A stretch of DNA of 59,429 bases, from IMG/VR virus record IMGVR_UViG_3300049913_000005, positions 1-59,429 of that record. One strand, 5' to 3'. Numbering within the stretch: position 1 is the stretch's first letter; every line of letters begins with the position of its first letter. The notes under the pieces are model-generated. The model was given only the letters and a program-made list of their open reading frames with translations. It was not told the origin of the DNA and made no database searches. Shown here one piece after another: positions 1 through 59,429 of this stretch. The position numbers and the translations under genes were made by a program. The DNA is from a virus (Duplodnaviria > Caudoviricetes).

Positions 1-127
1 TCGACGCGATGCAATGATCTGCGTGACGTTCAGTTTTGCGGCTTCCTCAATGACTCGCAGTGATGTCGCACCCACGCATAAACGCATTCTTCACCTCATC
101 CATGAGTTCTTGCGTCGTCTGGTTAGT
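1..127. repeat. 127-bp terminal direct repeat (assembly overlap; genome circular or circularly permuted, unit length 59302 bp)
   Basis: 1-127 is identical to 59303-59429; the HAD and GatZ-like ORFs join across the junction; 127 is a common assembler k-mer size. Confidence 0.95.
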
Positions 128-610
128 ATAGTGAATGAATGTCCAGTTGTCTGGCAGATCGATACCATACGTCTGGTCATCAATGTAGACACCGGGAACT
201 TGTAGGTATTGAATAAGTTCCATCTTACGCGGTGTTCTCACATTGCTAAATGCAATGGTAAACGGCCATGTATGGTTATTTGCGCGCAATACATCGATGG
301 TGCCGGCAGGTGCACCCGACATGATGCCTAATGTGTAATCATTACGTAGATGGTATGCCGCAATGTACGCATGTGTATATGGCGCGTCACCATTTCGAAT
401 GCCGGCGAGATATTTCATTGACTTTGTGCGACGTATCTGTGCGACAAATTCATCGCCGACCTGTTCCGCGAGCCATTGATTACCTTCGCGTGCCAGCACA
501 TTTCGTGGTGGTTCAACGCCAGCGGCACGATATGATTCTTCGATGAGATGTTCAGAGTCGATCAGTACACCATCAAGATCAAAAATTACCATAGGTTTAG
601 ATGTAAGCAT
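47..610 (-). CDS. HAD-family phosphatase, first gene of the sugar/DNA-modification operon
   Basis: N-terminal FDLDGVLIDS (DxD motif I), late YIDD motif; its 3' end overlaps the start of the GatZ-like gene across the circular junction. Confidence 0.85.
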   Translation of the reverse strand: MLTSKPMVIFDLDGVLIDSEHLIEESYRAAGVEPPRNVLAREGNQWLAEQVGDEFVAQIRRTKSMKYLAGIRNGDAPYTHAYIAAYHLRNDYTLGIMSGAPAGTIDVLRANNHTWPFTIAFSNVRTPRKMELIQYLQVPGVYIDDQTYGIDLPDNWTFIHYTNQTTQELMDEVKNAFMRGCDITASH

Positions 611-643
611 ATGATCCGTCCTATTTCAATGATCGTCATTCAT

Positions 644-652
644 ACTATACCA
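644..652 (-). promoter_or_regulatory. Putative extended -10 promoter (TGG-TATAGT) for the modification operon
   Basis: TGn-TAnnnT upstream of the HAD start; similar TGGTAYRAT elements at 16933, 30790 and 36211 precede the lysin, capsid and tail chaperone genes. Confidence 0.4.
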
Positions 653-660
653 CAACTTCG

Positions 661-736
661 TTCCCCCGGCAGGAATCGAACTTGCTCTTACTTCTTTCAG
701 ACGATGTAGTATGCCCACACCATGGGCCACGGGGGA
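661..736 (-). ncRNA. tRNA-like RNA or pseudo-tRNA with a degenerate anticodon arm
   Basis: Acceptor stem TCCCCCG/CGGGGGA, D-stem GCCC/GGGC, T-loop TTCGATT; the anticodon region forms only TACT/AGTA around a 15-nt loop. Confidence 0.65.
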
Positions 737-742
737 AGTATA

Positions 743-1312
743 TCAGAAGGGCAACGGTGGAGTAATGTTACTCTTTGGCATATCGATTGTCGACGCCGTC
801 AGACCGGTCAGAACTCCCGGAACACCAGGCGTAGATGCCGCTGAGACGCCCGTCGGCACTCCAGGAACGCCGACCGTTGGAACACCAAAGCTACCTGCGC
901 CGGGACCGCCAGAGGCCATCGAGAACGTCTCGATGTTATTTCGTGTCTGGCCATTCCACTCTCTGTGTCCAATCTTAGCGTGAACCTTTCGACCAACCAG
1001 CGCAGCGGCGATCTGCTCCATCGACGGTTCCTGGTCGAAGAAGTTACCGTCGAGACCGAATGCTTCCATCGCAGCAAAGAAAAACGAAAGTGCGATGGCG
1101 CTATCGGGCGTCAGGTTGAATGTGTGGAACATCGTCTTACCATGTGATGGTCCACCGTCAACACGTAGCTGCGCGTTGATCTTCGGGTTACCCGATGTCG
1201 CGGCGGTACCCGCTTCGGCCTTCACAACTTCGAGATCATATTCACCATCAGGCGCCGGCTTCGTCGCATCATCCGCTGACTTCTTCAGGTCTTTCCAGTT
1301 GATCGAACTCAC
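743..1312 (-). CDS. DUF669-type single-stranded DNA-binding protein
   Basis: PDGEYDLEV...SGNPKI pattern, Gly/Pro-rich tail ending PLPF, adjacent to Sak4-like ATPase. Confidence 0.8.
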   Translation of the reverse strand: MSSINWKDLKKSADDATKPAPDGEYDLEVVKAEAGTAATSGNPKINAQLRVDGGPSHGKTMFHTFNLTPDSAIALSFFFAAMEAFGLDGNFFDQEPSMEQIAAALVGRKVHAKIGHREWNGQTRNNIETFSMASGGPGAGSFGVPTVGVPGVPTGVSAASTPGVPGVLTGLTASTIDMPKSNITPPLPF

Positions 1313-2121
1313 TACTGTTCCTCCATACTTGTGCGTACACCGGCGTTATCGTACACGGTCTGCATCATGTGCGTAATATTAGGTTCAGTAATTACATCAG
1401 GTAATGTACCCTGAACACGTTCGCCTGTCTCGTATTGCGGATGCGGTCCGATGAGTAGACGACGTACCTTTCGCGTGGGCTGACCTTGTTCATCAGATTC
1501 TTGGTCGACATAAAGATAACCGCAGATGTCTACCCAATACGGCAATGAACTTTTAATCTGTCCCTGCATGTACGGCTTCCACCTTCCCCCTTCCCCCTGG
1601 GTGGTCTCGGCAATGATGACGACACATCGAACCGGTAGACCGGCGATAAGTGTAAGATCGCGGTATCCACGAATGAGGTCATCCATTTTCGTAAGTAATG
1701 TACCCCAGTCCTGAATCTTCATTGCCTCAGTGCCAACGAGATTCTTCTTACACCGTCGCTGAACCTCAGTTACCGAATCGATCACGATGGACTGGAATTG
1801 ATGTGGAGCCTGCGTAAGCCAAGCGTACGCTTGCTGCAATGTGGCCCAGTCATTCACGACAACATGACAGACGTCCCACGTACCGTCATACTGTGGTGGT
1901 GGCCCGCTTACTGGATTCCACTTACGCTTACGAAGTGGTGCGCCATTGAAGTTCACGCGACCGATGAACTTCCAACTTCCTTCTGCGTCGAGTACCAAGA
2001 TTGGTGTTGGTGCAGACGACGTAAGTGTTGACTTCCCAGCTTTACTGGCTGCATGTATCAGCATTGAAATGCATTCATCCGGTGTGAACACACGTGTAGC
2101 ATGCGCATTCAGATCCGTCAC
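1312..2121 (-). CDS. AAA_24 / Sak4-like ATPase (recombinase)
   Basis: Walker A-like ASKAGKST, LDAEGS, IVIDS Walker B; lies between exonuclease and SSB. Confidence 0.8.
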   Translation of the reverse strand: MTDLNAHATRVFTPDECISMLIHAASKAGKSTLTSSAPTPILVLDAEGSWKFIGRVNFNGAPLRKRKWNPVSGPPPQYDGTWDVCHVVVNDWATLQQAYAWLTQAPHQFQSIVIDSVTEVQRRCKKNLVGTEAMKIQDWGTLLTKMDDLIRGYRDLTLIAGLPVRCVVIIAETTQGEGGRWKPYMQGQIKSSLPYWVDICGYLYVDQESDEQGQPTRKVRRLLIGPHPQYETGERVQGTLPDVITEPNITHMMQTVYDNAGVRTSMEEQ

Positions 2122-2144
2122 GTCATACTCCTTTCATCATACAG

Positions 2145-3536
2145 TTATTCGATGTTAGTTGTAACGTCTTTCATATAGTAATCGAGTGGTTCACCTTTTG
2201 TATAGAGCTGGTGTAGCATCGCTTCGGATCGTGATCCATCGTCGATCATACTGCATACCGCCACAAATGGGCACTTCCAATGACAGTCACGTGATGGCGT
2301 CGGCACGACAACGTCATGATGATCGACACCATTAACGAGCAGACGTTCCGTATCATGAATCGTTACTACCGTGCGTGCGACATGCTTGCGGTAGTTCTCA
2401 ATAGTATGAGGATTATGACGTACCTCAGCACGACCGTAAAATGGTGGTTTTGCGGCTGCGGTACGCTTTACCTTACGCAGCATGTTATAGATCGCACCAC
2501 CACAACGCTCATCATTGTCTGTTGTGTTCAGCAACTCGAGCAAGTGATAATGCTTCATCTGCACATCAAGCGGTAGGTTACGCACAGGTGTCGTTAGATC
2601 CATGACCGTCTTATGGTCCATAAAACGACGAACACCATCGAGTCTATTCGTTAGACGTACGTCCAGTTTTCCGATAATCTTTGTGTCCGGATACCCAGGG
2701 GGCAGTTCAAGTACAGCCTCAATGTACATCTCAGCTGACACAACACTCAGTTCAGTGTCTGCACCAGTCTCTTCGAGCCACTCCATATACCCAGAGATCA
2801 TTGCACGTTCGAGGTTAGCTTCGGTGTTAAAGTCCTTACTGAATCGTGCGATCTCAATACTTTCTTCGCCATATGTGCGAACAAGTGTTGTCCAGTCATT
2901 CGTGATACAACGTTCAAGTGCGATCTTTGGGTCGAGCGGAACGATGCCATCTGGTGTGTACCACGCCTGTAGTGCACGATGAATACGATTGCCAATGGCG
3001 AGTGCACCCAGGGGGGACTGCTGTCGCAACCGTAGACCTAGGTACCATCCGAGGTACCATCGACGTTGGCATTCTTCGAATGTTCGCATCTCAGAGTTAG
3101 AAAACAACCGATATCCGGCGTTCGGATCCGGCCCAAGAAGTGTCGCATTCGCACCGTGAAGTGCGATAGCACGTTCAAGGTCGTGCGGTGAGACCGTCTC
3201 AGACTTGCTACGTAGATGCGTCCAGTCGATACCATTGGCTACCGGTGCAACTGGCTTGTCGATGGTCTCAACAGGTTCTACCGGTGCCGTAGTTGTATCG
3301 GACGGAACAGATGCGACGGCTGGTTGTGTTGTTTCCCCCTGGGTGTCAGCGCGTTCGCCGTCATATGGTCCAAGTAGACGTTCGAGTTCGACAAGTTCGT
3401 CCGCACTGACCGTACGGCCCATACCTTTTTCAATTGCATATACTCGACCATTCTTAATGTTGGTGACATCAGAGATGTTTCGACGTGACAACTTACATTC
3501 AGTTCGTCGACCTGTCATCCACTCGGCGATGGTCAT
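2145..3536 (-). CDS. PD-(D/E)XK RecB/Cas4-like exonuclease with N-terminal XRE-type HTH
   Basis: GKLD...DHKT nuclease motif, GNRIH, C-terminal CHWKCPFVAVC Cys cluster; N-terminal HTH-like helices. Confidence 0.8.
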   Translation of the reverse strand: MTIAEWMTGRRTECKLSRRNISDVTNIKNGRVYAIEKGMGRTVSADELVELERLLGPYDGERADTQGETTQPAVASVPSDTTTAPVEPVETIDKPVAPVANGIDWTHLRSKSETVSPHDLERAIALHGANATLLGPDPNAGYRLFSNSEMRTFEECQRRWYLGWYLGLRLRQQSPLGALAIGNRIHRALQAWYTPDGIVPLDPKIALERCITNDWTTLVRTYGEESIEIARFSKDFNTEANLERAMISGYMEWLEETGADTELSVVSAEMYIEAVLELPPGYPDTKIIGKLDVRLTNRLDGVRRFMDHKTVMDLTTPVRNLPLDVQMKHYHLLELLNTTDNDERCGGAIYNMLRKVKRTAAAKPPFYGRAEVRHNPHTIENYRKHVARTVVTIHDTERLLVNGVDHHDVVVPTPSRDCHWKCPFVAVCSMIDDGSRSEAMLHQLYTKGEPLDYYMKDVTTNIE

Positions 3537-5425
3537 GCGTACTCGCTTAGATCGGTTGAAAGAATAAGTTGTTCCTCGGCATCAAGTTGCTGTGTACTGC
3601 CGCCTGCAGCAATGATGGTCGCACGTGCACGCATAATTTCTTCGAGTCTGTTCATCTTCTCATAGAGCATATCCATCTGACGGTTCTCCACAGTGCCATT
3701 AGTGACGATATGCACAACAAGAATAGACTCGTGATGTTCAGAACCAATGCGATGAACACGATTCTCAGCTTGGACATAATCAATCATCGAATCAGGTCGC
3801 TGGATAAAGATGATGGTATCGGCTGCCGTCATTGTAAGACCGGTTCCGCCGGCTTTCACGGTGAAAAGTAACACACGCAGATCACCGGCTTGGAATGCAG
3901 CGAGATTACGATCACGATCACGTTGGTTAACGGCACCAGTGATGAGACCGTATGGTATGTTCTCGGCGCTGAGACGTGCGGCCGCAAGTTCGATAAGTTG
4001 TCGGTGTTCGGCCGCAATGACGATCGGCTTAGGTCCAAGTTCATCCATGCAGATCAAAAGTTCGTCTATCTTCGGTGATGGTTCACAAGGTGTAACATGC
4101 CATCCAGACCAGTCATCGGTTGATATGTCGACTGGTCGTTCAATGGTACAGTATGATGATGCAAGTTGCATGAGGCGTCCACGACGCACCAGACGTGATG
4201 GTGTTGATAAGAGTTCACCATCGTCAAGTTGTGTCTGCGCCATTGTACTAAGTTCCGCATACGCCTTGCGCTGTTTCGGCACCATCTCAACATACCGCAC
4301 AACACGGATACGCGGTGGAAGTTGTGGTAAGACGAGTGCCTTTGGCATCGCACGAAAGTGTGGATCGAGAATCTTAAAGAATTCAGTACGCTTGTCAGGT
4401 TGAATACCAATGACGTTAAGTCCACCGTACGCGTTCCATCCAGTCAGACAGTATCGATCGATGAACTTACCGCGTGTCGGATAATCGTTTGGCGCGATGC
4501 CATGCATGATCGACCAAAGGTCATCTGGCGCGTTCGCGATCGGTGTACCAGTCATTGCCCAACGACGAATAACCGATGACTGATGCATGACGGCCCAGCA
4601 TGCGCGTGTCTGTTTTGAATGTGGATCCTTGATGCGATGCGCCTCATCGATAATCACCGTCTTGAACAGAATCGCGTTCAGTTCCTTCTGATGCACATCA
4701 CATCGTGTTGACTTGAGATCCACATCACCAGTTCGTGGATCACATTCACGACACTTTACGAGTCGGATTGAACCGTAGCCTGCAAGACGTGAATGCATTC
4801 GCACGGCTTCAATGTTAATGATCACAAACGCCGTTGGGTCATTCTTTGCCTGTGCGAGTAGTTTTCGTTTTACTACTGGTCCACCTGTGATTACATATGG
4901 TGTCGATTCTGGATACCAGATGTTGATCTCTCGCTGCCAATGGGTCTTTACCGAATTGGGGCAGATCACAAGTGCCGGTAGTGCGTCATCTTGTCGTCTA
5001 AGTGCGGAGAGTGCCTGTATCGTCTTGCCAGTACCCATGTCATCGCCAAGCAATGCTTCACGATTATGTGTAAGAAATCGTGCGCCGATCTCTTGAAATG
5101 AGTACAACGGCGTAGTGTCTTTTCCATCGGTCGGTGCCGTCAATGATCGAAGAACAAGTGATGGTTCGATGTGGTTCGTATTATAGTCACGCGCCCACGC
5201 GATGATGCCATCGCCCAGGTGGAGATTTGCGCCAAAGACACCACGAAGAACAAGACATGAACTCCAACTAAGTGGAAGATTCCAGACGCCGGCTCGTGGT
5301 CGATTCCACACGGTGCCAGGCACGGTCTTAATAAGTTCACGTTCTTGCCATGTTGTCTGTACAATGATGTGTTGTATACCGGCATCTACCGCAACCTCAG
5401 CGAATGCCATGTGATCTCCAGTCAT
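3533..5425 (-). CDS. SNF2-family (SF2) helicase
   Basis: DDMGTGKT, DEAH, TGTP, QAENRVHRIG motifs. Confidence 0.93.
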   Translation of the reverse strand: MTGDHMAFAEVAVDAGIQHIIVQTTWQERELIKTVPGTVWNRPRAGVWNLPLSWSSCLVLRGVFGANLHLGDGIIAWARDYNTNHIEPSLVLRSLTAPTDGKDTTPLYSFQEIGARFLTHNREALLGDDMGTGKTIQALSALRRQDDALPALVICPNSVKTHWQREINIWYPESTPYVITGGPVVKRKLLAQAKNDPTAFVIINIEAVRMHSRLAGYGSIRLVKCRECDPRTGDVDLKSTRCDVHQKELNAILFKTVIIDEAHRIKDPHSKQTRACWAVMHQSSVIRRWAMTGTPIANAPDDLWSIMHGIAPNDYPTRGKFIDRYCLTGWNAYGGLNVIGIQPDKRTEFFKILDPHFRAMPKALVLPQLPPRIRVVRYVEMVPKQRKAYAELSTMAQTQLDDGELLSTPSRLVRRGRLMQLASSYCTIERPVDISTDDWSGWHVTPCEPSPKIDELLICMDELGPKPIVIAAEHRQLIELAAARLSAENIPYGLITGAVNQRDRDRNLAAFQAGDLRVLLFTVKAGGTGLTMTAADTIIFIQRPDSMIDYVQAENRVHRIGSEHHESILVVHIVTNGTVENRQMDMLYEKMNRLEEIMRARATIIAAGGSTQQLDAEEQLILSTDLSEYA

Positions 5426-5442
5426 AGGTCGTAAGTTGTTCG

Positions 5443-5895
5443 TTAGAAGTTAATAGTACCACGTGTCAAGAGCGATTGGTATACGTGGGGAAACTGTCGA
5501 AGAATGAGCAGCATAGCATGCCGCATTGCATCATTACCGTGAGTCATCTTCGGCATATAGAGTTTCGCGCGCCGAAGTGTATCATTCGTGATCATCTTAG
5601 CGTCAGATGCTGACTGTAACCGAAACACAGTGTTGCACTTACATGCCGCCGTCTCGATGGCACCGATAACATGTAATGCATCGGACTGACGTGTTGCACG
5701 TGTCGTCTGTCTCCCAATGATGTATCGTTCGCATGCGATGTATGTGGTAACATCATCTTGTACTGCGTTAAGCCAATTCGCCACCCACGTTATGGCATTA
5801 TCCGGCGTCTTTTCATACACGCCAAATCCATGTTTTTCGGTGACGTGTGCGATTCCGGTGGTACCCCCTGGGTCAATACCGATGATATCGATCAT
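5443..5895 (-). CDS. RuvC-like Holliday junction resolvase
   Basis: GIDPGGTTG N-terminus, internal E, HGNDA C-terminal acidic motif. Confidence 0.75.
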   Translation of the reverse strand: MIDIIGIDPGGTTGIAHVTEKHGFGVYEKTPDNAITWVANWLNAVQDDVTTYIACERYIIGRQTTRATRQSDALHVIGAIETAACKCNTVFRLQSASDAKMITNDTLRRAKLYMPKMTHGNDAMRHAMLLILRQFPHVYQSLLTRGTINF

Positions 5896-6047
5896 GCTTC
5901 AAACTTACCCATACCGTCACAGTCAGGACACCCAACCCATCTAGCATGCACACCGGTAGGTTGACCTTCTTCGTAAATTTTACCTTTGCCGTTGCATGTA
6001 TCGCATTCTTCATATTCATGGTCATCTTCAATGATTATGATCGTCAT
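5892..6047 (-). CDS. Small DnaJ-like zinc-finger protein (51 aa; not in the supplied ORF track)
   Basis: Translates MTIIIIEDDHEYEECDTCNGKG...CPDCDGMGKFEA with two CxxCxGxG motifs; ATGA overlaps with both neighbours. Confidence 0.7.
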   Translation of the reverse strand: MTIIIIEDDHEYEECDTCNGKGKIYEEGQPTGVHARWVGCPDCDGMGKFEA

Positions 6048-7840
6048 GTGTTATCTTCCACCCAATCTGTCTTCATTCCCCATCGTTCACCATGTGCGAT
6101 GCTAGCGGTGATGGGAACGGATAGCATCGTGTCATCGTTCATAATACTCGTAAGAGTATGAACGACATCATTCACATCGTCTTTTGGTACATCGAGAATG
6201 ATCTCATCGTGTACCGGCACCAACATGTACGGTCCAAGACCGGCAGCGTCAAGTTGAAGAATCTTCATCTTAAAGATCTCAGCCGCCGTACCCTGAATAA
6301 GGTAATTTACAAGTGCATACACCTTGTTAGCATCTGCTACAAAACGTCGTCCAGTTACCGGTGAGACGGCGTATGGTAGACCTTCAGTCTTCTGACGTTG
6401 CCACGCAATGTGACTTACGCCGTCTTGGAACCGTTTTACTTCAGGATAGAGTGCGTTCCATCGCTGGAAGAACGCACGTCCTCGATCTTCATCGATACCT
6501 GCAGTCTTTGAGAACTTCGGCACACTAGCACCGTAGATGGTGGCATATCCTCCGTTCTTCGTGATTTGTCGTCGCGGGTCTTTTCGCCCCAATGTAGTAT
6601 CGTCGAAGATCTGTCGCGCCAGGTTCACAAAGAAGTCGATATCGGGATTGCGGAATGCATCGATCATCGCGGTGCAGCCGGCGAATGCCGCGAGAAGACG
6701 CATCTCAATCTGACCAAAGTCACAGAGAATAAGCCGATGACCTTCACGCGCTATGACGCAGTTTCGTACAATTGCCGCGCTTGGATTACTTTCAGAACGT
6801 CGCGGAAGATTCTGTAGGTTCGGTCGTTCCATCGACATTCGACCGGTACGTGCGCCAAGTGTGTTGATTGATGGATGAATGTTCGAATCGCTATCTACTT
6901 CATCAATGAAGTGACTCAAATATGTAGATGACAACTTCTGATGCTGTCGGTAACTGAGTACAGTCTGCGCAAGAGGATGATCTATTCCGGCAAGTACCTC
7001 TTTATCGAGTGAGATTGCACCTGATGCCGTTTGTTTATTGAACTTGAACCCAGCATCTTGAAGTATCTTGACAATGGCGGCATTGCCACCAGGTCCTACA
7101 TTGTAGTTTGTCTTGATCCAAGCGGCGTGCGTAGCGACACGTTCGTCAAACTTACATTTATGATCACGAGCATAATCAACATCGATATGAACACCATGTA
7201 CCTCCATGTTCTCAATGACCCATTGAACACCGTTCTCAAGATCATATGACTTGGGATACATTTCATTAATGATAGGCGCGTGCCGTGCCTTAAGATGGCG
7301 TGTCAATACTGTATCGAGTGCAGCATACTGCCAATAAGGCCCAAACGTAAGAGGAACCGTCGCCCAGTCGAATGCGCCGCGGTTGCCAAACGCTAAGCCG
7401 AGCTGTCCCTGTGCGCCAGCCGCGAGTGCATCGATGTGACGCGCCGTCTGCGACTTCAACGCACCAGACATATGCGGTTCGAGAATGTGTGACATGACAC
7501 GTGTATCATCAATACGATGTGTTGGAACGTCGACACCGTCAGCACGCAGCATACCGTGATCGAACTTCGCATTATGCATGTCGAATCGACCTGAATATTT
7601 AGTAATGACTTCTTTGAAAAGACCACGCCAATCTTCCCATGGAATCGCCCAACCGTGTTGGAACCCACCAACTTGCGCGAGCCGAATGTGATCTTTACCA
7701 CGAACGAGACCGGTTGTCTCCGTGTCCACGGCGATACTGTCAACAGCATCTTCAGTTCCAAGCCAGCGTATCAATTCACTTGCGGTCTCGAAATCATCAA
7801 CGAGATGTAGTTCGACGTCATCAAGTCCGTGGGGAGACAA
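6044..7840 (-). CDS. polA: Family A DNA polymerase with 3'-5' exonuclease domain
   Basis: Exo DTET/HNAKFD/YAALD; TGRMS..PNLQN, motif A DFGQIEMR, motif B KNGGYATIYG, motif C VHDE. Confidence 0.95.
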   Translation of the reverse strand: MSPHGLDDVELHLVDDFETASELIRWLGTEDAVDSIAVDTETTGLVRGKDHIRLAQVGGFQHGWAIPWEDWRGLFKEVITKYSGRFDMHNAKFDHGMLRADGVDVPTHRIDDTRVMSHILEPHMSGALKSQTARHIDALAAGAQGQLGLAFGNRGAFDWATVPLTFGPYWQYAALDTVLTRHLKARHAPIINEMYPKSYDLENGVQWVIENMEVHGVHIDVDYARDHKCKFDERVATHAAWIKTNYNVGPGGNAAIVKILQDAGFKFNKQTASGAISLDKEVLAGIDHPLAQTVLSYRQHQKLSSTYLSHFIDEVDSDSNIHPSINTLGARTGRMSMERPNLQNLPRRSESNPSAAIVRNCVIAREGHRLILCDFGQIEMRLLAAFAGCTAMIDAFRNPDIDFFVNLARQIFDDTTLGRKDPRRQITKNGGYATIYGASVPKFSKTAGIDEDRGRAFFQRWNALYPEVKRFQDGVSHIAWQRQKTEGLPYAVSPVTGRRFVADANKVYALVNYLIQGTAAEIFKMKILQLDAAGLGPYMLVPVHDEIILDVPKDDVNDVVHTLTSIMNDDTMLSVPITASIAHGERWGMKTDWVEDNT

Positions 7841-8495
7841 CGACTACCTCCAACCCACAGTCGCGCATGAATTCCATCCACTTAAGCGGATCGCGATACA
7901 GTACGTGTTCTTGCGATGATGTATCGATAACAACGCGAGAAAGACCTGAGTTCGCGATCAATTTAGCGCACGTTGAACAGACAGATGACGTAACATAGAT
8001 GGTGCCGAACTGTCGTGCTGAACGATCACAGACGATAAGTGCGTTAGCCTCAGCATGTAATGACACACAATCATCATATTCTTTGTCAAGTACTGGACCG
8101 TCATAACCCCAGCATCCACACAAGCTACATGCATCTGGTGCTTCATGCGCACCGCTATGATCAATATGTATATGTCCACACTTACACATTGCGCGTGAAC
8201 GTTTACACCAGTTCACACATGGCGACGGATCAGGTCGATCACGTATGTCTTCAATTCCGCAATCATCACGGAAGAAACCCCATGGTGGACCGTTATATCC
8301 AGTCGCTACAACACGATTATCCGAGTCAATGATAACCGCACCTACTTGATCACGATTACACAATGATCTGTGTGACATCACGTGTGCGATCGCTAGCCAC
8401 GTCTGATCCCACGACGGGCGTGAGAACGGTTTCATCGGCGGATCGTTCGTCCGCGCAGACATACTGTCGGAGTTGTTCATGGTACCATGCCTCAC
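7821..8495 (-). CDS. dCMP deaminase with Cys/His-rich insertion (true start may be slightly downstream)
   Basis: RPSWD..W, QVGAVI, TGYNG, HAEANA, CSTC zinc motif. Confidence 0.9.
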   Translation of the reverse strand: MRHGTMNNSDSMSARTNDPPMKPFSRPSWDQTWLAIAHVMSHRSLCNRDQVGAVIIDSDNRVVATGYNGPPWGFFRDDCGIEDIRDRPDPSPCVNWCKRSRAMCKCGHIHIDHSGAHEAPDACSLCGCWGYDGPVLDKEYDDCVSLHAEANALIVCDRSARQFGTIYVTSSVCSTCAKLIANSGLSRVVIDTSSQEHVLYRDPLKWMEFMRDCGLEVVVVSPRT

Positions 8496-9288
8496 TTGGT
8501 GTCAGATCGTAAAACTTATCAGTATCACGTGTCGTAACATATTTCGCACGATTCATGATATGTTCAATATCGTGACCGTGTCGTCCAAACCCATGGGGGT
8601 GATACGGCAATTGTTCCGATGGCGCATGAAGTTTGTCGACATCACATAAGTTACGTTCGTATATGTGCAACGACCACACCATGTGCGTATACAACCCAGG
8701 GGGAATATTCAGCGCATTCGCCACGGTTAACTGCAATTGCGTGAACTGGAAAAGATCATACGCAAACCCAAGCCATACGTCGTTCGATCGCATCACGGTA
8801 TTCATGCATAACATACCGTCAATGATCGTAAAGTCAAACCCAACGGTGCACGGATAGTCGCGTTTCAACGGTCGATTGTCGACGTGTGGTTGCCATAGCG
8901 TTACAACGGCCTGACGTGTGTCTGGATCCTCTTGTAGCTTTCGGATGACGTGTACCAACTGATTACCGATCCGCGTGCCGTACGCACCCCAGAACTGTCC
9001 ATCCGGTTCGATGAACTTCTGGAAATTCGGTGAGATACGAAGCATGAGATTCGGATCGGAGAATCCTCCGATAAGCTGCGCAGCCTCGACCGCACCGATA
9101 GAAGGTTTGACGCCACGACCGCATGCGTACGGCAATGAATGAATCGGGTCGGTGATCTCGATGAGGGTTGGACCTACGTCACGTGTTGGAATCCCCCTGG
9201 GTGTGCGACGTGTGCCAGCATGTGCGACCCATTGTACTAACTGCCAATAGTCTTGGTATCCTGACGTAAGGTGAATGACGGACGCCAT
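8356..9288 (-). CDS. Thymidylate-synthase-fold enzyme, probably a dCMP hydroxymethylase (T4 gp42-like)
   Basis: GAYG.R, DTRQAV, catalytic DYPCT, MRSNDVWLGFAYD (Asp where ThyA has Asn), SLHIYE. Confidence 0.8.
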   Translation of the reverse strand: MASVIHLTSGYQDYWQLVQWVAHAGTRRTPRGIPTRDVGPTLIEITDPIHSLPYACGRGVKPSIGAVEAAQLIGGFSDPNLMLRISPNFQKFIEPDGQFWGAYGTRIGNQLVHVIRKLQEDPDTRQAVVTLWQPHVDNRPLKRDYPCTVGFDFTIIDGMLCMNTVMRSNDVWLGFAYDLFQFTQLQLTVANALNIPPGLYTHMVWSLHIYERNLCDVDKLHAPSEQLPYHPHGFGRHGHDIEHIMNRAKYVTTRDTDKFYDLTPSEAWYHEQLRQYVCADERSADETVLTPVVGSDVASDRTRDVTQIIV

Positions 9289-10214
9289 GATGATCTATCC
9301 TCCTGGTCATACATCGTCTTCTCAATAAGTTTACCATATCGATCACCGTTACGATAATGAAAACGACGTACAAACTGCGGATGCGGCATGGCACCGTGTT
9401 CATGCAGAAATGCGCGATGTGCTGCAGCACCAAGTGTCACCGTACATGGGCAGCCAAGCTGATGCCATAGTTCATCAGCATTGTCGACATCACATGCGTT
9501 TGAGATACCGATGTCGTATGAACCCGTGTCAAGATGAGAAAGAAGAAAATGACCAGATGTTGCGGCATATGGCATAAACGCAGGATAGTTGGTACGTGCG
9601 CTGACGCCGCGGTTCTCGCCGAGAAGTAGAAAATCTGGTTTTGGTTCACCGATATATGTTGTGAATGGTGCGAGATGCTGTACTGACTCTTCCGCGCGTT
9701 GTGCCGCAGAAATGATCGAGTCGATGTCTACGCGTACTGACTTCCATTGCAGTAATGGAAGACGTGTTCCGGCTATGGCACTGCGATATTCTTGCATCAA
9801 TGCTGGAATGTGCCCAGCACGTACAAAGTCATCACGTCCGGGGCCAACACGTGACTTCATAACGTTGATATCGTCATAAACGAAGACAACGATCGCTCCA
9901 CGTGCGCGTAGAAACAATTCGACATGCGCATTCACCGCGGGATCATATCGTGTCGGACGCCTAAAGACACGCGGATAAACAATCTCACCTAGATGCCAAC
10001 GATCACAAATGACATGCAGTTGACCCAGGGGGGAATGCGGTGATGGACGATACCCCATAAGTGGTGACTCATACTCATCGAGCGGATGCGTTGTAGGCGG
10101 ACCAGCGTGCAACTGCAACGGTGGTGATTCACCAAGTTGCACAAGACGATGTGCGAGTTTGTTACGAAGATATGACTTACCCGCGCCGTCAGGACCTTCA
10201 AGAATAATCAGCAT
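9237..10214 (-). CDS. dNMP (thymidylate-like) kinase fused to a uracil-DNA-glycosylase-like domain
   Basis: LEGPDGAGKS P-loop and CDRW; C-terminal LLGEN, F.P...SG.FL, SNA, LG..A and HPQF motifs resembling the UDG superfamily. Confidence 0.75.
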   Translation of the reverse strand: MLIILEGPDGAGKSYLRNKLAHRLVQLGESPPLQLHAGPPTTHPLDEYESPLMGYRPSPHSPLGQLHVICDRWHLGEIVYPRVFRRPTRYDPAVNAHVELFLRARGAIVVFVYDDINVMKSRVGPGRDDFVRAGHIPALMQEYRSAIAGTRLPLLQWKSVRVDIDSIISAAQRAEESVQHLAPFTTYIGEPKPDFLLLGENRGVSARTNYPAFMPYAATSGHFLLSHLDTGSYDIGISNACDVDNADELWHQLGCPCTVTLGAAAHRAFLHEHGAMPHPQFVRRFHYRNGDRYGKLIEKTMYDQEDRSSWRPSFTLRQDTKTIGS

Positions 10215-10399
10215 TATGCTGGCATTACATTTGCACGCTGGATCATGAGACGCTCATATTGTAGCCGCTGTACGATATCAAGTGCGTAGTTTGATCCATC
10301 GGTGAACCAACGACGTGCCTGGTAATGAAGAGGTCGATACTCGTTCGGCCAGACAAATTCAGTCAGTGAAATGAGTGCATCTTTTATCTTACGCATCAT
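10214..10399 (-). CDS. Hypothetical protein
   Basis: AGGAG RBS; stop overlaps the kinase start. Confidence 0.6.
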   Translation of the reverse strand: MMRKIKDALISLTEFVWPNEYRPLHYQARRWFTDGSNYALDIVQRLQYERLMIQRANVMPA

Positions 10400-10513
10400 C
10401 GTAATCTCCTAGATTTATCAACGGTTAACACCAATACTATCGATTACTATCGATCAACGTAATGTGAGTACCTACGTGTACATTCCTTCCTATGTCATAC
10501 TATCATATTTTGA

Positions 10514-10556
10514 TGTACCGGTTCGATCTGTGGAGGGGGAAAATCGAACCGGTACA
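10514..10556. terminator. Perfect 14-bp inverted repeat downstream of tRNA-Met
   Basis: TGTACCGGTTCGAT ... ATCGAACCGGTACA. Confidence 0.55.
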
Positions 10557-10664
10557 CACCAGATCTAGTGTCACCACACCAAGAGGCTTACTAGTACAAC
10601 TGAAGACGATCGCTAGATTTTCTTCAGGTGTACGTTCTCGCATTGCATGTTCGTTACCGATCTG

Positions 10665-10737
10665 TAGCGGAGACGGGATTCGAACCCGTGACCTGCCGGT
10701 TATGAGCCGGGTGCGCTACCAACTGCGCTACTCCGCA
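10665..10737 (-). tRNA. tRNA-Met (CAT), initiator-like
   Basis: Full cloverleaf: GCGGAG/CTCCGC acceptor with 1:72 mismatch, GCGC D-stem, CTCATAA anticodon loop, ACGGG-TTCGAAT-CCCGT T-arm. Confidence 0.92.
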
Positions 10738-10880
10738 ATGCAGGTTGATCAATGTCCGTGCCTGAACTTCCGTGGTCCGTCACGGGCATCGATCAACCTT
10801 GTGGTGCTGGATCGTTTCGATCAGCGTTCGTATTCATACTATCACAAGTCAAGTCATCGGTCAAATGCTAGTTCAAGATC

Positions 10881-11465
10881 TTATGATTCGATCTGAAGGA
10901 ACGTAACTCCTCGTGGTGTTGGGAGATGCAGTGCGCAGAGTCCCGTCACCGTACACTCGAATTCTTCACGGATCCCGTGATGATATGCGGTATCGTGAAC
11001 ACCAATGACCGCCCCCTGGGTGAACCATTCGGCATCGAGCATCATATCTAGTTCGTGTTGACGTATCTCAAGTAACGAATCAAGCCACGCAAACCCGATC
11101 TTTCTGCGTAATGATGTTCGGATATTTTGTCCGATGAATGCAAGTGACGTTGTTTGTATTACTGACACCGGGAGATCGGCACATCGTGTACGTGCAATAT
11201 TGCATCGTTCTGTGTCAGGTTCAAGTGTTATGAGAGTACCGTGACCATTCAACTTTAACGCCATACCGATCGCCGCTGCGGTGTAACCGAACGCCGTGCC
11301 GGTCTCGATCACGAACTCCGGTTGCAACGTACGGACGAATGCGGCGACAAGTTCCGTCACCTCGACCTCCGTTGAATCCGTATCATACCCGTGCCAGTAG
11401 CCAGGATGTGGACAGACGTCGGTCGGTGCTGAAAATATGTCTTCAGTACGCGTAATTGGTTCCAT
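10881..11465 (-). CDS. Class I SAM-dependent methyltransferase (Methyltransf_24-like)
   Basis: VIETGTAFGYT motif I, TLEPD, WLDS, GVHDT. Confidence 0.8.
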   Translation of the reverse strand: MEPITRTEDIFSAPTDVCPHPGYWHGYDTDSTEVEVTELVAAFVRTLQPEFVIETGTAFGYTAAAIGMALKLNGHGTLITLEPDTERCNIARTRCADLPVSVIQTTSLAFIGQNIRTSLRRKIGFAWLDSLLEIRQHELDMMLDAEWFTQGAVIGVHDTAYHHGIREEFECTVTGLCALHLPTPRGVTFLQIES

Positions 11466-11938
11466 TACGCTACCGCACGATTAACATATGCATCTTCAAT
11501 AGACCGGTCATAACCCGCGGCATCAGCAAGTGCGATGGCCGCAACACGCGGAAGATAGACATTGTTAGGTCGACGAACCGTCAAGATCTCAATGATCTGA
11601 TGTGCAGATCGAACATAATAGAGATGGCAAAGATTGATCTCGTCTGAAATGATCGTGGGACCGTATGTGTGAACAATATATTGGCAGTTGTGTTTCTCAG
11701 CCTCATCATCAGTCGGGATGATGATCGTAATCTCCGACCAACGACATGCAGAACAACGCACAACCGTGGAACCAATTTCATCTGAACGATGTGCATGCGC
11801 ATCACGATGACTACTAGCAAAACCTACAACATGACCCTCAACTTTGATGTCACCATCTGGCGTCGGTAGGGTCAGTAGACGTGCCAGTGGTAGTTCGAGA
11901 CGCTGACGCGCCAATCGCGTCGTGGTGTGGTCTGACAT
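11465..11938 (-). CDS. Hypothetical protein (CxxC)
   Basis: AAGGAG RBS precedes MSDHTTT; coupled to the methyltransferase. Confidence 0.65.
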   Translation of the reverse strand: MSDHTTTRLARQRLELPLARLLTLPTPDGDIKVEGHVVGFASSHRDAHAHRSDEIGSTVVRCSACRWSEITIIIPTDDEAEKHNCQYIVHTYGPTIISDEINLCHLYYVRSAHQIIEILTVRRPNNVYLPRVAAIALADAAGYDRSIEDAYVNRAVA

Positions 11939-12075
11939 TGTTACTCCTTTATCATGTGTCATATCATTCGTACATATCATATTAATATTACCACACATCG
12001 TGAATAGTGTCTACCGATGCTAGTTCTATTACAGACAGACACCAGTACGTAGTCATCAGCGATATAATATACAAC

Positions 12076-12273
12076 ATGGCACGCATTATCGATAGTCGTG
12101 TAGGACCTGTAGTTCCTAAACTTGTTCGTATTGCGGTTCCGGTCTTTCGAGCCTCCGCACTTGTGGCAGCTGGCGAACTCGTATCGCATACAACTATGAT
12201 CAACCAACTTCTTACTGAAGCACTCGAGATGCGTGGTGTTGATATCGAGTCAAACGAGAGTGTTGATGCCTGA
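12076..12273 (+). CDS. Small DNA-binding protein (ribbon-helix-helix-like)
   Basis: LVRIAVPV..A...AA......MINQLLTEAL pattern; directly upstream of the primase. Confidence 0.45.
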   Translation: MARIIDSRVGPVVPKLVRIAVPVFRASALVAAGELVSHTTMINQLLTEALEMRGVDIESNESVDA

Positions 12274-14743
12274 GCGGTCAACGCTTGACTGGGCACGGTT
12301 GTACATCGCTCGCGATCTACCCGTGTTCCCAGTCAGCGGTGTAACCCAGGGGGAAGACGGCACATACCGTTGTACGTGTGGTCGCGAATGCGACCGCCCA
12401 GGAAAGCACCCACGTACCGCGCACGCCTTGTATGACGGGACGACGGATGTCGCACAGGTTGAACGATGGTTCGGTCCAGGTGGGTCGCATCTTGACTGTA
12501 ACATTGCGATACGCATGGGCGATGGGTACGTCGCCATCGACGTCGATACGCGACACGGCGGACTTGACACGCTGGATACCTGGTCTGAATGGGTAGGCGA
12601 CACGTGGGTACCACCCGTCACACGCCGCCAACGTACAGGTTCAGGTGGTCTGCATTTAATATATACGGTACCACCTGATGTAAAGATCAAGTCACGTGAC
12701 GCGGTTCTACCCGGCATCGACATCAAAGGCGATGGCGGCTACGTCATCGTAGAACCCTCGCGACACATCGCCGGTAGTTTCTATCGGTGGGAGAACGTTG
12801 CGTGTCCAATCGTCACGACGACCGGCCCGTTGTTGACCTGGTTGCTTACGGCACGTGGTGGACGGCACCGTCAGAGTGGCGCCGGTGGTGAGACGCCGTC
12901 AGACTATGCGTTTGATGATGGCGCGGCGGCGGGACAACGCGACGCGTTCTTTAACGACCTGGCGTTCAGGTTACGGAAGTCCGGCGCATCATATGAACGC
13001 GCGTTACAACGCGTTCGTGACGAGTGGGAACGATGTGAACAGCCGGCGAATGACCCGTTCCCGTGGGAGACTGCACTCGCGAAGCTCGACCGTGTCTGGC
13101 ACGACATCGAGCCGGATGCGATCGCACCAGGTCGCACGGCGTGGGCGCAGGCGCAGGTACGACAAACGTCGACCGTCATCGAGTCCGCGTTGGTACCGCA
13201 TACGGTTGCCCCATCATCTGATGATCCGGTGTCGAGTCCTCCGGTGTCTGGACCCCCTGGGTCTGTACCGCGTGGACCTGTGCGTGTTGTCGAAGACTGG
13301 GAATCGACCGAGCATCTCACCGACATGGGTAACGGTAGACGCTTCGTACGTCTGTTTGGTGACAAGGTTAGGTACTGTCTTGGCAACAAACAATGGTACG
13401 TCTGGGACGGCGTTAAGTTTGCGGCAGACGATGTGAACGAGGTTATGCGACTCACCCAGGGGGTTATCGCCGATATTCGTGACGAAGCTGCCGCCGCAGA
13501 CAATGATCATCGTGACCGTCTCGTTGCGCATGCGTTGCGATCTGAATCTGTGACGGCACGTGAGAAGATGGTAAAGTCGGCGTCCGCTGAGATGGAACTT
13601 GCCGTTCGGATCGACCAACTAGATGCAAACCCAATGATTGCGGTCGTACGAAACGGAACGATCGACCTTACGACACGTGAACTTCGTCCATCATGTCCGG
13701 AAGATCTTTGCACCAGGTCGTTTGAGACGGTCTTTGACATCGATGCGACGTGTCCACTTTGGTTGAAGCATATCGAGATGATCACACGACGAAAAGACGG
13801 TTCACATGATCCCGCGTTGGCCGCACATCTTCAGCGTTGGGCCGGCTATACCTTAACTGGACTTGTGCGGGAACAGAAGTTTTTCTTTGCGTATGGTGAT
13901 GGTGACAACGGCAAGAACGTCTTCATCGAGACGTTACTTGGGATGCTAGGGTCATACGGTATTATCGGGTCAGCACAGATCATGACCGGGTCGGGTAAGG
14001 AACATGAGACGATCATCGCTGACCTCGCCGGTGCACGTATGGTCTTCATAGATGAGACACCCAAGGGGCGCGCGAACGAGAACAGGATTAAACAGCTTAC
14101 GGGTGCGACACGGATTCGGGCACGTCACGTCGCGAAAGACTCGGTTGAGTTCGACGCGCGCTTTAAGTTGTGGATCGCCGGGAACAACCGTCCGACGGTT
14201 GCGGACACGTCTGAAGGATTCTGGCGTCGGTTGGACTTGGTGCCGTTCGATACGAAGATAACAAATAAGATCAAGGACTACGCGAGTATCCTACAAAATG
14301 AACGACCAGGTATCTTGAACTGGTGTCTTGAGGGACTGCGTGACTACATGGCCGTCGGATTGGCACAGCCGGACCGCGTCGCGCAGGCGAGTGAAGAATA
14401 TCGCGAGAATGAGAACACGTTCAAGCAGTTCATCGATGAATACTTTGAACACGTAGGTGAGCCGGTCTGGACGCCTAACTCCGCGTTGCACTGGGCGTAT
14501 GAACAATGGTGCAAGGACAACGGTGTACGGAACATACAGGATATGACACGTCTCGCAAATGAATGGCGACGAGTCGGATTTAACCGCGATGACGCGCCTC
14601 GCAAGATCGCGCAAGGATACCCGCGAGCGGTCAAAAAAGCTCAGCGTGGGTGGATTGGATCTCGGTTACAGTACGTGCCGCTCGAGCTAAGGTGGAATGG
14701 TATGTATGAGCTATCCGATGAGAGTAACCAAGCTATCTCGTGA
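12233..14743 (+). CDS. Prim-Pol primase fused to a D5/P4-type SF3 helicase
   Basis: GKHP, IDVD, TGSGGLH, DIKGDGGYV (Prim-Pol); TDMGNG, GDGDNGKN Walker A, IDE, FWRR; true start probably near 12259-12265. Confidence 0.92.
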   Translation: MVLISSQTRVLMPERSTLDWARLYIARDLPVFPVSGVTQGEDGTYRCTCGRECDRPGKHPRTAHALYDGTTDVAQVERWFGPGGSHLDCNIAIRMGDGYVAIDVDTRHGGLDTLDTWSEWVGDTWVPPVTRRQRTGSGGLHLIYTVPPDVKIKSRDAVLPGIDIKGDGGYVIVEPSRHIAGSFYRWENVACPIVTTTGPLLTWLLTARGGRHRQSGAGGETPSDYAFDDGAAAGQRDAFFNDLAFRLRKSGASYERALQRVRDEWERCEQPANDPFPWETALAKLDRVWHDIEPDAIAPGRTAWAQAQVRQTSTVIESALVPHTVAPSSDDPVSSPPVSGPPGSVPRGPVRVVEDWESTEHLTDMGNGRRFVRLFGDKVRYCLGNKQWYVWDGVKFAADDVNEVMRLTQGVIADIRDEAAAADNDHRDRLVAHALRSESVTAREKMVKSASAEMELAVRIDQLDANPMIAVVRNGTIDLTTRELRPSCPEDLCTRSFETVFDIDATCPLWLKHIEMITRRKDGSHDPALAAHLQRWAGYTLTGLVREQKFFFAYGDGDNGKNVFIETLLGMLGSYGIIGSAQIMTGSGKEHETIIADLAGARMVFIDETPKGRANENRIKQLTGATRIRARHVAKDSVEFDARFKLWIAGNNRPTVADTSEGFWRRLDLVPFDTKITNKIKDYASILQNERPGILNWCLEGLRDYMAVGLAQPDRVAQASEEYRENENTFKQFIDEYFEHVGEPVWTPNSALHWAYEQWCKDNGVRNIQDMTRLANEWRRVGFNRDDAPRKIAQGYPRAVKKAQRGWIGSRLQYVPLELRWNGMYELSDESNQAIS

Positions 14744-14838
14744 AATCTTGGGCAATCTGATCTTTGTATATGTGAATTCGATCTTAAGATAGGTGATTAA
14801 CATCATAGGAGGATAATGAGACATTGTCACTGTACCGT

Positions 14839-15023
14839 TAGTGTAACCAGTAGTGTAACCAGTAAGAGATAGTGCTTGAAGTCGAATAATATAGATCAGG
14901 TTACACTGGTTACAGTGGTTACAGTGGTTTTGGTACTAACGTATAGCACTACAAATAGTTGATCTCCAACCACGCAATACGGAATCTAACAAAAAACCAC
15001 TGTAACCTGTAACCACTGTAACC
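14839..15023. repeat. Putative replication origin: direct and inverted GTAACC/GGTTAC iterons
   Basis: TAGTGTAACCAG x2 (14839-14862), GGTTACA(C/G)T x3 (14899-14925), AACCACTGTAACC repeats (14995-15023), in an AT-rich gap after the primase. Confidence 0.7.
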
Positions 15024-15027
15024 GATC

Positions 15028-15771
15028 TTGTTCGGGAAGATCGGGAAGAAATCAAACAACATAGATTGGATACATAATATGGCTGGTCACTCTGCCCGTA
15101 CTCGCGCGCGTGGAGTGAGCGATGCCGAACTATTGTTAGAAACTGGGCATGGCGTCGTTGAGGTTGATGGACAGTGCGGGCAGAAGATGTCCACCGGTGG
15201 CATCTGTACACGACAAGCAGGTGCGGGTACCGCTCACTTTGGCGTGGGTCCATGTGCGGGTCATGGCGGAAACAGCACGTATGAGAACGCGAAGGGGGCG
15301 TACCTTATGGGGCATGCGATCGCACGAGGGTTGAACGTATCGCCGTGGGAGGCGCTTCTGAGTGAGGTTCGCCGGTCGGCTGGGGAAGTGTCATGGCTCG
15401 ACGCGAAGATCGCCGATGCACCCAACGATGATGCCTTACTATCTAGCGAACCTGGCGGTTTTGCCCCCTGGGTGAGGATGCGAAACGAGGCAAGGAAGCA
15501 TCTCGCGCGCGTAGCAAAAATGGCCATCGATGGCGGGGTCGCCGAGAAACTTGTCGCACAGGTTCAAGGTGAGGCACAACAACTAGGACAAATGGTACTA
15601 GCGGTACTGATGAGTAAAGATCTTGCGCTCACCGAGGAACAAATAGTTCACGCACGTGTTATATTGAGAAATGAGATGCTCGCGATCGTTGGATCTGACG
15701 AACGTGATGAGTCAGGTACGGCTGGCCCGCCCCCTGGGTCAGGAAAGGTTGTCGACGGTACCGTGGCATAG
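15028..15771 (+). CDS. Probable terminase small subunit
   Basis: C...C....G.GT.H.G.GPC..HGG motif followed by a helical region; upstream of TerL; start may be 15079. Confidence 0.65.
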   Translation: MFGKIGKKSNNIDWIHNMAGHSARTRARGVSDAELLLETGHGVVEVDGQCGQKMSTGGICTRQAGAGTAHFGVGPCAGHGGNSTYENAKGAYLMGHAIARGLNVSPWEALLSEVRRSAGEVSWLDAKIADAPNDDALLSSEPGGFAPWVRMRNEARKHLARVAKMAIDGGVAEKLVAQVQGEAQQLGQMVLAVLMSKDLALTEEQIVHARVILRNEMLAIVGSDERDESGTAGPPPGSGKVVDGTVA

Positions 15772-15782
15772 GAGTTAGGTTT

Positions 15783-16043
15783 ATGACAAGTTGGGAACAG
15801 ATCTGTTGGCTTCGTAGGGTGGCACGATGGATCAAAGTCATCGCCATCACTACACTGATAAGTACAAGTTTTATGATCATCATGGGTAGTTCATCATGGA
15901 TCGCATTCATACTGTTAGTGTGCGGCATTTGTTTGACCTTTGAACAGTGGTTCATTCAACGTGTTGCTGCACGTATGCAGTGGCAACTGATGGAAGACAG
16001 TTGGAACGTTTCACGAATGGATGACGACGATTATGATGGATAA
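15783..16043 (+). CDS. Membrane protein (2 TM; holin candidate)
   Basis: Two hydrophobic segments, acidic tail, AGGAG RBS. Confidence 0.55.
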   Translation: MTSWEQICWLRRVARWIKVIAITTLISTSFMIIMGSSSWIAFILLVCGICLTFEQWFIQRVAARMQWQLMEDSWNVSRMDDDDYDG

Positions 16044-16380
16044 CACTGAACCACAACCAACACTTATGACTATTGCACGTGTGGCAGGCGTCTCACAATC
16101 GACAGTGTCACGTGCGCTTGGCAGTGCGCCGTCAATGGTGAATCCACGCACAAAGGCGCATATCATTGAGACAGCACTACGACTTGGGTATCGACCTCGT
16201 CGTCGATATACGAAGGTGTTTGAAGGTATCAACGTCGTTGGGTATGTTGTGCTACCACGAACCGCAGTGCTGACACAGCAAGATGCACTAAACCTTTTGC
16301 GTCGAATGCGTGATCTGAACGGCGATGGAAGAGTGCAGATGTATGCACTCATTCCGGTACAAGTTTCCGTCAAAATTTGA
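16021..16380 (+). CDS. LacI-type HTH DNA-binding protein
   Basis: PTLMTIARVAGVSQSTVSRAL...V...T...I...A..LGYRP. Confidence 0.8.
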   Translation: MTTIMMDNTEPQPTLMTIARVAGVSQSTVSRALGSAPSMVNPRTKAHIIETALRLGYRPRRRYTKVFEGINVVGYVVLPRTAVLTQQDALNLLRRMRDLNGDGRVQMYALIPVQVSVKI

Positions 16381-16457
16381 TTGTTTATCGACAAACATTG
16401 TGGTATTACGTACGCGCGTGCGCGTACGTACATATAGATTGATTGGACTGAGATACG

Positions 16458-16916
16458 ATGAAAATGCGAACCGCAATATTTATTCTTGGTGCTTGGTGTG
16501 GCATACTTCTGGTCTTTTTGATCTGCTTACTTGGTTCAATGATCCAGATGCCGCATAAGTCTTCAGCACCGAACAGTGATATGATTCAGCGTTCAAATGC
16601 TGCATCATCTGCGACATCAGAAGCGACTGATGTCACGATCGAATTTCGTGCGTATGGATTGTTCTCTGACCCAACGACGCGGGATGCAACTACTCGTGTT
16701 GTGGTTAAGAACGGTACAGATGTTATCGTCTCAACATCATTGCCTGAAAACCCAACGGTTCGTCAGTCTGCTAGTGTGCTGTGCATGACGGCGTTCGGTT
16801 TCGGTCTGTCACAGTTGGCCATTGACCCGAGTAAGATTCGTGTGTTTGTTCGTGCAATGAATGGCAACTGGTTGGAGACAAAGATCGGTGTAAACGCAGC
16901 GCATTTCGTCGTGTAA
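16458..16916 (+). CDS. Membrane-anchored protein
   Basis: N-terminal TM helix and Ser/Ala linker. Confidence 0.55.
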   Translation: MKMRTAIFILGAWCGILLVFLICLLGSMIQMPHKSSAPNSDMIQRSNAASSATSEATDVTIEFRAYGLFSDPTTRDATTRVVVKNGTDVIVSTSLPENPTVRQSASVLCMTAFGFGLSQLAIDPSKIRVFVRAMNGNWLETKIGVNAAHFVV

Positions 16917-16968
16917 GATGTATACGTATGTGTGGTATGATTAGCTACGAAGTAATTGGAGGTATGAC

Positions 16969-18000
16969 ATGGATATTGGTCTTGATTTTGCGTGGTCGAA
17001 GCCAAGTATCGACGCGTTGCATGCATTCGGTGCGTCGTTTGTCATGGGCTATCTATCACACGATGCAAGTAAGAATTTGACTGTTGACTACGCACGTGCG
17101 GCACTGGCAGCCGGCATCGACGTTGGACTCTTCTTTGAGGATGAAGTCAATGGAACTTTAAACGGTTATACGCATGGTGTCGCCGATGGCGAGTACGCGC
17201 GTGCACAGGCGATTGAACTTGGGTATCCACAGGGCGCATGCATCTACTTCGCCGTTGACTTTGACACAACTGAATCGCAACAGCATGTGATTGATCAGTA
17301 TATGTATGGAGTTATTGTCGGCATCGATTCACATTATGCCGTAGGTATCTATGGTGGTTATTACGTTGTGAAGCGTGTACTCGATGCGAACATTGTGTCA
17401 TATGCGTGTCAGACATATGCATGGTCCGGTGAACAATGGGACGCACGTGCACAACTTCGTCAGGTACAGAATGGCATTACCGTTGGTGGTGTTGATTGTG
17501 ACAAAGATGAACGACATGCGCCAGCAGGTCTATGGCTGGCATCAGGAGAAAGTGATAATGACATGACCGATCTCACAACACCTGCAGCACGTGACGCATG
17601 GAATGCTGCTAATCTGGCTCAATGCATCGTTGGACTCATTGATGATCCAATGATGTTGAATCGAACCACCATATCGATGGATGGTATTCCTGTACCTAAT
17701 GGCAATGTGTTAGCAACGACATTGCATGATCTGTCGACGGCTATTGATCGACTTGAATCGAAGATCGACCAAATCTTGAGTACCGTGCGGCAACCATTTG
17801 TTATCACTATGAGTGCGGCAGATCGTGACGCAGTTGTCACCGCGCTTCTTGCAGTACTGACGCCTGCAATGCAGAACCCAGACATTACTGCACTCACCAC
17901 AGCCGTTGTCGGTCTGCACGATGCCATGCAGACCGTCATCGACAATATTAATGCACTCATCACACGACTGCACAACACAGGAATGGCACTGACCAGTTGA
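16969..18000 (+). CDS. Endolysin, DUF1906 / GH25-like glycoside hydrolase with helical C-terminus
   Basis: GLDFAW, YLS, IYFAVDFD, GIYGG, QTYAWS, Q...V.G.DCD.D motifs; GGAGG RBS. Confidence 0.85.
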   Translation: MDIGLDFAWSKPSIDALHAFGASFVMGYLSHDASKNLTVDYARAALAAGIDVGLFFEDEVNGTLNGYTHGVADGEYARAQAIELGYPQGACIYFAVDFDTTESQQHVIDQYMYGVIVGIDSHYAVGIYGGYYVVKRVLDANIVSYACQTYAWSGEQWDARAQLRQVQNGITVGGVDCDKDERHAPAGLWLASGESDNDMTDLTTPAARDAWNAANLAQCIVGLIDDPMMLNRTTISMDGIPVPNGNVLATTLHDLSTAIDRLESKIDQILSTVRQPFVITMSAADRDAVVTALLAVLTPAMQNPDITALTTAVVGLHDAMQTVIDNINALITRLHNTGMALTS

Positions 18001-18043
18001 CGAATCATCTGCGCACACATTACGATTACTAAAGGAAATTGTT

Positions 18044-18802
18044 ATGCGTATGATCCGTGTCATCATCGCTCTCGTGGTGTCGATGGCCGTTGTACTCGTC
18101 ATTCCATCATCGTCATCGGCCACACCCATCGTTACCATGTTGAAGATCGCTACGATGGGCGACAGTCTCACCTACGGGTATGGATCATCTGCGGATGGGT
18201 ATCGCACGGAACTTGGTCAACGTCTCGCTGCTGTCGGCGTCACGCCAACATGGGTCGGACCGACCCACGGATACAACGGCGGTACCGTACAAAGTATGAT
18301 CACCGGAATGGATAATGGGTGGGCCACTGAACTGACCACAGCCGATCCTGATGTCATCATCCTCGGCGTCGGCACGCATAATGCAGCCGGCGACCCGCCG
18401 GGTATGACTGGGTTCCAGACTGCGTACCAGACGTTGCTGACCAAACTACATGCTGCGGCGACGCGGGCAAAGATACTGACCGCCCGATTGACGTACTCAT
18501 CGATTAGTTGGTCGCCAAATGAAGTCACGGTCAACATGTACGTGATCTTAACAAATTGGGCATCCCCCTGGGCGACGTACACATATCAAGTCGCATGGGA
18601 CGTCATTCCTCCATGTGGATACCTGTACAATGCTGCCGGCGATAGCGGTGTTCACCCGCGTGACGCAGGCTACGGTTGGATGGCTCGTGAGGCATACCGG
18701 ACATTGCAACTGCTGTATACGCTACCGGACATCCCGACTGATGCATACACTGATCCGATTACCCGTCGACCTGGTATCGAACGCGCTGTGATCGGCTGTT
18801 AA
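18044..18802 (+). CDS. Secreted SGNH/GDSL esterase
   Basis: Signal peptide, GDSLT block I, G.GTHN block III, DSGVHP...GY block V. Confidence 0.85.
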   Translation: MRMIRVIIALVVSMAVVLVIPSSSSATPIVTMLKIATMGDSLTYGYGSSADGYRTELGQRLAAVGVTPTWVGPTHGYNGGTVQSMITGMDNGWATELTTADPDVIILGVGTHNAAGDPPGMTGFQTAYQTLLTKLHAAATRAKILTARLTYSSISWSPNEVTVNMYVILTNWASPWATYTYQVAWDVIPPCGYLYNAAGDSGVHPRDAGYGWMAREAYRTLQLLYTLPDIPTDAYTDPITRRPGIERAVIGC

Positions 18803-18814
18803 GGAGGCGATAAG

Positions 18815-19078
18815 ATGTTTCACGTACCTGGCGCAAAGTGGGGTGACTGGTACTGGCCGTCGTGGTTGTCATTTGTCGCCATCTCGATTCTTATTCCTGA
18901 GATCTATGCGCTTGTGACGAATGTACGTGATACATTGTCGTGGTTTGTATGGGAACAATTCCAGATGAATACTGACCAACAGTTGCCGTGGACCGCCGCA
19001 CATTACTTGACATTTGGTGCGTGGTTGACATTGATGACGTGGCTGACATGGCACTTTTTCTTTCGGCGGTTTACATGA
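18815..19078 (+). CDS. Trp-rich membrane protein (holin candidate)
   Basis: Two TM segments, AAGGAGG RBS. Confidence 0.6.
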   Translation: MFHVPGAKWGDWYWPSWLSFVAISILIPEIYALVTNVRDTLSWFVWEQFQMNTDQQLPWTAAHYLTFGAWLTLMTWLTWHFFFRRFT

Positions 19079-19278
19079 CAACAACGACAATGTTATTCAC
19101 TGTGATCGTTATGACGATCATCTACACCATGTGTGTCGCAATTTGTGCCATAGGTATATGGAACTTGCGCACTGATATAAAATGCAACTGTGCAGTGTGT
19201 AGTGCGTTTGGTGATGACGATGACGATGACGATGATGCTGTATTGTCATCATTAAAGGATAATGGTGCAACGACCTGA
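19075..19278 (+). CDS. Small membrane protein with poly-Asp tract
   Basis: ATGA coupling to the upstream gene; one TM segment, CNCAVC, DDDDDDDD. Confidence 0.5.
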   Translation: MTTTTMLFTVIVMTIIYTMCVAICAIGIWNLRTDIKCNCAVCSAFGDDDDDDDDAVLSSLKDNGATT

Positions 19279-20830
19279 TGCGGACTACCTAGCGCGCGGT
19301 GGCGATCTAGCTGCCGCGCGTTGGTATGACTTAGCCGACATCATGGTACCGCCCAATCTTGCATTTGTGAAGGACCCGATCGCGTGGGCCGAGACACGTG
19401 CCAAGGTCGAGTTGTGGTCAAAGCAAAAAGAGATCATGCAGTCGGTCGCGGACAACTCGAAGACCGCTGTTGCGTCATGCCATAGCATTGGTAAGTCATT
19501 TATCGCGGCATTGACGGTATGTTGGTGGCTTGACATTCACGCGCCGGGCGAGGCGTTCGTCTTCACGACTGCGCCTACCGGTGCGCAGGTAAAGGCCATT
19601 CTTTGGCGCGAGATTAACCGGCAGCACACGCGCATCGGTGATCTTCCTGGTCGCGTCAACCTGACGGAATGGTACATCGGGAACGAACTCGTCGCACTTG
19701 GACGTAAGCCGGACGAACGTAACCCGACCGCTGCCCAGGGGACGCACGCTCGTTTCTTCCTTGCGGTTCTCGATGAGGCGTGCGGCGTACCGCGTTCACT
19801 CTGGGATGCGGCATCAACACTTACTGCCAATCGTTGGGGTCGAACGCTCGTAATCGGAAACCCGGACGACGCCACGACCGAGTTCGCCGATATATGCCTG
19901 CGAGATGATGGTTGGAACAAGATCTTCATTGGCTATAAGGATACGCCCAACTTCACGGGCGAGCACATTAGCCAGTCTTTGAAGGACATGCTGACGTCCG
20001 TTGCATGGGTGGAGGACCGGCGTAAGAAGTGGGGGCCGAACAGCGCACTCTTCATGTCAAAGTGCGAGGGTGTCTTCCCGATCGGTTCCAGTCCGTTCGT
20101 TGTCGTTCCGTTGCTGATGGCGCAGAAGTGCCGGTACATCGACCTTCCTGATGATGGCACACCACATGAGGCTGGCATCGATGTAGGTGGCGGTGGCGAC
20201 CGGACGTTTATCTGGGAACGACGTGGTATGAAGGCAGGACGCCACGAGTCGTTCGTCGATGCTAACCCAATGAAGACGGTCGGGCAATTGGTCATCAGTT
20301 TACGCGAGTGGGGGATTACGAAAGTCAAGGTCGATAGTACGGGTATCGGCTGGGGCGTCGCCGGACGACTGAAGGAACTATCTAGCCGCCACAACCCCCT
20401 GGGTGAATGCGCCCATTCCGCGGAGGTTAACCCGGTTAACTTCGCGGAAAGTGCGACACCAGGAAAGGAAAAGCGTCTTCTTAACAAACGTGCTGAGATG
20501 TGGTGGGACATCGGTCGTGAGTACTCACGACTCGGCACGTGGGACTTGGCGAATGTTGATGATGATACATTACAAGAACTGACGACGCCGTTATATGAGA
20601 CGTTGGACTCCAGTGGAAAGATTAAGATTGAATCAAAGGACAAGGTCATTGAACGGTTAGGTCGTTCACCCGACAGTGCGGATGCATTGCTCTTAGCGTT
20701 TCTTGAAACGACGACCCAGGGGTCGACTAGTCCGATGAGTATGGCTGACGTCAATCTTACGAGTGGTGTTCAGCCAGGTAGTTGGGCGAACACGCCACTC
20801 ATGGACATCAGTCGACGTGGTATAGGCTAG
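19262..20830 (+). CDS. terL: Terminase large subunit
   Basis: SCHSIGKS Walker A, TAPT, VLDEA Walker B, GNP, GIDVG nuclease Asp, RSPDSADA. Confidence 0.93.
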   Translation: MVQRPDADYLARGGDLAAARWYDLADIMVPPNLAFVKDPIAWAETRAKVELWSKQKEIMQSVADNSKTAVASCHSIGKSFIAALTVCWWLDIHAPGEAFVFTTAPTGAQVKAILWREINRQHTRIGDLPGRVNLTEWYIGNELVALGRKPDERNPTAAQGTHARFFLAVLDEACGVPRSLWDAASTLTANRWGRTLVIGNPDDATTEFADICLRDDGWNKIFIGYKDTPNFTGEHISQSLKDMLTSVAWVEDRRKKWGPNSALFMSKCEGVFPIGSSPFVVVPLLMAQKCRYIDLPDDGTPHEAGIDVGGGGDRTFIWERRGMKAGRHESFVDANPMKTVGQLVISLREWGITKVKVDSTGIGWGVAGRLKELSSRHNPLGECAHSAEVNPVNFAESATPGKEKRLLNKRAEMWWDIGREYSRLGTWDLANVDDDTLQELTTPLYETLDSSGKIKIESKDKVIERLGRSPDSADALLLAFLETTTQGSTSPMSMADVNLTSGVQPGSWANTPLMDISRRGIG

Positions 20831-20852
20831 CGGTTGACATTTATCTCATTGT

Positions 20853-21185
20853 ATGATAGAGTCAACACTGTTCAACGGAACTATGATTGGAGATAAGATG
20901 CTACGATGGCGACTTGTCGTGAAATTTGACGACCTCAAAATACAGTCGAATCGTGATCCGTCGTGGACATATCCGAATGACGATGCATCACGATTTCTTG
21001 CCAAAATCCGACGTGCGTGGTCTGATGATAATGCCAGTTATCTTAATGATGTATCGGTATCGAAGAACATGACATATGTTACCGTTAATACTGATACGGT
21101 AGACGGCCTCATGGACTTCATCTGGTGGGTTCCGATGCATACGATCCCGAAGTCAATGGTACTGCAGCGAATGGAAACGCCGTGA
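20853..21185 (+). CDS. Hypothetical protein
   Basis: ORF after TTGACA-N17-TAGAGT (20834-20862); start probably 20898 after GGAG. Confidence 0.55.
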   Translation: MIESTLFNGTMIGDKMLRWRLVVKFDDLKIQSNRDPSWTYPNDDASRFLAKIRRAWSDDNASYLNDVSVSKNMTYVTVNTDTVDGLMDFIWWVPMHTIPKSMVLQRMETP

Positions 21186-21358
21186 GTCGTCGTTCGATCA
21201 CGGCACCGGTGGTTCGACCGCCGCACACCGGTTGGGGCAAATGTTATACGTGCGAGAAATGGTATCGTGCGCGTAACGCTATCGAGGTACGCGTCGCGTG
21301 CATTCCGAACTGTCTAGTCTATGTTTGCTCGACAGAATGTAAGGAGCGTGTAGTATGA
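21182..21358 (+). CDS. Small Cys-rich (zinc-binding) protein
   Basis: CYTC...C..C...CSTEC; GTGA coupling. Confidence 0.5.
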   Translation: MSRRSITAPVVRPPHTGWGKCYTCEKWYRARNAIEVRVACIPNCLVYVCSTECKERVV

Positions 21359-21630
21359 CAGAGTATATCGACATGACGCTGACGGTTACCCAGACCATTA
21401 GAATGCCGATTAATCAGGACTTCTTTCCCGGCACGTATGAAATGACGGCGGATGAGATCGCACAGTATGAGTGTGATCGCCCCCTGGTTGAGAAGGTCGA
21501 ACTGTTCGAGATCGGCATCATTGACGACAATGCAATCGTAAGAACGACGGTTGCCATTGTGGATGAACATGGTAGTACGCACACGCTGACAGAAAAGATC
21601 GAATGCGTATCGGACTCTCGCAACGAGTAG
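21355..21630 (+). CDS. Hypothetical acidic protein
   Basis: AAGGAG RBS, ATGA coupling. Confidence 0.6.
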   Translation: MTEYIDMTLTVTQTIRMPINQDFFPGTYEMTADEIAQYECDRPLVEKVELFEIGIIDDNAIVRTTVAIVDEHGSTHTLTEKIECVSDSRNE

Positions 21631-21657
21631 TCATCCATTATATCAGTGAGGTTACGG

Positions 21658-21686
21658 TTGACGTAGCCTCACTGATATGATATGAT
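21658..21686 (+). promoter_or_regulatory. Sigma70/HrdB-type promoter
   Basis: TTGACG-N17-TATGAT. Confidence 0.7.
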
Positions 21687-21715
21687 AATCACAGAAGACA
21701 ACACTAGGAGCTAAG

Positions 21716-21937
21716 ATGAACGTTCGTAGTAAGCCAGAACTTGAGGCGGAACGTGGCGAACTTGGTCTTGAGTTTGTCGATATCACAAGTGGAACGGCTG
21801 ATTTAGTTGTATGTGGTCTTGGTGTAACTATTGACACGACTGAAACTGGATCAGTATTTTTCAGTGAAGAAGATCTTGTTACGATGTTGAGAATGGTTCG
21901 CGGTGTTGCGATGCGTGCAAAGTATGCTGAATTGTGA
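21716..21937 (+). CDS. Hypothetical protein
   Basis: AGGAG RBS downstream of the promoter. Confidence 0.6.
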   Translation: MNVRSKPELEAERGELGLEFVDITSGTADLVVCGLGVTIDTTETGSVFFSEEDLVTMLRMVRGVAMRAKYAEL

Positions 21938-22563
21938 CAATGTCAGATAGTAAGAAACCGACACTTGCTGATGTCGCGCGACAGGCAAACGTCTCGCCGG
22001 CGACGGCATCACGTGCATTACATGGTGGCAAAGATCGTGTTTGTACCGACACGATAGCGCATATTCGTGCGGTGGCTGATCTGCTTGGATATGCGCGGCG
22101 TCGTCGCGCGCCTGAGTTTCGGAGTGCCAATGACCCAGTGGGTTGGGTCGTCGTCCGCAAGACGCACGTCATTCAGGACATCGCGTGCAACACCGTCATG
22201 GATCAACGTGCGGCTGCGGAACAATGTCACCGTTTCAATAGCAGGTTGAATGCGCGCGGCGAAAAGAACGTGTGGATCGTCATTGCGCTCGTTCCAGTTG
22301 GCCGCAGTCTTGACATGAATGACGGCACGGAGGATGTCGTGAGTGACCGTTGTGAACTTACCGATCTCATTAAAGATCAGTGTGCACATTGTCGAAAGTT
22401 GACGGCACCACCGCTGCAGTTACGCGATCTTAGTCGACCATTGCGTTCGATCGTCGCCGGTATGTGTGGCGACTGCGGTGCGCCGTTCGCCGAAGGCGAC
22501 CGCATTCGTTATGATCGTGAAGAGAACGTCTACGTTGCACGCTGCTGTTGGGGAGATCAATAA
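21934..22563 (+). CDS. LacI-type HTH protein with C-terminal Cys-rich domain
   Basis: PTLADVARQANVSPATASRAL...LGY; C-terminal CAHC/CGDC; internal GGAGG-GTG start at 22339. Confidence 0.75.
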   Translation: MTMSDSKKPTLADVARQANVSPATASRALHGGKDRVCTDTIAHIRAVADLLGYARRRRAPEFRSANDPVGWVVVRKTHVIQDIACNTVMDQRAAAEQCHRFNSRLNARGEKNVWIVIALVPVGRSLDMNDGTEDVVSDRCELTDLIKDQCAHCRKLTAPPLQLRDLSRPLRSIVAGMCGDCGAPFAEGDRIRYDREENVYVARCCWGDQ

Positions 22564-22729
22564 AATTAGCTGGGATCATTTGCCCATTATGTGATACAAT
22601 TAGCATAGAACGGTCGGAACGGCACAACTGAATATCAACTTGGGCCTGGACGGCATCTGAGGTGATCGAGCGCACAGTCGATGATCATTACGCGGTGCCG
22701 TCCAGTCGCGTAATTATTGTGTCATGTGG

Positions 22730-22758
22730 TTGACTTACCGTCATTAGTGTGATATGAT
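22730..22758 (+). promoter_or_regulatory. Sigma70/HrdB-type promoter
   Basis: TTGACT-N17-TATGAT. Confidence 0.7.
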
Positions 22759-22766
22759 ACTACTAG

Positions 22767-23180
22767 ATGGCAAGGTACTACCTAGGAGATATGATGGAAC
22801 GGTATATGATCCAGGCATTTGATGCGACAGGCGAACTGCTCGACATCAGTGATCTCACCATCCAAGAGATCTATGACGGCGGCGATAATAGTGTCAACAT
22901 CGAGTCGACGGGTGAGGTGCTCGCGATCGTTCGAGCGCGTCGAAGCGGGATCTTGCACGACTGGGACGGCGAAATCCACAAGCAAAAGCGCATCGCGTAC
23001 TTTAAGATTTATATTGACGATCGATTTACCTTCCGATTCGCCGAGGCATACATTACGCCATGGGGACTGCGTTGCCGTGTTGAACAGCTTGACCGCGTCG
23101 TCCATCGGCATGAAGCCAAAGGTTGGATATCGTACCTGGGCAAGCATGGCACGATCTACGGCGTGCACATGGCCAACTAA
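22767..23180 (+). CDS. Hypothetical protein (likely start 22791-22794)
   Basis: AGGAG RBS downstream of the promoter. Confidence 0.6.
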   Translation: MARYYLGDMMERYMIQAFDATGELLDISDLTIQEIYDGGDNSVNIESTGEVLAIVRARRSGILHDWDGEIHKQKRIAYFKIYIDDRFTFRFAEAYITPWGLRCRVEQLDRVVHRHEAKGWISYLGKHGTIYGVHMAN

Positions 23181-23259
23181 TCGATAACATCGATGCATAT
23201 CACACGGGACGTCGTAACACGCGGCGTCCCATATGATTGCATAATGATAGAATCTGTCC

Positions 23260-23580
23260 ATGTCCCCCTGGGTGATTATCGTCTTACTGAGTCTTGCGAC
23301 GCATCGTATCACCCGTGTCATTACGCGTGACTGGTTTCCGCCTATACGCAAAGTACGAGTGTGGATCGACCATAAGTTAGGCGAAGAACATTGGTTGTCA
23401 TATTTGACACAATGCGACTGGTGCGCAGGCACGTGGGTGGCAGGCGCACTGACAACGGGACTTGCATTATACATTGCATGTGTCATGCATCAGTCATGGT
23501 GGCCATGGCCTATCTGGGTTCTACTTGGTTGCACGGCATCGACCGTTACGGGACTTATCGCATCTAAGGAACCAGAATGA
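23260..23580 (+). CDS. DUF1360-like membrane protein
   Basis: LATHRITRVITRD...L..CDWC..TW motif, often found before the portal in actinophages. Confidence 0.7.
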   Translation: MSPWVIIVLLSLATHRITRVITRDWFPPIRKVRVWIDHKLGEEHWLSYLTQCDWCAGTWVAGALTTGLALYIACVMHQSWWPWPIWVLLGCTASTVTGLIASKEPE

Positions 23581-23843
23581 CATTTGGTGACGCACTTATA
23601 CCACTCTTACACGGGCAACGTATTACACGTATTGCGTGGTCAGATAATGTCTGGCTTGTATATGTGCCAGGTTCGACGATCGTTGTTGCACCGGATCGAC
23701 CACTCGGTATTGCAATGCCGAATCTTGTCGGATCAACAATTACATATGCTGCGCATATCGACATCAAGACGATAAATGATGTTATCATGCCATGGCAACC
23801 GTCACAGTGCAACATCTTGGCGGATGACTGGATCACACTTTAA
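23577..23843 (+). CDS. DUF2829 / Tad2-like protein (candidate sponge for cyclic-nucleotide immune signals)
   Basis: MTFGDAL..L..G.RITR..W...PWQPSQ.NILADDW signature. Confidence 0.75.
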   Translation: MTFGDALIPLLHGQRITRIAWSDNVWLVYVPGSTIVVAPDRPLGIAMPNLVGSTITYAAHIDIKTINDVIMPWQPSQCNILADDWITL

Positions 23844-23855
23844 TCGGGGGAAATT

Positions 23856-25481
23856 ATGAGTGACCGTCGACCGGTACGCCGTCCACCGGCGTCGGTCTCT
23901 AATGCATTACAGCCGTTTAACGCAATGACGGCGTCGGCACAGAACCTTGACACGCAGATGACGCGTTCACTCGTCATCCAGTCGGTTGAGTGGCAGCAAG
24001 AAGCGTGGAATTTCTATCGGACGCTCGGTGAACTGCATTTCGCGGTACACGACTGGCTTGGTAGTTGCATGTCCCGCGTTCGTCTTGTAGCCGCTGTCGT
24101 CCGTCCCGGGGAGGATCCGTCGCCGATCGTCGACGGACCCGTTGCGCAGCTTGTAGCCGGCTTGGCGGGCGGTATTGGCGGACAGTCCGCGATGTTGGAA
24201 CGCATGGCCGTTCACCTGTCGGTTCCGGGTGATACGTATCTCGTCATCGAGGACGATCCGGTCACACGTGAACGTATGTGGCATGTCTACTCATCTGATG
24301 AGATCCGGATCAAGTCACGTGGCGTGCTCGGCATACTTGGTGCACGAAGTCGGAACAAGTATGAGATCATGGTCGACATGAACGAATGGCGCGATCTTGC
24401 CGAAGAGTCGATGGTCGTTCGCGTCTGGCGACCGGATGATCAGTTCGGATGGAAGGCATCGAGCGCATGCGAGTCTGCCATCCCAATCATGCGGGAAGTG
24501 GATTACTACAACCGGTACATCGTGTCGGTGTTGCTATCACGACTGGCATTAAACGGTGTTCTTCTTATTCCCGAAGAGGTACAGTTCCCCGGTAAGGGTC
24601 CATATAAAGACGCCGCTGATCCGTTTATCGCCGAACTTCTTGACGTTGCAACGAAGAGTATCCAGAACCCGGGTTCGGCATCGGCTGCACTTCCGATGCC
24701 GATTCGCGTACCGTCACAGTACATTGAGGCGTTCAAACATCTTACGTTCGATACGATCATGCATGAAGACGTACTTGAGAACCGTATGCAGGCATTGAAG
24801 CGATTGGCTACTGCACTGACACTACCGGCCGAGATTCTTCTTGGTGTCGCGAGCGTAAACCATTGGGGGCAATGGCAACTTGAAGAAGCTGCCATTAAGA
24901 TTTATATCTCGCCACTTGCCGAACTCATCTGCGCGGGTCTGACGACTGGATGTCTTCATCCATTGCTAAAGTCGATCGGCGTGGATACGGTCGCACCGGA
25001 TGGCGGACAGTACATCATCTGGTATGACACATCCGGATTGTCACAACAGCCAGATCGTACCGGAACCGCTACCGGTCTGTATGACCGTGGTGAACTGAGT
25101 GGTACCGCACTTCGTCGTGAGGCTGGGTTTGAGGAAGTTGATGCGCCGACATCGGATGAACTGAAGGACATGGTATTGAAGCGCATCGCACTCGGTGCGG
25201 GCGCGGAGTCGCTAAAGGCTGCGGCAAAGTTGACCGGTGATGAATCATTGAATCCACCCGAGCCGGCGACACCCGGAATCCCAGGGGGGCCAGTTCCCCC
25301 TGGGTCGAATGCGACCGGTCCGGTTGGTCCACCCGGATCGAATGTGGCACCTGTTCCTCCTGGACCTAAGCAGACACAAGGACCATCGGCGAAACCGGTG
25401 AATGTTACACCTGGAAATAAGACGCCGATCGGTCCGCCCAATACGAAACCGTCGCAGTCGCTTGAATCTGTAAGTGTGTGA
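23856..25481 (+). CDS. Portal protein
   Basis: WQQEAW.FY...GEL, SRVRL, NHWGQW motifs of actinophage portals; Pro-rich tail; position. Confidence 0.88.
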   Translation: MSDRRPVRRPPASVSNALQPFNAMTASAQNLDTQMTRSLVIQSVEWQQEAWNFYRTLGELHFAVHDWLGSCMSRVRLVAAVVRPGEDPSPIVDGPVAQLVAGLAGGIGGQSAMLERMAVHLSVPGDTYLVIEDDPVTRERMWHVYSSDEIRIKSRGVLGILGARSRNKYEIMVDMNEWRDLAEESMVVRVWRPDDQFGWKASSACESAIPIMREVDYYNRYIVSVLLSRLALNGVLLIPEEVQFPGKGPYKDAADPFIAELLDVATKSIQNPGSASAALPMPIRVPSQYIEAFKHLTFDTIMHEDVLENRMQALKRLATALTLPAEILLGVASVNHWGQWQLEEAAIKIYISPLAELICAGLTTGCLHPLLKSIGVDTVAPDGGQYIIWYDTSGLSQQPDRTGTATGLYDRGELSGTALRREAGFEEVDAPTSDELKDMVLKRIALGAGAESLKAAAKLTGDESLNPPEPATPGIPGGPVPPGSNATGPVGPPGSNVAPVPPGPKQTQGPSAKPVNVTPGNKTPIGPPNTKPSQSLESVSV

Positions 25482-25485
25482 TAAC

Positions 25486-27984
25486 ATGCCGAAACGCATA
25501 CATGGTCCAAGTCATGAGCATATCGAGAAGGTCATCGCGCATAGTGACTACCTTGTCGACAAAGCGGTTACGTCGGTGTTGCGGCGGGTAGCCGCGACGC
25601 TGAGCCAAACCGCCGTACGCGCCTCCCTAGCCGCCTCAACACAGCCGTACGGGCCGACGCCTGACGATCTATCGGGGTTGTCGAGCATGTGGACTGATGA
25701 GGTTGACAATCAGTTGAATGATTACGTCACGTCGATGTATGATGAAGCTGCGTCCGCCATCGTCATGTCTATCACGTCGCTATTTCCTGTATTGAGTGTA
25801 ACGCAGATACCGCCTACAACAAGTTTCGAGATCATAATTGCGGCACGAAATCGTCTTGTAGGTGTGAGTGATCATATCTGGGAGGTAGCGCGTACCGAAC
25901 TCTCTATTGGTATGCAAAAGGGTGAATCGATTCCGCAACTTCGTAATCGCATCATTCAGTCCGCGCAGTTGTCAGCACCTCGTGCAACGACCATCGCGCG
26001 TACTGAGGTCATTGGTGCGATGAACGCGGCATCGACCACACAGGTAAAGTTCTCTGGTATGCGCGGTACGAAGGAATGGATGAGTACGCCTGATGCGCGT
26101 ACACGGCCAACGCATCGCATTGCCGCGGGGCAAACCGTCCCCCTGGGTTCTAAGTTTGCCATTGGTGATACATGGCTTGATCATCCAGGTGATCCATCTG
26201 GATCACCTGAAGAGATTGTTAACTGTCGATGTTCAATTGGATTTAACCTTGATCCACCGCATGTGGGTACCGTTGTTGCATCAGGTGGATATACGCCATA
26301 TGTTCGGCGTTGGCATTCTGAATTCTGTAAGGCACCGAAGCACCCAGGACCGTGTAAGGGTTATAAAGGTACAACTCCTACGAAAGAATCAAGTAGTGCG
26401 AAGACGACAACGACTACAGAACATCATGGTGGCGGTGGCGGTGGCGGTGTAGCGCCGGTAGCGGGTATGTCGCACGAAATATCCGCACATCCAACTATTG
26501 GTATCGATCACATTCCTGATGCCGAACAGAAAAAGATATACGATAAGTTCAAAGGTTTCACCACAAAAGGTATGTCACCGTGTTGGCCTGCATCGAAAAT
26601 CTATGACGGTGTGCAACATACAAAGACTGGCGATTCTGAACATGCGAAGTTGACAGATGCGCAGGTATTGAAAGTACTTGATAAGCAGCATGCACTTGCC
26701 GGTAAGAAGGGTGGCGAAAGTCCGTATACCGATAAGGTAACTGATTGGGTTAAGACACCAAAGGGTACGAAAGCTGTACTTGAGGCGCATGCAAATGCAA
26801 AGTCAACGCATGACACTATAACAAAGACAAATCCAGTTGCCTCACATACGGCGACTCCGCTGAAGAAAACTGTGTCTGCTGAAAAGAAAGCACCACAGAC
26901 ACATAATGAAGTAAAAACACCTACGGCTAGTACATCACATATCGGCATTCGCCCGATATCGGCGCATGAAGGTGCAGATGCATCGATTGCGCATGTGCCG
27001 CAGTCGACAAAAGATGTCGTTATTATGGCTGCGAATAAACATGGATTAAGTCCAACTTCGGAGCCATCAGAGATTTATGCTAAGACATCAGTAATGGCCG
27101 CGGTAACGGGTATGTCGCATGCTGATGTCTTGCGTGTACTAGATGAACATCATACTGCACAAAGTGGTGCTACTACTAATACGCACGCATACACCAAACG
27201 TACGGTAGATTATCTTAGTACATCTAATGGCAAAGCGCATGCAATAACCGGTAAGGCACCAACTTCGTCGATAAAGACGAAAACATCACCACCTGCGGTA
27301 TCGACACCGATGTCGCCACATAAAGGCGCAGCCGTATCGATTGTGCCAACTTCGTCATCTGTACATGAACCTTCTGGAGTACCGCAGTATAAAAATCCAT
27401 CGTATGATTCCAGCATACCAAGTAGTGAATTTGCGCATATTACGGCAAAACGAGCTGATACGCTCCAAAGTTTCGCTGAACCGTGGACCACTAAATCACA
27501 TGAGGCAATTCGGTCATATACATCCGTAGCATACGTGCCAATGAATTCGTATCTACGTACTGGGTCAACGAGTAAGTATCTACGTGAGGGATCGCCTGAA
27601 GCCAAATCGATGATTGATGAAGTTCATCATGTGCAAGCTGCTATGCGGCCAATTCCTCAACATGTACTAACATCACGTGGTACAAATTTGCGCGCATTTG
27701 GTATAGCAAATGGCGCAGAATTGCATGCACTTGTTGGTAAAACTGTACAAGATAAAGGATTTACTTCGACATCATATAGCCAACGTAGTTTCGTTGGCGA
27801 AGTAAAAATGAAAATTGAAGTACCTAAGGGCACACATGGTGCATTTGTTAGTGCCGTTTCTGAGCATGAAAATGAAAATGAACTACTTTTAGCTGCTGGT
27901 ACGAAATTTCGTATTTTAGCAGTTACACCACCGACAAGTTCAAAAGGAGCATGGCGTGTTCGTGCTCGAGTTGTAGGAGATTGA
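25486..27984 (+). CDS. MuF-like minor head protein fused to a C-terminal VIP2-type ADP-ribosyltransferase
   Basis: IARTE, KEW, D.RTRPTH, PGDP....EE.VNCRC (MuF); YT...Y..MN.YLR, RG, GFTSTS, EVPKG, ENELLL (R-S-E ART). Confidence 0.88.
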   Translation: MPKRIHGPSHEHIEKVIAHSDYLVDKAVTSVLRRVAATLSQTAVRASLAASTQPYGPTPDDLSGLSSMWTDEVDNQLNDYVTSMYDEAASAIVMSITSLFPVLSVTQIPPTTSFEIIIAARNRLVGVSDHIWEVARTELSIGMQKGESIPQLRNRIIQSAQLSAPRATTIARTEVIGAMNAASTTQVKFSGMRGTKEWMSTPDARTRPTHRIAAGQTVPLGSKFAIGDTWLDHPGDPSGSPEEIVNCRCSIGFNLDPPHVGTVVASGGYTPYVRRWHSEFCKAPKHPGPCKGYKGTTPTKESSSAKTTTTTEHHGGGGGGGVAPVAGMSHEISAHPTIGIDHIPDAEQKKIYDKFKGFTTKGMSPCWPASKIYDGVQHTKTGDSEHAKLTDAQVLKVLDKQHALAGKKGGESPYTDKVTDWVKTPKGTKAVLEAHANAKSTHDTITKTNPVASHTATPLKKTVSAEKKAPQTHNEVKTPTASTSHIGIRPISAHEGADASIAHVPQSTKDVVIMAANKHGLSPTSEPSEIYAKTSVMAAVTGMSHADVLRVLDEHHTAQSGATTNTHAYTKRTVDYLSTSNGKAHAITGKAPTSSIKTKTSPPAVSTPMSPHKGAAVSIVPTSSSVHEPSGVPQYKNPSYDSSIPSSEFAHITAKRADTLQSFAEPWTTKSHEAIRSYTSVAYVPMNSYLRTGSTSKYLREGSPEAKSMIDEVHHVQAAMRPIPQHVLTSRGTNLRAFGIANGAELHALVGKTVQDKGFTSTSYSQRSFVGEVKMKIEVPKGTHGAFVSAVSEHENENELLLAAGTKFRILAVTPPTSSKGAWRVRARVVGD

Positions 27985-27985
27985 T

Positions 27986-28624
27986 ATGACGACGCCATTG
28001 ACTGATCCTGACAATGCACAGTTTGATATCGTTGATGACACAGGTTTTACAACTGAACAAGCTGTCGCATTTCTTGAAGGTCGACTTAACCTGGACACAC
28101 TTGTCATTAATGAGTCATCAGTCGACGATAAAGGTGTGATGATCGCACTTCGTATGACTGATTACGATGCAAACCGACTGATCATCCCAAGGGGTGAACC
28201 AGCATCTGCATTGCATTTAACGTTGTTTTATCTTGGGAATGCCGCAGACTTTTCCGCCGATACGTACGCGCAGGTGACGGATTACTGCACACGTGTTGCG
28301 AATGATTTTGGTCTCATGGAAGGCAATGTATTCGGTGCCGCCATTTGGAACCCAGACGGTAATGAGCCATCCATCATCGTAAACGTTGGCGGATGCGATT
28401 GTTTCGAAGAGATTCACGACGCCATAGGTGCTGGACTGCCCGCGGTACTTGGTCAACCACTACCGGAACAGCATTCCCCCTGGGTTCCGCACGTGTGTCT
28501 AGCATACTCTGGTGACACGACACTTCTTGAGACGGCGAAGACACGCACCGGTGCGATAGAGTTTGATCGACTCAGAGTAGCCTTCGGACCGCAACACACA
28601 GACATACCATTGTCGGGGGATTAA
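27986..28624 (+). CDS. 2H phosphoesterase (2'-5' RNA ligase / Acb1-like)
   Basis: LHLTLFYLG and PHVCLAY histidine motifs. Confidence 0.75.
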   Translation: MTTPLTDPDNAQFDIVDDTGFTTEQAVAFLEGRLNLDTLVINESSVDDKGVMIALRMTDYDANRLIIPRGEPASALHLTLFYLGNAADFSADTYAQVTDYCTRVANDFGLMEGNVFGAAIWNPDGNEPSIIVNVGGCDCFEEIHDAIGAGLPAVLGQPLPEQHSPWVPHVCLAYSGDTTLLETAKTRTGAIEFDRLRVAFGPQHTDIPLSGD

Positions 28625-30580
28625 ATGCCGTACAAGGTTGAGAAGAATAGTCGGTGTGACGCGTCCAAACCATACGCGGTCGTGAAGGATACTACCGGTG
28701 AGGTTATGGGATGTCACGCTAGCCAGGCGGATGCTGATAGCCAGCTTGCAGCATTATATGCAAATGAACCGGCCGCCGGCGTTGCGGTATCGGATGTTGA
28801 GGAACTTGGGCTAACATCTGACTCTGCGTGGGAAGGTGTACTCTTAGTTGAAGGCGTTACAACTGGCGATGGACGCGAGTTTGTACAAGGTGGCACGACA
28901 TGGGCAGAGCCACCGCTTCCGGTATCGTGGCAGAAGTACTCATCTGAAGGACACGCAGGTTCGGTTATCGTCGGTCGAATCGATAACATCTGGCGTGATG
29001 AAGCGAACCCAGCTGTCATTCGTGGTAACGGTGTACTTGACCTGAACAATCCAGATGGTGTTGAAGTTCAGCGACAGATGCGTGAACAGTTCTTACGCGG
29101 TAACTCTGTCGATGTCGATAGTGTGAAGGATGCGGATGTTGAGGCGGTATTCCCCGAGGCACCGGTCGGGGAAAGCGAGTTGGCTGCTGAGGATTCCGGG
29201 TCTGGCAACGATAGTCTTATGGATCTTTTTGGCCCGCCGCCAGAGAAGATGATATTTCACGCAGGTCGCATTCGTGGCACCACGCTTGTTAGTCTTCCTG
29301 CGTTCGTTGAAGCTCAGGTATGGTTGGCAAATATGCCACCTGCTACACCAATGCCGATGATGCCTGATGTCGCGCAGTCACCCAGGGGGTCAGGAACGGG
29401 TGACAACATGATGGCAACTGGCGATGTCGCTACTTCACCTACGTCGTCTGGTGAAGGTGAAACGGAAGTCACCGTCGTTGCATCTGGTGTGTGGGATGGT
29501 ACCGTCGCCGAACGCAGACTGGCGCCACGACTTGCGCTTACGTTGGCACGCGAAGCGTTCGGTCATGTAGGCGGCGTACCGAAATCAGGAACGGTACATC
29601 GGTCGGATTGTTCATTCCTGCATCATGAGATCAATGCAGATGGTACGCCGTTACGACCAAATGTGAATGCATGTCTTGCGGCTATCGGTAATCTTCTTAC
29701 CGATGCAACATTGAGTATGTCATTATCAGAACGTCACACTGCATATGCACATATGGCACGACATGTACGTGACGCTGGTCTAGTACCGCAGCCATTTACG
29801 AGTGAGACAATGAGTATGAATGTTCGAGCGTTGACCGCAGGCGCAAAGTTGAACATCGAACCGCCGGCCGAATGGTTCACTGATCAGCATCTCACTCGTC
29901 CAACGGCGTTGACGATTACGGCCTCAGGTCACATCTACGGGCATGCCGCGTTGTTTGGTACGTGTCATACCAGCGTGCAGGATGCTTGTGTCCAGCCGCC
30001 CTACGAGGTACGACACGACTACTTTATGCTCGGTGAGGTCATCACCGCTGGTGGCAATGAGTCGGTTGCTACCGGATGTATCACGCTTGGCACTGGGCAT
30101 GCGCCGACATTTGGTGTCACCGCGCAGCAAGCGATCGAGCATTATGATAATACCGGAACACGCGTCGCTGATGTTGTCACGGGCAATGATTCGTTCGGTA
30201 TCTGGTTCTCAGGCACGGTGCGGTCTGACATTGCACCAGCACGTCTGGCTGAACTTCGTGCGGCAAAACTGTCTGGTGACTGGCGACGAATCGGTGGACA
30301 GCTTCGACTTGTCGCGATGCTCGCCGTGAATGTTCCAGGATTCCCGGTACCTCGACTGTCGACACGCATCAATCGTGGACAGCAACTTGCGCTCGTTGCG
30401 TCTGGTGTTATCACAGATGCAGATGTTGACCTTCTAGGTGAAGTACAGCGTATGAATGTTGAAATGCAAAAGATTCGTGTTGTAATGGCACAGATGAAAC
30501 TAAGTCTCGGTCGACGAATCGGCCGTGGACCAGAGATACGACGTGCGGAACTACGATCGCGTGTACATAAGGAGATGTAA
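28625..30580 (+). CDS. Capsid maturation protease / prohead protein
   Basis: EGVTTGDGREF, H..S.IVGRI, S.D.D, SGDWR..GG...LVA.LAVNVPGF; immediately before the capsid gene. Confidence 0.75.
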   Translation: MPYKVEKNSRCDASKPYAVVKDTTGEVMGCHASQADADSQLAALYANEPAAGVAVSDVEELGLTSDSAWEGVLLVEGVTTGDGREFVQGGTTWAEPPLPVSWQKYSSEGHAGSVIVGRIDNIWRDEANPAVIRGNGVLDLNNPDGVEVQRQMREQFLRGNSVDVDSVKDADVEAVFPEAPVGESELAAEDSGSGNDSLMDLFGPPPEKMIFHAGRIRGTTLVSLPAFVEAQVWLANMPPATPMPMMPDVAQSPRGSGTGDNMMATGDVATSPTSSGEGETEVTVVASGVWDGTVAERRLAPRLALTLAREAFGHVGGVPKSGTVHRSDCSFLHHEINADGTPLRPNVNACLAAIGNLLTDATLSMSLSERHTAYAHMARHVRDAGLVPQPFTSETMSMNVRALTAGAKLNIEPPAEWFTDQHLTRPTALTITASGHIYGHAALFGTCHTSVQDACVQPPYEVRHDYFMLGEVITAGGNESVATGCITLGTGHAPTFGVTAQQAIEHYDNTGTRVADVVTGNDSFGIWFSGTVRSDIAPARLAELRAAKLSGDWRRIGGQLRLVAMLAVNVPGFPVPRLSTRINRGQQLALVASGVITDADVDLLGEVQRMNVEMQKIRVVMAQMKLSLGRRIGRGPEIRRAELRSRVHKEM

Positions 30581-30581
30581 T

Positions 30582-30773
30582 ATGTGTGGATGTGGAAAAC
30601 GTGCACGCACCGGTACGACATCCGTAAGTGCGGATGCTGCTACGCCCCCTGGGTCGACAACGACATCGACACCCACACCACGTGGTGACAGAAACCCGCG
30701 TGGTATGACATCTGCTGGCATTAGTACTGATCGTAAATCGATCGCGGCTGCCATCAGAAATTCACGATCGTAG
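30582..30773 (+). CDS. Small protein (MCGCGK start)
   Basis: AAGGAG RBS; commonly found before the capsid gene in actinophages. Confidence 0.55.
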   Translation: MCGCGKRARTGTTSVSADAATPPGSTTTSTPTPRGDRNPRGMTSAGISTDRKSIAAAIRNSRS

Positions 30774-30855
30774 TACACCATCACCTTTATGGTACAATGA
30801 CGGGTAAGGCCACTGAGATCTTCCGGGCCCTGATTTACCCGAGAGCGGGGGAAAC

Positions 30856-32562
30856 ATGCCGAAGGAAAACGGCGGCGGGGTTCAGATCCCTGCGGATCTC
30901 AGCACGCTGACCGACGAGGAACTTGAAACGCTTGAGAACTCAGCAATGGCTGAGTTTGATACGCTTGATGACGATGAAAACACCGACGCCGAGGGTCTGT
31001 CGCGGATGACGGCGCTTGCGGATGGTGTCGACAATATTCGTACTGCACGTACCGATCGTGCCGCCCGCGCCGCTGAATCTCTGGCACAACGTGAGGCTGT
31101 ACGCGGTCGTATTCATGCCGAGACTGGTACGAATAATGCGCATTCAGATGAAACGGCACAGGCTGCGGTACCGGCCGTTGTTGCCGCTGGTACAACTGAT
31201 GTACGCGATGTTCTCAAGAACTCGAATGCAAATCTGAATGCACGTCTTTCCGACGCTGCGGCACAGGTTCCCGCGGGAAATGCGCCGAAACTTCGCGATG
31301 AGTTTGCAGCATCCGTTCTTGTTGCTTCAGCTGACATTGCTGGTTTCACAACTGGTGGACGGCTGAACGACATGGCCGCATTGGTTCGTGCGTTCCAGTC
31401 GCGGGCACGGTCGCTGCCAGTTAGTAAGACGTTCTCTGCGAATGAAGACTGGCGTTACGCGCCGCGGTATCCGGTTGCATCGTTGCAGCGGAAATTCCAG
31501 TATACGCTTGACGACACGTCGAGTCCTGATGACACATGGGCCGTCATGCAGGCAGCTGCAAATCCGCAGGCGCTCGTTGCGGCTGGTGGTTGGTGTTCGC
31601 CAAGCGAGATTCGTTACGACTTCTACAACATCGCTGATACTGATGGTCTTCTTGACCTTCCGACGACCGGTATTCGTCGTGGCGGACTTCGTTGGCCTAC
31701 CTCGCCGTCGTTCGGTGATCTGTCCGGTAGCGCCGGACTATGGCACTGGAATGAGACGCAAGATGTCGCGGCTGCTACCGGTACGTCACAGTCTGGTAGT
31801 AAGACATGCGCTCGAGTTCCATGTGCTGACTTCAGCGAAGAGCGGCTTGAGGGTGAAGGAATCTGCATTACCGCAGGTAATCTTGCCACCGATGCCTGGC
31901 CCGAGGCGCTGGCGGACTTCCTTCGACTGGTGAATGTATACCATGCCCATCGGGTGAACGCATGGATGATTAATGCGCTTGTGCAACGATCGATTTCCGT
32001 CTCGGTCTGCGTTACCGGCATGGGTGTTGCGATTCCGGTGCTCGACGCGATCGAGATGCAGGTTACCGACTATCGCACGCGGTTCGCAATGGCGGATTCG
32101 GCTGTTCTCGAATGCGTACTGCCGTCGTGGATTCTTGCAGAGATCAGGGCTGACCTGGCGAAGCGGATGTTTGCATCGCCTGACTACGCGTTCGCCGTAA
32201 CGAATGCGATGATTGGTTCGTGGTTCACGCTGCGGAATGTTCGGGTGCAGTTCGTTCAGGACTGGCAGGTTCGCACCGCGGGATTCCCGGGTCGTGTCGG
32301 GACGTACATGACCACTTGGCCGACCACCGTGAAATTTTTGCTATATGCCGCGGGTACCTTCCTCCGCGGCAACGGCCTCACGCTCGACCTGGGTGTTGTT
32401 CGTGACTCGACGCTCAACGCTACGAATGACCATACGGCGGCTTGGTCCGAGGAGTTCTTCCTCGTTGCCGAGATTGGTCATCAGTCGCTTGTGGTCACCG
32501 TTCCGATCTGCCCGAACGGCGTTACCGGCGCGCCGGTTGACTTCACCTGCCCGAGCTGCTAA
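30856..32562 (+). CDS. Major capsid protein with N-terminal scaffold-like segment
   Basis: Acidic coiled-coil N-terminus, ALVAAGGWCSPSE, K.C..VPC, VQFVQDWQ, RDSTLN..ND. Confidence 0.85.
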   Translation: MPKENGGGVQIPADLSTLTDEELETLENSAMAEFDTLDDDENTDAEGLSRMTALADGVDNIRTARTDRAARAAESLAQREAVRGRIHAETGTNNAHSDETAQAAVPAVVAAGTTDVRDVLKNSNANLNARLSDAAAQVPAGNAPKLRDEFAASVLVASADIAGFTTGGRLNDMAALVRAFQSRARSLPVSKTFSANEDWRYAPRYPVASLQRKFQYTLDDTSSPDDTWAVMQAAANPQALVAAGGWCSPSEIRYDFYNIADTDGLLDLPTTGIRRGGLRWPTSPSFGDLSGSAGLWHWNETQDVAAATGTSQSGSKTCARVPCADFSEERLEGEGICITAGNLATDAWPEALADFLRLVNVYHAHRVNAWMINALVQRSISVSVCVTGMGVAIPVLDAIEMQVTDYRTRFAMADSAVLECVLPSWILAEIRADLAKRMFASPDYAFAVTNAMIGSWFTLRNVRVQFVQDWQVRTAGFPGRVGTYMTTWPTTVKFLLYAAGTFLRGNGLTLDLGVVRDSTLNATNDHTAAWSEEFFLVAEIGHQSLVVTVPICPNGVTGAPVDFTCPSC

Positions 32563-32615
32563 GTAACACGGCCAGGTGAATATCGGGGGCGTGTTAGGTC
32601 GACGAGGAGGATGGC

Positions 32616-33560
32616 ATGGTACAGCCACAACAGCCACGTAACATGCGCCTCCTCGTCGATCCACCGTCTACATTGCCATCACCGTATGGATTGCTTTCCG
32701 TTGCTGATATGCGATCTGAAAGTAATGTACATTGGCAGGCTGGTGTAACATGGCGGTCAAATTGTGGTGGTGCCGACACGACGTATGATGAGTGCATCAC
32801 ATCTGCACCAAATGCGTCGGGAATTCCATCGGGTAAAGGTGCGAACGCGATTTTTGATGGTCGCGGCGCCACGCCATTCACCGTATACACAGAGATTGAT
32901 TGCAGTCCTGTAGACTTTTATGAGAATGCCGATGCAACCGCGACCGCTGCGCTTCTTGGATTCGAATCGTATCTGGTGGAGCAGGCATTCTGGAACGGTA
33001 CGATCGACGGTGTGGCAAATGTAGCATTGCCACACCTTGCCGCTGATGCTGCGATCATCGAGAATGGGTTGTACCCCATTACATTGCAGCCGGCGTCCGA
33101 TGTCGTCACCGGTGTTGGGTTTGATCCCGTCTGCGCACTCGCTGCACTCGAACTCGAGATGGCGAAATGCACGAATGGCGTCGGTTATATTCATATGCCG
33201 ATCGGCGCCGTTCCAGTCTTTGCATCACGTGTTCTTATCTCACGTGATGGCAATCGACTGCGCACGTCAAACGGTAACATCGTCATTGCAGGGAATGGCT
33301 ATCCGGGTACGGGACCTGACGGATCAATGCCACCGATCGGTGCGGCATGGATCTATGGTACCGGTTCGGTATTCGGATATCGAAGTACACCACGGTTGCT
33401 CGGCGCGCCAGGTAGTATCGATCGCACAACGAATACCATTCACGCTATTGCGGAACGTACATACGTAATGGCATTTGACTGTTGTCTGTTTGCGATTCCA
33501 GTCTGTATTACATGCACAATATGCGATGTGGAGCCAAACGAAGTTCGACCGCCAACGTAA
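32616..33560 (+). CDS. Minor capsid / capsid-associated protein
   Basis: YGLLS, PFTVY, E..FW.G, G.GYPG, AERTY; directly after the major capsid gene. Confidence 0.6.
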   Translation: MVQPQQPRNMRLLVDPPSTLPSPYGLLSVADMRSESNVHWQAGVTWRSNCGGADTTYDECITSAPNASGIPSGKGANAIFDGRGATPFTVYTEIDCSPVDFYENADATATAALLGFESYLVEQAFWNGTIDGVANVALPHLAADAAIIENGLYPITLQPASDVVTGVGFDPVCALAALELEMAKCTNGVGYIHMPIGAVPVFASRVLISRDGNRLRTSNGNIVIAGNGYPGTGPDGSMPPIGAAWIYGTGSVFGYRSTPRLLGAPGSIDRTTNTIHAIAERTYVMAFDCCLFAIPVCITCTICDVEPNEVRPPT

Positions 33561-33572
33561 GCGAGATAAAAC

Positions 33573-34244
33573 ATGACCGCATTCTGCGCAGCTGCGATTA
33601 AAGGTCGACTGATGCGCGTCATTAAACTAGACACCTGTGGTATTCCGGTGTCTGGTGTGGGTGGCGGCGTTGTTACATCGGATGGTTTCATCAGCATCAA
33701 GTCAACGCCACAGTACGAAGATGGTGCTGAGTTCATTCAGCGTAATGCAAATGGCGCACTTTGCGTTAATGAGAAAGATGCGCCACAGCTCAAGCGCGTT
33801 GAACTCGAAGTGATGTTGTGCACCATGGATCCAGATCTCATCGTAATTGTTACTGGTGACCGACTGCTGTCGACATCCGCAACGGGTACAGGTGTTGCAT
33901 TTGGTGAAGGTTTGGTGACCGTTCGATTCTCGCTTGAAACGTGGCAAAACGTCACCGGTCCTGCCGCATGTGACCCAGGGGGTAGCCAGCGATACCTCTA
34001 CTGGGCATGGGGCAACCTCGGTAATGCCAAGATTGGTGACTGGTCGATCGAGAACGGCGTCCTACAATTCAAGTTTACATGCGAGTCGAAAGCTGTGAAC
34101 GCTGCTTGGGGTGCAAAACCAACCGCCACGAAGCCGAATGACTATCTTGATGGTGTAGGTTTTGTGACAACTGAGCATTATGCATATAATGTTACAACGA
34201 AGACGCCGCCTACTGCCGCATGCGGTGCCGTCGTTCTTACGTAG
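33573..34244 (+). CDS. Major tail protein
   Basis: G..MRV..LD.CG, GFISI, NANGALC motifs; position. Confidence 0.75.
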   Translation: MTAFCAAAIKGRLMRVIKLDTCGIPVSGVGGGVVTSDGFISIKSTPQYEDGAEFIQRNANGALCVNEKDAPQLKRVELEVMLCTMDPDLIVIVTGDRLLSTSATGTGVAFGEGLVTVRFSLETWQNVTGPAACDPGGSQRYLYWAWGNLGNAKIGDWSIENGVLQFKFTCESKAVNAAWGAKPTATKPNDYLDGVGFVTTEHYAYNVTTKTPPTAACGAVVLT

Positions 34245-34315
34245 TTTGCACTATAGATGACACGGGCCGTGGGTCCGGACACCACGTCCGGGCCCATTAC
34301 CTATAGGAGGAAGTT

Positions 34316-35119
34316 ATGAGTCCAGTTCCTAACACGCCGTGCGCGGGCTGGACACCCACATGGACGTGCGCGTTGCCCACTGGATCCGGCGCGGTGTCGG
34401 GCGTCGCCATCGCGGCAGCCGCTAGTGTCCTTGACGACCTCACCGGGCATCAATTTGGCGCCTGTAGTGTAACCATACGGCCATGTCGACGTGAGTGCTA
34501 CGAAGGCGTTTGGGGTCCTCGCGGCATGTGGTGGGAGTGGGGACAATGGCCACGCCCTATCTTCTATCGTGGCGTGTGGTCGAACGTCACATGTGGCGGT
34601 GGCTGTACGGGAACATGTTCGTGTTCGGCGATCTCTGAAGTGCTGCTTCCGCCACCGGTTAGCGGAATCGGCGACGTGAAGGTAGACGGTGTCACACTTG
34701 ATCCCGCGACGGATTACCGTGTCGATGACTATCGGAAGCTGATACGTCTTGGAGGTCTTGAATGGCCGGTCTGCAATGATCTCAGTAAAGATGATACTGA
34801 GGTAGGAACGTGGTCGGTTGAGGTTATCGTTGGCCAACCGCTTACCCCCCTGGGTGAAATGGCGCTTGGCGAACTGGCACTTCAGTTTATTAAGTTGCTT
34901 CTCTGTGACAAGAGTTGTGCTTTGCCCAAGCCGGTACAAAGTCTGTCGCGGCAAGGCATATCAATGAACTTTCTTGATCCTAATCAAGTGTTTCTCAATG
35001 GACGTGTGGGTCTACACTTATGCGATATGTTTATTGGTACGACTAATCCGAATGGTCTTAAGACACGATCACGCGTATATGATGTTGATGGCGATAATTA
35101 TACGATCGCAGGTGTGTGA
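34316..35119 (+). CDS. Head-to-tail adaptor
   Basis: LTG.QFG.C..TIRPC, V.VDG.TL, WP.C.DL, C.LP..V.S.SRQG. Confidence 0.7.
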   Translation: MSPVPNTPCAGWTPTWTCALPTGSGAVSGVAIAAAASVLDDLTGHQFGACSVTIRPCRRECYEGVWGPRGMWWEWGQWPRPIFYRGVWSNVTCGGGCTGTCSCSAISEVLLPPPVSGIGDVKVDGVTLDPATDYRVDDYRKLIRLGGLEWPVCNDLSKDDTEVGTWSVEVIVGQPLTPLGEMALGELALQFIKLLLCDKSCALPKPVQSLSRQGISMNFLDPNQVFLNGRVGLHLCDMFIGTTNPNGLKTRSRVYDVDGDNYTIAGV

Positions 35120-35655
35120 TGTATCCGCCGGCCGTACTATCTGAGACACGAATCATTGATATCTGTTCGTGTATCGTTACCGGTGTGGGTGTCGCACTTG
35201 GGTCATCGATAGGTGGAACGGTCGATCGTGAAATCGTAACATTCGGTGAGATCGTATGGGATCAATGTGACTGTGGACAACTTGCCGTCACCGTAAAACA
35301 GATGTATCCATCGAACTTCTTCCCGAACGATGATTCAAATACAAGAAGTAACTGTGGTCAACCATTACTCGTCATTAAGCTCGGTGTGTCAGTTGTTCGA
35401 TGCGTACCTGTGCCAGATGAAAACGGCGTCGCACCTGAACCAACTGAATTGCGCGACGCATCATACATCGCAATGTCTGACGCGTTCATAGTGCGTGAAA
35501 CCGTACGATGCATACTGCAGGGTTGGTATGATGCAGCCCCGCAACTCATCGCCGATTTTAATTTAGGCGCACAAATGGTGGCTGGACCACAGGGTGGATG
35601 TGGTGGAACCGAGTTGGATGTCGCATTTGCATTGTTTATTGGATGTGAATGTTGA
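35116..35655 (+). CDS. Tail terminator / head-tail connector
   Basis: WD.C.CGQLAV, RCVP, GPQGGCGG. Confidence 0.6.
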   Translation: MMYPPAVLSETRIIDICSCIVTGVGVALGSSIGGTVDREIVTFGEIVWDQCDCGQLAVTVKQMYPSNFFPNDDSNTRSNCGQPLLVIKLGVSVVRCVPVPDENGVAPEPTELRDASYIAMSDAFIVRETVRCILQGWYDAAPQLIADFNLGAQMVAGPQGGCGGTELDVAFALFIGCEC

Positions 35656-35746
35656 TCTTTAAATCACCTGGTTAGTTCTACCAGGGGAAGAAGATCAAAT
35701 GTCATCTACGATGATCTGACGTTTACGTGAAAATAGTTTAAAACGG

Positions 35747-36169
35747 TCAGTCACGTGCTGCGCGTAACGCATTCTTGAGGAATGGATTCGGACGCATACC
35801 GCGTGACTTCATTGAGAATACCGTCTTGCGACCGTTCGTCCAACGAAGTACTTTCGCGTTAATCGGCACGATCATACGATGTCGAGGACCATATAGTCCG
35901 GTACCGTCGTGCACGAATCGTGCGTAAAACACATTTGTCGATATGTCAACAGCAATCGACCCATTCATGAGAAGCATGCGTACCTGGATACTTGAACGAA
36001 GCAATCCGGTATCGATGCGTTTCGGACTCGATGCAAGGTTCTTCTTTGCGCGTGCCGCTACATTATGACCACGACGAAACATGTCTTGTGCAACGCCTCG
36101 TCCCGGTGATGTAAGAACGGCATGGATTGCGCCGAGATCTATCCGATGTGTGATACTTACCGTACCCAT
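35747..36169 (-). CDS. HK97 gp10-like neck/tail-completion protein, on the strand opposite its module
   Basis: IDTGLLRSSI, YARFVHDGT, GMRPNPFLKNAL. Confidence 0.8.
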   Translation of the reverse strand: MGTVSITHRIDLGAIHAVLTSPGRGVAQDMFRRGHNVAARAKKNLASSPKRIDTGLLRSSIQVRMLLMNGSIAVDISTNVFYARFVHDGTGLYGPRHRMIVPINAKVLRWTNGRKTVFSMKSRGMRPNPFLKNALRAARD

Positions 36170-36242
36170 GGTTCTAGTATATCGACCAGACGTGATATGT
36201 TACTACAACCTGGTATGATCGATTTATGACATTGGAGGATGT

Positions 36243-36647
36243 ATGAAAAATTTTACGCCAGATCCTGTTGAATCATTCGAGATTTATGACATAACGTTCA
36301 ACCCCCTGGGTGACATCTCGGTGGATGCGATGGCGTATGCGTCATCATTGGATTCACTTAAGAATGATGATCCAAAGGGTTCGATGGCATTGTTCCTTGG
36401 ATTCCTTGATCTCGTTCTTGATGAACCATCAGGAACTGCATTACGAATGATGGTGGAGAATCGAAAGATTGGACTTCGCACAATCTTTAAGATTGTCCAA
36501 CACATTATGGAGGGTTATGGCATGCGCCCTACGGTGCAGTCATTGAACTCTGTCGTGTCGTTGCCGGGCGACGATGGCACGAATTCGATGGCTGGTGCGC
36601 AAGCCGATCTGTCGACCCAGGGGGAATCAGTTTCGCACGACGATTAA
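36243..36647 (+). CDS. Tail assembly chaperone
   Basis: GGAGG RBS; upstream of the tape measure gene; ends RPT plus a Ser-rich tail. Confidence 0.75.
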   Translation: MKNFTPDPVESFEIYDITFNPLGDISVDAMAYASSLDSLKNDDPKGSMALFLGFLDLVLDEPSGTALRMMVENRKIGLRTIFKIVQHIMEGYGMRPTVQSLNSVVSLPGDDGTNSMAGAQADLSTQGESVSHDD

Positions 36648-36841
36648 ACTTGATCTACTATTGGATGGTTTCACAATTGTCTCACGAAAATCGTGCGAAG
36701 ATTGATCGTATCATTTACGCACATGAGATTACAGACGAATCGACACTGACAGGTATGACACCACCTGATTGGTGGCTTGGCGATGAAGACGCATCGATGT
36801 CGAACCAGATCGCAATGTCGCAGATGAGACAACGTAGCTGA
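36491..36841 (+). CDS. Tail assembly chaperone -1 frameshift extension
   Basis: The -1 frame is open from 36491 to 36841 (WHEFDGWCAS...LNLIYYW...PPDWW); candidate slip sites CGCCCTA (~36525) and GGGGGAA (36620-36626). Confidence 0.65.
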   Translation, partial: DCPTHYGGLWHAPYGAVIELCRVVAGRRWHEFDGWCASRSVDPGGISFARRLNLIYYWMVSQLSHENRAKIDRIIYAHEITDESTLTGMTPPDWWLGDEDASMSNQIAMSQMRQRS

Positions 36842-36848
36842 GGTAATC

Positions 36849-39005
36849 ATGGCGGATCCAGTTGTCGATCGGGTAGCGGTACAGATCAATGCTGATCTGA
36901 CAAAGTTTGCACAGCAGTTGCAGACCGGTATTGACGCACAACTAATGAAAACACAACGGGCTGCGACACAAGTTGTGCAGTCGATTGAACGTGATTTCTC
37001 TAGTCTTGCGTCAAGTATTCGACGAACTATGCAAGAAGGCAGTAGTTCTGCGACATCGTCATTGCATAATATGCAGGATTCTGCACGGTCAACTGGGTCA
37101 TCAATTGGTTCAGATTTTCGTCGTGCCGCGGAACAAAGTAACGGTGACTTTCGTAGTATGTCACACCAGTTTCAGGAAACGGCGCAATCTATCGATAGTC
37201 AAGCACAACGAATGGGCCAATCAATTAAGAGAGGTTCACAAGAAGGTTCGAATGGTATCTCTGAACTCTTAAAAGGTGGTGGTAGCGGTGGCATCATGGG
37301 ATTACTTGGCGCAATCCCAGGGGTAGGCATTGCTGCTGGCTTCATGGGTGGTATACTCGCCAGTAAGTTTCAGATGATATCAAGTCTCGTTAGCAATGCG
37401 ATTAGCATGGCAACAAACGCGGTGAAAAGTTTCATTCAACTGGGTATTGAAACATCAGTTAACTGGGAACAGTCACAACTGAAGTTTCAAGCATTGACTG
37501 GCTCGGTAAAAGAAGGCACCGCAATCTTCGAAGAATTGAAGCAATTTGCGGCACTCACACCATTCGAATTGTCTGACATTTTGCCTGCGGCAACGAGGTT
37601 CGTTGCGTTTGCCAAGGGTGTTAACATGACGAATGCACAATTGAAAGATTATCTTACCATTACAGGCGGAATCGCCAGTCTCCTGGGTGAGAATGGTGGG
37701 AACTACACCATTCAGCAGCTTTCAATGGTGTTTGGTCAGATCGCATCGAAAGGCAAACTGGCATACGAAGAGGTCATGCAGATCTCTGAGGCATTGCCAG
37801 GTTTTAGTGGTGTCGCGGTCATTGCAGCGCATTACGGTATCACAACGGCTGAAGCACAACAAAAACTATCGGCGGGTAGCATTAATGCCGCGGACGGCGT
37901 GGCGATTCTACTTGACGGTATGCGGAAGTTTCCTGGTGTCGCGAATGCAATGCAGACACAGAGCAAGACGCTTGGTGGACTCTGGTCTACAATGAAAGAC
38001 ACAATGGCGCAGACAGCTGCGACCTTTGTTGCGCCATTCATTCCAACTATTAAGAAAGCTATTGACTGGCTTTCGACTACTGGTGTGACAACTTTTCAGA
38101 AGGCTATCGCCGATATTAAAGGATACCTGAAGGAAGTTGGCGCTGATGTTCCAGGTCTTGCCGCAAGTTTTGCGAAGTTTGACTTTAAGGAAATAAAGAA
38201 GGATGTAAAGGAATGGGTGCAGCTTTTCATTGATCATAAGGCTGAGATCAAAGATATGATCGATGGCATGGTCATTGGCATACAGATGCTTATTTCCGCG
38301 ATACTTGTTGGTAGTGATGTTACACGCGGGTTTATGTCGATCACGCTTGATAGTTTCCGACTCATGGTCTTTGCGGCTCAATACTTCGTGGATGTGTTCT
38401 TAAATGGTTTAAGTATGATTTTGAACACAGCCGTTGCAGCATTCGGCTGGGTACCAGGTCTTGGCGACAAACTACGTACAGCGCAACAGAATGTAGCAAA
38501 TCTGCATACACAGGCAAGCGAACTATTTGGTGCGCTACGTAGTGGCGCCGCAATACACATTGACACATGGGGTGCATTGAACGCCATTGCAGGTGTGAGG
38601 GCTGCGGTTGGCAATTTACGAAATGATATTGGTGCTGGTATGGCATTGACGTACTCAAGTTATTATTACAGTACGTTTGGTGGACACGCTAGTGGTGGAG
38701 TTGAGTCGCCAGGTGGTGCACCATTCTGGGTCGGTGAAAAAGGACCCGAATTGATGCAATATGACCGGAATGGATTGCTTAAGATTCTTAGTTCGCAAAA
38801 ATCGAATGCATACGTCACACAGATGGCAAACGGTGGCGATGGTGCATCGCTCAACATTGGCGCGGTCAACGTGACCGTCAGCATCCCTCATACAGGATCT
38901 GATATCGATCCGTATGCGGCCGGTCAGCAGGTTGGAAACGGCATTGTAGACACACTTAGTGCCAGTGATTTATACCGTCGGCCACGACCGGCATTAGCGA
39001 TCTAG
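36849..39005 (+). CDS. Tape measure protein
   Basis: Ala/Gly-rich helical 718 aa, FAALTPFE, GQI..KGK, STMKD, WVGEKGPEL. Confidence 0.9.
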   Translation: MADPVVDRVAVQINADLTKFAQQLQTGIDAQLMKTQRAATQVVQSIERDFSSLASSIRRTMQEGSSSATSSLHNMQDSARSTGSSIGSDFRRAAEQSNGDFRSMSHQFQETAQSIDSQAQRMGQSIKRGSQEGSNGISELLKGGGSGGIMGLLGAIPGVGIAAGFMGGILASKFQMISSLVSNAISMATNAVKSFIQLGIETSVNWEQSQLKFQALTGSVKEGTAIFEELKQFAALTPFELSDILPAATRFVAFAKGVNMTNAQLKDYLTITGGIASLLGENGGNYTIQQLSMVFGQIASKGKLAYEEVMQISEALPGFSGVAVIAAHYGITTAEAQQKLSAGSINAADGVAILLDGMRKFPGVANAMQTQSKTLGGLWSTMKDTMAQTAATFVAPFIPTIKKAIDWLSTTGVTTFQKAIADIKGYLKEVGADVPGLAASFAKFDFKEIKKDVKEWVQLFIDHKAEIKDMIDGMVIGIQMLISAILVGSDVTRGFMSITLDSFRLMVFAAQYFVDVFLNGLSMILNTAVAAFGWVPGLGDKLRTAQQNVANLHTQASELFGALRSGAAIHIDTWGALNAIAGVRAAVGNLRNDIGAGMALTYSSYYYSTFGGHASGGVESPGGAPFWVGEKGPELMQYDRNGLLKILSSQKSNAYVTQMANGGDGASLNIGAVNVTVSIPHTGSDIDPYAAGQQVGNGIVDTLSASDLYRRPRPALAI

Positions 39006-39012
39006 GATTCAT

Positions 39013-39894
39013 ATGCAATCACCTGGATTACCGCAGCTTCCTTCTGAGATCATTGGAAGTCAGACTGACCCAACAGTGACACGTATTGGATGTGTTACGC
39101 GGTTTAATGCAGGACTTGTGACGGTTAACATTGGAGGTTCTAATGTTGATTGTACGTACATTTTACAGGTACAACCACAGCTTGCGGATCTTGTTATGGT
39201 TACGCGTCAAGGTCCAACATGGGTTATCGTCGGTACACTCTCAGCAATTCCTAGTTCGAATGCAATATTAAACTCGACATTTGATACTGACGCCATAGGT
39301 GCGATGCCGGCAAATTGGACATACCAACGATGTGTTGGTGGTGTGACAGACCCAACAACGGTGCTCGTACGTTCACTGGACATTGAGGCAACGTCAAATT
39401 ATGTGCATGGATCAAAAGTTGTAGCATTCTTTACCCCCTGGGCGACAGGTGGTGCACATCTTGTTATTGACTGGATGTATTCGAATCCTATTCCTGTGAT
39501 TCCTGGTCAATATTGGACTGCGAATGGCTTCATTCGATCAGCTGATGATCTATTTGGTACCGCAGTAGATGAATCAAACTTGAATGACATTACCGCATAT
39601 ATTATACTTGCATTTTTTGCCAATTCTGCTAGCCCAGGTGTCGCTATCTGTGGCGCGACAGCGGTAGGTCGCGCACTTGGTTCACATTTCCCGTGGAGTA
39701 GAATCGTCGCATCTGGTGGTGTCGACCCAGTAAGTGGTACGGTTTGGCTTGCGTCGTCTCATGGTATATTTGTGCCACCAGGATATACGCATCTTCGTGT
39801 CATGGTTGGCAGTAGTACTACATTAATAAGAGGCAGTGCTACAACTGGTGCACATGTCCTGTGGGACCGCATTATCGCACAACAAGTAATTTAG
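39013..39894 (+). CDS. Minor tail protein (carbohydrate-binding-like C-terminus)
   Basis: Position after tape measure; N.TFD...W, PV.PG..W pattern. Confidence 0.6.
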   Translation: MQSPGLPQLPSEIIGSQTDPTVTRIGCVTRFNAGLVTVNIGGSNVDCTYILQVQPQLADLVMVTRQGPTWVIVGTLSAIPSSNAILNSTFDTDAIGAMPANWTYQRCVGGVTDPTTVLVRSLDIEATSNYVHGSKVVAFFTPWATGGAHLVIDWMYSNPIPVIPGQYWTANGFIRSADDLFGTAVDESNLNDITAYIILAFFANSASPGVAICGATAVGRALGSHFPWSRIVASGGVDPVSGTVWLASSHGIFVPPGYTHLRVMVGSSTTLIRGSATTGAHVLWDRIIAQQVI

Positions 39895-39904
39895 AAAGGA
39901 TAAC

Positions 39905-40378
39905 ATGAAGGCTGGATATGGCGCTAACACTGAAGGTGCTGTTGCATTGTCTGCGGGTGTTGCGCGTACGATTCTTGGTGTGCTTGCTCCGGCGTCATTT
40001 GGTGTCGATCTCATTGGATTTAGAGTTGCATTTGACGGTGTGACGGCTGCAAATGTGCCGGTACTTGTTGAACTCGGTGCATGTACATTTGCGACGAAGC
40101 CGCCGGGCACGAATAGTACGGCAGTGACTGTTGACCAGACATATGGTCGATCGATCGTCGCAGGGTTTACTGCAGCATCATCGTGGGCGGCGGCGAATGA
40201 ACCAACTACTATCACACCGATTGATGAATGGTTGCTTACGCCTAATGGTGGGTTGGTTATGTATGACTTCCCACGTGACCGTACTCCGGATAACGCCGTG
40301 GCAACTGGTTTCGTGATTCGGTGTAATGCGCCTGCAAATGTTAATGTTCGTGGGACATTGTTCTTTGAGCGGGTATAA
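39905..40378 (+). CDS. Virion structural protein
   Basis: Beta-rich sequence within the tail module; AAAGGA RBS. Confidence 0.55.
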   Translation: MKAGYGANTEGAVALSAGVARTILGVLAPASFGVDLIGFRVAFDGVTAANVPVLVELGACTFATKPPGTNSTAVTVDQTYGRSIVAGFTAASSWAAANEPTTITPIDEWLLTPNGGLVMYDFPRDRTPDNAVATGFVIRCNAPANVNVRGTLFFERV

Positions 40379-40381
40379 TAT

Positions 40382-41413
40382 ATGCGCGTAATGACTACGA
40401 CTGCAGTCGTAAACAATGTAGCTCGTTTCGACGCATCACGGTTGCGATCGATGTCGGGTGGATACTTCGTACGTACTGGTGCCGCTAGTCCACCTGTATT
40501 CGTCATAAATGCTGTGGCAAAACAGCAAGGCGCATGGCCTAAAAGTGGCACACCGCGGAGTAATGCGACGGCATATGCATTCAGTGGCACATGCACTGCA
40601 GCGTCTGCACTTATTGTAATTGACTGGCCGGTACTCGGCACAACTGCAGTATATGTGCATCGTGTCACACCAGATGGTACACGTACATCTGTTCGTGGTA
40701 GTCCAGCTACGCCATCTGATTCGCACATTGTGTTTTGGGACAATGAAGTTCCGTTAAACACTAATGTGTACTATGTCGTATGCGCGCAAGGTACAATATT
40801 GATCTCGAACACGATTAATATCGTCAGTACTACTGGATGGTTGCGTGATCCATTAAGTCCGAATTTGGACTTGTGCGTCTCACTTGACACTTCACCAAAT
40901 CAGCCGTGCCCAACTGACAATGCTGTCACTCTTTCAGCATTTGACGCCAATGCTTATGCGTCGAGAAGTGGCATCTTTCCAATTCTTAATGCAGCACGTC
41001 CAGCAGTTACGACAATGATGCGTCGTGATTTAACGAGCGCATTAAGTCTCATTACACGTCAAGCGGCGGATGCGACGCATGTGCATGACATTCTTATGTC
41101 TGGTCGTGTACTACTACTCCAGCTACCGAGTATTGACTACGGCTGGGGTTCATATGGTAGTGACTACATTGCGGCTGACAATGTTACGGCGTCACGACCT
41201 GACCGTGCTGACATGCGCATGCCGGGTAGAACGTGGAGTGTGCCATTTGCAGTCGCAAACATGCCTGCAGGTCCTACTAATCTTGTAGGTGGAAATGCTG
41301 TACCACCGCCAAATGCAACATGGGGTAGCTTAGCAGCATCAGGTATGTCATGGCTTGTGGTATCAACTTCATATGCAACATGGCTTGATCTGGCAAAGGA
41401 TGACAGTTTCTAA
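40382..41413 (+). CDS. Minor tail protein
   Basis: D.E.PLN..V.Y, WLRDP..P, TW..L....TW.DL C-terminus. Confidence 0.65.
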   Translation: MRVMTTTAVVNNVARFDASRLRSMSGGYFVRTGAASPPVFVINAVAKQQGAWPKSGTPRSNATAYAFSGTCTAASALIVIDWPVLGTTAVYVHRVTPDGTRTSVRGSPATPSDSHIVFWDNEVPLNTNVYYVVCAQGTILISNTINIVSTTGWLRDPLSPNLDLCVSLDTSPNQPCPTDNAVTLSAFDANAYASRSGIFPILNAARPAVTTMMRRDLTSALSLITRQAADATHVHDILMSGRVLLLQLPSIDYGWGSYGSDYIAADNVTASRPDRADMRMPGRTWSVPFAVANMPAGPTNLVGGNAVPPPNATWGSLAASGMSWLVVSTSYATWLDLAKDDSF

Positions 41414-42495
41414 TGTGGTCTATTACGACTGACCACTACCGTGCACTTACGGGTGGGTATCCGTGCCAACTTATAATGACAGTGAGTCCACCAAGTGTAC
41501 GCGCAGTGGATATACCTATCATCGCATTGACATTGAATGCGAATGTTAATGCGCGTGTGACACGTGCATTACCCATCACGGTTAATCGTGACATTATTGA
41601 CAGTGGTCTATTGAATCCTCTTACTGACTGGGTATTTGTTCGCGCACGTATGAATGGATATCCAGATATCCCATTATTTGCAGGTAAACCCAGTAGTATG
41701 AATATCGCAGATACTGGACAAGCCACAGTTCGATGTTTTGACATTGTCGATGACTTGTGTAATAACGATTTCATTACCCCCTGGGTGACATCGAAGACGA
41801 CACTTGCATCTGAAATTGCAGCGATTGTGCACGACGCGTTGCCGAATGTAAGTGTAAACACGTCTATTGTTCCTGTAATGTCACCGCCAGCATTAACGTG
41901 GGAAACTGATCATGGTCAAGCTTTAGATGATCTATCAAAGGGCGTTAATTTATTGTGGGCTGGTGACCGTGTCGGTGGCGTAGTACTGCGCACAAATCCA
42001 TATGTAGTATCGTCACCTATAAGTGTAATGTCACTTACCGATGAAAGTGACGGTATACTTGTTGATTACACACAGACAATAAGTCGTGAAAAGATATACA
42101 ATGCTGTCACTGTTGTCGTTGAACGCGCCGACGGCGCCATTCCAATACGTGTGACTGCTTATGATAACAATTTAGCCAGCCCTACATTGTGGGATGGTCC
42201 ATTTGGACGTCGAAACAAAGTCGTTAAGGCGCCCACAGTCATGGACATTACATCTGCAGGTATACTTGCACGTCGATTGCTGACACAATCAATCTGTCTC
42301 ACAAAAACATGGCGTCTTACAGCACCTGTACTATTGACACTTGATCCATCTGATGTCATACGTGTTCGATATCGCCAACAGTGGTCAACACATGTTGTAG
42401 AGACCATTGATATTAATGACAAATTAAGCACAACAATCACGACACGTGAGTTCCGTGTCATTGATCCGTCGCTGATTTCATTACTCATTACATAG
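41413..42495 (+). CDS. Minor tail protein (baseplate-hub-like)
   Basis: SRE.IYNAV.V, D....SPT.W.GPFG, LDP.DVI. Confidence 0.65.
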   Translation: MWSITTDHYRALTGGYPCQLIMTVSPPSVRAVDIPIIALTLNANVNARVTRALPITVNRDIIDSGLLNPLTDWVFVRARMNGYPDIPLFAGKPSSMNIADTGQATVRCFDIVDDLCNNDFITPWVTSKTTLASEIAAIVHDALPNVSVNTSIVPVMSPPALTWETDHGQALDDLSKGVNLLWAGDRVGGVVLRTNPYVVSSPISVMSLTDESDGILVDYTQTISREKIYNAVTVVVERADGAIPIRVTAYDNNLASPTLWDGPFGRRNKVVKAPTVMDITSAGILARRLLTQSICLTKTWRLTAPVLLTLDPSDVIRVRYRQQWSTHVVETIDINDKLSTTITTREFRVIDPSLISLLIT

Positions 42496-42502
42496 AGGTC
42501 AA

Positions 42503-43195
42503 ATGCCAACAACGAGTGCTAATCAGGGTTTAATACTACCGTCACTGACAGATGCAGCAAATATGGTCACTACAATGGCATCATATAATAATGGTGTTGA
42601 ACCACGACTTGTCTTACGATTTTTGTCCATTGCAGATCGAACAGCGCGTATGCCAATCCCAGACGACGGTATGATTGGTGTAATGCTTGATACAGGTACA
42701 CCAGTATTAGGTAAAAGTGGCGTCTGGACATCATTAGTTACAGCCAATGTACTTGGTTGGGTCGGACAGAACGTACAGGCTGCAAGCATTACTTCGACAA
42801 ATGCTGGTGGCCACATCGAAACATTCGGTGCCGCAGGTGATGGTGCGGTGACAGCAAATCTAATTGCTGGTGCACGATACGCGTATTCATATACCGGATC
42901 AATAACTGGGACTGTCGGTGACGCATGCTACATACGACTACGATATAAGCAGGGTGCGGTATGCGACGCAACTGGTACACAATTAACCGGTGGTCTACGC
43001 GCTGAATATCAATTCGCATCTGGCAGCATTCGAACCGTAAGTATTACGGGTACATTCGTTGCACCGGCAAGTACACAGTATACGGTTGCAGTGTCGATCG
43101 ATTGGTATGCAGGTGGTGCCAATGACATTTCGCTGTATGCTACTGCTGGTGTGAGCGAACCTCTTGGTGTATTAACATGTGTCGCGAGTCCGTGA
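42503..43195 (+). CDS. Minor tail / fibre-associated protein
   Basis: MPTT...GL..P...D, RF.S.A.R....P.P..GM. Confidence 0.6.
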   Translation: MPTTSANQGLILPSLTDAANMVTTMASYNNGVEPRLVLRFLSIADRTARMPIPDDGMIGVMLDTGTPVLGKSGVWTSLVTANVLGWVGQNVQAASITSTNAGGHIETFGAAGDGAVTANLIAGARYAYSYTGSITGTVGDACYIRLRYKQGAVCDATGTQLTGGLRAEYQFASGSIRTVSITGTFVAPASTQYTVAVSIDWYAGGANDISLYATAGVSEPLGVLTCVASP

Positions 43196-43286
43196 TATGA
43201 ATACATGCACATATGCATATATCATTGCTACGAATATGTGATATTATACAAATAATATCGAATACATATAACTATGAAGGACGCAA

Positions 43287-43992
43287 TGTGCGTGCTATTA
43301 TCTTCGCAGGTGGATCTGCGACACGATGGCGCAATCATCTAGGTGTGCCAAAACATTTAGCGCCATTCCCACGCAATGCAGATGGTGATACCGAACGTCT
43401 TATCGATCGGACAGCACGACAATTACATGAGCATAATGTGCATGATATTAATATCATTGCACCCCCCAATGATCCACGATACATGATCCAGGGGGGTGGT
43501 ACAACATTGCATCCACGCACACTTAAATTGTCTGATAACGGTTGTGACGTGTGGTTACGTTCATCATCATTGTGGAGTATCACCGGACGAACACTTGTAT
43601 TACTTGGTGATGTTCGATTTACAGATGATGCTATGGATCATATTACGCAGTCGTATGACGACTGGACATTCTTTTGCCGACTCGGTGCATCTGCGCTTAC
43701 AGGATGCGCATGGGGTGAAGACTTTGGATGCTCATTTCTGCCAGAACATCATGAAGAGTGGCTTCAGGCGTTAACATATGTGTCTAATCTTTATCGTAAA
43801 GATGAACTTGACCGCGCCGGTGGATGGGAAGCATGGCAGTGCATGGGAGGTGAATGCAGCCCACAGATTCCGCCAGTAGAACCACCTGATCCGCGTGTTG
43901 TTTATATTGATGACTTGACTGATGATATCGACTTCGTTGAAGACTGGCGCCGACTTACCAATAAGATTCGAGAAATGAATGAGTATGACTAA
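43287..43992 (+). CDS. Sugar-phosphate nucleotidyltransferase (NTP_transf-like)
   Basis: AIIFAGGSATRW...PKHL, LLGDV, DIDF; GTG start after AAGGA. Confidence 0.75.
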
Positions 43993-44596
43993 TAATCGTA
44001 TCACCGTAGTGACAGCGTCGATCCCCATTCGGTATGCATTGCTTACGCGTGCCGTGCATTCTGCAGCGACACAGACACAGAAGCCGCACGCATTATCGAT
44101 CGCAATCGATACCGCGCGAGAAGGTGCACCCGCAACGCGGCAACGTGCACTTATGGCTGTTAACCCGAAGGAAACCCCCTGGGTGGCCATTCTTGACGAC
44201 GATGATGAGTTTATGCCGCATCATCTTGACCATCTACTGCAGTTTGCAAAAGATGGAGATTATGACTTCGTATACTCATGGTTTAAGATCGTAGTTGGAC
44301 GAAAGATCTATGACTATGATCCTGTGTTTCCAAAGACACATTTTACTGAACCATGGGATCCAGCGAATCCGCGTCATACGACGGTTACGACACTTGTAAA
44401 GACGGAACTTGCGCAGACCGTAGGATACAACACACCAGACGTACGCGACGCTACAGCACGTGCACGCAACACGGATGAAGACTGGCGTTTCGTACTTGAA
44501 TGCAATCGGCTTGGTAAGATTGGACATCTTGTCGAGCACACGTGGTATTGGCATCATGACAGTGAGAATACGTCGGGTCTTCCGAGTCGGTGGTAG
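43979..44596 (+). CDS. GT2-family glycosyltransferase
   Basis: ITVVTASIP.R, G...TR, ILDDDD, EDW. Confidence 0.85.
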   Translation: MSMTNNRITVVTASIPIRYALLTRAVHSAATQTQKPHALSIAIDTAREGAPATRQRALMAVNPKETPWVAILDDDDEFMPHHLDHLLQFAKDGDYDFVYSWFKIVVGRKIYDYDPVFPKTHFTEPWDPANPRHTTVTTLVKTELAQTVGYNTPDVRDATARARNTDEDWRFVLECNRLGKIGHLVEHTWYWHHDSENTSGLPSRW

Positions 44597-44598
44597 TT

Positions 44599-44775
44599 AT
44601 GCGTCTTCGTAGGTATGAGTTCACACGATGGGCTGCAAATAAGACATCCGTTGAGGTCGAACGAGTTGAATTCACTCATAATGGTGACATTGTGTTCTGG
44701 ACCGGAGATATCTTAATATTGGCGGTTAAATTCGGTGATTGGAACAATCTTCATGAGGTAATCGACACAGAATGA
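44599..44775 (+). CDS. Hypothetical protein
   Basis: Short ORF coupled between the two glycosyltransferases. Confidence 0.45.
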   Translation: MRLRRYEFTRWAANKTSVEVERVEFTHNGDIVFWTGDILILAVKFGDWNNLHEVIDTE

Positions 44776-45848
44776 AAATTTATGTCTATCCCGCAGATAT
44801 ACATGGTTGCGGTTATTATCGTCTCATCTGGGCGTCACGTGAACTTCAACGTTTAGGTCATGATGTGTCACTTGAGATGCCAGGTGCGCATCCGCGACTC
44901 GATGTTGTAATGGAAGGTAACAAGCCGAAAGAAGTTCATATACCACAAGATGCCGATGTCATGGTCTTTCAACGTGTGACGCATAGTTATCTTGCGAACG
45001 CAATTTCGATTATGCGTAATCATGGTGTTGCAGTTGTTGTCGATGTGGATGACGATCTCGCACGTCTTCATACTGAGAACGGCGCATTTGATGCCATGCA
45101 TCCGCGAAATCTTCGTTCCGGTACATCGCAACATTCGTGGCATATGCTCGAGAAAGCATGTCAAGATGCAACACTTGTGACTACGTCAACAGACACGTTA
45201 GCACAACGATACGCAAAACATGGTCGATACTGTGTCATTCCGAATTACATTCCGCGACGATATCTCACTATTCCACATATCGATACAGATATGATCGGGT
45301 ACCCAGGATTACTGTCGACGCATGCAAATGATGTTGAGATACTTGGGTCATCAATCGCACGACTTATGCATGATGGTCATGATTTCATGACAATCGGTGA
45401 CACAAGTGGTATTGATCGCACACTTAATCTACCACGCGCACCAATCTCGCATGGACCTGCCGATCTCGCACAGTGGCCCACAGCACTTACCACCATCGGA
45501 ATTGGTTTGGCGCCACTTGCCGATACGGAATTTAACCGTTCTAAGTCGTGGCTTAAAATGATGGAGATGGCGGCAGTTGGCGTGCCATGTGTTGGTTCAC
45601 CACGACGTGAATATATGAAGTTGCACAAGCAATATGGCATCGGTGTGCTAGCGGAGAAACCAAAACATTGGTACGCAACTGTGCGACGACTAGTAAATAA
45701 CACTACAGAACGCACAGACTTGTCATTGCGCGGGTATGAAGGTGTTCGACGACTTATACTCGAAGAACATGTAAGTGAGTGGCTTGCCGCATGGATGACC
45801 GCACGCGACATTGAGATCGGTCTAGCGGTGCCGCGAGCGGGTCGTTAG
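44772..45848 (+). CDS. GT-B (GT4-like) glycosyltransferase
   Basis: GCGYYR, FQR, DVDDDL, IPNY, IGLAPL...FN.SKS.LK.ME...G.P. Confidence 0.85.
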   Translation: MKIYVYPADIHGCGYYRLIWASRELQRLGHDVSLEMPGAHPRLDVVMEGNKPKEVHIPQDADVMVFQRVTHSYLANAISIMRNHGVAVVVDVDDDLARLHTENGAFDAMHPRNLRSGTSQHSWHMLEKACQDATLVTTSTDTLAQRYAKHGRYCVIPNYIPRRYLTIPHIDTDMIGYPGLLSTHANDVEILGSSIARLMHDGHDFMTIGDTSGIDRTLNLPRAPISHGPADLAQWPTALTTIGIGLAPLADTEFNRSKSWLKMMEMAAVGVPCVGSPRREYMKLHKQYGIGVLAEKPKHWYATVRRLVNNTTERTDLSLRGYEGVRRLILEEHVSEWLAAWMTARDIEIGLAVPRAGR

Positions 45849-45888
45849 CGGTAGTCTACGGTTCGCTGGTACGGAATTATCCAGTAAG

Positions 45889-45928
45889 ATAATCAAAGCC
45901 GTCAGGATGACCTGACGGCTTTGATTAT
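45889..45928. terminator. Bidirectional terminator between the convergent genome arms
   Basis: Perfect 18-bp stem ATAATCAAAGCCGTCAGG-ATGA-CCTGACGGCTTTGATTAT. Confidence 0.85.
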
Positions 45929-45932
45929 ATGA

Positions 45933-46229
45933 TCAGATGTGACCGAGTTGTTCTGCACGCCTAATTGCGTCATGGTATGTCAACTGTTCGATCGCTACAC
46001 GATCCGGTAGTTCAACTTCAGTCATAGCGAATCGACTCACACCGGCATCGTCAAGACTGACATATTGGAATGCCCAGTTGCGACCAAATACCGATGCCAA
46101 CATTCGTGCGCGCGCGGTCTCATATTCACCTGCAACGTTTACGTAACAATTCGCAAGTGATGCGTTTGTGACTGGATGCCTATGCACGAATCCAAATGTA
46201 AAGATGTGTGATGTTTCCGTTACATTCAT
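45933..46229 (-). CDS. Hypothetical protein
   Basis: AGGAG RBS; FTFG...H, W.FQY pattern. Confidence 0.6.
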   Translation of the reverse strand: MNVTETSHIFTFGFVHRHPVTNASLANCYVNVAGEYETARARMLASVFGRNWAFQYVSLDDAGVSRFAMTEVELPDRVAIEQLTYHDAIRRAEQLGHI

Positions 46230-46237
46230 CATTTCTC

Positions 46238-46591
46238 CTATAATGACCATGTGAGTCCGCACGACATACACATACTGTATTGATTATGCGCACTAACATT
46301 CTGTGTATTGCATTGTGGACATGACTTTCGTTGTCTATGCGAATTAAGTTGTCTCCGCTGATATGCTGTTAACCCTCCGTAGATTTCGTCCCATTCACCC
46401 AGGGGGTCCTCAATCAACGCATACATAAGACAGTCTTGTCGTACACCGCATCTATCACATATGGCCTGTACCCCTGGGTCTGGGGTGATGTCCCATGCAT
46501 TTGCGGAGAACCGCAGCATCGTGATAGATGTTGTGCCGATTGGTGGATGTCGGCACAACCCATCCTCCGACCATTCGCGAAACGATCGCAT
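46238..46591 (-). CDS. whiB: WhiB-family transcription factor with C-terminal zinc ribbon
   Basis: W...GLC, C..C.VR..CL.YAL, IYGGLT..QR; additional CPQC/CMSC. Confidence 0.8.
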   Translation of the reverse strand: MRSFREWSEDGLCRHPPIGTTSITMLRFSANAWDITPDPGVQAICDRCGVRQDCLMYALIEDPLGEWDEIYGGLTAYQRRQLNSHRQRKSCPQCNTQNVSAHNQYSMCMSCGLTWSL

Positions 46592-46592
46592 G

Positions 46593-46952
46593 TTACTCTT
46601 CTTGATACTGTTCATGCATTTCTGTACGAAGTTGACGTAGTTCTCGCAGGATATCATACAGCAGTCGTGCCGACGCAAGATTTGCATACATCGTCGCCTG
46701 CGCCATGTACCACATGTTATCGCCTTTTGCAGCGTTCACGATCATATCGCTGGCAGCGTGTTGCTGTCCAATCTTCTCTGCTGTTAACCCAGGTAGCGCG
46801 GACTTACCATGCTGAATTGCGGTAGCACGATTGATCAACTGTTCAATGCGTGTATTTACACGATCACGACGTGCCTCCGCAGTGGTGACACATCGTTCAG
46901 CTTCGCGAAGAAACCCAACCGCGGTATGCTTGCCATCTGTGTTCACCGTCAT
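46593..46952 (-). CDS. Hypothetical protein
   Basis: GGAGG RBS; helical. Confidence 0.6.
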   Translation of the reverse strand: MTVNTDGKHTAVGFLREAERCVTTAEARRDRVNTRIEQLINRATAIQHGKSALPGLTAEKIGQQHAASDMIVNAAKGDNMWYMAQATMYANLASARLLYDILRELRQLRTEMHEQYQEE

Positions 46953-46956
46953 GTCA

Positions 46957-47769
46957 TTACCTCCCTAACGTGCCTTGGTTTCCCCCTGGGTTGTTGATAC
47001 GGTCCTGGCCGATATCTGCCTGGTGACCCGCTACGCCGCCCGCGTGCGTACCGTCCGTGAAGTAGTTGCGCGTGCGTCCGTTACCAATTTTCATATTATC
47101 GGTCATCCAGTCTTTGATCGTCTTCGCACGATCGACCAGCACGAGATCGGTACCGGGTGTCGTGATAGTGACGTCGGCGACCTGTGTCGTGTATGCGCGA
47201 TAGACACGATCGGCGACGGTACAACCAAATCCAAGAATGAATGACTTACGAAGCGTGTGCCGTTCCGAACCCTTCATGGTGGACTCGGTCCAACGAATTT
47301 CGTCACTCTTGACATATGACCCGAGAGCCGTAAGCGCCTGCAGCATCAATGACGCCGTCAGCATCTTGACGCGGTCAACATCGCTTGTGTACCCGACAAC
47401 TACAGGATGATGATTGCCACCGCGACCAGCCACGAGACCTTGAAGACCAAGCGCACGTGCGATGCGGATGACGAGTACCGTCAACTCATATGAATAGTAC
47501 CTTGGTCCGATGACATCGAGATGAAATACGCCGATGGTCTCGATACGAAGTCGATCACGCGATGACACCATTGCATCGTCGATGCTCCACTGGATCATAA
47601 GAGCATTAGCCTTTGCCTGGAATGCATCGCGTTCCGCGTCGGTGGCACCTTTTGCCTCGGCCATCGCGAGCAACTTACGAATCTTTTCGATCCGGTCCGC
47701 ATTCGGGTCGGCGTGTGTCAATGTGGCCAACTCCTCATATGTCGTATCTGGACTCATCAGCACGAGCAT
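46957..47769 (-). CDS. DUF2786-domain protein
   Basis: IEKIRKLLAMAE...T.AE...F..KA..LM; SF..GF; G..AG..ADIG. Confidence 0.8.
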   Translation of the reverse strand: MLVLMSPDTTYEELATLTHADPNADRIEKIRKLLAMAEAKGATDAERDAFQAKANALMIQWSIDDAMVSSRDRLRIETIGVFHLDVIGPRYYSYELTVLVIRIARALGLQGLVAGRGGNHHPVVVGYTSDVDRVKMLTASLMLQALTALGSYVKSDEIRWTESTMKGSERHTLRKSFILGFGCTVADRVYRAYTTQVADVTITTPGTDLVLVDRAKTIKDWMTDNMKIGNGRTRNYFTDGTHAGGVAGHQADIGQDRINNPGGNQGTLGR

Positions 47770-47802
47770 AACTCGTGGACGCCCCGAGGGGCGTTTCGTC
47801 CT

Positions 47803-48267
47803 TTACTGGTTCACGTTCACGAAGATGTCGACCGGTCGTGCGTCGTGCAGCATCGTATTATTGACGATGACACCCGGCGAGCAACTGCAGCTACAACCTG
47901 CCGTTTGACTGAATGCGAACATCAGTGTCTCAGCCGTTGGACGAAGAATCGACTGCGCGATAAGTTGCCCGACGATCTCTTCGGCGATTTCACGCTTAAT
48001 GCGCGCGGTCTCGCGGCGCACCTTTCGCTGCAACTTGTCAACCTCAGGAAAATCACCGGTCATCGCGATTTGTTGATCACAAGGAAGATTATCGCTACGC
48101 TCAATGAGTTCGGCCATTTGCGCACTGCGTGCGGTGGCGACGCTAGTGTCGATATAGACGCGCGTCCTTGCGTTGAATTCGGCGTCTGGCGCTGTGAGCT
48201 TTCGCGGCACCATCTCAATACGGTGATCACCAATAACAACGACGATGTGATTGTTCGTGCTAGCCAT
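47803..48267 (-). CDS. Hypothetical protein
   Basis: AGGAG RBS; FSQ.AGCSC.CSPG motif. Confidence 0.65.
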   Translation of the reverse strand: MASTNNHIVVVIGDHRIEMVPRKLTAPDAEFNARTRVYIDTSVATARSAQMAELIERSDNLPCDQQIAMTGDFPEVDKLQRKVRRETARIKREIAEEIVGQLIAQSILRPTAETLMFAFSQTAGCSCSCSPGVIVNNTMLHDARPVDIFVNVNQ

Positions 48268-48314
48268 GATCTTTAGCTCCTACGTCGTAGTTCTGTTTTT
48301 GTCTTCTGGTACTA

Positions 48315-48343
48315 TCATATCACATCAAAGCAGAGATGTCTAG
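48315..48343 (-). promoter_or_regulatory. Sigma70-type promoter
   Basis: TAGACA-N17-TATGAT on the minus strand. Confidence 0.6.
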
Positions 48344-48356
48344 GTTTTACGCAGAT

Positions 48357-48905
48357 TTACCGGATGAACTTGAAAGTCTCCGCGTAGTCGAAGTCCGATC
48401 CACCCAGGTCGACATACCGTAGTTCGGCACGCCGTGCCATCAGTAGCGTACCGAGCCAGTTACGACCCGGCATACTCGGGGCACGAAGATCGATGCCCCA
48501 CACAGTGTCGCCCCAGTACGTTCCCTCCACCAGCATGGCGTCACCTGTGCCGAGAAGATGTTGACCCTCGGCGCGGTCGGGCTGGAACTTGACCGCCAGC
48601 ACAGCGCGCATTACGTCATACTTGATCAGTTCCCATTCCTCGCGGAGCTGGACTTGTCGGCCAATCTGCTTCGCCTTCCCAGGTGTGTCGGCCTTCGCGA
48701 TGAGCGTGTGATCCTCCGCTGTGTTTGCTTTGAACGCTTGGAACATGTGTTCGCCAGTTCGGTAAACGAATCCGGTACCCGGGAAGATCAACGGGTCACC
48801 AACGTAGAAGTTACTAAGGAAGTGATCTGGGTTCGGGCCGTTGAAGTCGTCGAACCAGCGAATGGTCTTGGCAAACTGCTCGATGGTCTTCGGTTCCTGC
48901 TTCAT
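48357..48905 (-). CDS. NADAR (YbiA-like) family protein
   Basis: FLSNFY, T.EH.FQA.K, AK..GR, W...K..VM, L..TG...LVE...D..WG, G.N.LG..LM. Confidence 0.9.
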   Translation of the reverse strand: MKQEPKTIEQFAKTIRWFDDFNGPNPDHFLSNFYVGDPLIFPGTGFVYRTGEHMFQAFKANTAEDHTLIAKADTPGKAKQIGRQVQLREEWELIKYDVMRAVLAVKFQPDRAEGQHLLGTGDAMLVEGTYWGDTVWGIDLRAPSMPGRNWLGTLLMARRAELRYVDLGGSDFDYAETFKFIR

Positions 48906-48966
48906 TGTGCAGACTCCAATCGTGTATCGATTTGTCCAGGTTTCAGATCCTCTTGGAGGACATTTG

Positions 48967-49005
48967 ATCTACCCCCTGGGCATATCTACCCAGGGGGTAT
49001 CGATC
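48967..49005. repeat. Intergenic hairpin formed by two inverted CCCCCTGGG motifs
   Basis: TACCCCCTGGG-CATATCTA-CCCAGGGGGTA. Confidence 0.8.
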
Positions 49006-49012
49006 TTAACCG

Positions 49013-49930
49013 CTAGTTGGTTCGAGCGTTGATCCGGTCGACGAGTGAATTGATCGCTTTGTTCGATGGACCTCCCAGCATACCCAGGAACCGCGACTCC
49101 GGCGTACCGAGTGCACGCTCCCATTGATAGTAGCTCGAGGTGGCGTTGATCAGTCCCCACGCTGTGCCGGCGAATTCGTTCACCGTCTCGTCATTGTGGC
49201 TGATCGCGATGATCTCTTCCTTGACCTCATCACGCGACTTGAGATACCGTTCGATCACGCCGTCAAGCAGCCGCCGTGCCTCGTCATCGGTGATCGTCAT
49301 CTCGGCGTATCCACGCATCGCCTGTGCGTACGACTTACCGTACTCCTGGATGTTGCTGAGCGTCATCTGTGCCTCATGCATACGCTCGCTTGCGCTCCGC
49401 GTGTGACGGATCGACCAGCGCAGGTGCGCCCCCTGGGTGAATGTCTTGATCGCAAGTCCGTTCATGCATTTCGATCGAAGCGGCATGACGGCGACCTCGA
49501 CGGCCCGTGAGCAGTTGTGGCTGGTGCGCAGCACGACATACAACTCGTGCGGGTCGACATCGGTGAGAAGATCGGTGTTCTCTGGCACCTTCACGACCAT
49601 GAAACCTTGCTTGCCGCCGGAAAGTGGACCGGCCGCGACGTACCGCGGGTTGATGGTGTCCATGAACGTGAATGCCTCGCGATACTGGACGATCTCGTAC
49701 ACCTCGGAGACGACGCCCAGTCCCTCACCGTTGTCGGTGCGAACGGTGGCGTAACGCTCGGGGAACGTCAGCGTCTCGTCGTTCCACTGGTACGTGAGCG
49801 GCGCGAGTGCGACGTCGAAGTCGAGTCCGGAGAGCCGCGCGGCCTCCTCGGCGGTGACGGGTTCGTCGACGAGCCGACCGAGTTTCATCCAGGGGGCTTC
49901 GCGCGTAGAGAACATGGTAGCGGCGGTCAT
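49013..49930 (-). CDS. DUF932/DUF945-family protein
   Basis: PW..LG, A..SGLDF.V, LGVVS..Y..VQ, SH, C.NGL, RHT, GTAWG..NA. Confidence 0.85.
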   Translation of the reverse strand: MTAATMFSTREAPWMKLGRLVDEPVTAEEAARLSGLDFDVALAPLTYQWNDETLTFPERYATVRTDNGEGLGVVSEVYEIVQYREAFTFMDTINPRYVAAGPLSGGKQGFMVVKVPENTDLLTDVDPHELYVVLRTSHNCSRAVEVAVMPLRSKCMNGLAIKTFTQGAHLRWSIRHTRSASERMHEAQMTLSNIQEYGKSYAQAMRGYAEMTITDDEARRLLDGVIERYLKSRDEVKEEIIAISHNDETVNEFAGTAWGLINATSSYYQWERALGTPESRFLGMLGGPSNKAINSLVDRINARTN

Positions 49931-49968
49931 CGTAACTCCTTCGTCGTAGTGCTTGCCTAACAGATACC

Positions 49969-50033
49969 ATCATATCACGTTAATGACATGATGTCAACAG
50001 GTCATTAACGTGATATGATGTCAACAGGTCATT
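49969..50033 (-). promoter_or_regulatory. Promoter embedded in a 20-bp inverted repeat and a 19-bp direct repeat
   Basis: TTGACA-N17-TATGAT on the minus strand; CATCATATCACGTTAATGAC/GTCATTAACGTGATATGATG; ATGATGTCAACAGGTCATT x2. Confidence 0.7.
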
Positions 50034-50310
50034 TCGCGTCGGTAGTCTCCTCCGGCTCTTCGCCCGATGCCTCCCAGTCGCTGATCTCTGCGGTGTAGCT
50101 ACTGTTCCACCCGCTACACGGTGCGCAGAGTGACGATGGAAGTTCCTCATACGCGCGATCTTCTACGTCAAGATCTGACGCAGTCAGTTTATCTACGGGT
50201 ACTTTGAGTTCGAGTGCGATGTCGTACAACTGCGCTTCGGTAACGATTACGGAAACGATGGCGGTCAGCGTCGTGGTGAACTCGACATTGAATGTGCGAT
50301 CCATAATCAT
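50029..50310 (-). CDS. Hypothetical acidic protein
   Basis: AAGGA RBS, CAPC. Confidence 0.6.
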   Translation of the reverse strand: MIMDRTFNVEFTTTLTAIVSVIVTEAQLYDIALELKVPVDKLTASDLDVEDRAYEELPSSLCAPCSGWNSSYTAEISDWEASGEEPEETTDAK

Positions 50311-50321
50311 AATTCCTTTAC

Positions 50322-50517
50322 TTAGCTGTCTTTGCGGTGTTTTCCTTGGTATGATGCACGACGTCCACCACGACCAAGATGGTAACCTTGTGATTCCGGT
50401 ACAGGTGTTGTGTCATATTTTGGGTTTACATCACGAGGAATTTCACGGCCCTGTGCCCCGCGGCCGGGGGTGCCAACATGATACCCATGCGAATCTGATG
50501 ATGACGATGTATTTGGC
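50322..50517 (-). CDS. Small basic hypothetical protein
   Basis: GGAG RBS before MPNTSS; ends GKHRKDS. Confidence 0.4.
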
Positions 50518-50706
50518 ATTGCTACACTACTCCACGATCTCGAACTTAGCGTTATTTGGATCACTTAACGGTGTCATCATTGGTCGCTGGACGATCGTCT
50601 GACGTTTTGGGTATGAGTTGTAGATGCACGTGTTTGTATGTGTGATGATGTTGTCTTTTGCCTTTGCATAGCAGATCATGCAACGCATGCTATTCATCTA
50701 CTTTAC

Positions 50707-50907
50707 TTATTGCATATTTGACTTCTTTTTGACTACATGTAGTGTCTGTCGATGTTCCCATGTTGTAAATCGGTTAGGAGTAAACCATAAAACTTCATAT
50801 TCATTACCATCTGATCGAAGTATCTGTCCGAAGCCGTATCGTCTGCCGTTATCTTCGACCCGTGTGCCATTTCGTAATGTGTCAGTCGTATTCATATTAC
50901 TCACCAT
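50707..50907 (-). CDS. Hypothetical protein (SH3-like beta pattern)
   Basis: G.RV...G.I...Y.V.W. Confidence 0.5.
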   Translation of the reverse strand: MVSNMNTTDTLRNGTRVEDNGRRYGFGQILRSDGNEYEVLWFTPNRFTTWEHRQTLHVVKKKSNMQ

Positions 50908-50910
50908 GTT

Positions 50911-51144
50911 TCACTTATTTGTGCGCGTGTAGTTGCCTAGTATATTCATAATTGAGTCGTAGTGGTCATCGACACCATGCGTAGTTATAACGATATCGGC
51001 AATGTTGTACGTCGTGGCTTCATTATGGAATGCTTCAGCGATCAGCTGAGCGACGATTCGCTCGGTGGTCGACTTGGCCTTGTCCGCACGTCCAAGCCAC
51101 TCTGCTTCAGCTCTCAACATCGCATTGCGAATATTTTGCATCAT
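50911..51144 (-). CDS. Hypothetical protein
   Basis: AGGAGG RBS before MMQNIR. Confidence 0.55.
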   Translation of the reverse strand: MMQNIRNAMLRAEAEWLGRADKAKSTTERIVAQLIAEAFHNEATTYNIADIVITTHGVDDHYDSIMNILGNYTRTNK

Positions 51145-51193
51145 ACCTCCTATAGTGTTCATATTGTGTGCAAACTTATGTAGTTAATAGTAC

Positions 51194-51373
51194 CTATTCG
51201 CCGAGATATTTTTCAACTGCCGTACAGCATAACGTACGACCATCACATACAATTAAACAAGACCAGTTCTCATGTGGTATCGAACGAAGATATTCTTTGA
51301 CTTCTGTAGTGGTCGCGTTATACACAGGCACGTATGTGCTCTTGTCTAAAACTGCATCCAAGTACATACTCAT
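51194..51373 (-). CDS. Hypothetical protein (59 aa; not in the ORF track)
   Basis: AGGAGG RBS; MSMYLDAVLD...YLGE. Confidence 0.5.
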   Translation of the reverse strand: MSMYLDAVLDKSTYVPVYNATTTEVKEYLRSIPHENWSCLIVCDGRTLCCTAVEKYLGE

Positions 51374-51404
51374 AGCACGCCTCCTATAATGATCATATCG
51401 AACG

Positions 51405-51505
51405 TAGACCCAGGTGGACTTGAACCACCATCACTCGGGTATCGCGCTTAGGATAAATCCGGCTACGTCCACTCGACAGTGCTTTGCCAGTTAAGCGATG
51501 GGTCC
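51405..51505 (-). ncRNA. 101-nt tRNA-like RNA with an expanded anticodon arm
   Basis: Acceptor GGACCCA/TGGGTCT, D-arm GCTT-AACTGGCA-AAGC, T-arm GGTGG-TTCAAGT-CCACC; ~50 nt between the D- and T-arms. Confidence 0.75.
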
Positions 51506-51539
51506 GTATGGCGGGATTGTGGCTCCCGCCGAGCCATGA

Positions 51540-51683
51540 TCAGATCGTGCGCTTCCATGAATGCTTGTCACGAGCACGTTCGTGCTTGGTATGACGACGA
51601 CGTGGCGCCTTCGACCAATCGCAACAGCCGTTGCCGCACGCGTTTCGTTCATTCTTGATACGCTTGCCGAGCATCTTTCCCAT
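51540..51683 (-). CDS. Small basic Cys-containing protein (47 aa)
   Basis: AGGAG RBS; MGKMLGKR...CGNGCC. Confidence 0.45.
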   Translation of the reverse strand: MGKMLGKRIKNERNACGNGCCDWSKAPRRRHTKHERARDKHSWKRTI

Positions 51684-51691
51684 CACAACTC

Positions 51692-52294
51692 CTAGTTAAA
51701 ACGCTTGGCGCAGACTGGACCCATCGACCGAGCGATCGACTCGGGGTCCGAGAGATGGGCGTTGCAGACCGCGCAACGTCCGTGACGTGAGGCGTATGCA
51801 ACTGCCGAAGCCTTCGGGTCGATCAAGATTGCGCGTGCCGCAGCAGTTTGCAACTGCACCGAAATTGTCTTGCGGTTCCAGTCGTTTGGCGAGCCAAGCA
51901 GTTGGTTCAGGTACCGGATACCGTTTGGACGTTGCACGACTTCAAAGAAGTTCCACTCGCCCGTGTCCTTGCGCGGTAGAGCATACCGCGATAGCGGCAG
52001 TTGCCGTAGCAGGTCGGATTTCTCCTTGATGGTGGCGCTACCTGCAGTGTTGAGTGTGGGGAACGGACGGCAGCGTAGCAGCGCGGAGATCGCTTCGCTT
52101 GCTGCGGCACCTGTAATGAGATTGTTGCGTCGAACCTGATCGATTGTGTACAACACACTATCGGTGACGTGACCGTCGATGTCGCGCTTGCTCGACAGGT
52201 CGCGAATATAGTTGCGCTGTTTCATCGTCGCAGAGTGTGTCTGGGCGAAATCACTGCGAAGATCTGCGAGGCTCATCTTTGGCTCCTGTATCAC
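51692..52294 (-). CDS. DUF6011-like protein
   Basis: C-terminal CAVC..LSDPES....GPVC; start probably 52276 after AGGAG. Confidence 0.7.
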   Translation of the reverse strand: MIQEPKMSLADLRSDFAQTHSATMKQRNYIRDLSSKRDIDGHVTDSVLYTIDQVRRNNLITGAAASEAISALLRCRPFPTLNTAGSATIKEKSDLLRQLPLSRYALPRKDTGEWNFFEVVQRPNGIRYLNQLLGSPNDWNRKTISVQLQTAAARAILIDPKASAVAYASRHGRCAVCNAHLSDPESIARSMGPVCAKRFN

Positions 52295-52560
52295 TCGTCA
52301 TAACTCGTTGTTGTTCTGGTTGTTGCCTCGTGTATTACACTACCAGGTCTGTGAGTTAATGTAAATAGGTAATCGCAAGATCTTTACAGGTTGGCCCGGG
52401 CCGACCTCGCCACAGCCCGGGCCAACCATGGTAGTCGACAGACTTGTGGTCGTCAACTACCCCTGGGTGATCGATCATCTATCGCTCGCCAGACTCAAGC
52501 GTGGGTCGCCGTGGATACGATGTCAACATTCATCCACTCCCTCTGATCGATCATCCAATC

Positions 52561-52896
52561 TTACTTACCGACAACGTCAATGATGACTGACATAATTGTC
52601 ATTAGCACACCAAATGCCGCTATCAGTACACCGATACCTGCCCACATTGCACGTGGTGTGATAACTGGTCGTTGTTCGATCACGCGAAGACGTAACTCAT
52701 AGTCGGCATCACGTTTTTCCGCTGCCACAAGTCCATCTTGCATATTACCGATTTCAACTCGATTAATCGCAGCCGTTGTGTCGAACTTTCCCATGAGTGT
52801 AGACATATTTGCACTAAGTGTTCGCATCTCATTGTAGACATCAGTGATCCCAATGATCACCTGATCACCACCGGCCGAGACAATCGTCACGTGCAT
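52561..52896 (-). CDS. Coiled-coil membrane protein (holin/spanin-like)
   Basis: D.E.RLR..E coiled coil followed by a C-terminal TM helix. Confidence 0.55.
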   Translation of the reverse strand: MHVTIVSAGGDQVIIGITDVYNEMRTLSANMSTLMGKFDTTAAINRVEIGNMQDGLVAAEKRDADYELRLRVIEQRPVITPRAMWAGIGVLIAAFGVLMTIMSVIIDVVGK

Positions 52897-52939
52897 ACCT
52901 TTGTGCTAAATGTGCAGGTAACGCAGGCAATGCATAACA

Positions 52940-54541
52940 CTATACAGACGGGTCAGGCTGTTCCGTAATCATTGGCGTGCATACGGACCAACGGTGCGCA
53001 CCGGTCGCATGTTCGCGCTTGATTCGTCCGTCACGCCGCAGCCGATAGAGCGACAGATAAACAAAGTTTGCGCCGAGTTCGGTTCCCTCGGCGATCTCTG
53101 TACGCGTCTTTGCGCCGTCCTGTGCTGTCATCCAGTCGTATACCTGCTCATCGCGAGTAATAGTCTCGCTGGGACGCGGACGTCCCTGACGCCGGTGTGC
53201 CGTAGTTCCGGTGTCTGCGGCCTCAGTGGTTGGCGTCTCAGTGGTCGACACCTCAGTGTCATTCATTCTAGTTACTCCTAACGTGATTTTCGCAACGCGT
53301 GTAACTCTATCACGTGTTGCGACAGACTTACGTCCATCGGTAAAATTAATGTCAAACTCACGATCACCGATACATTCACCATGATAAAGATCAGGTAAAC
53401 CGTTAAGCGCATGTTGAAGTGCAGTTCCGATCCACTTACCGCACTGTACAGTGATACCTTTCCCCCACGTCATCGTGAGTCCAGGATGATGACGTAGTGG
53501 CGCAATCTTCCAGTCATCCGGAAAACCCATGATACGTGCGGTTTCACGGTGCGTTAACATACGATCAAGTTGTGGATGCATCGCGCAGCACATCGCCGCA
53601 CCTGTGACGACGCGTGACGGTCGATTACCATTCCATCGTGTTGGTGTCGTATATCCGAGTTGAAAGTCACTCTTAACGACTTTCTCCTCCGTATACTTCC
53701 ACGAATCAGGAAGCTTCGCGTATGCGTCCCAATACCGTCGTGCCACAATCGCAAGATGTTCGTCTGGGTGCCACGCAACACCGTGTGTTAAGTCAACACA
53801 TCGTTGAGCTAATGGCGTGTCACGTGTGATATGCCCGTCCACAACCCCCTGGGTAGATACGACATGTTGATTCACCCAGGGGGAAGGTTCACGGTTATAT
53901 GGCTGTGCATCCCATGACATCTCAAGATTAATGAGATCGCCGATTGCATCATTCAGTATGATGTTACCGTTGGTAAGCGTATCGGGATCGACACCGAACG
54001 GGATACGTGATGCAATCCAGAAATATCGTCGACGTTCGGCGACACCGCCGACGAATCTGGCGTTATGCCGAACATGGTAGAGCGTCCACGATTCGTCCGT
54101 CAGGTCTTCCAATTTCGCGCGCAGTTGACGCATCAGGCCCAGTCCGTCTGACCTGGTACGGGCCATTTGAACCGACTCAAACACCACGATCTGTGGTCGT
54201 ACCCGCGCGGCGTATTCAATCAGACGCCACATGCACGCGTTGATTGGAGAATCGGCACCTCTGAATTCATGGTTCGACATGACACTAAATCCGGAGCATG
54301 GCGGATTGCCAAACACGACATCAGCATCGACCGTCGACCACGCTTCAGTCGATGTAGCATTTCGTGGAAGCGTTTCGGCTTTCCAATCATTCCCAAGAAT
54401 GTGACGATTAGCTTCGCAGCTGGCGACACCGAATCCGCCGTATAGTTCACGTTTACCGACAAGACTGAATCCAGCTTGCACCATTCCAGTGGTAAAACCG
54501 CCGGCAAAACCCATGATGTCAACGGCACGATACATGATCAC
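52940..54541 (-). CDS. DNA cytosine-C5 methyltransferase homologue with in-frame C-terminal winged-HTH
   Basis: GNPPCSGFS (IV), FESV (VI), RRRYF (VIII), LT.RE.AR.MGFPD (IX); C-terminal TRTEIAE...VYLSL.RL...G. Confidence 0.85.
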   Translation of the reverse strand: MIMYRAVDIMGFAGGFTTGMVQAGFSLVGKRELYGGFGVASCEANRHILGNDWKAETLPRNATSTEAWSTVDADVVFGNPPCSGFSVMSNHEFRGADSPINACMWRLIEYAARVRPQIVVFESVQMARTRSDGLGLMRQLRAKLEDLTDESWTLYHVRHNARFVGGVAERRRYFWIASRIPFGVDPDTLTNGNIILNDAIGDLINLEMSWDAQPYNREPSPWVNQHVVSTQGVVDGHITRDTPLAQRCVDLTHGVAWHPDEHLAIVARRYWDAYAKLPDSWKYTEEKVVKSDFQLGYTTPTRWNGNRPSRVVTGAAMCCAMHPQLDRMLTHRETARIMGFPDDWKIAPLRHHPGLTMTWGKGITVQCGKWIGTALQHALNGLPDLYHGECIGDREFDINFTDGRKSVATRDRVTRVAKITLGVTRMNDTEVSTTETPTTEAADTGTTAHRRQGRPRPSETITRDEQVYDWMTAQDGAKTRTEIAEGTELGANFVYLSLYRLRRDGRIKREHATGAHRWSVCTPMITEQPDPSV

Positions 54542-55104
54542 ATTCTATCAAGTTGGTCAAGATAGGTTTTCACCACGGGCGGAAGTTCGCTATCACATCC
54601 ACCACAAATATAGATCGTCTTACCGTCATAACCGCGTATTTCATGCACGACAACATCAGTGACATCACGATTACAATGCGCACATTTGCTTGAGATACCG
54701 TCATAACCGATAGCTTGCCGTTTAGCGTTTACATCACATTTACTCATGTATGCACGATAGAAATCACGTGCAATATCTTCAGGTGCAAGATCTGGTTTAA
54801 TCACAAGTAAGAGATTCATGATGAAGTGCCAACAGTCAACGAGTTCGCCAAAGAATGCACCATCATTGATAAAGAGATTGTCATCAGTCGTGAGCCACGG
54901 TTTCCATGAACATTCTTGCAGCACCTCAGCCTGTAGTTCATTGCTCAATGACAGTACCATGTCACGAATGTATATGATGCGTTCATGAAGTGTCATCGAT
55001 GAGAACGTAAAGCCGAATTTAGTTTGAAGTTCTTTTTGTGCCTGAATCATAACGGAAAGACGATCAAGTGACAGATACTCAGACAGTTCAGGTTCATTTG
55101 TCAT
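54538..55104 (-). CDS. All-alpha dNTP pyrophosphatase (dimeric dUTPase / T4 gp56 dCTPase-like) with zinc-ribbon tail
   Basis: Q..LQ, E...E, WKPW, ELVD.WHF, Y..K...N..RQ..GY. Confidence 0.85.
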   Translation of the reverse strand: MTNEPELSEYLSLDRLSVMIQAQKELQTKFGFTFSSMTLHERIIYIRDMVLSLSNELQAEVLQECSWKPWLTTDDNLFINDGAFFGELVDCWHFIMNLLLVIKPDLAPEDIARDFYRAYMSKCDVNAKRQAIGYDGISSKCAHCNRDVTDVVVHEIRGYDGKTIYICGGCDSELPPVVKTYLDQLDRM

Positions 55105-56552
55105 GCTGATGTCAATCCTAACTGTTTCTCGATAAGTCGTTCGGTGTAATGTTTATTCCATCGCCGCGCGAGCAGATTACGTTGCCAATCGGTAATGACA
55201 CGCCAGGTAACTGGTCCCATCATATCAACACGTTCACTTAGTTCACTTGGCATGTCGACTCGAAGCCATGCCGCGAGCCAGAGATCTTCTTCAGTCCAAT
55301 CGTCACGAATCGAGTAGAAGTTTCGTCCATTCACCTGACCGACGTAATGCGTGCCGTCATTGTGGCAACGCGTCGGAATAATCCATCCTTGTTCGTCAAG
55401 TTGTTCGATCATAAAACAAACGGTACGTGCCGCAAAGCACTGGAATGGTTTCGCCGTCGACCAACCAGTATCGAGTGGTGGTAACGCTATCGTGCATCGC
55501 CACCGATTGAGATGGCTTGGAAACTCGTGAGGTGGTCTGCGCGCCACTGGGTGATCGGCAATATCAACGAGACTGACCGCATCCCATTTGCCGAATACCT
55601 CGACATCTGGCCATGCATTAACCAGATAGTCACGAACATACTCTGAACGTCGACGTCTTCCTACGTTGAATGATGTGGTGGCAACACCGATCGTCTGGCG
55701 ATCATCATAGCCTGCTGGACCCCACGTCTCCCAGTCGTCTGGAAGAATCATCAATTCAAGTCCACCATACCTATATGTATGACGAACACGCCACAAATTA
55801 CTATGACATGCATCACTATCCGTCTCTGCAATATCGCTAAAGTTTAGAGAATATGGCGTACGCGCGTCACCGTGACGATCATGTCGTTGGTGTCGTTGGT
55901 ACTCGTATTGCGCAAGTATGTTACCCAATCCAGTGGGCCATTTAACAGATCGTGTCTTAAGGTAGTTGCGTGGGTCTGTGACAATCCATGCGACAGGTGC
56001 TCGACCGTTCGTACGGTCTCCGAGTCTATTGAGTCCATCAACAAGAAATTCTTCGTAGTTCCTTGTCCAAGCTTGTGGGTTTGTTCCATATGTGACGGGA
56101 TCAATGGCGACATCATCCCATGTATGTCCGATAAGTGGGATAACACCACTGCACGTTCCGTGCTGTCCTACATGGACGATCATACCGTCAAGTTCGGCAA
56201 TCATTCGTGTAACGTCACGTGCGGTGTTGTACGATCGCATATCATTGATAAGATATGATGGACTATTTTCAATCGTAATCATACTAGACATACGATCTGG
56301 CTTTACTGAGTTAATGTGCTGTACTGGACCGTTTCGGAACCAGTCAGCATCTACCGGCCAGGGATTAGTGATGTTGGCTGGCAACCCCTGGGTGCACCGG
56401 TCGTTCTTGCCTACGATGACCCACTCTACATCTGGGTTACGTTCAGCCAATCGAAGAAGCAAGTTGGGTGCCTCGGCATCGCCCTGAAATCCGAACTTCG
56501 TACGATCGAACTCCATGCAACGACCAAGTTTGGCATAGCCGATACGTGTCAT
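55101..56552 (-). CDS. T4 beta-glucosyltransferase-like DNA base glycosyltransferase
   Basis: VTDPR (cf. BGT FTDIR catalytic Asp), RRRRSE, EVFGKW, CF...LD.Q..I, LRV..PSEL.ERV, WQR.LL, collinear with BGT as I recall its sequence. Confidence 0.7.
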   Translation of the reverse strand: MTRIGYAKLGRCMEFDRTKFGFQGDAEAPNLLLRLAERNPDVEWVIVGKNDRCTQGLPANITNPWPVDADWFRNGPVQHINSVKPDRMSSMITIENSPSYLINDMRSYNTARDVTRMIAELDGMIVHVGQHGTCSGVIPLIGHTWDDVAIDPVTYGTNPQAWTRNYEEFLVDGLNRLGDRTNGRAPVAWIVTDPRNYLKTRSVKWPTGLGNILAQYEYQRHQRHDRHGDARTPYSLNFSDIAETDSDACHSNLWRVRHTYRYGGLELMILPDDWETWGPAGYDDRQTIGVATTSFNVGRRRRSEYVRDYLVNAWPDVEVFGKWDAVSLVDIADHPVARRPPHEFPSHLNRWRCTIALPPLDTGWSTAKPFQCFAARTVCFMIEQLDEQGWIIPTRCHNDGTHYVGQVNGRNFYSIRDDWTEEDLWLAAWLRVDMPSELSERVDMMGPVTWRVITDWQRNLLARRWNKHYTERLIEKQLGLTSA

Positions 56553-58105
56553 GATGTGAGATCTTTCATCCAGGTCTCAGCCATATCGATAAGGTATGTG
56601 GTAAGTGGTTCAGGATGCAATGGTGCGCAATTGATAAGAGAGATCACACCAATCATCTCGATATCGCGAAGATTAAGTTCATTGCAGTTACGTATGAATT
56701 CTCGAATCATTTCGAGGTAGTCACGGCCTTCAACCCAGGGGGTAAAGTTACCGTGACGCACACGTTCCCAATGAACAACACATCCAGCCATTAACTTGGC
56801 GAGATCGTATCGCAGATCACCCCACGGGTTACCTTCAAAGTCTGAGCGCCAGTCGATTCCGATCGGTGTGTTGTAGACGTCATCGTTACGTTCCCATGGA
56901 ATGATGATGATGTTACCGAAGTTAAAATCACCATGTGCTGGGCCGGATAGAACACCACGCGCGATGTCGTCCCAACGAACACACATCAATATGTGCTTTG
57001 CACGTCGCTGCAATTCCGCAGGTAGCGTCGCGATACGGTTCATCGTTTTATCAAAGTAAAAGCGACGTGTGGTGTGCACTATGTCATCGGTTGCACATGC
57101 ATTTGGTATACGAATGGGCCAGATAATCGACGCCCATGCGTCCAAAATTTGTTGCACGATCCAATACTCATTCATTACGATTGCTTTATACGCCGTGACA
57201 CCTGGGGCATATTCATATGCAAGCATATTCATATTATGCTCGCACGTATCAATGAGACTGGGCACGAACGAGTCAAGAATGTCACAACGATCACGACTGA
57301 TACTGGTCATAAGCGGGTCAGCGTACCATTTAATGACACGACCGATCTCCGGTAGTACGTATGTCGCTTGTCGTTCCTTCGACCAGTCGATGCCTTCGCG
57401 TCGCACAACTTCATTGTGGTATGACGTGGCGTCGCCGACATCAGTCCAGTCAATGTGCATCACTTTTAACGGTGAACCTAACGCAGACAGCGCGATAAAT
57501 CCACCAGATACCTGTACCTCATTGTCGATCGACTCGCCGGATGCAACACCGGTCCAGAAGTCATCGAGGTCTTCACGAACGACTTGTGCTAATCCCGTGT
57601 ATACATACTGCTCAAATCCATGAAAACCTTCGTGCCCACTGACTGGTTTTTTATCAAGTATCTCGATGATGTCGCTATTGTTGGCGTAGACCCGGCACCA
57701 ACGTTCAGGTTTTGTATTATGCGGAATCGGCGCAACTGCGGCCCACGATGACGTACGCGTCCACATGGTTTCATCACGTCGCCAGAGCGTGTCACACGAT
57801 GTAAAGATCATATCTTCATCGCCAACGACGTGACGCGCTATCAGCAATGATCCCCCTGGGCCGATTGGGTTATCGTCTGTGACGAACTCGATCGGCGTAA
57901 ACGGGTGCGCCAGCCGCGTATACTCCTTGATCTGGCCACCATTATGACCAATCACAATGATGATGCGCGAACCGTATGGCGCGAGATCAATGATATGCGA
58001 AAGAACAGCCTTACCGCCCAGGGGGACAAGGGCCTTATGCAATGATTTACCGACACGCCCGATACGACTGCCTTTACCCGCGGCGAGAATCACAAATGCT
58101 GTCAC
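56549..58105 (-). CDS. Sugar nucleotidyltransferase fused to an APH/choline-kinase-like sugar kinase
   Basis: ILAAGKGSR....K.L.P, SCD, DKKP, W.DVG; C-terminal HGDFNFGNI, IDWR, GD.RYDLAKL. Confidence 0.85.
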   Translation of the reverse strand: MTAFVILAAGKGSRIGRVGKSLHKALVPLGGKAVLSHIIDLAPYGSRIIIVIGHNGGQIKEYTRLAHPFTPIEFVTDDNPIGPGGSLLIARHVVGDEDMIFTSCDTLWRRDETMWTRTSSWAAVAPIPHNTKPERWCRVYANNSDIIEILDKKPVSGHEGFHGFEQYVYTGLAQVVREDLDDFWTGVASGESIDNEVQVSGGFIALSALGSPLKVMHIDWTDVGDATSYHNEVVRREGIDWSKERQATYVLPEIGRVIKWYADPLMTSISRDRCDILDSFVPSLIDTCEHNMNMLAYEYAPGVTAYKAIVMNEYWIVQQILDAWASIIWPIRIPNACATDDIVHTTRRFYFDKTMNRIATLPAELQRRAKHILMCVRWDDIARGVLSGPAHGDFNFGNIIIIPWERNDDVYNTPIGIDWRSDFEGNPWGDLRYDLAKLMAGCVVHWERVRHGNFTPWVEGRDYLEMIREFIRNCNELNLRDIEMIGVISLINCAPLHPEPLTTYLIDMAETWMKDLTS

Positions 58106-58503
58106 GCGTCCGCCCTACCATATGAGTCATTTACACGATGAATGTCATCGTCACCACCGACACATACCTCGAGATACAGTAGTTCACCAATAACCTGATG
58201 CAAGAAACCTGGCTCGATCGTCGTACCGGTTACAGCATTCGCGGTCGTTACGCCGTCTTGCTCAACAATACGTCCGTTACCTTCGCACGGGAATAGCATC
58301 TCGACCTTCTCGTCGTGATACTGCATCGACGTGCACTGCTCATGCTTGACGTGGATGACCTTCAGTTTCAGTTCATCGCCGATTTCAATGATATACTCAT
58401 GCCCCCACGGTTTCTCGACGCGTCGAATCGTCGCTTCGCGAAGCATCTCAATAAGTATGATACCAAGATGTTTAGCCAGCCCTGATCGCTGCACGAATAA
58501 CAC
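58102..58503 (-). CDS. Cupin sugar-phosphate isomerase (type II mannose-6-P isomerase C-terminal-like); start probably 58446
   Basis: VEKPWGHE, S.QYH..K.E, H, D..R..D.YGR. Confidence 0.8.
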   Translation of the reverse strand: MLFVQRSGLAKHLGIILIEMLREATIRRVEKPWGHEYIIEIGDELKLKVIHVKHEQCTSMQYHDEKVEMLFPCEGNGRIVEQDGVTTANAVTGTTIEPGFLHQVIGELLYLEVCVGGDDDIHRVNDSYGRADA

Positions 58504-59389
58504 TCCTTACATATTCTTCACGTGGTGTATCAAGCGTGCAGATTTCTTTTACCTCAGGTTCATTGAGAATGTATCGTACGCCGCACTTTGCATGATCATA
58601 CTTACTACCGACATACAGTCCATTCTGTTGCGTGTCAAACCATCGCTTCCAGTGACCTGCGGCATATGCACGATCAAGCAACTCACGCGTAATGTCAAAG
58701 TCAAGTACGTCCAGAAGCGCTTCCGTCTCTACGAGTGCAAGTTCAGGTGCAAGGTTGTAGTAATCGAGTACATCATCGAACCTATTACGGTTACCGACCC
58801 AGTCCATGTTATGCGCTTTTAATGCAATGTCGTTGTCATACGCGAATCGTGCATAACGACGAAGTAAGTTGACCGATATCGGCGTACCGCACTGTCGATC
58901 GTTTCTCACTAATGTACCGATCGAGACAACAGCCGCCGCGATACGATCAGTATCGACAACCACAAACGCCGTTGCGAGTAAGTCATCATTGTGATCTTGA
59001 GAGATATGTTCGCCACCGATATCGAACATTACGTTAGCATCATGGTAGCATTGAAGTATCGCCATCTGCGCTCGAAGTGTCGACGCCCATGAGTCGTATG
59101 TCGCAGCAGTGACATCTACGTGAAGAATATCGAATCCAGCCTCGATGTCGGCATCGAATGATGCGAAACCGTCATCGCCTTTGCCACTCTGGTTAGGTCC
59201 GCCATGGTCACGGACAATCTTCGTACTAAATGAGTGATACCGAACGATGTCGACAAGTTCCCCCTGGGTTAACCCAGTGTAACCGCCGTCGATATCCACT
59301 TGTCGACGCGATGCAATGATCTGCGTGACGTTCAGTTTTGCGGCTTCCTCAATGACTCGCAGTGATGTCGCACCCACGCATAAACGCAT
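58472..59389 (-). CDS. GatZ/KbaZ-like tagatose-phosphate epimerase (aldolase-fold)
   Basis: ASRRQVD..GGYTG, RDHGGP, GFD.LH.D, K.HN.D, N.APE. Confidence 0.75.
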   Translation of the reverse strand: MRLCVGATSLRVIEEAAKLNVTQIIASRRQVDIDGGYTGLTQGELVDIVRYHSFSTKIVRDHGGPNQSGKGDDGFASFDADIEAGFDILHVDVTAATYDSWASTLRAQMAILQCYHDANVMFDIGGEHISQDHNDDLLATAFVVVDTDRIAAAVVSIGTLVRNDRQCGTPISVNLLRRYARFAYDNDIALKAHNMDWVGNRNRFDDVLDYYNLAPELALVETEALLDVLDFDITRELLDRAYAAGHWKRWFDTQQNGLYVGSKYDHAKCGVRYILNEPEVKEICTLDTPREEYVRSVIRAAIRAG

Positions 59390-59429
59390 TCTTCACCTCA
59401 TCCATGAGTTCTTGCGTCGTCTGGTTAGT

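What the first reader, a model, noticed from the sequence alone, without database searches (positions are those of the whole stretch)
1593..59268. Genome-wide iterated motif CCCCCTGGG(T): about 41 exact copies embedded in genes
Seen (manual count): the 9-mer CCCCCTGGG/CCCAGGGGG starts at 1593, 2694, 3007, 3335, 5864, 8695, 9193, 10024, 11012, 12345, 13253, 13455, 15464, 15730, 18564, 20395, 23264, 25280, 25296, 26139, 28476, 29381, 30645, 33974, 34846, 36302, 36616, 39434, 41777, 44175, 46398, 46982, 48972, 48989, 49429, 53845, 53875, 56734, 57852, 58017 and 59260. Six more 8-mers occur at 19734, 20715, 37316, 46471, 52460 and 56385. About 35 of the 9-mers extend to CCCCCTGGGT. Roughly one copy is expected by chance at 50-55% GC. 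The motif is on both strands regardless of gene direction and is read in different frames (PWV, TQG, PLG, PPG, PRG), so selection acts on the DNA, not the protein. Spacing is fairly even. The core is the palindrome CCCWGGG, which contains CCWGG. Inference: it is a binding or modification site, for example for the MTase-wHTH, a genome-organising, packaging or ejection signal, or a HIP1-like methylation-linked iteration. Unlike mycobacteriophage stoperators, it is not oriented with transcription.
Basis: seen in the sequence. Interest (0 to 1): 0.9.

Follow-up and report, generated by a model that had tools for sequence, protein, structure and literature searches.

The report
Iterated polar DNA tag in actinophage
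An uncultured 59-kb phage carries 47 copies of one short DNA word, evenly spaced on each strand whatever gene it falls in, and its relatives carry one-letter variants of it, so it is probably a genome-wide signal read by an enzyme that travels along DNA, perhaps a Chi-like signal, a kind not yet known for Actinobacteria.

Summary
CCCCCTGGG occurs 41 times (47 as CCCCTGGG; 35 as CCCCCTGGGT) against 0.04-0.5 expected. It survives a protein- and codon-preserving shuffle (mean 2.9, max 6). It is the commonest octamer in the genome, and an independent assembly reproduces it. Sites lie in all six frames. Related uncultured phages sharing about 30 core genes carry aligned one-base "dialects": CCACTGGG, CCGCTGGG, CCGCTGGA, CTCCCTGGR. 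Only C-x-CTGG is constant, so the CCWGG/CCCWGGG palindrome is incidental. Enrichment ranges from about 100-fold to none among relatives.

New features:
- Strand-by-strand spacing is very regular (G000 majority strand CV 0.42 vs 0.95, P<1e-4; significant in 5 of 9 genomes).
- 63% of sites lie on the terminase-coding strand (232:138).
- Orientation alternates in G000.

No phage gene tracks the motif. The C5-MTase, its wHTH tail and the PrimPol also occur in motif-poor relatives, the MTase specificity region does not co-vary, and Vsr and TET are absent. The DNA is probably glycosyl-5hmC (T4-like toolkit).

Best reading (about 0.35): a Chi/USS-type polar tag that modulates a DNA-tracking helicase-nuclease. 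Rivals are priming sites, modification punctuation, nicks and packaging tags. The reader protein is unidentified and the host is unknown.

The parts
1593..1601 (+). motif 9-mer CCCCCTGGG
2694..2702 (-). motif 9-mer
3007..3015 (-). motif 9-mer
3335..3343 (+). motif 9-mer
5864..5872 (+). motif 9-mer
8695..8703 (-). motif 9-mer
9193..9201 (+). motif 9-mer (orthologous site also in G002)
10024..10032 (-). motif 9-mer
11012..11020 (+). motif 9-mer
12345..12353 (-). motif 9-mer
13253..13261 (+). motif 9-mer
13455..13463 (-). motif 9-mer
15464..15472 (+). motif 9-mer; orthologous site in G002 (same) and G001 (switched to CTCCCTGGA)
15730..15738 (+). motif 9-mer
18564..18572 (+). motif 9-mer
19734..19741 (-). 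motif 8-mer CCCCTGGG; orthologous G001 site carries its own variant
20395..20403 (+). motif 9-mer
20715..20722 (-). motif 8-mer
23264..23272 (+). motif 9-mer
25280..25288 (-). motif 9-mer, left arm of close inverted pair in portal gene
25296..25304 (+). motif 9-mer, right arm of that pair
26139..26147 (+). motif 9-mer
28476..28484 (+). motif 9-mer
29381..29389 (-). motif 9-mer
30645..30653 (+). motif 9-mer
33974..33982 (-). motif 9-mer
34846..34854 (+). motif 9-mer
36302..36310 (+). motif 9-mer
36616..36624 (-). motif 9-mer
37316..37323 (-). motif 8-mer
39434..39442 (+). motif 9-mer
41777..41785 (+). motif 9-mer
44175..44183 (+). motif 9-mer
46398..46406 (-). motif 9-mer
46471..46478 (+). motif 8-mer
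46982..46990 (+). motif 9-mer
48972..48980 (+). motif 9-mer, left arm of the only intergenic inverted pair (hairpin-forming; between NADAR and DUF932 genes)
48989..48997 (-). motif 9-mer, right arm of that pair
49429..49437 (+). motif 9-mer
52460..52467 (+). motif 8-mer
53845..53853 (+). motif 9-mer, inverted pair inside C5-MTase gene
53875..53883 (-). motif 9-mer, partner of 53845
56385..56392 (+). motif 8-mer
56734..56742 (-). motif 9-mer
57852..57860 (+). motif 9-mer
58017..58025 (-). motif 9-mer
59260..59268 (+). motif 9-mer
19262..20830 (+). context: terminase large subunit; its coding strand carries the majority orientation of the motif
   Evidence: phrog_2
2145..3536 (-). context, candidate reader not shown to belong: PD-(D/E)XK (RecB/AddB/Cas4-type) nuclease with weak N-terminal HTH
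   Evidence: conserved in 18 of 18 genomes
3533..5425 (-). context, candidate partner: SNF2-family helicase, start overlaps the nuclease gene's end
12233..14743 (+). context, candidate reader (rival): AEP PrimPol fused to D5-like helicase
55101..56552 (-). context: GT-B glycosyltransferase, best fold match T4 beta-glucosyltransferase
8356..9288 (-). context: ThyA-family pyrimidine hydroxymethylase, closest to CMP 5-hydroxymethylase, Asp at the base-reading position

Best explanation
The motif is a polar, strand-specific genomic tag of the Chi/USS kind. It is a short asymmetric DNA word that this phage lineage has accumulated on both strands at regular intervals of about 2-3 kb per strand. Any enzyme that tracks along the DNA from any entry point, in either direction, therefore soon meets a correctly oriented copy.

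I favour a Chi-like role. The word would switch a processive helicase-nuclease from degradation to protection or recombination, so that broken, permuted or concatemer ends of phage DNA are rescued. The likeliest reader is the host's RecBCD- or AdnAB-type enzyme. The alternative reader is the phage's own SNF2 helicase plus RecB-type PD-(D/E)XK nuclease pair. On this view the one-base dialects between relatives reflect different hosts or reader alleles. The loss of enrichment in larger relatives reflects other ways of dealing with the nuclease.

Shown: the statistics, polarity, periodicity, dialects and lack of co-variation with phage genes.
For: - DNA-level signal. 41/47 copies against 0.04-0.5 expected. 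It survives the codon-preserving shuffle and occupies all six frames.
- Commonest octamer. It ranks first in G000, G003, G004, G008 and G024, second in G002 and third in G007. Density is 1 per 1.3-2.8 kb. Published Chi-rich phages look the same: LLS 23 Chi at 1 per 1.86 kb, P1 50 at 1 per 1.9 kb, MD8 32 copies of a host-specific variant GCTGGCGC, and Chi is the top octamer in LLS and P1 (PMC12315714, passages read).
- Polarity. 232 of 370 sites in nine genomes lie on one strand (P about 1e-6; 8 of 9 genomes). That is the terminase-coding strand (230:137), the same strand convention as the active Chi in LLS.
- Per-strand regular spacing. G000 majority strand CV 0.42 vs 0.95 (P<1e-4), largest gap 4.2 kb vs 8.1 kb. 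P is 0.002-0.024 in G004, G001, G002 and G008. Orientation alternates in G000 (32 switches vs 22.7, P=0.003). This is what a signal needed from either direction at any break would look like.
- Dialects. The constant core is CTGG, and two classes contain GCTGG, as in the E. coli and Pseudomonas Chi sequences quoted in PMC12315714.
- Continuum without a gene correlate. Enrichment varies from about 100-fold to none among 18 genomes sharing about 30 core genes. No G000 gene is present in all rich genomes and absent from all poor ones. There is no co-variation with the MTase variable region or the wHTH. This fits a host-side reader, or varying dependence on one. Chi abundance in lambdoid phages likewise depends on the anti-RecBCD repertoire.
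- Turnover with switching. Few sites are positionally conserved (3/22 with G002, 2/21 with G001). The two conserved G001 sites have switched to G001's own variant.
Against: - No Chi is known in Actinobacteria, and AdnAB has been proposed to be Chi-independent (PMC5314763 and PMC12848934, passages).
- The host is unknown, so the key prediction (over-representation and skew in the host chromosome) is untested.
- Polarity is only 63%, against 87-100% in LLS/MD8. Sites are spread evenly, not clustered at one end. I explain this by circular permutation, which is itself only inferred.
- The phage encodes its own recombination module: AAA_24, DUF669 and a PD-(D/E)XK nuclease.
- The DNA is probably glycosyl-5hmC. 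A C-rich word would then be heavily modified, and it is unclear whether a host enzyme could read it.
- The word is 9-10 nt with strict positions 2-9, longer than known Chi sequences.
- Regular spacing was not significant in G003, G007, G013 and G024, nor on any minority strand.
Confidence: 0.35

Rival explanations
1. Priming sites. The word is the template recognition and initiation site of the lineage's AEP PrimPol-D5 helicase, so each strand needs one every Okazaki-fragment length.
For: All five full genomes encode a PrimPol domain (31-44% identity). AEP PrimPols read specific template words through their helix-bundle domain: pRN1 GTG; NrS-1 TTTGGTTA and GTGA/GTGG, starting at the first base 5' of the site (PMC8718748, passages). 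The motif's 3' flank consensus is G-GTGA. Spacing is regular per strand at about 2-3 kb, and one strand is favoured.
Against: PrimPol is present in 13 of 14 near-complete relatives, including motif-poor ones. G000 and G002 share the word, but their PrimPol domains are only 31% identical. The GTG part is the least conserved (G at +11 in 20/41), while the strict part is CCCCTGGG. G002 has only 8 sites on one strand, with gaps up to 15 kb. Known primase sites are 3-4 nt.
Confidence: 0.12
2. Modification punctuation. The word is the target of the conserved C5-MTase-like enzyme or another site-specific modifier. It creates a special modification state at intervals in otherwise hypermodified DNA.
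For: A C5-MTase with intact catalytic motifs is a core gene of the lineage. The constant core contains cytosines. An inverted pair of the word lies inside the MTase gene. A rich DNA-modification gene set is present.
Against: The MTase and its wHTH are equally present in motif-poor relatives. The variable region does not track motif class. The wHTH recognition helix is invariant. There is no Vsr or TET/JBP. If C is replaced by 5hmC, the MTase cannot methylate it (inference). A modification target explains neither the 100-fold enrichment nor the per-strand periodicity.
Confidence: 0.1
3. Packaging or architectural tag (USS-like drive for encapsidation). The word is bound by a terminase small subunit or another packaging or condensing protein. 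Genomes or fragments with more copies win the competition for capsids, so copies accumulate.
For: The signature matches USS/DUS: a non-palindromic 9-10-mer, about 1 per kb, both orientations, more even than random, mostly in genes, intergenic copies as dyad pairs, and related subtypes in related lineages (PMC2817400 passages). In unrelated P22-like phages the same 10-11-mer ACCCACTGGGT forms arrays of 6-12 copies directly upstream of terS-terL-portal. The majority orientation follows the terminase gene.
Against: That array match was found by searching for this very word among 2.9 million contigs, and those phages belong to another host phylum, so it may be coincidence. No TerS of that family exists in the lineage (best HMM E-values 3-9). 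G000 has no array near terL. Headful packaging needs one start site, not 47. No arrays were found for the C-variant (15 hits, none convincing).
Confidence: 0.12
4. Nick sites. A phage nickase cuts one strand at the word, as in T5, tf or phiKMV-type phages.
For: The word is asymmetric and strand-specific and occurs on both strands. Phages with localised nicks at consensus words exist (search listing only: PMC3517423, PMC11780129).
Against: No HNH or GIY-YIG nickase was seen among the proteins scanned (about 55 of 76 ORFs were scanned). The three close inverted pairs (gaps 8-21 bp) would become double-strand breaks. Known nicked phages have few sites. This could not be tested, because only contigs, not reads, are available.
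Confidence: 0.08
5. Function-less molecular drive. A biased repair or gene-conversion process converts near-matches to the word with no benefit to the phage.
For: Turnover of sites is high and amino-acid changes are tolerated to create them. Enrichment varies continuously among relatives. USS are held to spread by drive (PMC2817400).
Against: No Vsr-type enzyme is present. A single-position repair bias cannot build a 9-mer 100-fold. Per-strand periodicity and a consistent strand bias across genomes need a fragment-level or direction-dependent advantage.
Confidence: 0.08

Closest known systems
Chi-rich phages (E. coli phages LLS and P1; Pseudomonas phage MD8) - PMC12315714
   Same: A short asymmetric word is the commonest octamer of the genome. 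Density is 1 per about 1.3-2 kb against about 1 copy expected. It sits in coding DNA, is biased to the terminase-coding ('top') strand, has host- or lineage-specific variants, and its abundance varies among close relatives.
   Different: Here polarity is 63%, not 87-100%. Sites are evenly spaced on each strand rather than clustered at one end. The word is 9-10 nt. The host is an unknown actinobacterium, a phylum for which no Chi is known.
DNA uptake sequences (Haemophilus USS, Neisseria DUS) - PMC2817400
   Same: Non-palindromic 9-10-mer core with weaker flanks, about 1 per kb, both orientations, more even than random, many in genes in several frames, intergenic copies as dyad pairs, and related dialects in related lineages.
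   Different: Those are in competent bacteria and are read by the uptake machinery. This is a virus with no known uptake analogue. Here one strand is favoured.
Cluster O mycobacteriophage 17-bp repeats - PMC4351075
   Same: More than 30 dispersed copies in an actinophage genome, function unknown, not tied to promoters.
   Different: Those are dyad-symmetric (7-bp arms), mostly intergenic or at gene starts, concentrated in one arm, and positionally conserved. Here the word is asymmetric, 45 of 47 copies lie inside ORFs, spacing is even, and turnover is high.
Cluster A mycobacteriophage stoperators (recalled; also described in PMC4351075 discussion)
   Same: Asymmetric short word, tens of copies, in an actinophage.
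   Different: Stoperators are oriented with transcription and bound by the immunity repressor. Here 24 sites are on the same strand as the gene and 21 opposite, and there are no signs of lysogeny genes among the proteins scanned.
HIP1-type iterated palindromes linked to MTases (recalled, no paper read)
   Same: Extreme over-representation of an 8-9-mer regardless of coding frame, and an MTase is present.
   Different: The word is not palindromic across the lineage. The MTase does not co-vary, there is no Vsr, and the sites show strand polarity and periodicity.

Membership tests
Chi (crossover hotspot instigator) sites | Short asymmetric word strongly over-represented in the genome that uses it | tested here: met
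   41/47 copies vs 0.04-0.5 expected. Top octamer in 5 genomes.
Chi (crossover hotspot instigator) sites | Orientation bias relative to the direction from which the nuclease enters (DNA end, packaging or replication) | tested here: inconclusive
   63% on the terminase-coding strand in 8 of 9 genomes (232:138, P about 1e-6). This is far weaker than the 20:3 and 32:0 of known Chi-rich phages.
Chi (crossover hotspot instigator) sites | Same word over-represented and skewed in the host chromosome | not testable with these tools
   Host unknown. The only bacterial handle obtained is not an actinobacterium and shows background frequency.
Chi (crossover hotspot instigator) sites | Recognised by RecBCD/AddAB-type enzyme, attenuating its nuclease | not testable with these tools
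   Needs biochemistry.
DNA uptake sequences (USS/DUS) | Genomic signature: about 1 per kb, both orientations, even spacing, coding and intergenic dyad pairs, dialects | tested here: met
   compared with PMC2817400 passages.
DNA uptake sequences (USS/DUS) | Read by a competence DNA-uptake receptor of the organism carrying them | tested here: not met
   The carrier is a virus record of 59,429 bp with tail, capsid and terminase genes. No competence genes were seen among the proteins scanned.
Stoperators (Cluster A mycobacteriophages) | Sites oriented with the direction of transcription | tested here: not met
   24 same vs 21 opposite, 2 intergenic.
Cluster O-type dyad repeats | Dyad-symmetric site, mostly intergenic | tested here: not met
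   The word is asymmetric (the strict 5' C-run has no symmetric partner). 45 of 47 copies lie inside ORFs.
HIP1-like / Dcm-Vsr methylation-linked iteration | Palindromic MTase target conserved as the iterated core | tested here: not met
   Relatives iterate CCACTGGG, CCGCTGGG and CCGCTGGA, which lack CCWGG.
HIP1-like / Dcm-Vsr methylation-linked iteration | Very-short-patch repair endonuclease present | tested here: not met
   PF03852 found in 0 of 5 genomes; controls ring.
HIP1-like / Dcm-Vsr methylation-linked iteration | MTase specificity tracks the iterated word | tested here: not met
   Variable-region identity for same-class pairs is 0.42-0.59 at core identity 0.62-0.66. For different-class pairs it is 0.43-0.57 at core identity 0.71-0.73. 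This covers 15 MTases, 22 + 83 pairs; 3 of 36 sequences were dropped for short translation.
Localised-nick consensus sites (T5 / tf / phiKMV type) | Physical single-strand interruptions at the word in virion DNA | not testable with these tools
   Only one run holds the sequence, and it is kept as contigs.
Primase (AEP PrimPol) recognition sites | Presence and specificity of the primase track the word | tested here: not met
   PrimPol is in 18 of 23 records, 13 of 14 near-complete, including motif-poor ones. G000 and G002 share the word with 31% identical PrimPol domains.
pac/cos small-terminase binding arrays | Clustered repeats next to terS/terL | tested here: not met
   G000 sites are dispersed, with no array near terL at 19262. 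No phrog_1482 TerS is present in the lineage. Arrays of the A-variant exist only in unrelated P22-like phages.

The most novel reading that the evidence does not exclude
A whole lineage of uncultured, DNA-hypermodified actinophages marks its own genome with a strand-specific, periodically spaced 9-10-nt 'self' word that has evolved into one-base dialects. They would be discovered through phages and could be tested directly on AdnAB/RecBCD.
Probability: 0.35. Interest if true: 0.9.

Novelty: new variant of a known kind. Interest (0 to 1): 0.8.

Why it matters
Dispersed words that override coding constraints are rare, and each understood case (Chi, USS/DUS, KOPS, stoperators) revealed a DNA-handling machine. 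This case has unusually clean statistics. It shows a natural series of specificity switches across related genomes. It also shows a strand-by-strand periodicity, which I did not find described for phages in my literature searches.

[quoted passage not shown] The dialect series gives concrete candidate sequences to test on actinobacterial RecBCD/AdnAB enzymes, or on the phage's own nuclease, primase and terminase.

The lineage also appears to make glycosylated 5-hmC DNA in an actinobacterial host, which would extend T4-type chemistry to a new host phylum.

Tried and rejected
**Searches that found nothing useful**
- Megablast of 10 kb against cultured phages: no match. The best PolA identity to any cultured phage is below 38%.
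- Literature search for the literal word: only primers and eukaryotic hits among the 20 of 210 papers listed. Search on Chi plus phage genomes plus overrepresented: 0 papers.

- The MTase profile in genome contigs found one distant hit in an unnamed MAG.
- Control genomes give no handles.
- The MAG has background motif frequency (493 vs 383 control) and no WhiB.

**Other tests**
- Reads for nicks or modification: one run only, kept as contigs. No ends or base signals are visible, so this says nothing about nicks.
The 12 richest were high-GC contigs with hairpins, 4-8 copies against 0.3-2.4 expected (2 guaranteed by the search), no 3' T preference and 0 protein hits to G000. I rejected these as a different phenomenon.
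- Direct-array scan for the C-variant: 15 loci, mostly unrelated tandem repeats. L380 has 2-3 copies upstream of a TerL homologue, which is not convincing.
- A-variant arrays in P22-like proteobacterial phages: real arrays, but found by searching for the word itself. I kept them as a lead only.
- Vsr and TET/JBP: absent.
- Gene presence/absence profiling across 18 genomes: no correlate.
- MTase variable region and wHTH co-variation: none.
- TerS HMM built from five array-phage proteins against six-frame ORFs of the lineage: nothing significant.

**Not used or not seen**
- Complex prediction, the search of protein representatives, the protein-atlas search, the listing of cluster members, build_rna_model.
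- Supplementary tables of PMC12315714 (per-phage Chi positions, packaging types) could bear on how Chi is distributed in headful phages.
- My ORF map is a greedy longest-ORF heuristic, not a gene caller. About 55 of its 76 ORFs were scanned against Pfam or PHROGs.

Full report
**What the window is.** The 59,429-bp window is a complete IMG/VR virus record flagged as having direct terminal repeats. An independent Logan contig of 59,332 nt (depth about 31) closes it into a circle and matches positions 1-20,000 without a single difference. That run may be the source sample. GC is 50%.

Gene content marks a tailed phage of an actinobacterium:
- WhiB, an Rv2525c-like lysin and a GDSL lipase.
- TerL, portal, MuF-ADP-ribosyltransferase and tape measure.
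- A replication/recombination block: PolA, PrimPol-D5, SNF2, PD-(D/E)XK-HTH, AAA_24, DUF669.

No cultured phage is close. Megablast found nothing, and PolA identity to any cultured phage is below 38%, with the best hits in Microbacterium, Micrococcus, Arthrobacter and Gordonia phages.

**The observation.** CCCCCTGGG occurs 41 times (26 on +, 15 on -) at exactly the listed coordinates. Dinucleotide shuffles give 0.10 +/- 0.33, and Markov orders 0-3 give 0.04-0.48.
- Every one of the 47 CCCWGGG in the genome is CCCCTGGG. 41 have the fifth C and 35 are followed by T.
- The flanks prefer W-W upstream and G-A after the T.
- Positions 2-9 of CCCCCTGGGT are essentially invariant, and one-mismatch neighbours are nearly absent.
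- CCWGG as such is not unusual (124 sites against 59-119 expected).
- In 300 shuffles of synonymous codons within each ORF, the 9-mer count averaged 2.9 (max 6).
- On a heuristic ORF map, 24 sites are co-oriented with the gene, 21 are opposed and 2 are intergenic, and all six frames are used.

So the word is imposed on the DNA irrespective of what it encodes.

**It is a lineage trait with dialects.** Relatives were found through PolA (10 loci) and through an alignment of the C5-MTase (35 loci). I fetched 17 whole records. An unbiased k-mer screen in each showed aligned variants:

| Genome(s) | Word | Observed vs expected |
|---|---|---|
| G002 | CCCCTGGG | 22 vs 0.4 |
| G003 / G004 | CCACTGGG | 34 vs 5.4 / 58 vs 4.3 |
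| G008 | CCCGCTGGG | 35 vs 1.3 |
| G013 / G007 | CCGCTGGG | 48 vs 8.7 / 23 vs 4.0 |
| G024 | CCCGCTGGA | 22 vs 1.3 |
| G001 | C-T-CCCTGG-R (TCCCTGG) | 45 vs 10 |

- Enrichment is weak or absent in G009, G011, G012, G014, G018, G019, G020 and G021.
- The family is C-[C/T]-C-[C/A/G]-C-T-G-G-[G/A]-[T/C], with a shared Y-R-A 3' preference.
- Only C-x-CTGG is constant, so the CCWGG / CCCWGGG palindrome of G000 is incidental.
- The word is the commonest octamer in G000, G003, G004, G008 and G024, second in G002 and third in G007.
- Sites turn over. Of G000 sites in alignable orthologues, 3 of 22 are shared with G002, 2 of 21 with G001, 0 of 19 with G003 and 0 of 21 with G004. 5 of 13 G004 sites are shared with G003.
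- At the two sites shared with G001, the sequence has changed to G001's own dialect, for example CCCCCTGGGTGA to CTCCCTGGATGA.

**New structural features.**
1. Spacing is more regular than random. Taken strand by strand, it is strikingly so.
   - The 29 majority-strand sites of G000 have a gap CV of 0.42 (0.95 simulated; none of 20,000 simulations as low). Their largest gap is 4.2 kb, against 8.1 kb expected.
   - Majority strands of G004 (P=0.002), G001 (0.005), G002 (0.023) and G008 (0.024) behave alike.
   - G024 (0.12), G003, G007 and G013 do not, and no minority strand reaches significance (P=0.07-0.9).
2. Polarity. With all genomes oriented alike, 232 of 370 sites lie on one strand (P about 1e-6; 8 of 9 genomes, G013 being the exception). 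That is the strand that encodes the terminase and the late genes (230:137).
3. Alternation. In G000 orientation alternates (32 switches vs 22.7 +/- 3.2, P=0.003). G002, G004 and G008 lean the same way (P=0.13, 0.14, 0.04). G003, G001, G024, G013 and G007 do not.
4. Inverted pairs. Close inverted pairs that can form hairpins occur in G000 (three; one intergenic at 48972/48989), G003 and G004. Each is built from the genome's own dialect.

**Who reads it? Negative results for phage candidates.**
- All 18 genomes, motif-rich or motif-poor, share about 30 core genes. No G000 protein is present in all rich genomes and absent from all poor ones.
- The C5-MTase has intact catalytic motifs. At equal core divergence, its variable region is no more similar between same-dialect phages than between different-dialect phages.
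- Its C-terminal wHTH is found in 17 genomes by tblastn, and in G003 by alignment. Its putative recognition helix is nearly invariant.
- Vsr and TET/JBP are absent from G000-G004.
- PrimPol is present in 13 of 14 near-complete relatives regardless of motif.

**The DNA is probably hypermodified.**
- The ThyA homologue is closest to CMP 5-hydroxymethylase (E 2.7e-18, against 1.9e-13 for a true thymidylate synthase). It has Asp where thymidylate synthases have the uracil-reading Asn.
- The lineage also encodes a dimeric-dUTPase-family NTPase, a kinase-like protein and a dCMP deaminase.
- It encodes a conserved 483-aa protein of no known family. Its model (pLDDT 88) is a GT-B glycosyltransferase whose best PDB match is T4 beta-glucosyltransferase (E 2.6e-8).
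- G000 adds sugar-nucleotide genes.
- This is the T4-type glycosyl-5hmC toolkit (inference). If so, the C5-MTase cannot methylate the word's cytosines.

**Comparison with known systems.**
- The genomic signature is that of uptake sequences: a non-palindromic 9-10-mer, about 1 per kb, both orientations, more even than random, largely in genes, intergenic dyad pairs, and subtypes in related lineages (PMC2817400, passages).
- It also matches Chi-rich phages. LLS has 23 Chi, 1 per 1.86 kb, 20 in the active 'top-strand' orientation. P1 has 50. MD8 has 32 copies of GCTGGCGC, all in one orientation. Chi is the top octamer, and its abundance is anticorrelated with phage anti-RecBCD (PMC12315714, passages).
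- Both classes share one logic. A DNA segment profits from carrying a correctly oriented word within a few kb.
- The even, two-stranded, mildly polar distribution here is what I would expect for a Chi-like word in a circularly permuted genome, where ends and breaks can lie anywhere. Permutation is inferred only from the circular assembly.
- Cluster O mycobacteriophage repeats (34 copies, dyad-symmetric, mostly intergenic, function unknown) and stoperators differ in symmetry, location and orientation.

**A lead, not proof.** Scanning IMG/VR for inverted pairs of the A-variant turned up P22-like phages of Proteobacteria (portal 76% identical to a phage recorded on Gammaproteobacteria).
- In these phages ACCCACTGGGT, with occasional ACCCGCTGGGT, forms arrays of 6-12 copies at about 20-bp spacing, immediately upstream of terS (phrog_1482), terL and portal. 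Only 2-7 copies lie elsewhere.
- This could be a terminase-binding array or a terminal Chi-like array.
- I searched for that very word, and the hosts belong to another phylum, so the match may be coincidental. The lineage has no TerS of that family.
- The equivalent scans for the C-variant found nothing comparable.

**Verdict.** The finding is real, highly non-random, lineage-wide and mechanistically unexplained. I commit, at about 0.35, to a Chi/USS-type polar tag that modulates a DNA-tracking helicase-nuclease. The host enzyme is the more likely reader, and the phage SNF2/PD-(D/E)XK pair is the alternative. About 0.7 of my belief lies on the broader class 'strand-specific signal for an enzyme that tracks along DNA', which also covers the priming and nick rivals. 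The MTase/HIP1 reading of the first stage is not supported.

Noticed in passing
window 8356-9288(-), 7821-8495(-), 9237-10214(-), 54538-55104(-), 55101-56552(-): T4-like cytosine-hypermodification toolkit in an apparent actinophage. It comprises a ThyA homologue closest to CMP 5-hydroxymethylase with Asp at the base-reading position, a dCMP deaminase, a kinase-like protein, a dimeric-dUTPase-family NTPase, and a 483-aa protein of no known family that folds as a GT-B enzyme best matching T4 beta-glucosyltransferase. Homologues of all of these except the deaminase (not in my ORF set) were found in all 18 lineage genomes compared.
   Followed up: partly
window 56549-59389(-), 47-610(-), 10881-11465(-): Sugar-nucleotide style genes: a MobA-like NTP transferase, a cupin/mannose-6-P-isomerase-like protein, a 305-aa unknown, a HAD hydrolase and a CmcI-like SAM methyltransferase. 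The methyltransferase is specific to G000 among the 18 genomes compared. The HAD, cupin and 305-aa proteins also hit G021, and the NTP transferase also hits G018, G020 and G021 (30-45% identity). They may supply an unusual sugar donor for DNA or virion glycosylation.
   Followed up: no
window 25474-27984(+): MuF-like head protein fused to an ADP-ribosyltransferase exoenzyme domain (Pfam E 2e-22). Probably an ejected effector.
   Followed up: no
window 48357-48905(-) and 49013-49930(-): A NADAR-domain gene and a DUF932 gene flank the only intergenic (hairpin) motif pair. DUF932 is conserved in 17 of 18 lineage genomes and has a 26% homologue in one P22-like array phage (G032).
   Followed up: partly
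G030-G034 (e.g. G034:38104-38707; G032:6756-7335; L280:283-707): P22-like phages of Proteobacteria carry arrays of 6-12 copies of ACCCACTGGGT (some ACCCGCTGGGT) at about 20-bp spacing, directly upstream of terS-terL-portal. This could be a candidate pac/TerS-binding array or a terminal Chi-like array.
   Followed up: partly
G026 (75,028 bp relative, GC 49%): A different over-represented word, the palindrome CCTCGAGG (18 vs 0.6 expected), together with CCCAGGG (19 vs 2.8).
   Followed up: no
G001 and G002 MTase genes (L036:698-1903; L034:3184-4389): The MTase ORF stops at about 401 aa, but tblastn continues into the wHTH tail. The tail may be a separate ORF or reached by a frameshift in these two genomes.
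   Followed up: no
L103, L077, L125, L091, L119, L082 and others (high-GC IMG/VR contigs): A family of about 70% GC phage contigs with conserved CCCCCTGGG...CCCAGGGGG hairpins and a modest excess of the 9-mer. They share no proteins with G000.
   Followed up: partly
window 43979-44596(+), 44772-45848(+): Two glycosyltransferase-like genes (GT2; weak GT1-like) at the end of the tail module, conserved in 17 of 18 genomes. Possibly virion glycosylation, as in some mycobacteriophages.
   Followed up: no

Follow-up and report, generated by a model that had tools for sequence, protein, structure and literature searches.

The locus raises the question of what a protein with the catalytic centre of a DNA cytosine C5-methyltransferase, and with altered S-adenosylmethionine (SAM)-binding motifs, would do in a phage whose cytosine is predicted to be substituted before replication. 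The protein is encoded on the minus strand of the window, by which we mean the whole 59,429-nucleotide stretch of viral DNA analysed (Table 1).

The predicted structure of ORF 52940–54541(−) is a C5-methyltransferase fold: the best Foldseek matches for the AF2 model of its core (pLDDT 81.9) were DNMT1/MET1, 3g7u, M.HaeIII and M.HhaI (DNMT1, E 3e-19), and Pfam PF00145 matched residues 5–376 of the protein (E 2.4e-20; 73.7 bits against a cut-off of 22). The initial annotation had ended the gene at 53267; its span holds for the motifs and the core, but the open frame runs to 52940, and the earlier end sits just ahead of the in-frame AGGAG and ATG that open a winged-helix tail. The shorter form of the complete protein, from the ATG, corresponds to protein-database entry P0001. 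Assignment of the tail also draws on a relative (P0125) that matches TrmB/MarR_2; across 68 loci the tail is fused in 19, encoded by an adjoining separate ORF in 16 and missing from 31. A megablast search of the region against named phages returned zero matches. An Fe–S or Zn site formed by four conserved cysteines was considered and ruled out, as Cys40 and Cys365 are unconserved beyond the close clade.

Table 1. Features of the methylase-like gene and of the predicted hydroxymethylcytosine gene set in the window.
Feature	Coordinates	Strand	Basis or remark
dCMP deaminase	7821..8495	−	Pfam PF00383, 1.1e-14
Thymidylate synthase (TS) homologue with dCMP-hydroxymethylase signature	8356..9288	−	PDB match; ThyA L143 to D, D169 kept, N177 to D
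Kinase-like protein, thymidylate-kinase-like P-loop N-terminus	9237..10214	−	phrog_761, 1.4e-11; TIGR00041, 3.7e-4
Whole open frame, methylase-like protein	52940..54541	−	533 aa (GTG 54541); 531 aa (ATG 54535)
GRPRP motif and winged-helix tail	52982..53185	−	AF2 helices/strands, residues 456–518; phrog_1123
In-frame internal AGGAG (53279–53275) and ATG (53266–53264), core/tail junction	53264..53280	−	Sequence
C5-methyltransferase-fold core, residues 1–425	53267..54541	−	AF2 and Foldseek
Motif X, TWGKGITV	53447..53470	−	Lys at M.HhaI Asn304 position
Motif IX, HRETARIMGFPDDW	53510..53551	−	Alignment
Motif VIII, ERRRYFW	54017..54037	−	Two arginines retained
Motif VI, FESV	54170..54181	−	Glu retained; Asn to Ser
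Motif IV, GNPPCSGFS	54284..54310	−	Catalytic Cys retained; Gln of PCQ to Ser
Motif II, GKRE, then family-specific block GGFGVASCEANRH	54401..54457	−	Alignment
Motif I variant, DIMGFAGGF	54494..54520	−	Non-aromatic at HhaI F18 position, Phe at G20 position
dUTPase_2/MazG-like nucleotide pyrophosphohydrolase, candidate dCTPase	54538..55104	−	PF08761, 8.2e-08; phrog_18650
GT-B glycosyltransferase, T4 β-glucosyltransferase (BGT)-like fold, 483 aa	55101..56552	−	AF2 and Foldseek
Sugar-1-phosphate nucleotidyltransferase domain and C-terminal kinase-like part	56549..58105	−	Pfam NTP_transf_3, NTP_transferase
Cupin (mannose-6-P isomerase C-terminal-like) and 305-aa protein of unknown function	58102..59389	−	Profile matches

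Motifs were assigned by HMMER alignment of a family profile with M.HhaI and M.HaeIII, and this placement agrees with the remodelled motifs I, VI and X first quoted from the sequence, all of which are present on the minus strand. HhaI DLFAGLGGF aligns with D-x-x-G-F-A-G-G-F, PCQ with PCS, ENV with ESV and GNSV with GKGI, and the catalytic residues of the family align with HhaI C81, E119, R163 and R165, the last two being the retained arginines. The family comprises 207 clusters at E<=1e-30; conservation was counted in 151 representatives over the non-gap rows of each column. Like M.HhaI and M.HaeIII (PF00145), the family has the C5-methyltransferase fold and the order of motifs I–X, and it retains the catalytic PC Cys (129/131 rows), the motif VI Glu (144/145), the motif VIII Arg-x-Arg (R168 in 146 and R170 in 150 of 150 rows) and motif IX, with the catalytic residues maintained across clusters of <50% identity. 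The initial observation that PPC and the motif VIII arginines are kept is thereby confirmed family-wide.

Unlike M.HhaI and M.HaeIII, the family has x-G-F-A-G-G in place of F-x-G-x-G-G in motif I, PCS in place of PCQ (Ser in 118/131 representatives), ESV in place of ENV (Ser in 138/145) and GK in place of GN, with Lys at the HhaI N304 position in 140 of 146 representatives and Arg in three. The first Gly of FxGxG (G20-equivalent) is F, L or Y in 125/127 rows, and the adenine-stacking residues are mostly non-aromatic: the F18-equivalent is Q, H, Y, M, E or N, and the W41-equivalent, which follows the Glu of motif II, is L, M, G, D or Q in most rows. That Glu (E40-equivalent) is not universal, being found in 92/130 rows, including the window protein, and missing in the proteins of phages Kurnik and GodonK; the D60-equivalent position holds an acid or amide (Q53/E44). 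The Asn of NR in the block GGFGVASCEANRH is present in all 130 non-gap rows. All four control phage methylases outside the family are canonical (F-x-G-x-G-G, PPCQ, ENV, GN). The family also differs from bacterial and phage C5-methyltransferases in its conserved target-recognition region, which is alignable family-wide with 11 columns conserved to at least 80%, in being virus-dominated and in having no restriction partner seen. Two peptide patterns run against 185,579 cellular genomes recovered zero family members, and the Atlas clusters nearest to the family are 98–100% viral, with generic names, 'Dcm' only. Judged from these alignments, the motif variants are a property of a virus-dominated family and not chance, and the comparison supports the view that the cofactor side has been remodelled, and the catalytic machinery retained, across the whole family. 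Cultured phages with members are Micrococcus phage Kurnik and Gordonia phages GodonK, Phendrix and GMA2; our literature search found no paper describing the family, and the GMA2 paper refers to the gene as a putative methylase.

The conservation of the catalytic residues bears on whether the protein is catalytic at all. A DNA-binding or regulatory protein that keeps the fold only, with the winged-helix tail as its active part, would account for a tail that is fused at 19 and adjacent at 16 of the 68 loci; near-invariance of the Cys, the Glu and both Arg in clusters this divergent, and the 31 loci lacking the tail, make this reading highly improbable.

A second possibility is that the protein is a normal, SAM-using C5-methyltransferase whose motifs have drifted in this lineage and which would make 5-methylcytosine on unreplaced cytosine or at particular sites as back-up protection. 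Orphan methylases are frequent in phages, and the fold, the PF00145 match above threshold, the full set of base-side catalytic residues and the motif II Glu of the window protein are all consistent with it. The protein's score against the NCBIfam dcm profile (TIGR00675), however, is 43.7 bits, under the cut-off of 100.65, and drift would have to extend to the first glycine of motif I, to both adenine-stacking positions and to the Q82, N120 and N304 equivalents throughout the family, with the control phage methylases unchanged. It would also leave unexplained the near-obligate company of a hydroxymethylcytosine (hmC) pathway and a kinase fusion, both described below. We therefore consider an ordinary methylase unlikely.

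The lysine in motif X brings to mind enzymes that use a SAM derivative. CmoX is a phage DNA cytosine C5-carboxymethyltransferase (PDB 8YF3) in which Arg350 occupies the HhaI N304 position and binds the carboxylate, and the search criteria for further members were an SPPC motif and Arg at that position (PMC12783734). In M.MpeI, CxSAM is used best with a cationic side chain at N374 (PMC13288465). The family shares with CmoX and engineered M.MpeI N374K a C5-methylase fold that bears a positively charged side chain where HhaI has Asn304; in those two enzymes this residue selects the carboxymethyl donor. A Lys-type counterpart that transfers from Cx-SAM or a similar anionic derivative and converts residual cytosine to 5-carboxymethylcytosine or a similar base would fit the Lys at exactly the position of HhaI N304, CmoX R350 and M.MpeI N374 and the smaller Ser at the Q82 and N120 positions; in M.HhaI, Q82A/N304A reportedly opens the pocket for larger groups. 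The differences from CmoX are nonetheless considerable. The family has Lys and not Arg, and NPPC and not SPPC. CmoX still relies on an adenosyl cofactor and retains Phe25, Glu47, Phe48 and Asp69 (PMC12783734), whereas no aromatic residue of the family corresponds to its adenine-stacking Phe25 and Phe48. By fold, CmoX (8yf3) ranked only 50th among the Foldseek matches to the core model. The Cx-SAM synthase CmoA (TIGR00740), which phages of the CmoX type carry, as a rule together with an amide ligase, was matched in none of five phage records including the window, with the E. coli positive control matched, nor in the class I domains fused to some family members, and Pfam scans of the 57 window ORFs found no amide ligase. 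The gene company is that of an hmC nucleotide pathway in the family and of CmoA/CmoY in CmoX, and we regard a SAM-derivative transferase as improbable.

The window encodes a predicted T4-style hmC gene set. The best PDB match of the TS homologue at 8356..9288(−) is the CMP 5-hydroxymethylase MilA (2.7e-18), and its residues are those of the 5hmdCMP-synthase signature, N177D and L143D/E with D169 retained (PMC13326640). The AF2 model of the glycosyltransferase at 55101..56552(−) (pLDDT 81.7, pTM 0.85) gave Foldseek best matches to 1nzd, 1bgt and 1qkj (E 7e-8 to 2.5e-7), with the α-glucosyltransferase 1xv5 among those listed. The nucleotidyltransferase at 56549..58105(−) has GlmU/MurU-type N-terminal matches in NCBIfam, and its C-terminus is putatively kinase-like, from the motif HGDFNFGN. 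Both the hydroxymethylase signature and the BGT-like fold of the neighbouring protein support the initial premise that C5 is substituted before replication, and the DNA of this uncultured phage most likely carries sugar-coated hydroxymethylcytosine.

Parts of this set follow the methylase-like gene beyond the window. Of 15 family-bearing records, 14 contain a TS homologue with the hydroxymethylase signature, among them all six rated at least 90% complete; the L143/D169/N177 signature is found in 15/15 co-occurring TS homologues, and the best phage matches of the window homologue are phages that also bear the methylase-like gene. A dUTPase_2/MazG-like homologue occurs in 60/68 loci and in most of them lies immediately upstream of that gene, and Thymidylate_kin occupies the position of the kinase-like gene in three (L045, L051 and L053). 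Homologues of the nucleotidyltransferase (3/68 loci), the 305-aa protein (1/68) and the cupin (0/68) are rare. It had been asked whether homologues always sit beside BGT-like genes; they do not, as a BGT-like homologue is found in 49 of the 68 loci and in none of five distant records, two of them rated 100% complete. The methylase-like subfamily is a companion of the pre-replicative pathway to 5-hydroxymethyl-dC, and the BGT-like gene is optional. An apparent MazG–methylase fusion (L047) was ruled out as an ORF-extension artefact, the reference having three stop codons. Nor is the suggested link to an iterated motif a family property: the window and about nine relatives show enrichment of motifs of the CCCCCTGGGT type, which most other family-bearing loci lack, and the iterated motif as target of the enzyme is likewise unsupported at the level of the family.

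Two known routes to modified cytosine can be set beside this gene set. Like T4 (gp42, gp1, gp56, Cd and α/β-GT), the window has a TS homologue with the hydroxymethylase signature, a kinase-like protein, a dUTPase_2/MazG-like enzyme, a dCMP deaminase and a BGT-like fold. To our knowledge T4 is without a C5-methylase-like component; here, unlike in T4, one is present, and it is more strictly conserved than the glycosyltransferase. In the post-replicative phage pathway, a C5-methyltransferase acts with TET/5mYOX and a glycosyltransferase (PMC8256090), and the adjoining of a cytosine methylase homologue and DNA glycosyltransferases is a shared feature; the difference lies in the predicted nucleotide-level supply of hmC here. 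Tet_JBP (PF12851) was matched in none of five records, and the control genomes were likewise without a match.

The domain fusions seen in the family hint at a hydroxyl group. P0255, one of the representatives, is fused to the helical domain of a 5-hmdU DNA kinase (5e-40), as is a relative, L074 (7.7e-36); viral contigs yielded no context for the P0255 fusion, and L074, a 5.7-kb metagenome relative, has zero modification genes beside its own. FkbM- or UbiG-like class I methyltransferase domains are fused in 10 of 19 long representatives and in five further long proteins. CmoA-like Cx-SAM synthases were considered for these domains and ruled out from the type of their matches.

The tie to the hmC pathway could alternatively mean that the enzyme acts against cytosine-containing (host) DNA, for example as a methylase-derived cofactor-free cytosine deaminase or a covalent trap, with hmC sparing the phage DNA. 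C5-methylases without SAM deaminate cytosine to uracil, the Lys would be placed to give a proton to C5, and such an activity would account for a gene that hardly ever occurs apart from the hmC pathway and that is absent from the cellular genomes searched. We consider it a poor prospect, since the O-methyltransferase-type and hm-DNA kinase fusions point to the phage's own DNA and one family-bearing record (G017) is classed as a provirus.

We tentatively favour the reading that the family uses the cysteine mechanism on the cytosine or hmC of phage DNA for a reaction other than methylation, at the level of the hydroxymethyl group, which is plausible though still short of probable, and in which SAM would not be the cofactor. 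This reading draws on the family-wide PCS/ESV/GK pattern beside canonical control methylases; on the altered M.HhaI SAM-contact positions (F18, G20, E40 and W41 equivalents) and the role of the N304 position in deciding the transferred group; on the hydroxymethylase-signature TS homologue that accompanies the gene; on the fusions to the DNA kinase and class I methyltransferase domains; on the family-wide alignability of the target-recognition region; and on the virus-dominated distribution of the family and its nearest Atlas clusters.

A body of in vitro chemistry offers a precedent. Work from the Klimasauskas laboratory is said to show that C5-methyltransferases can add aldehydes to cytosine, strip formaldehyde from hmC and replace its hydroxyl by thiols. 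These atypical cofactor-free reactions need what the family retains (a Cys that attacks C6 of flipped-out cytosine or hmC) and not what it has lost; they are test-tube side reactions of SAM enzymes, and we know of no natural enzyme dedicated to them, nor did our literature search find one. The family could be such a dedicated enzyme, whose exchange, installation or derivatisation of the hydroxymethyl group would lead to an undescribed hypermodified cytosine or to SAM- and TET-free post-replicative hmC; in this specific form the proposal is possible but doubtful. In the favoured reading as a whole, the cytosine would be flipped and attacked at C6 through the intact PPC Cys, motif VI Glu and motif VIII Arg-x-Arg. 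In the preferred version the substrate would be 5hmC in phage DNA: the Cys would add at C6, the motif X Lys (for HhaI Asn304) and the two Ser (for Gln82 and Asn120) would handle the CH2OH group, either as such or activated, and the hydroxymethyl group would then be exchanged or derivatised. In a second version, leftover cytosine would be converted to hmC with a non-SAM donor. Which base serves as substrate, and each step of the chemistry, are our inference.

Several observations weigh against non-methyl chemistry. The protein passes the PF00145 threshold; the motif II Glu of the window protein, shared by much of the family, together with the acid or amide at the D60-equivalent position, makes an altered mode of adenosine binding possible; and the SAM on which the fused methyltransferase domains depend could simply serve an ordinary methylase as well. 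An enzyme that consumes hmC would compete with the neighbouring glycosyltransferase, and T-even phages form hmC DNA without such an enzyme.

Phage DNA-modifying enzymes have repeatedly been a source of new base chemistry and of sequencing tools (BGT, TET and carboxymethyltransferases). The changes in this family fall on positions already shown to set the transferred group, namely that of HhaI Asn304 and, as engineering work reportedly indicates, also that of Gln82; the adenosine pocket appears degraded too, and the family is bound up with hmC DNA. A look-alike enzyme with an intact core and a rebuilt cofactor pocket may thus catalyse an undescribed reaction on a DNA base. If its product is new, it would represent an additional cytosine modification pathway and possibly a sequence-independent enzyme for marking cytosine or hmC, and the cultured carriers Kurnik, GodonK and GMA2 open the family to direct testing.

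The window, which is the whole virus record, carries an exact direct terminal repeat, and its early minus-strand gene block spans the record ends and finishes with the methylase-like gene, a gene of C5-methyltransferase fold with variant motifs. The thymidylate synthase (TS) homologue of this block has the CMP 5-hydroxymethylase MilA as its best match (2.7e-18) and, in E. coli ThyA numbering, has Asp at 143, 169, and 177. N177D is associated with dCMP use and L143D/E with a hydroxymethyl product (PMC13326640); Asp169 is retained, unlike in 5-hydroxy-dCMP synthases, for which D169N is described as a mark (PMC13326640). No Pfam family matches the 483-aa protein, and its structural model (pLDDT 81.7, pTM 0.85) adopts a GT-B fold with T4 beta-glucosyltransferase (BGT) entries as the top PDB matches (7e-8 to 2.5e-7). 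The initial annotation worked from the premise that cytosine in this phage may already be substituted; the hydroxymethylase signature of the TS homologue and the T4-BGT-like fold of the 483-aa protein together make that premise reasonable. Based on gene content, the phage most likely makes glycosylated 5-hydroxymethylcytosine (hmC) DNA.

Features of the window, with the minus-strand block in its order around the record ends
Feature	Position	Strand	Remarks
Direct terminal repeat	1-127 and 59303-59429		127 nt
Kinase-like protein	9237-10214	minus	phrog thymidylate kinase, 1.4e-11; first in block
TS homologue	8356-9288	minus	next after kinase-like protein
dCMP deaminase		minus	after TS homologue
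DNA polymerase A, SNF2 helicase, PD-(D/E)XK nuclease, AAA_24, DUF669		minus	after dCMP deaminase
HAD hydrolase, then 305-aa protein without assigned family, cupin, nucleotidyltransferase/kinase-like protein	47-610 and 56549-59389	minus	between DUF669 and BGT-like gene
BGT-like protein	55101-56552	minus	483 aa; after nucleotidyltransferase/kinase-like protein
dUTPase_2/MazG-like protein	54538-55104	minus	after BGT-like gene
Methylase-like ORF	52940-54541	minus	single open frame; 533 aa from GTG; end of block
Tail of methylase-like ORF	52940-53281	minus	GRPRP motif and winged-helix domain
Methyltransf_24/CmcI-like gene	10881-11465		rhamnosyl O-methyltransferase-type; in the same minus-strand block
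MuF-like head protein	25474-27984		C-terminal ADP-ribosyltransferase domain (PF03496, 2e-22)
2H/2'-5' RNA ligase-like protein	27986-28624		next after MuF-like protein
NTP_transf_3, GT2 glycosyltransferase, ORF without assigned family	43213-45848		directly after tail genes
NADAR-domain protein	48357-48905		apart from MuF-like gene
CCCCCTGGGT, example copy	1593-1602		
CCCCCTGGGT in methylase-like gene	53845-53854	plus	
CCCCCTGGGT in methylase-like gene	53874-53883	minus	

The GTG start of the methylase-like ORF shares bases with the upstream gene's stop codon; an alternative ATG at 54535 gives the 531-aa form in the protein database (P0001). The C-5 cytosine DNA methylase domain (Pfam PF00145) covers residues 5-376 (E 2.4e-20, 73.7 bits), and the NCBIfam dcm model scores 43.7 bits against a cut-off of 100.65. 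The gene had been taken to end at 53267, which is too early: the frame continues to 52940, with an in-frame AGGAG and ATG (53279-53264) opening 108 more residues. Across 68 loci (66 from IMG/VR plus Micrococcus phage Kurnik and Gordonia phage GodonK; homologues by tblastn, E<=1e-5), the winged-helix tail is part of the methylase-like protein in 19, forms its own downstream ORF in 18 (16 adjacent, two about 4.6 kb off), and is undetected in 31; it is a fusion/fission partner of the methylase-like protein.

All motifs quoted in the initial annotation were found where it had placed them, and the equivalences it proposed are borne out by HMMER alignment of M.HhaI and M.HaeIII with a profile of the family, the virus-dominated relatives with the PCS/ESV/GK pattern. 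In this alignment, D-x-x-G-F-A-G-G-F lies opposite HhaI D-L-F-A-G-L-G-G-F (motif I), PCS opposite PCQ (motif IV), ESV opposite ENV (motif VI), and G-K-G-I opposite G-N-S-V (motif X); HhaI R163 and R165 (motif VIII) face two retained arginines. A word-indexed search with the methylase-like protein scored 8000 candidates, of which 1104 reached E<=1e-5, with identity of at least 48% throughout the best 120 of these matches. When all 50%-identity representatives were searched with a profile, 4130 proteins passed E<=0.001, 874 passed E<=1e-10, and 207 passed E<=1e-30. P0001 and the best 150 listed representatives were aligned (151 rows, some of them fragments), and residues were counted over non-gap rows.

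Residues of the family at positions of M.HhaI
Position	HhaI residue	Family residues
Catalytic Cys	C81	Cys 129/131
Residue after PC	Q82	Ser 118/131
Motif VI Glu	E119	Glu 144/145
Motif VI second residue	N120	Ser 138/145
Motif VIII Arg	R163	Arg 146/150
Motif VIII Arg	R165	Arg 150/150
Motif X	N304	Lys 140/146; Arg in 3
Motif I	F18	Q65, H18, Y10, M9, E9, N7 (n=127)
Motif I first Gly	G20	F79, L39, Y7 (n=127)
Motif II acid	E40	Glu 92/130
Residue after motif II acid	W41	L, M, G, D, Q, H commonest (n=121)
Motif III	D60	Q53, E44 (n=128)

The Asn of a family-specific block, GGFG...N-R, is present in 130/130 rows, and the target-recognition region is alignable throughout the family (11 columns at >=80%). 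As a control, the four phage methylases outside the family that stand closest to it among the listed tblastn matches were aligned with five members (window, Kurnik, GodonK, L045, L053). F-x-G-x-G-G, PPCQ, ENV, and GN occur in each of the four controls, and the variant pattern in each of the five members; the Kurnik and GodonK proteins have no motif II acid. The variant motifs are a family signature rather than a peculiarity of a single gene. Searches with two peptide patterns detected no family member in 185,579 prokaryote species (one genome each), and the Atlas clusters closest to the family are 98-100% viral.

In M.HhaI, Q82 and N304 bind the water molecule by which the C5 proton is removed, and they are also the residues opened to accommodate larger cofactors. 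The family equivalents of Q82, N304, and N120 are all changed, and the adenosine pocket, kept by CmoX, appears degraded. These changes speak against simple transfer of a methyl group and, less strongly, against the use of an adenosyl cofactor of any kind. The Asn304 position is described as deciding the transferred group in CmoX (PMC12783734) and M.MpeI (PMC13288465), with a cationic side chain best for CxSAM use by the latter (PMC13288465). CmoX has an SPPC motif, binds the Cx-SAM carboxylate with Arg350 at this position, and is accompanied by CmoA (PMC12783734); the family, in contrast, has NPPC and Lys, and its counterparts of the adenine-stacking Phe25 and Phe48 are non-aromatic. CmoA was found in none of five phage records including the window, with a positive E. 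coli control. Foldseek comparison of the AlphaFold2 model of the methylase-like protein (28-sequence alignment; mean pLDDT 81.9, pTM 0.71) with the PDB returned DNMT1/MET1 (E about 3e-19), the prophage methylase 3g7u, M.HaeIII, and M.HhaI, with the carboxymethyltransferase CmoX (8yf3) only at rank 50. A methylase-plus-TET pathway requires a dioxygenase (PMC8256090); Tet_JBP was detected in 0/5 records, the control genomes being equally silent.

Among the 68 loci, the MazG-like gene is present in 60, mostly directly upstream of the methylase-like gene, and the replication genes of the window have homologues in 33-54. The initial annotation asked whether homologues always sit beside BGT-like genes, which is not the case: a BGT-like gene occurs in 49/68 loci and in 0/5 distant records (two rated 100% complete), where other glycosyltransferase families could still occur. 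These more distant lineages have the kinase, TS-like, deaminase, and MazG genes with the methylase-like gene. The TS homologue lies inside the 10-kb flank in 10 loci, and whole-record search located it in 14 of 15 family-bearing records, including 6/6 rated at least 90% complete; the one record without it is rated 64% complete. All 15 aligned TS homologues have the hydroxymethylase signature, and the best named-phage matches of the window's TS homologue are carriers of the methylase-like gene (DSL-LC01, Phendrix, GodonK, Sixama, Mareelih, Forza, BlueNGold, Boopy, and GMA2). Thus, the methylase-like enzyme follows the hmC pathway at the nucleotide level more closely than it follows glycosylation.

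The genes between DUF669 and the BGT-like gene, the sugar-nucleotide genes among them, have homologues in only 0-3 of the 68 loci; relatives hold differing genes in this slot (an NAD-dependent epimerase in locus L003), which suggests that they put different sugars on DNA. The GT2 gene after the tail genes is conserved in 20/68 loci and the adjoining unassigned ORF in 23/68; the glycosylation targets of this group may be virion proteins instead of DNA.

The CCCCCTGGGT 10-mer occurs 35 times in the window (22 plus, 13 minus; 0.03 expected). About nine relatives show enrichment (1.9-7.6 per 10 kb) of variants with central C or T: ACCCAG[C]GG in L003, L006, and L007, and ACCCAG[T]GG in L010, L011, L012, L029, L032, and L047. 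The motif had been suggested as a target of the enzyme; it is absent from most other loci with the methylase-like enzyme and is a separate feature.

Hydroxyl groups are the methylation targets of FkbM- and UbiG-type enzymes. Among 19 listed representatives longer than about 540 aa, 10 have a C-terminal class I methyltransferase domain (seven FkbM family, three Methyltransf_23/UbiG-like), and one each has a TrmB/MarR winged helix, an intein, and a 5-hmdU DNA kinase helical domain (P0255, 5e-40), the last from a family that, by its Pfam name, phosphorylates the 5-hydroxymethyl group in DNA. The kinase fusion recurs in a metagenome relative (L074, 7.7e-36) and the Methyltransf_23 fusion in five further proteins (946-1008 aa); the kinase domain was found in 0/5 records (window and four relatives). 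Most fused proteins retain the Ser/Ser/Lys signature, the exceptions being P0144, with Thr in place of the first Ser, and P0239, with Arg and Met. The Methyltransf_24/CmcI-like gene of the window, without homologue in the 68 loci, may parallel the fused O-methyltransferase domains.

The near-obligate hydroxymethylase pathway, the fusions to hydroxyl-modifying enzymes, and the alignable target-recognition region point in one direction. In the favoured reading, one of several, the methylase-like enzyme would act on the DNA of the phage itself and take part in cytosine chemistry at the hydroxymethyl group.
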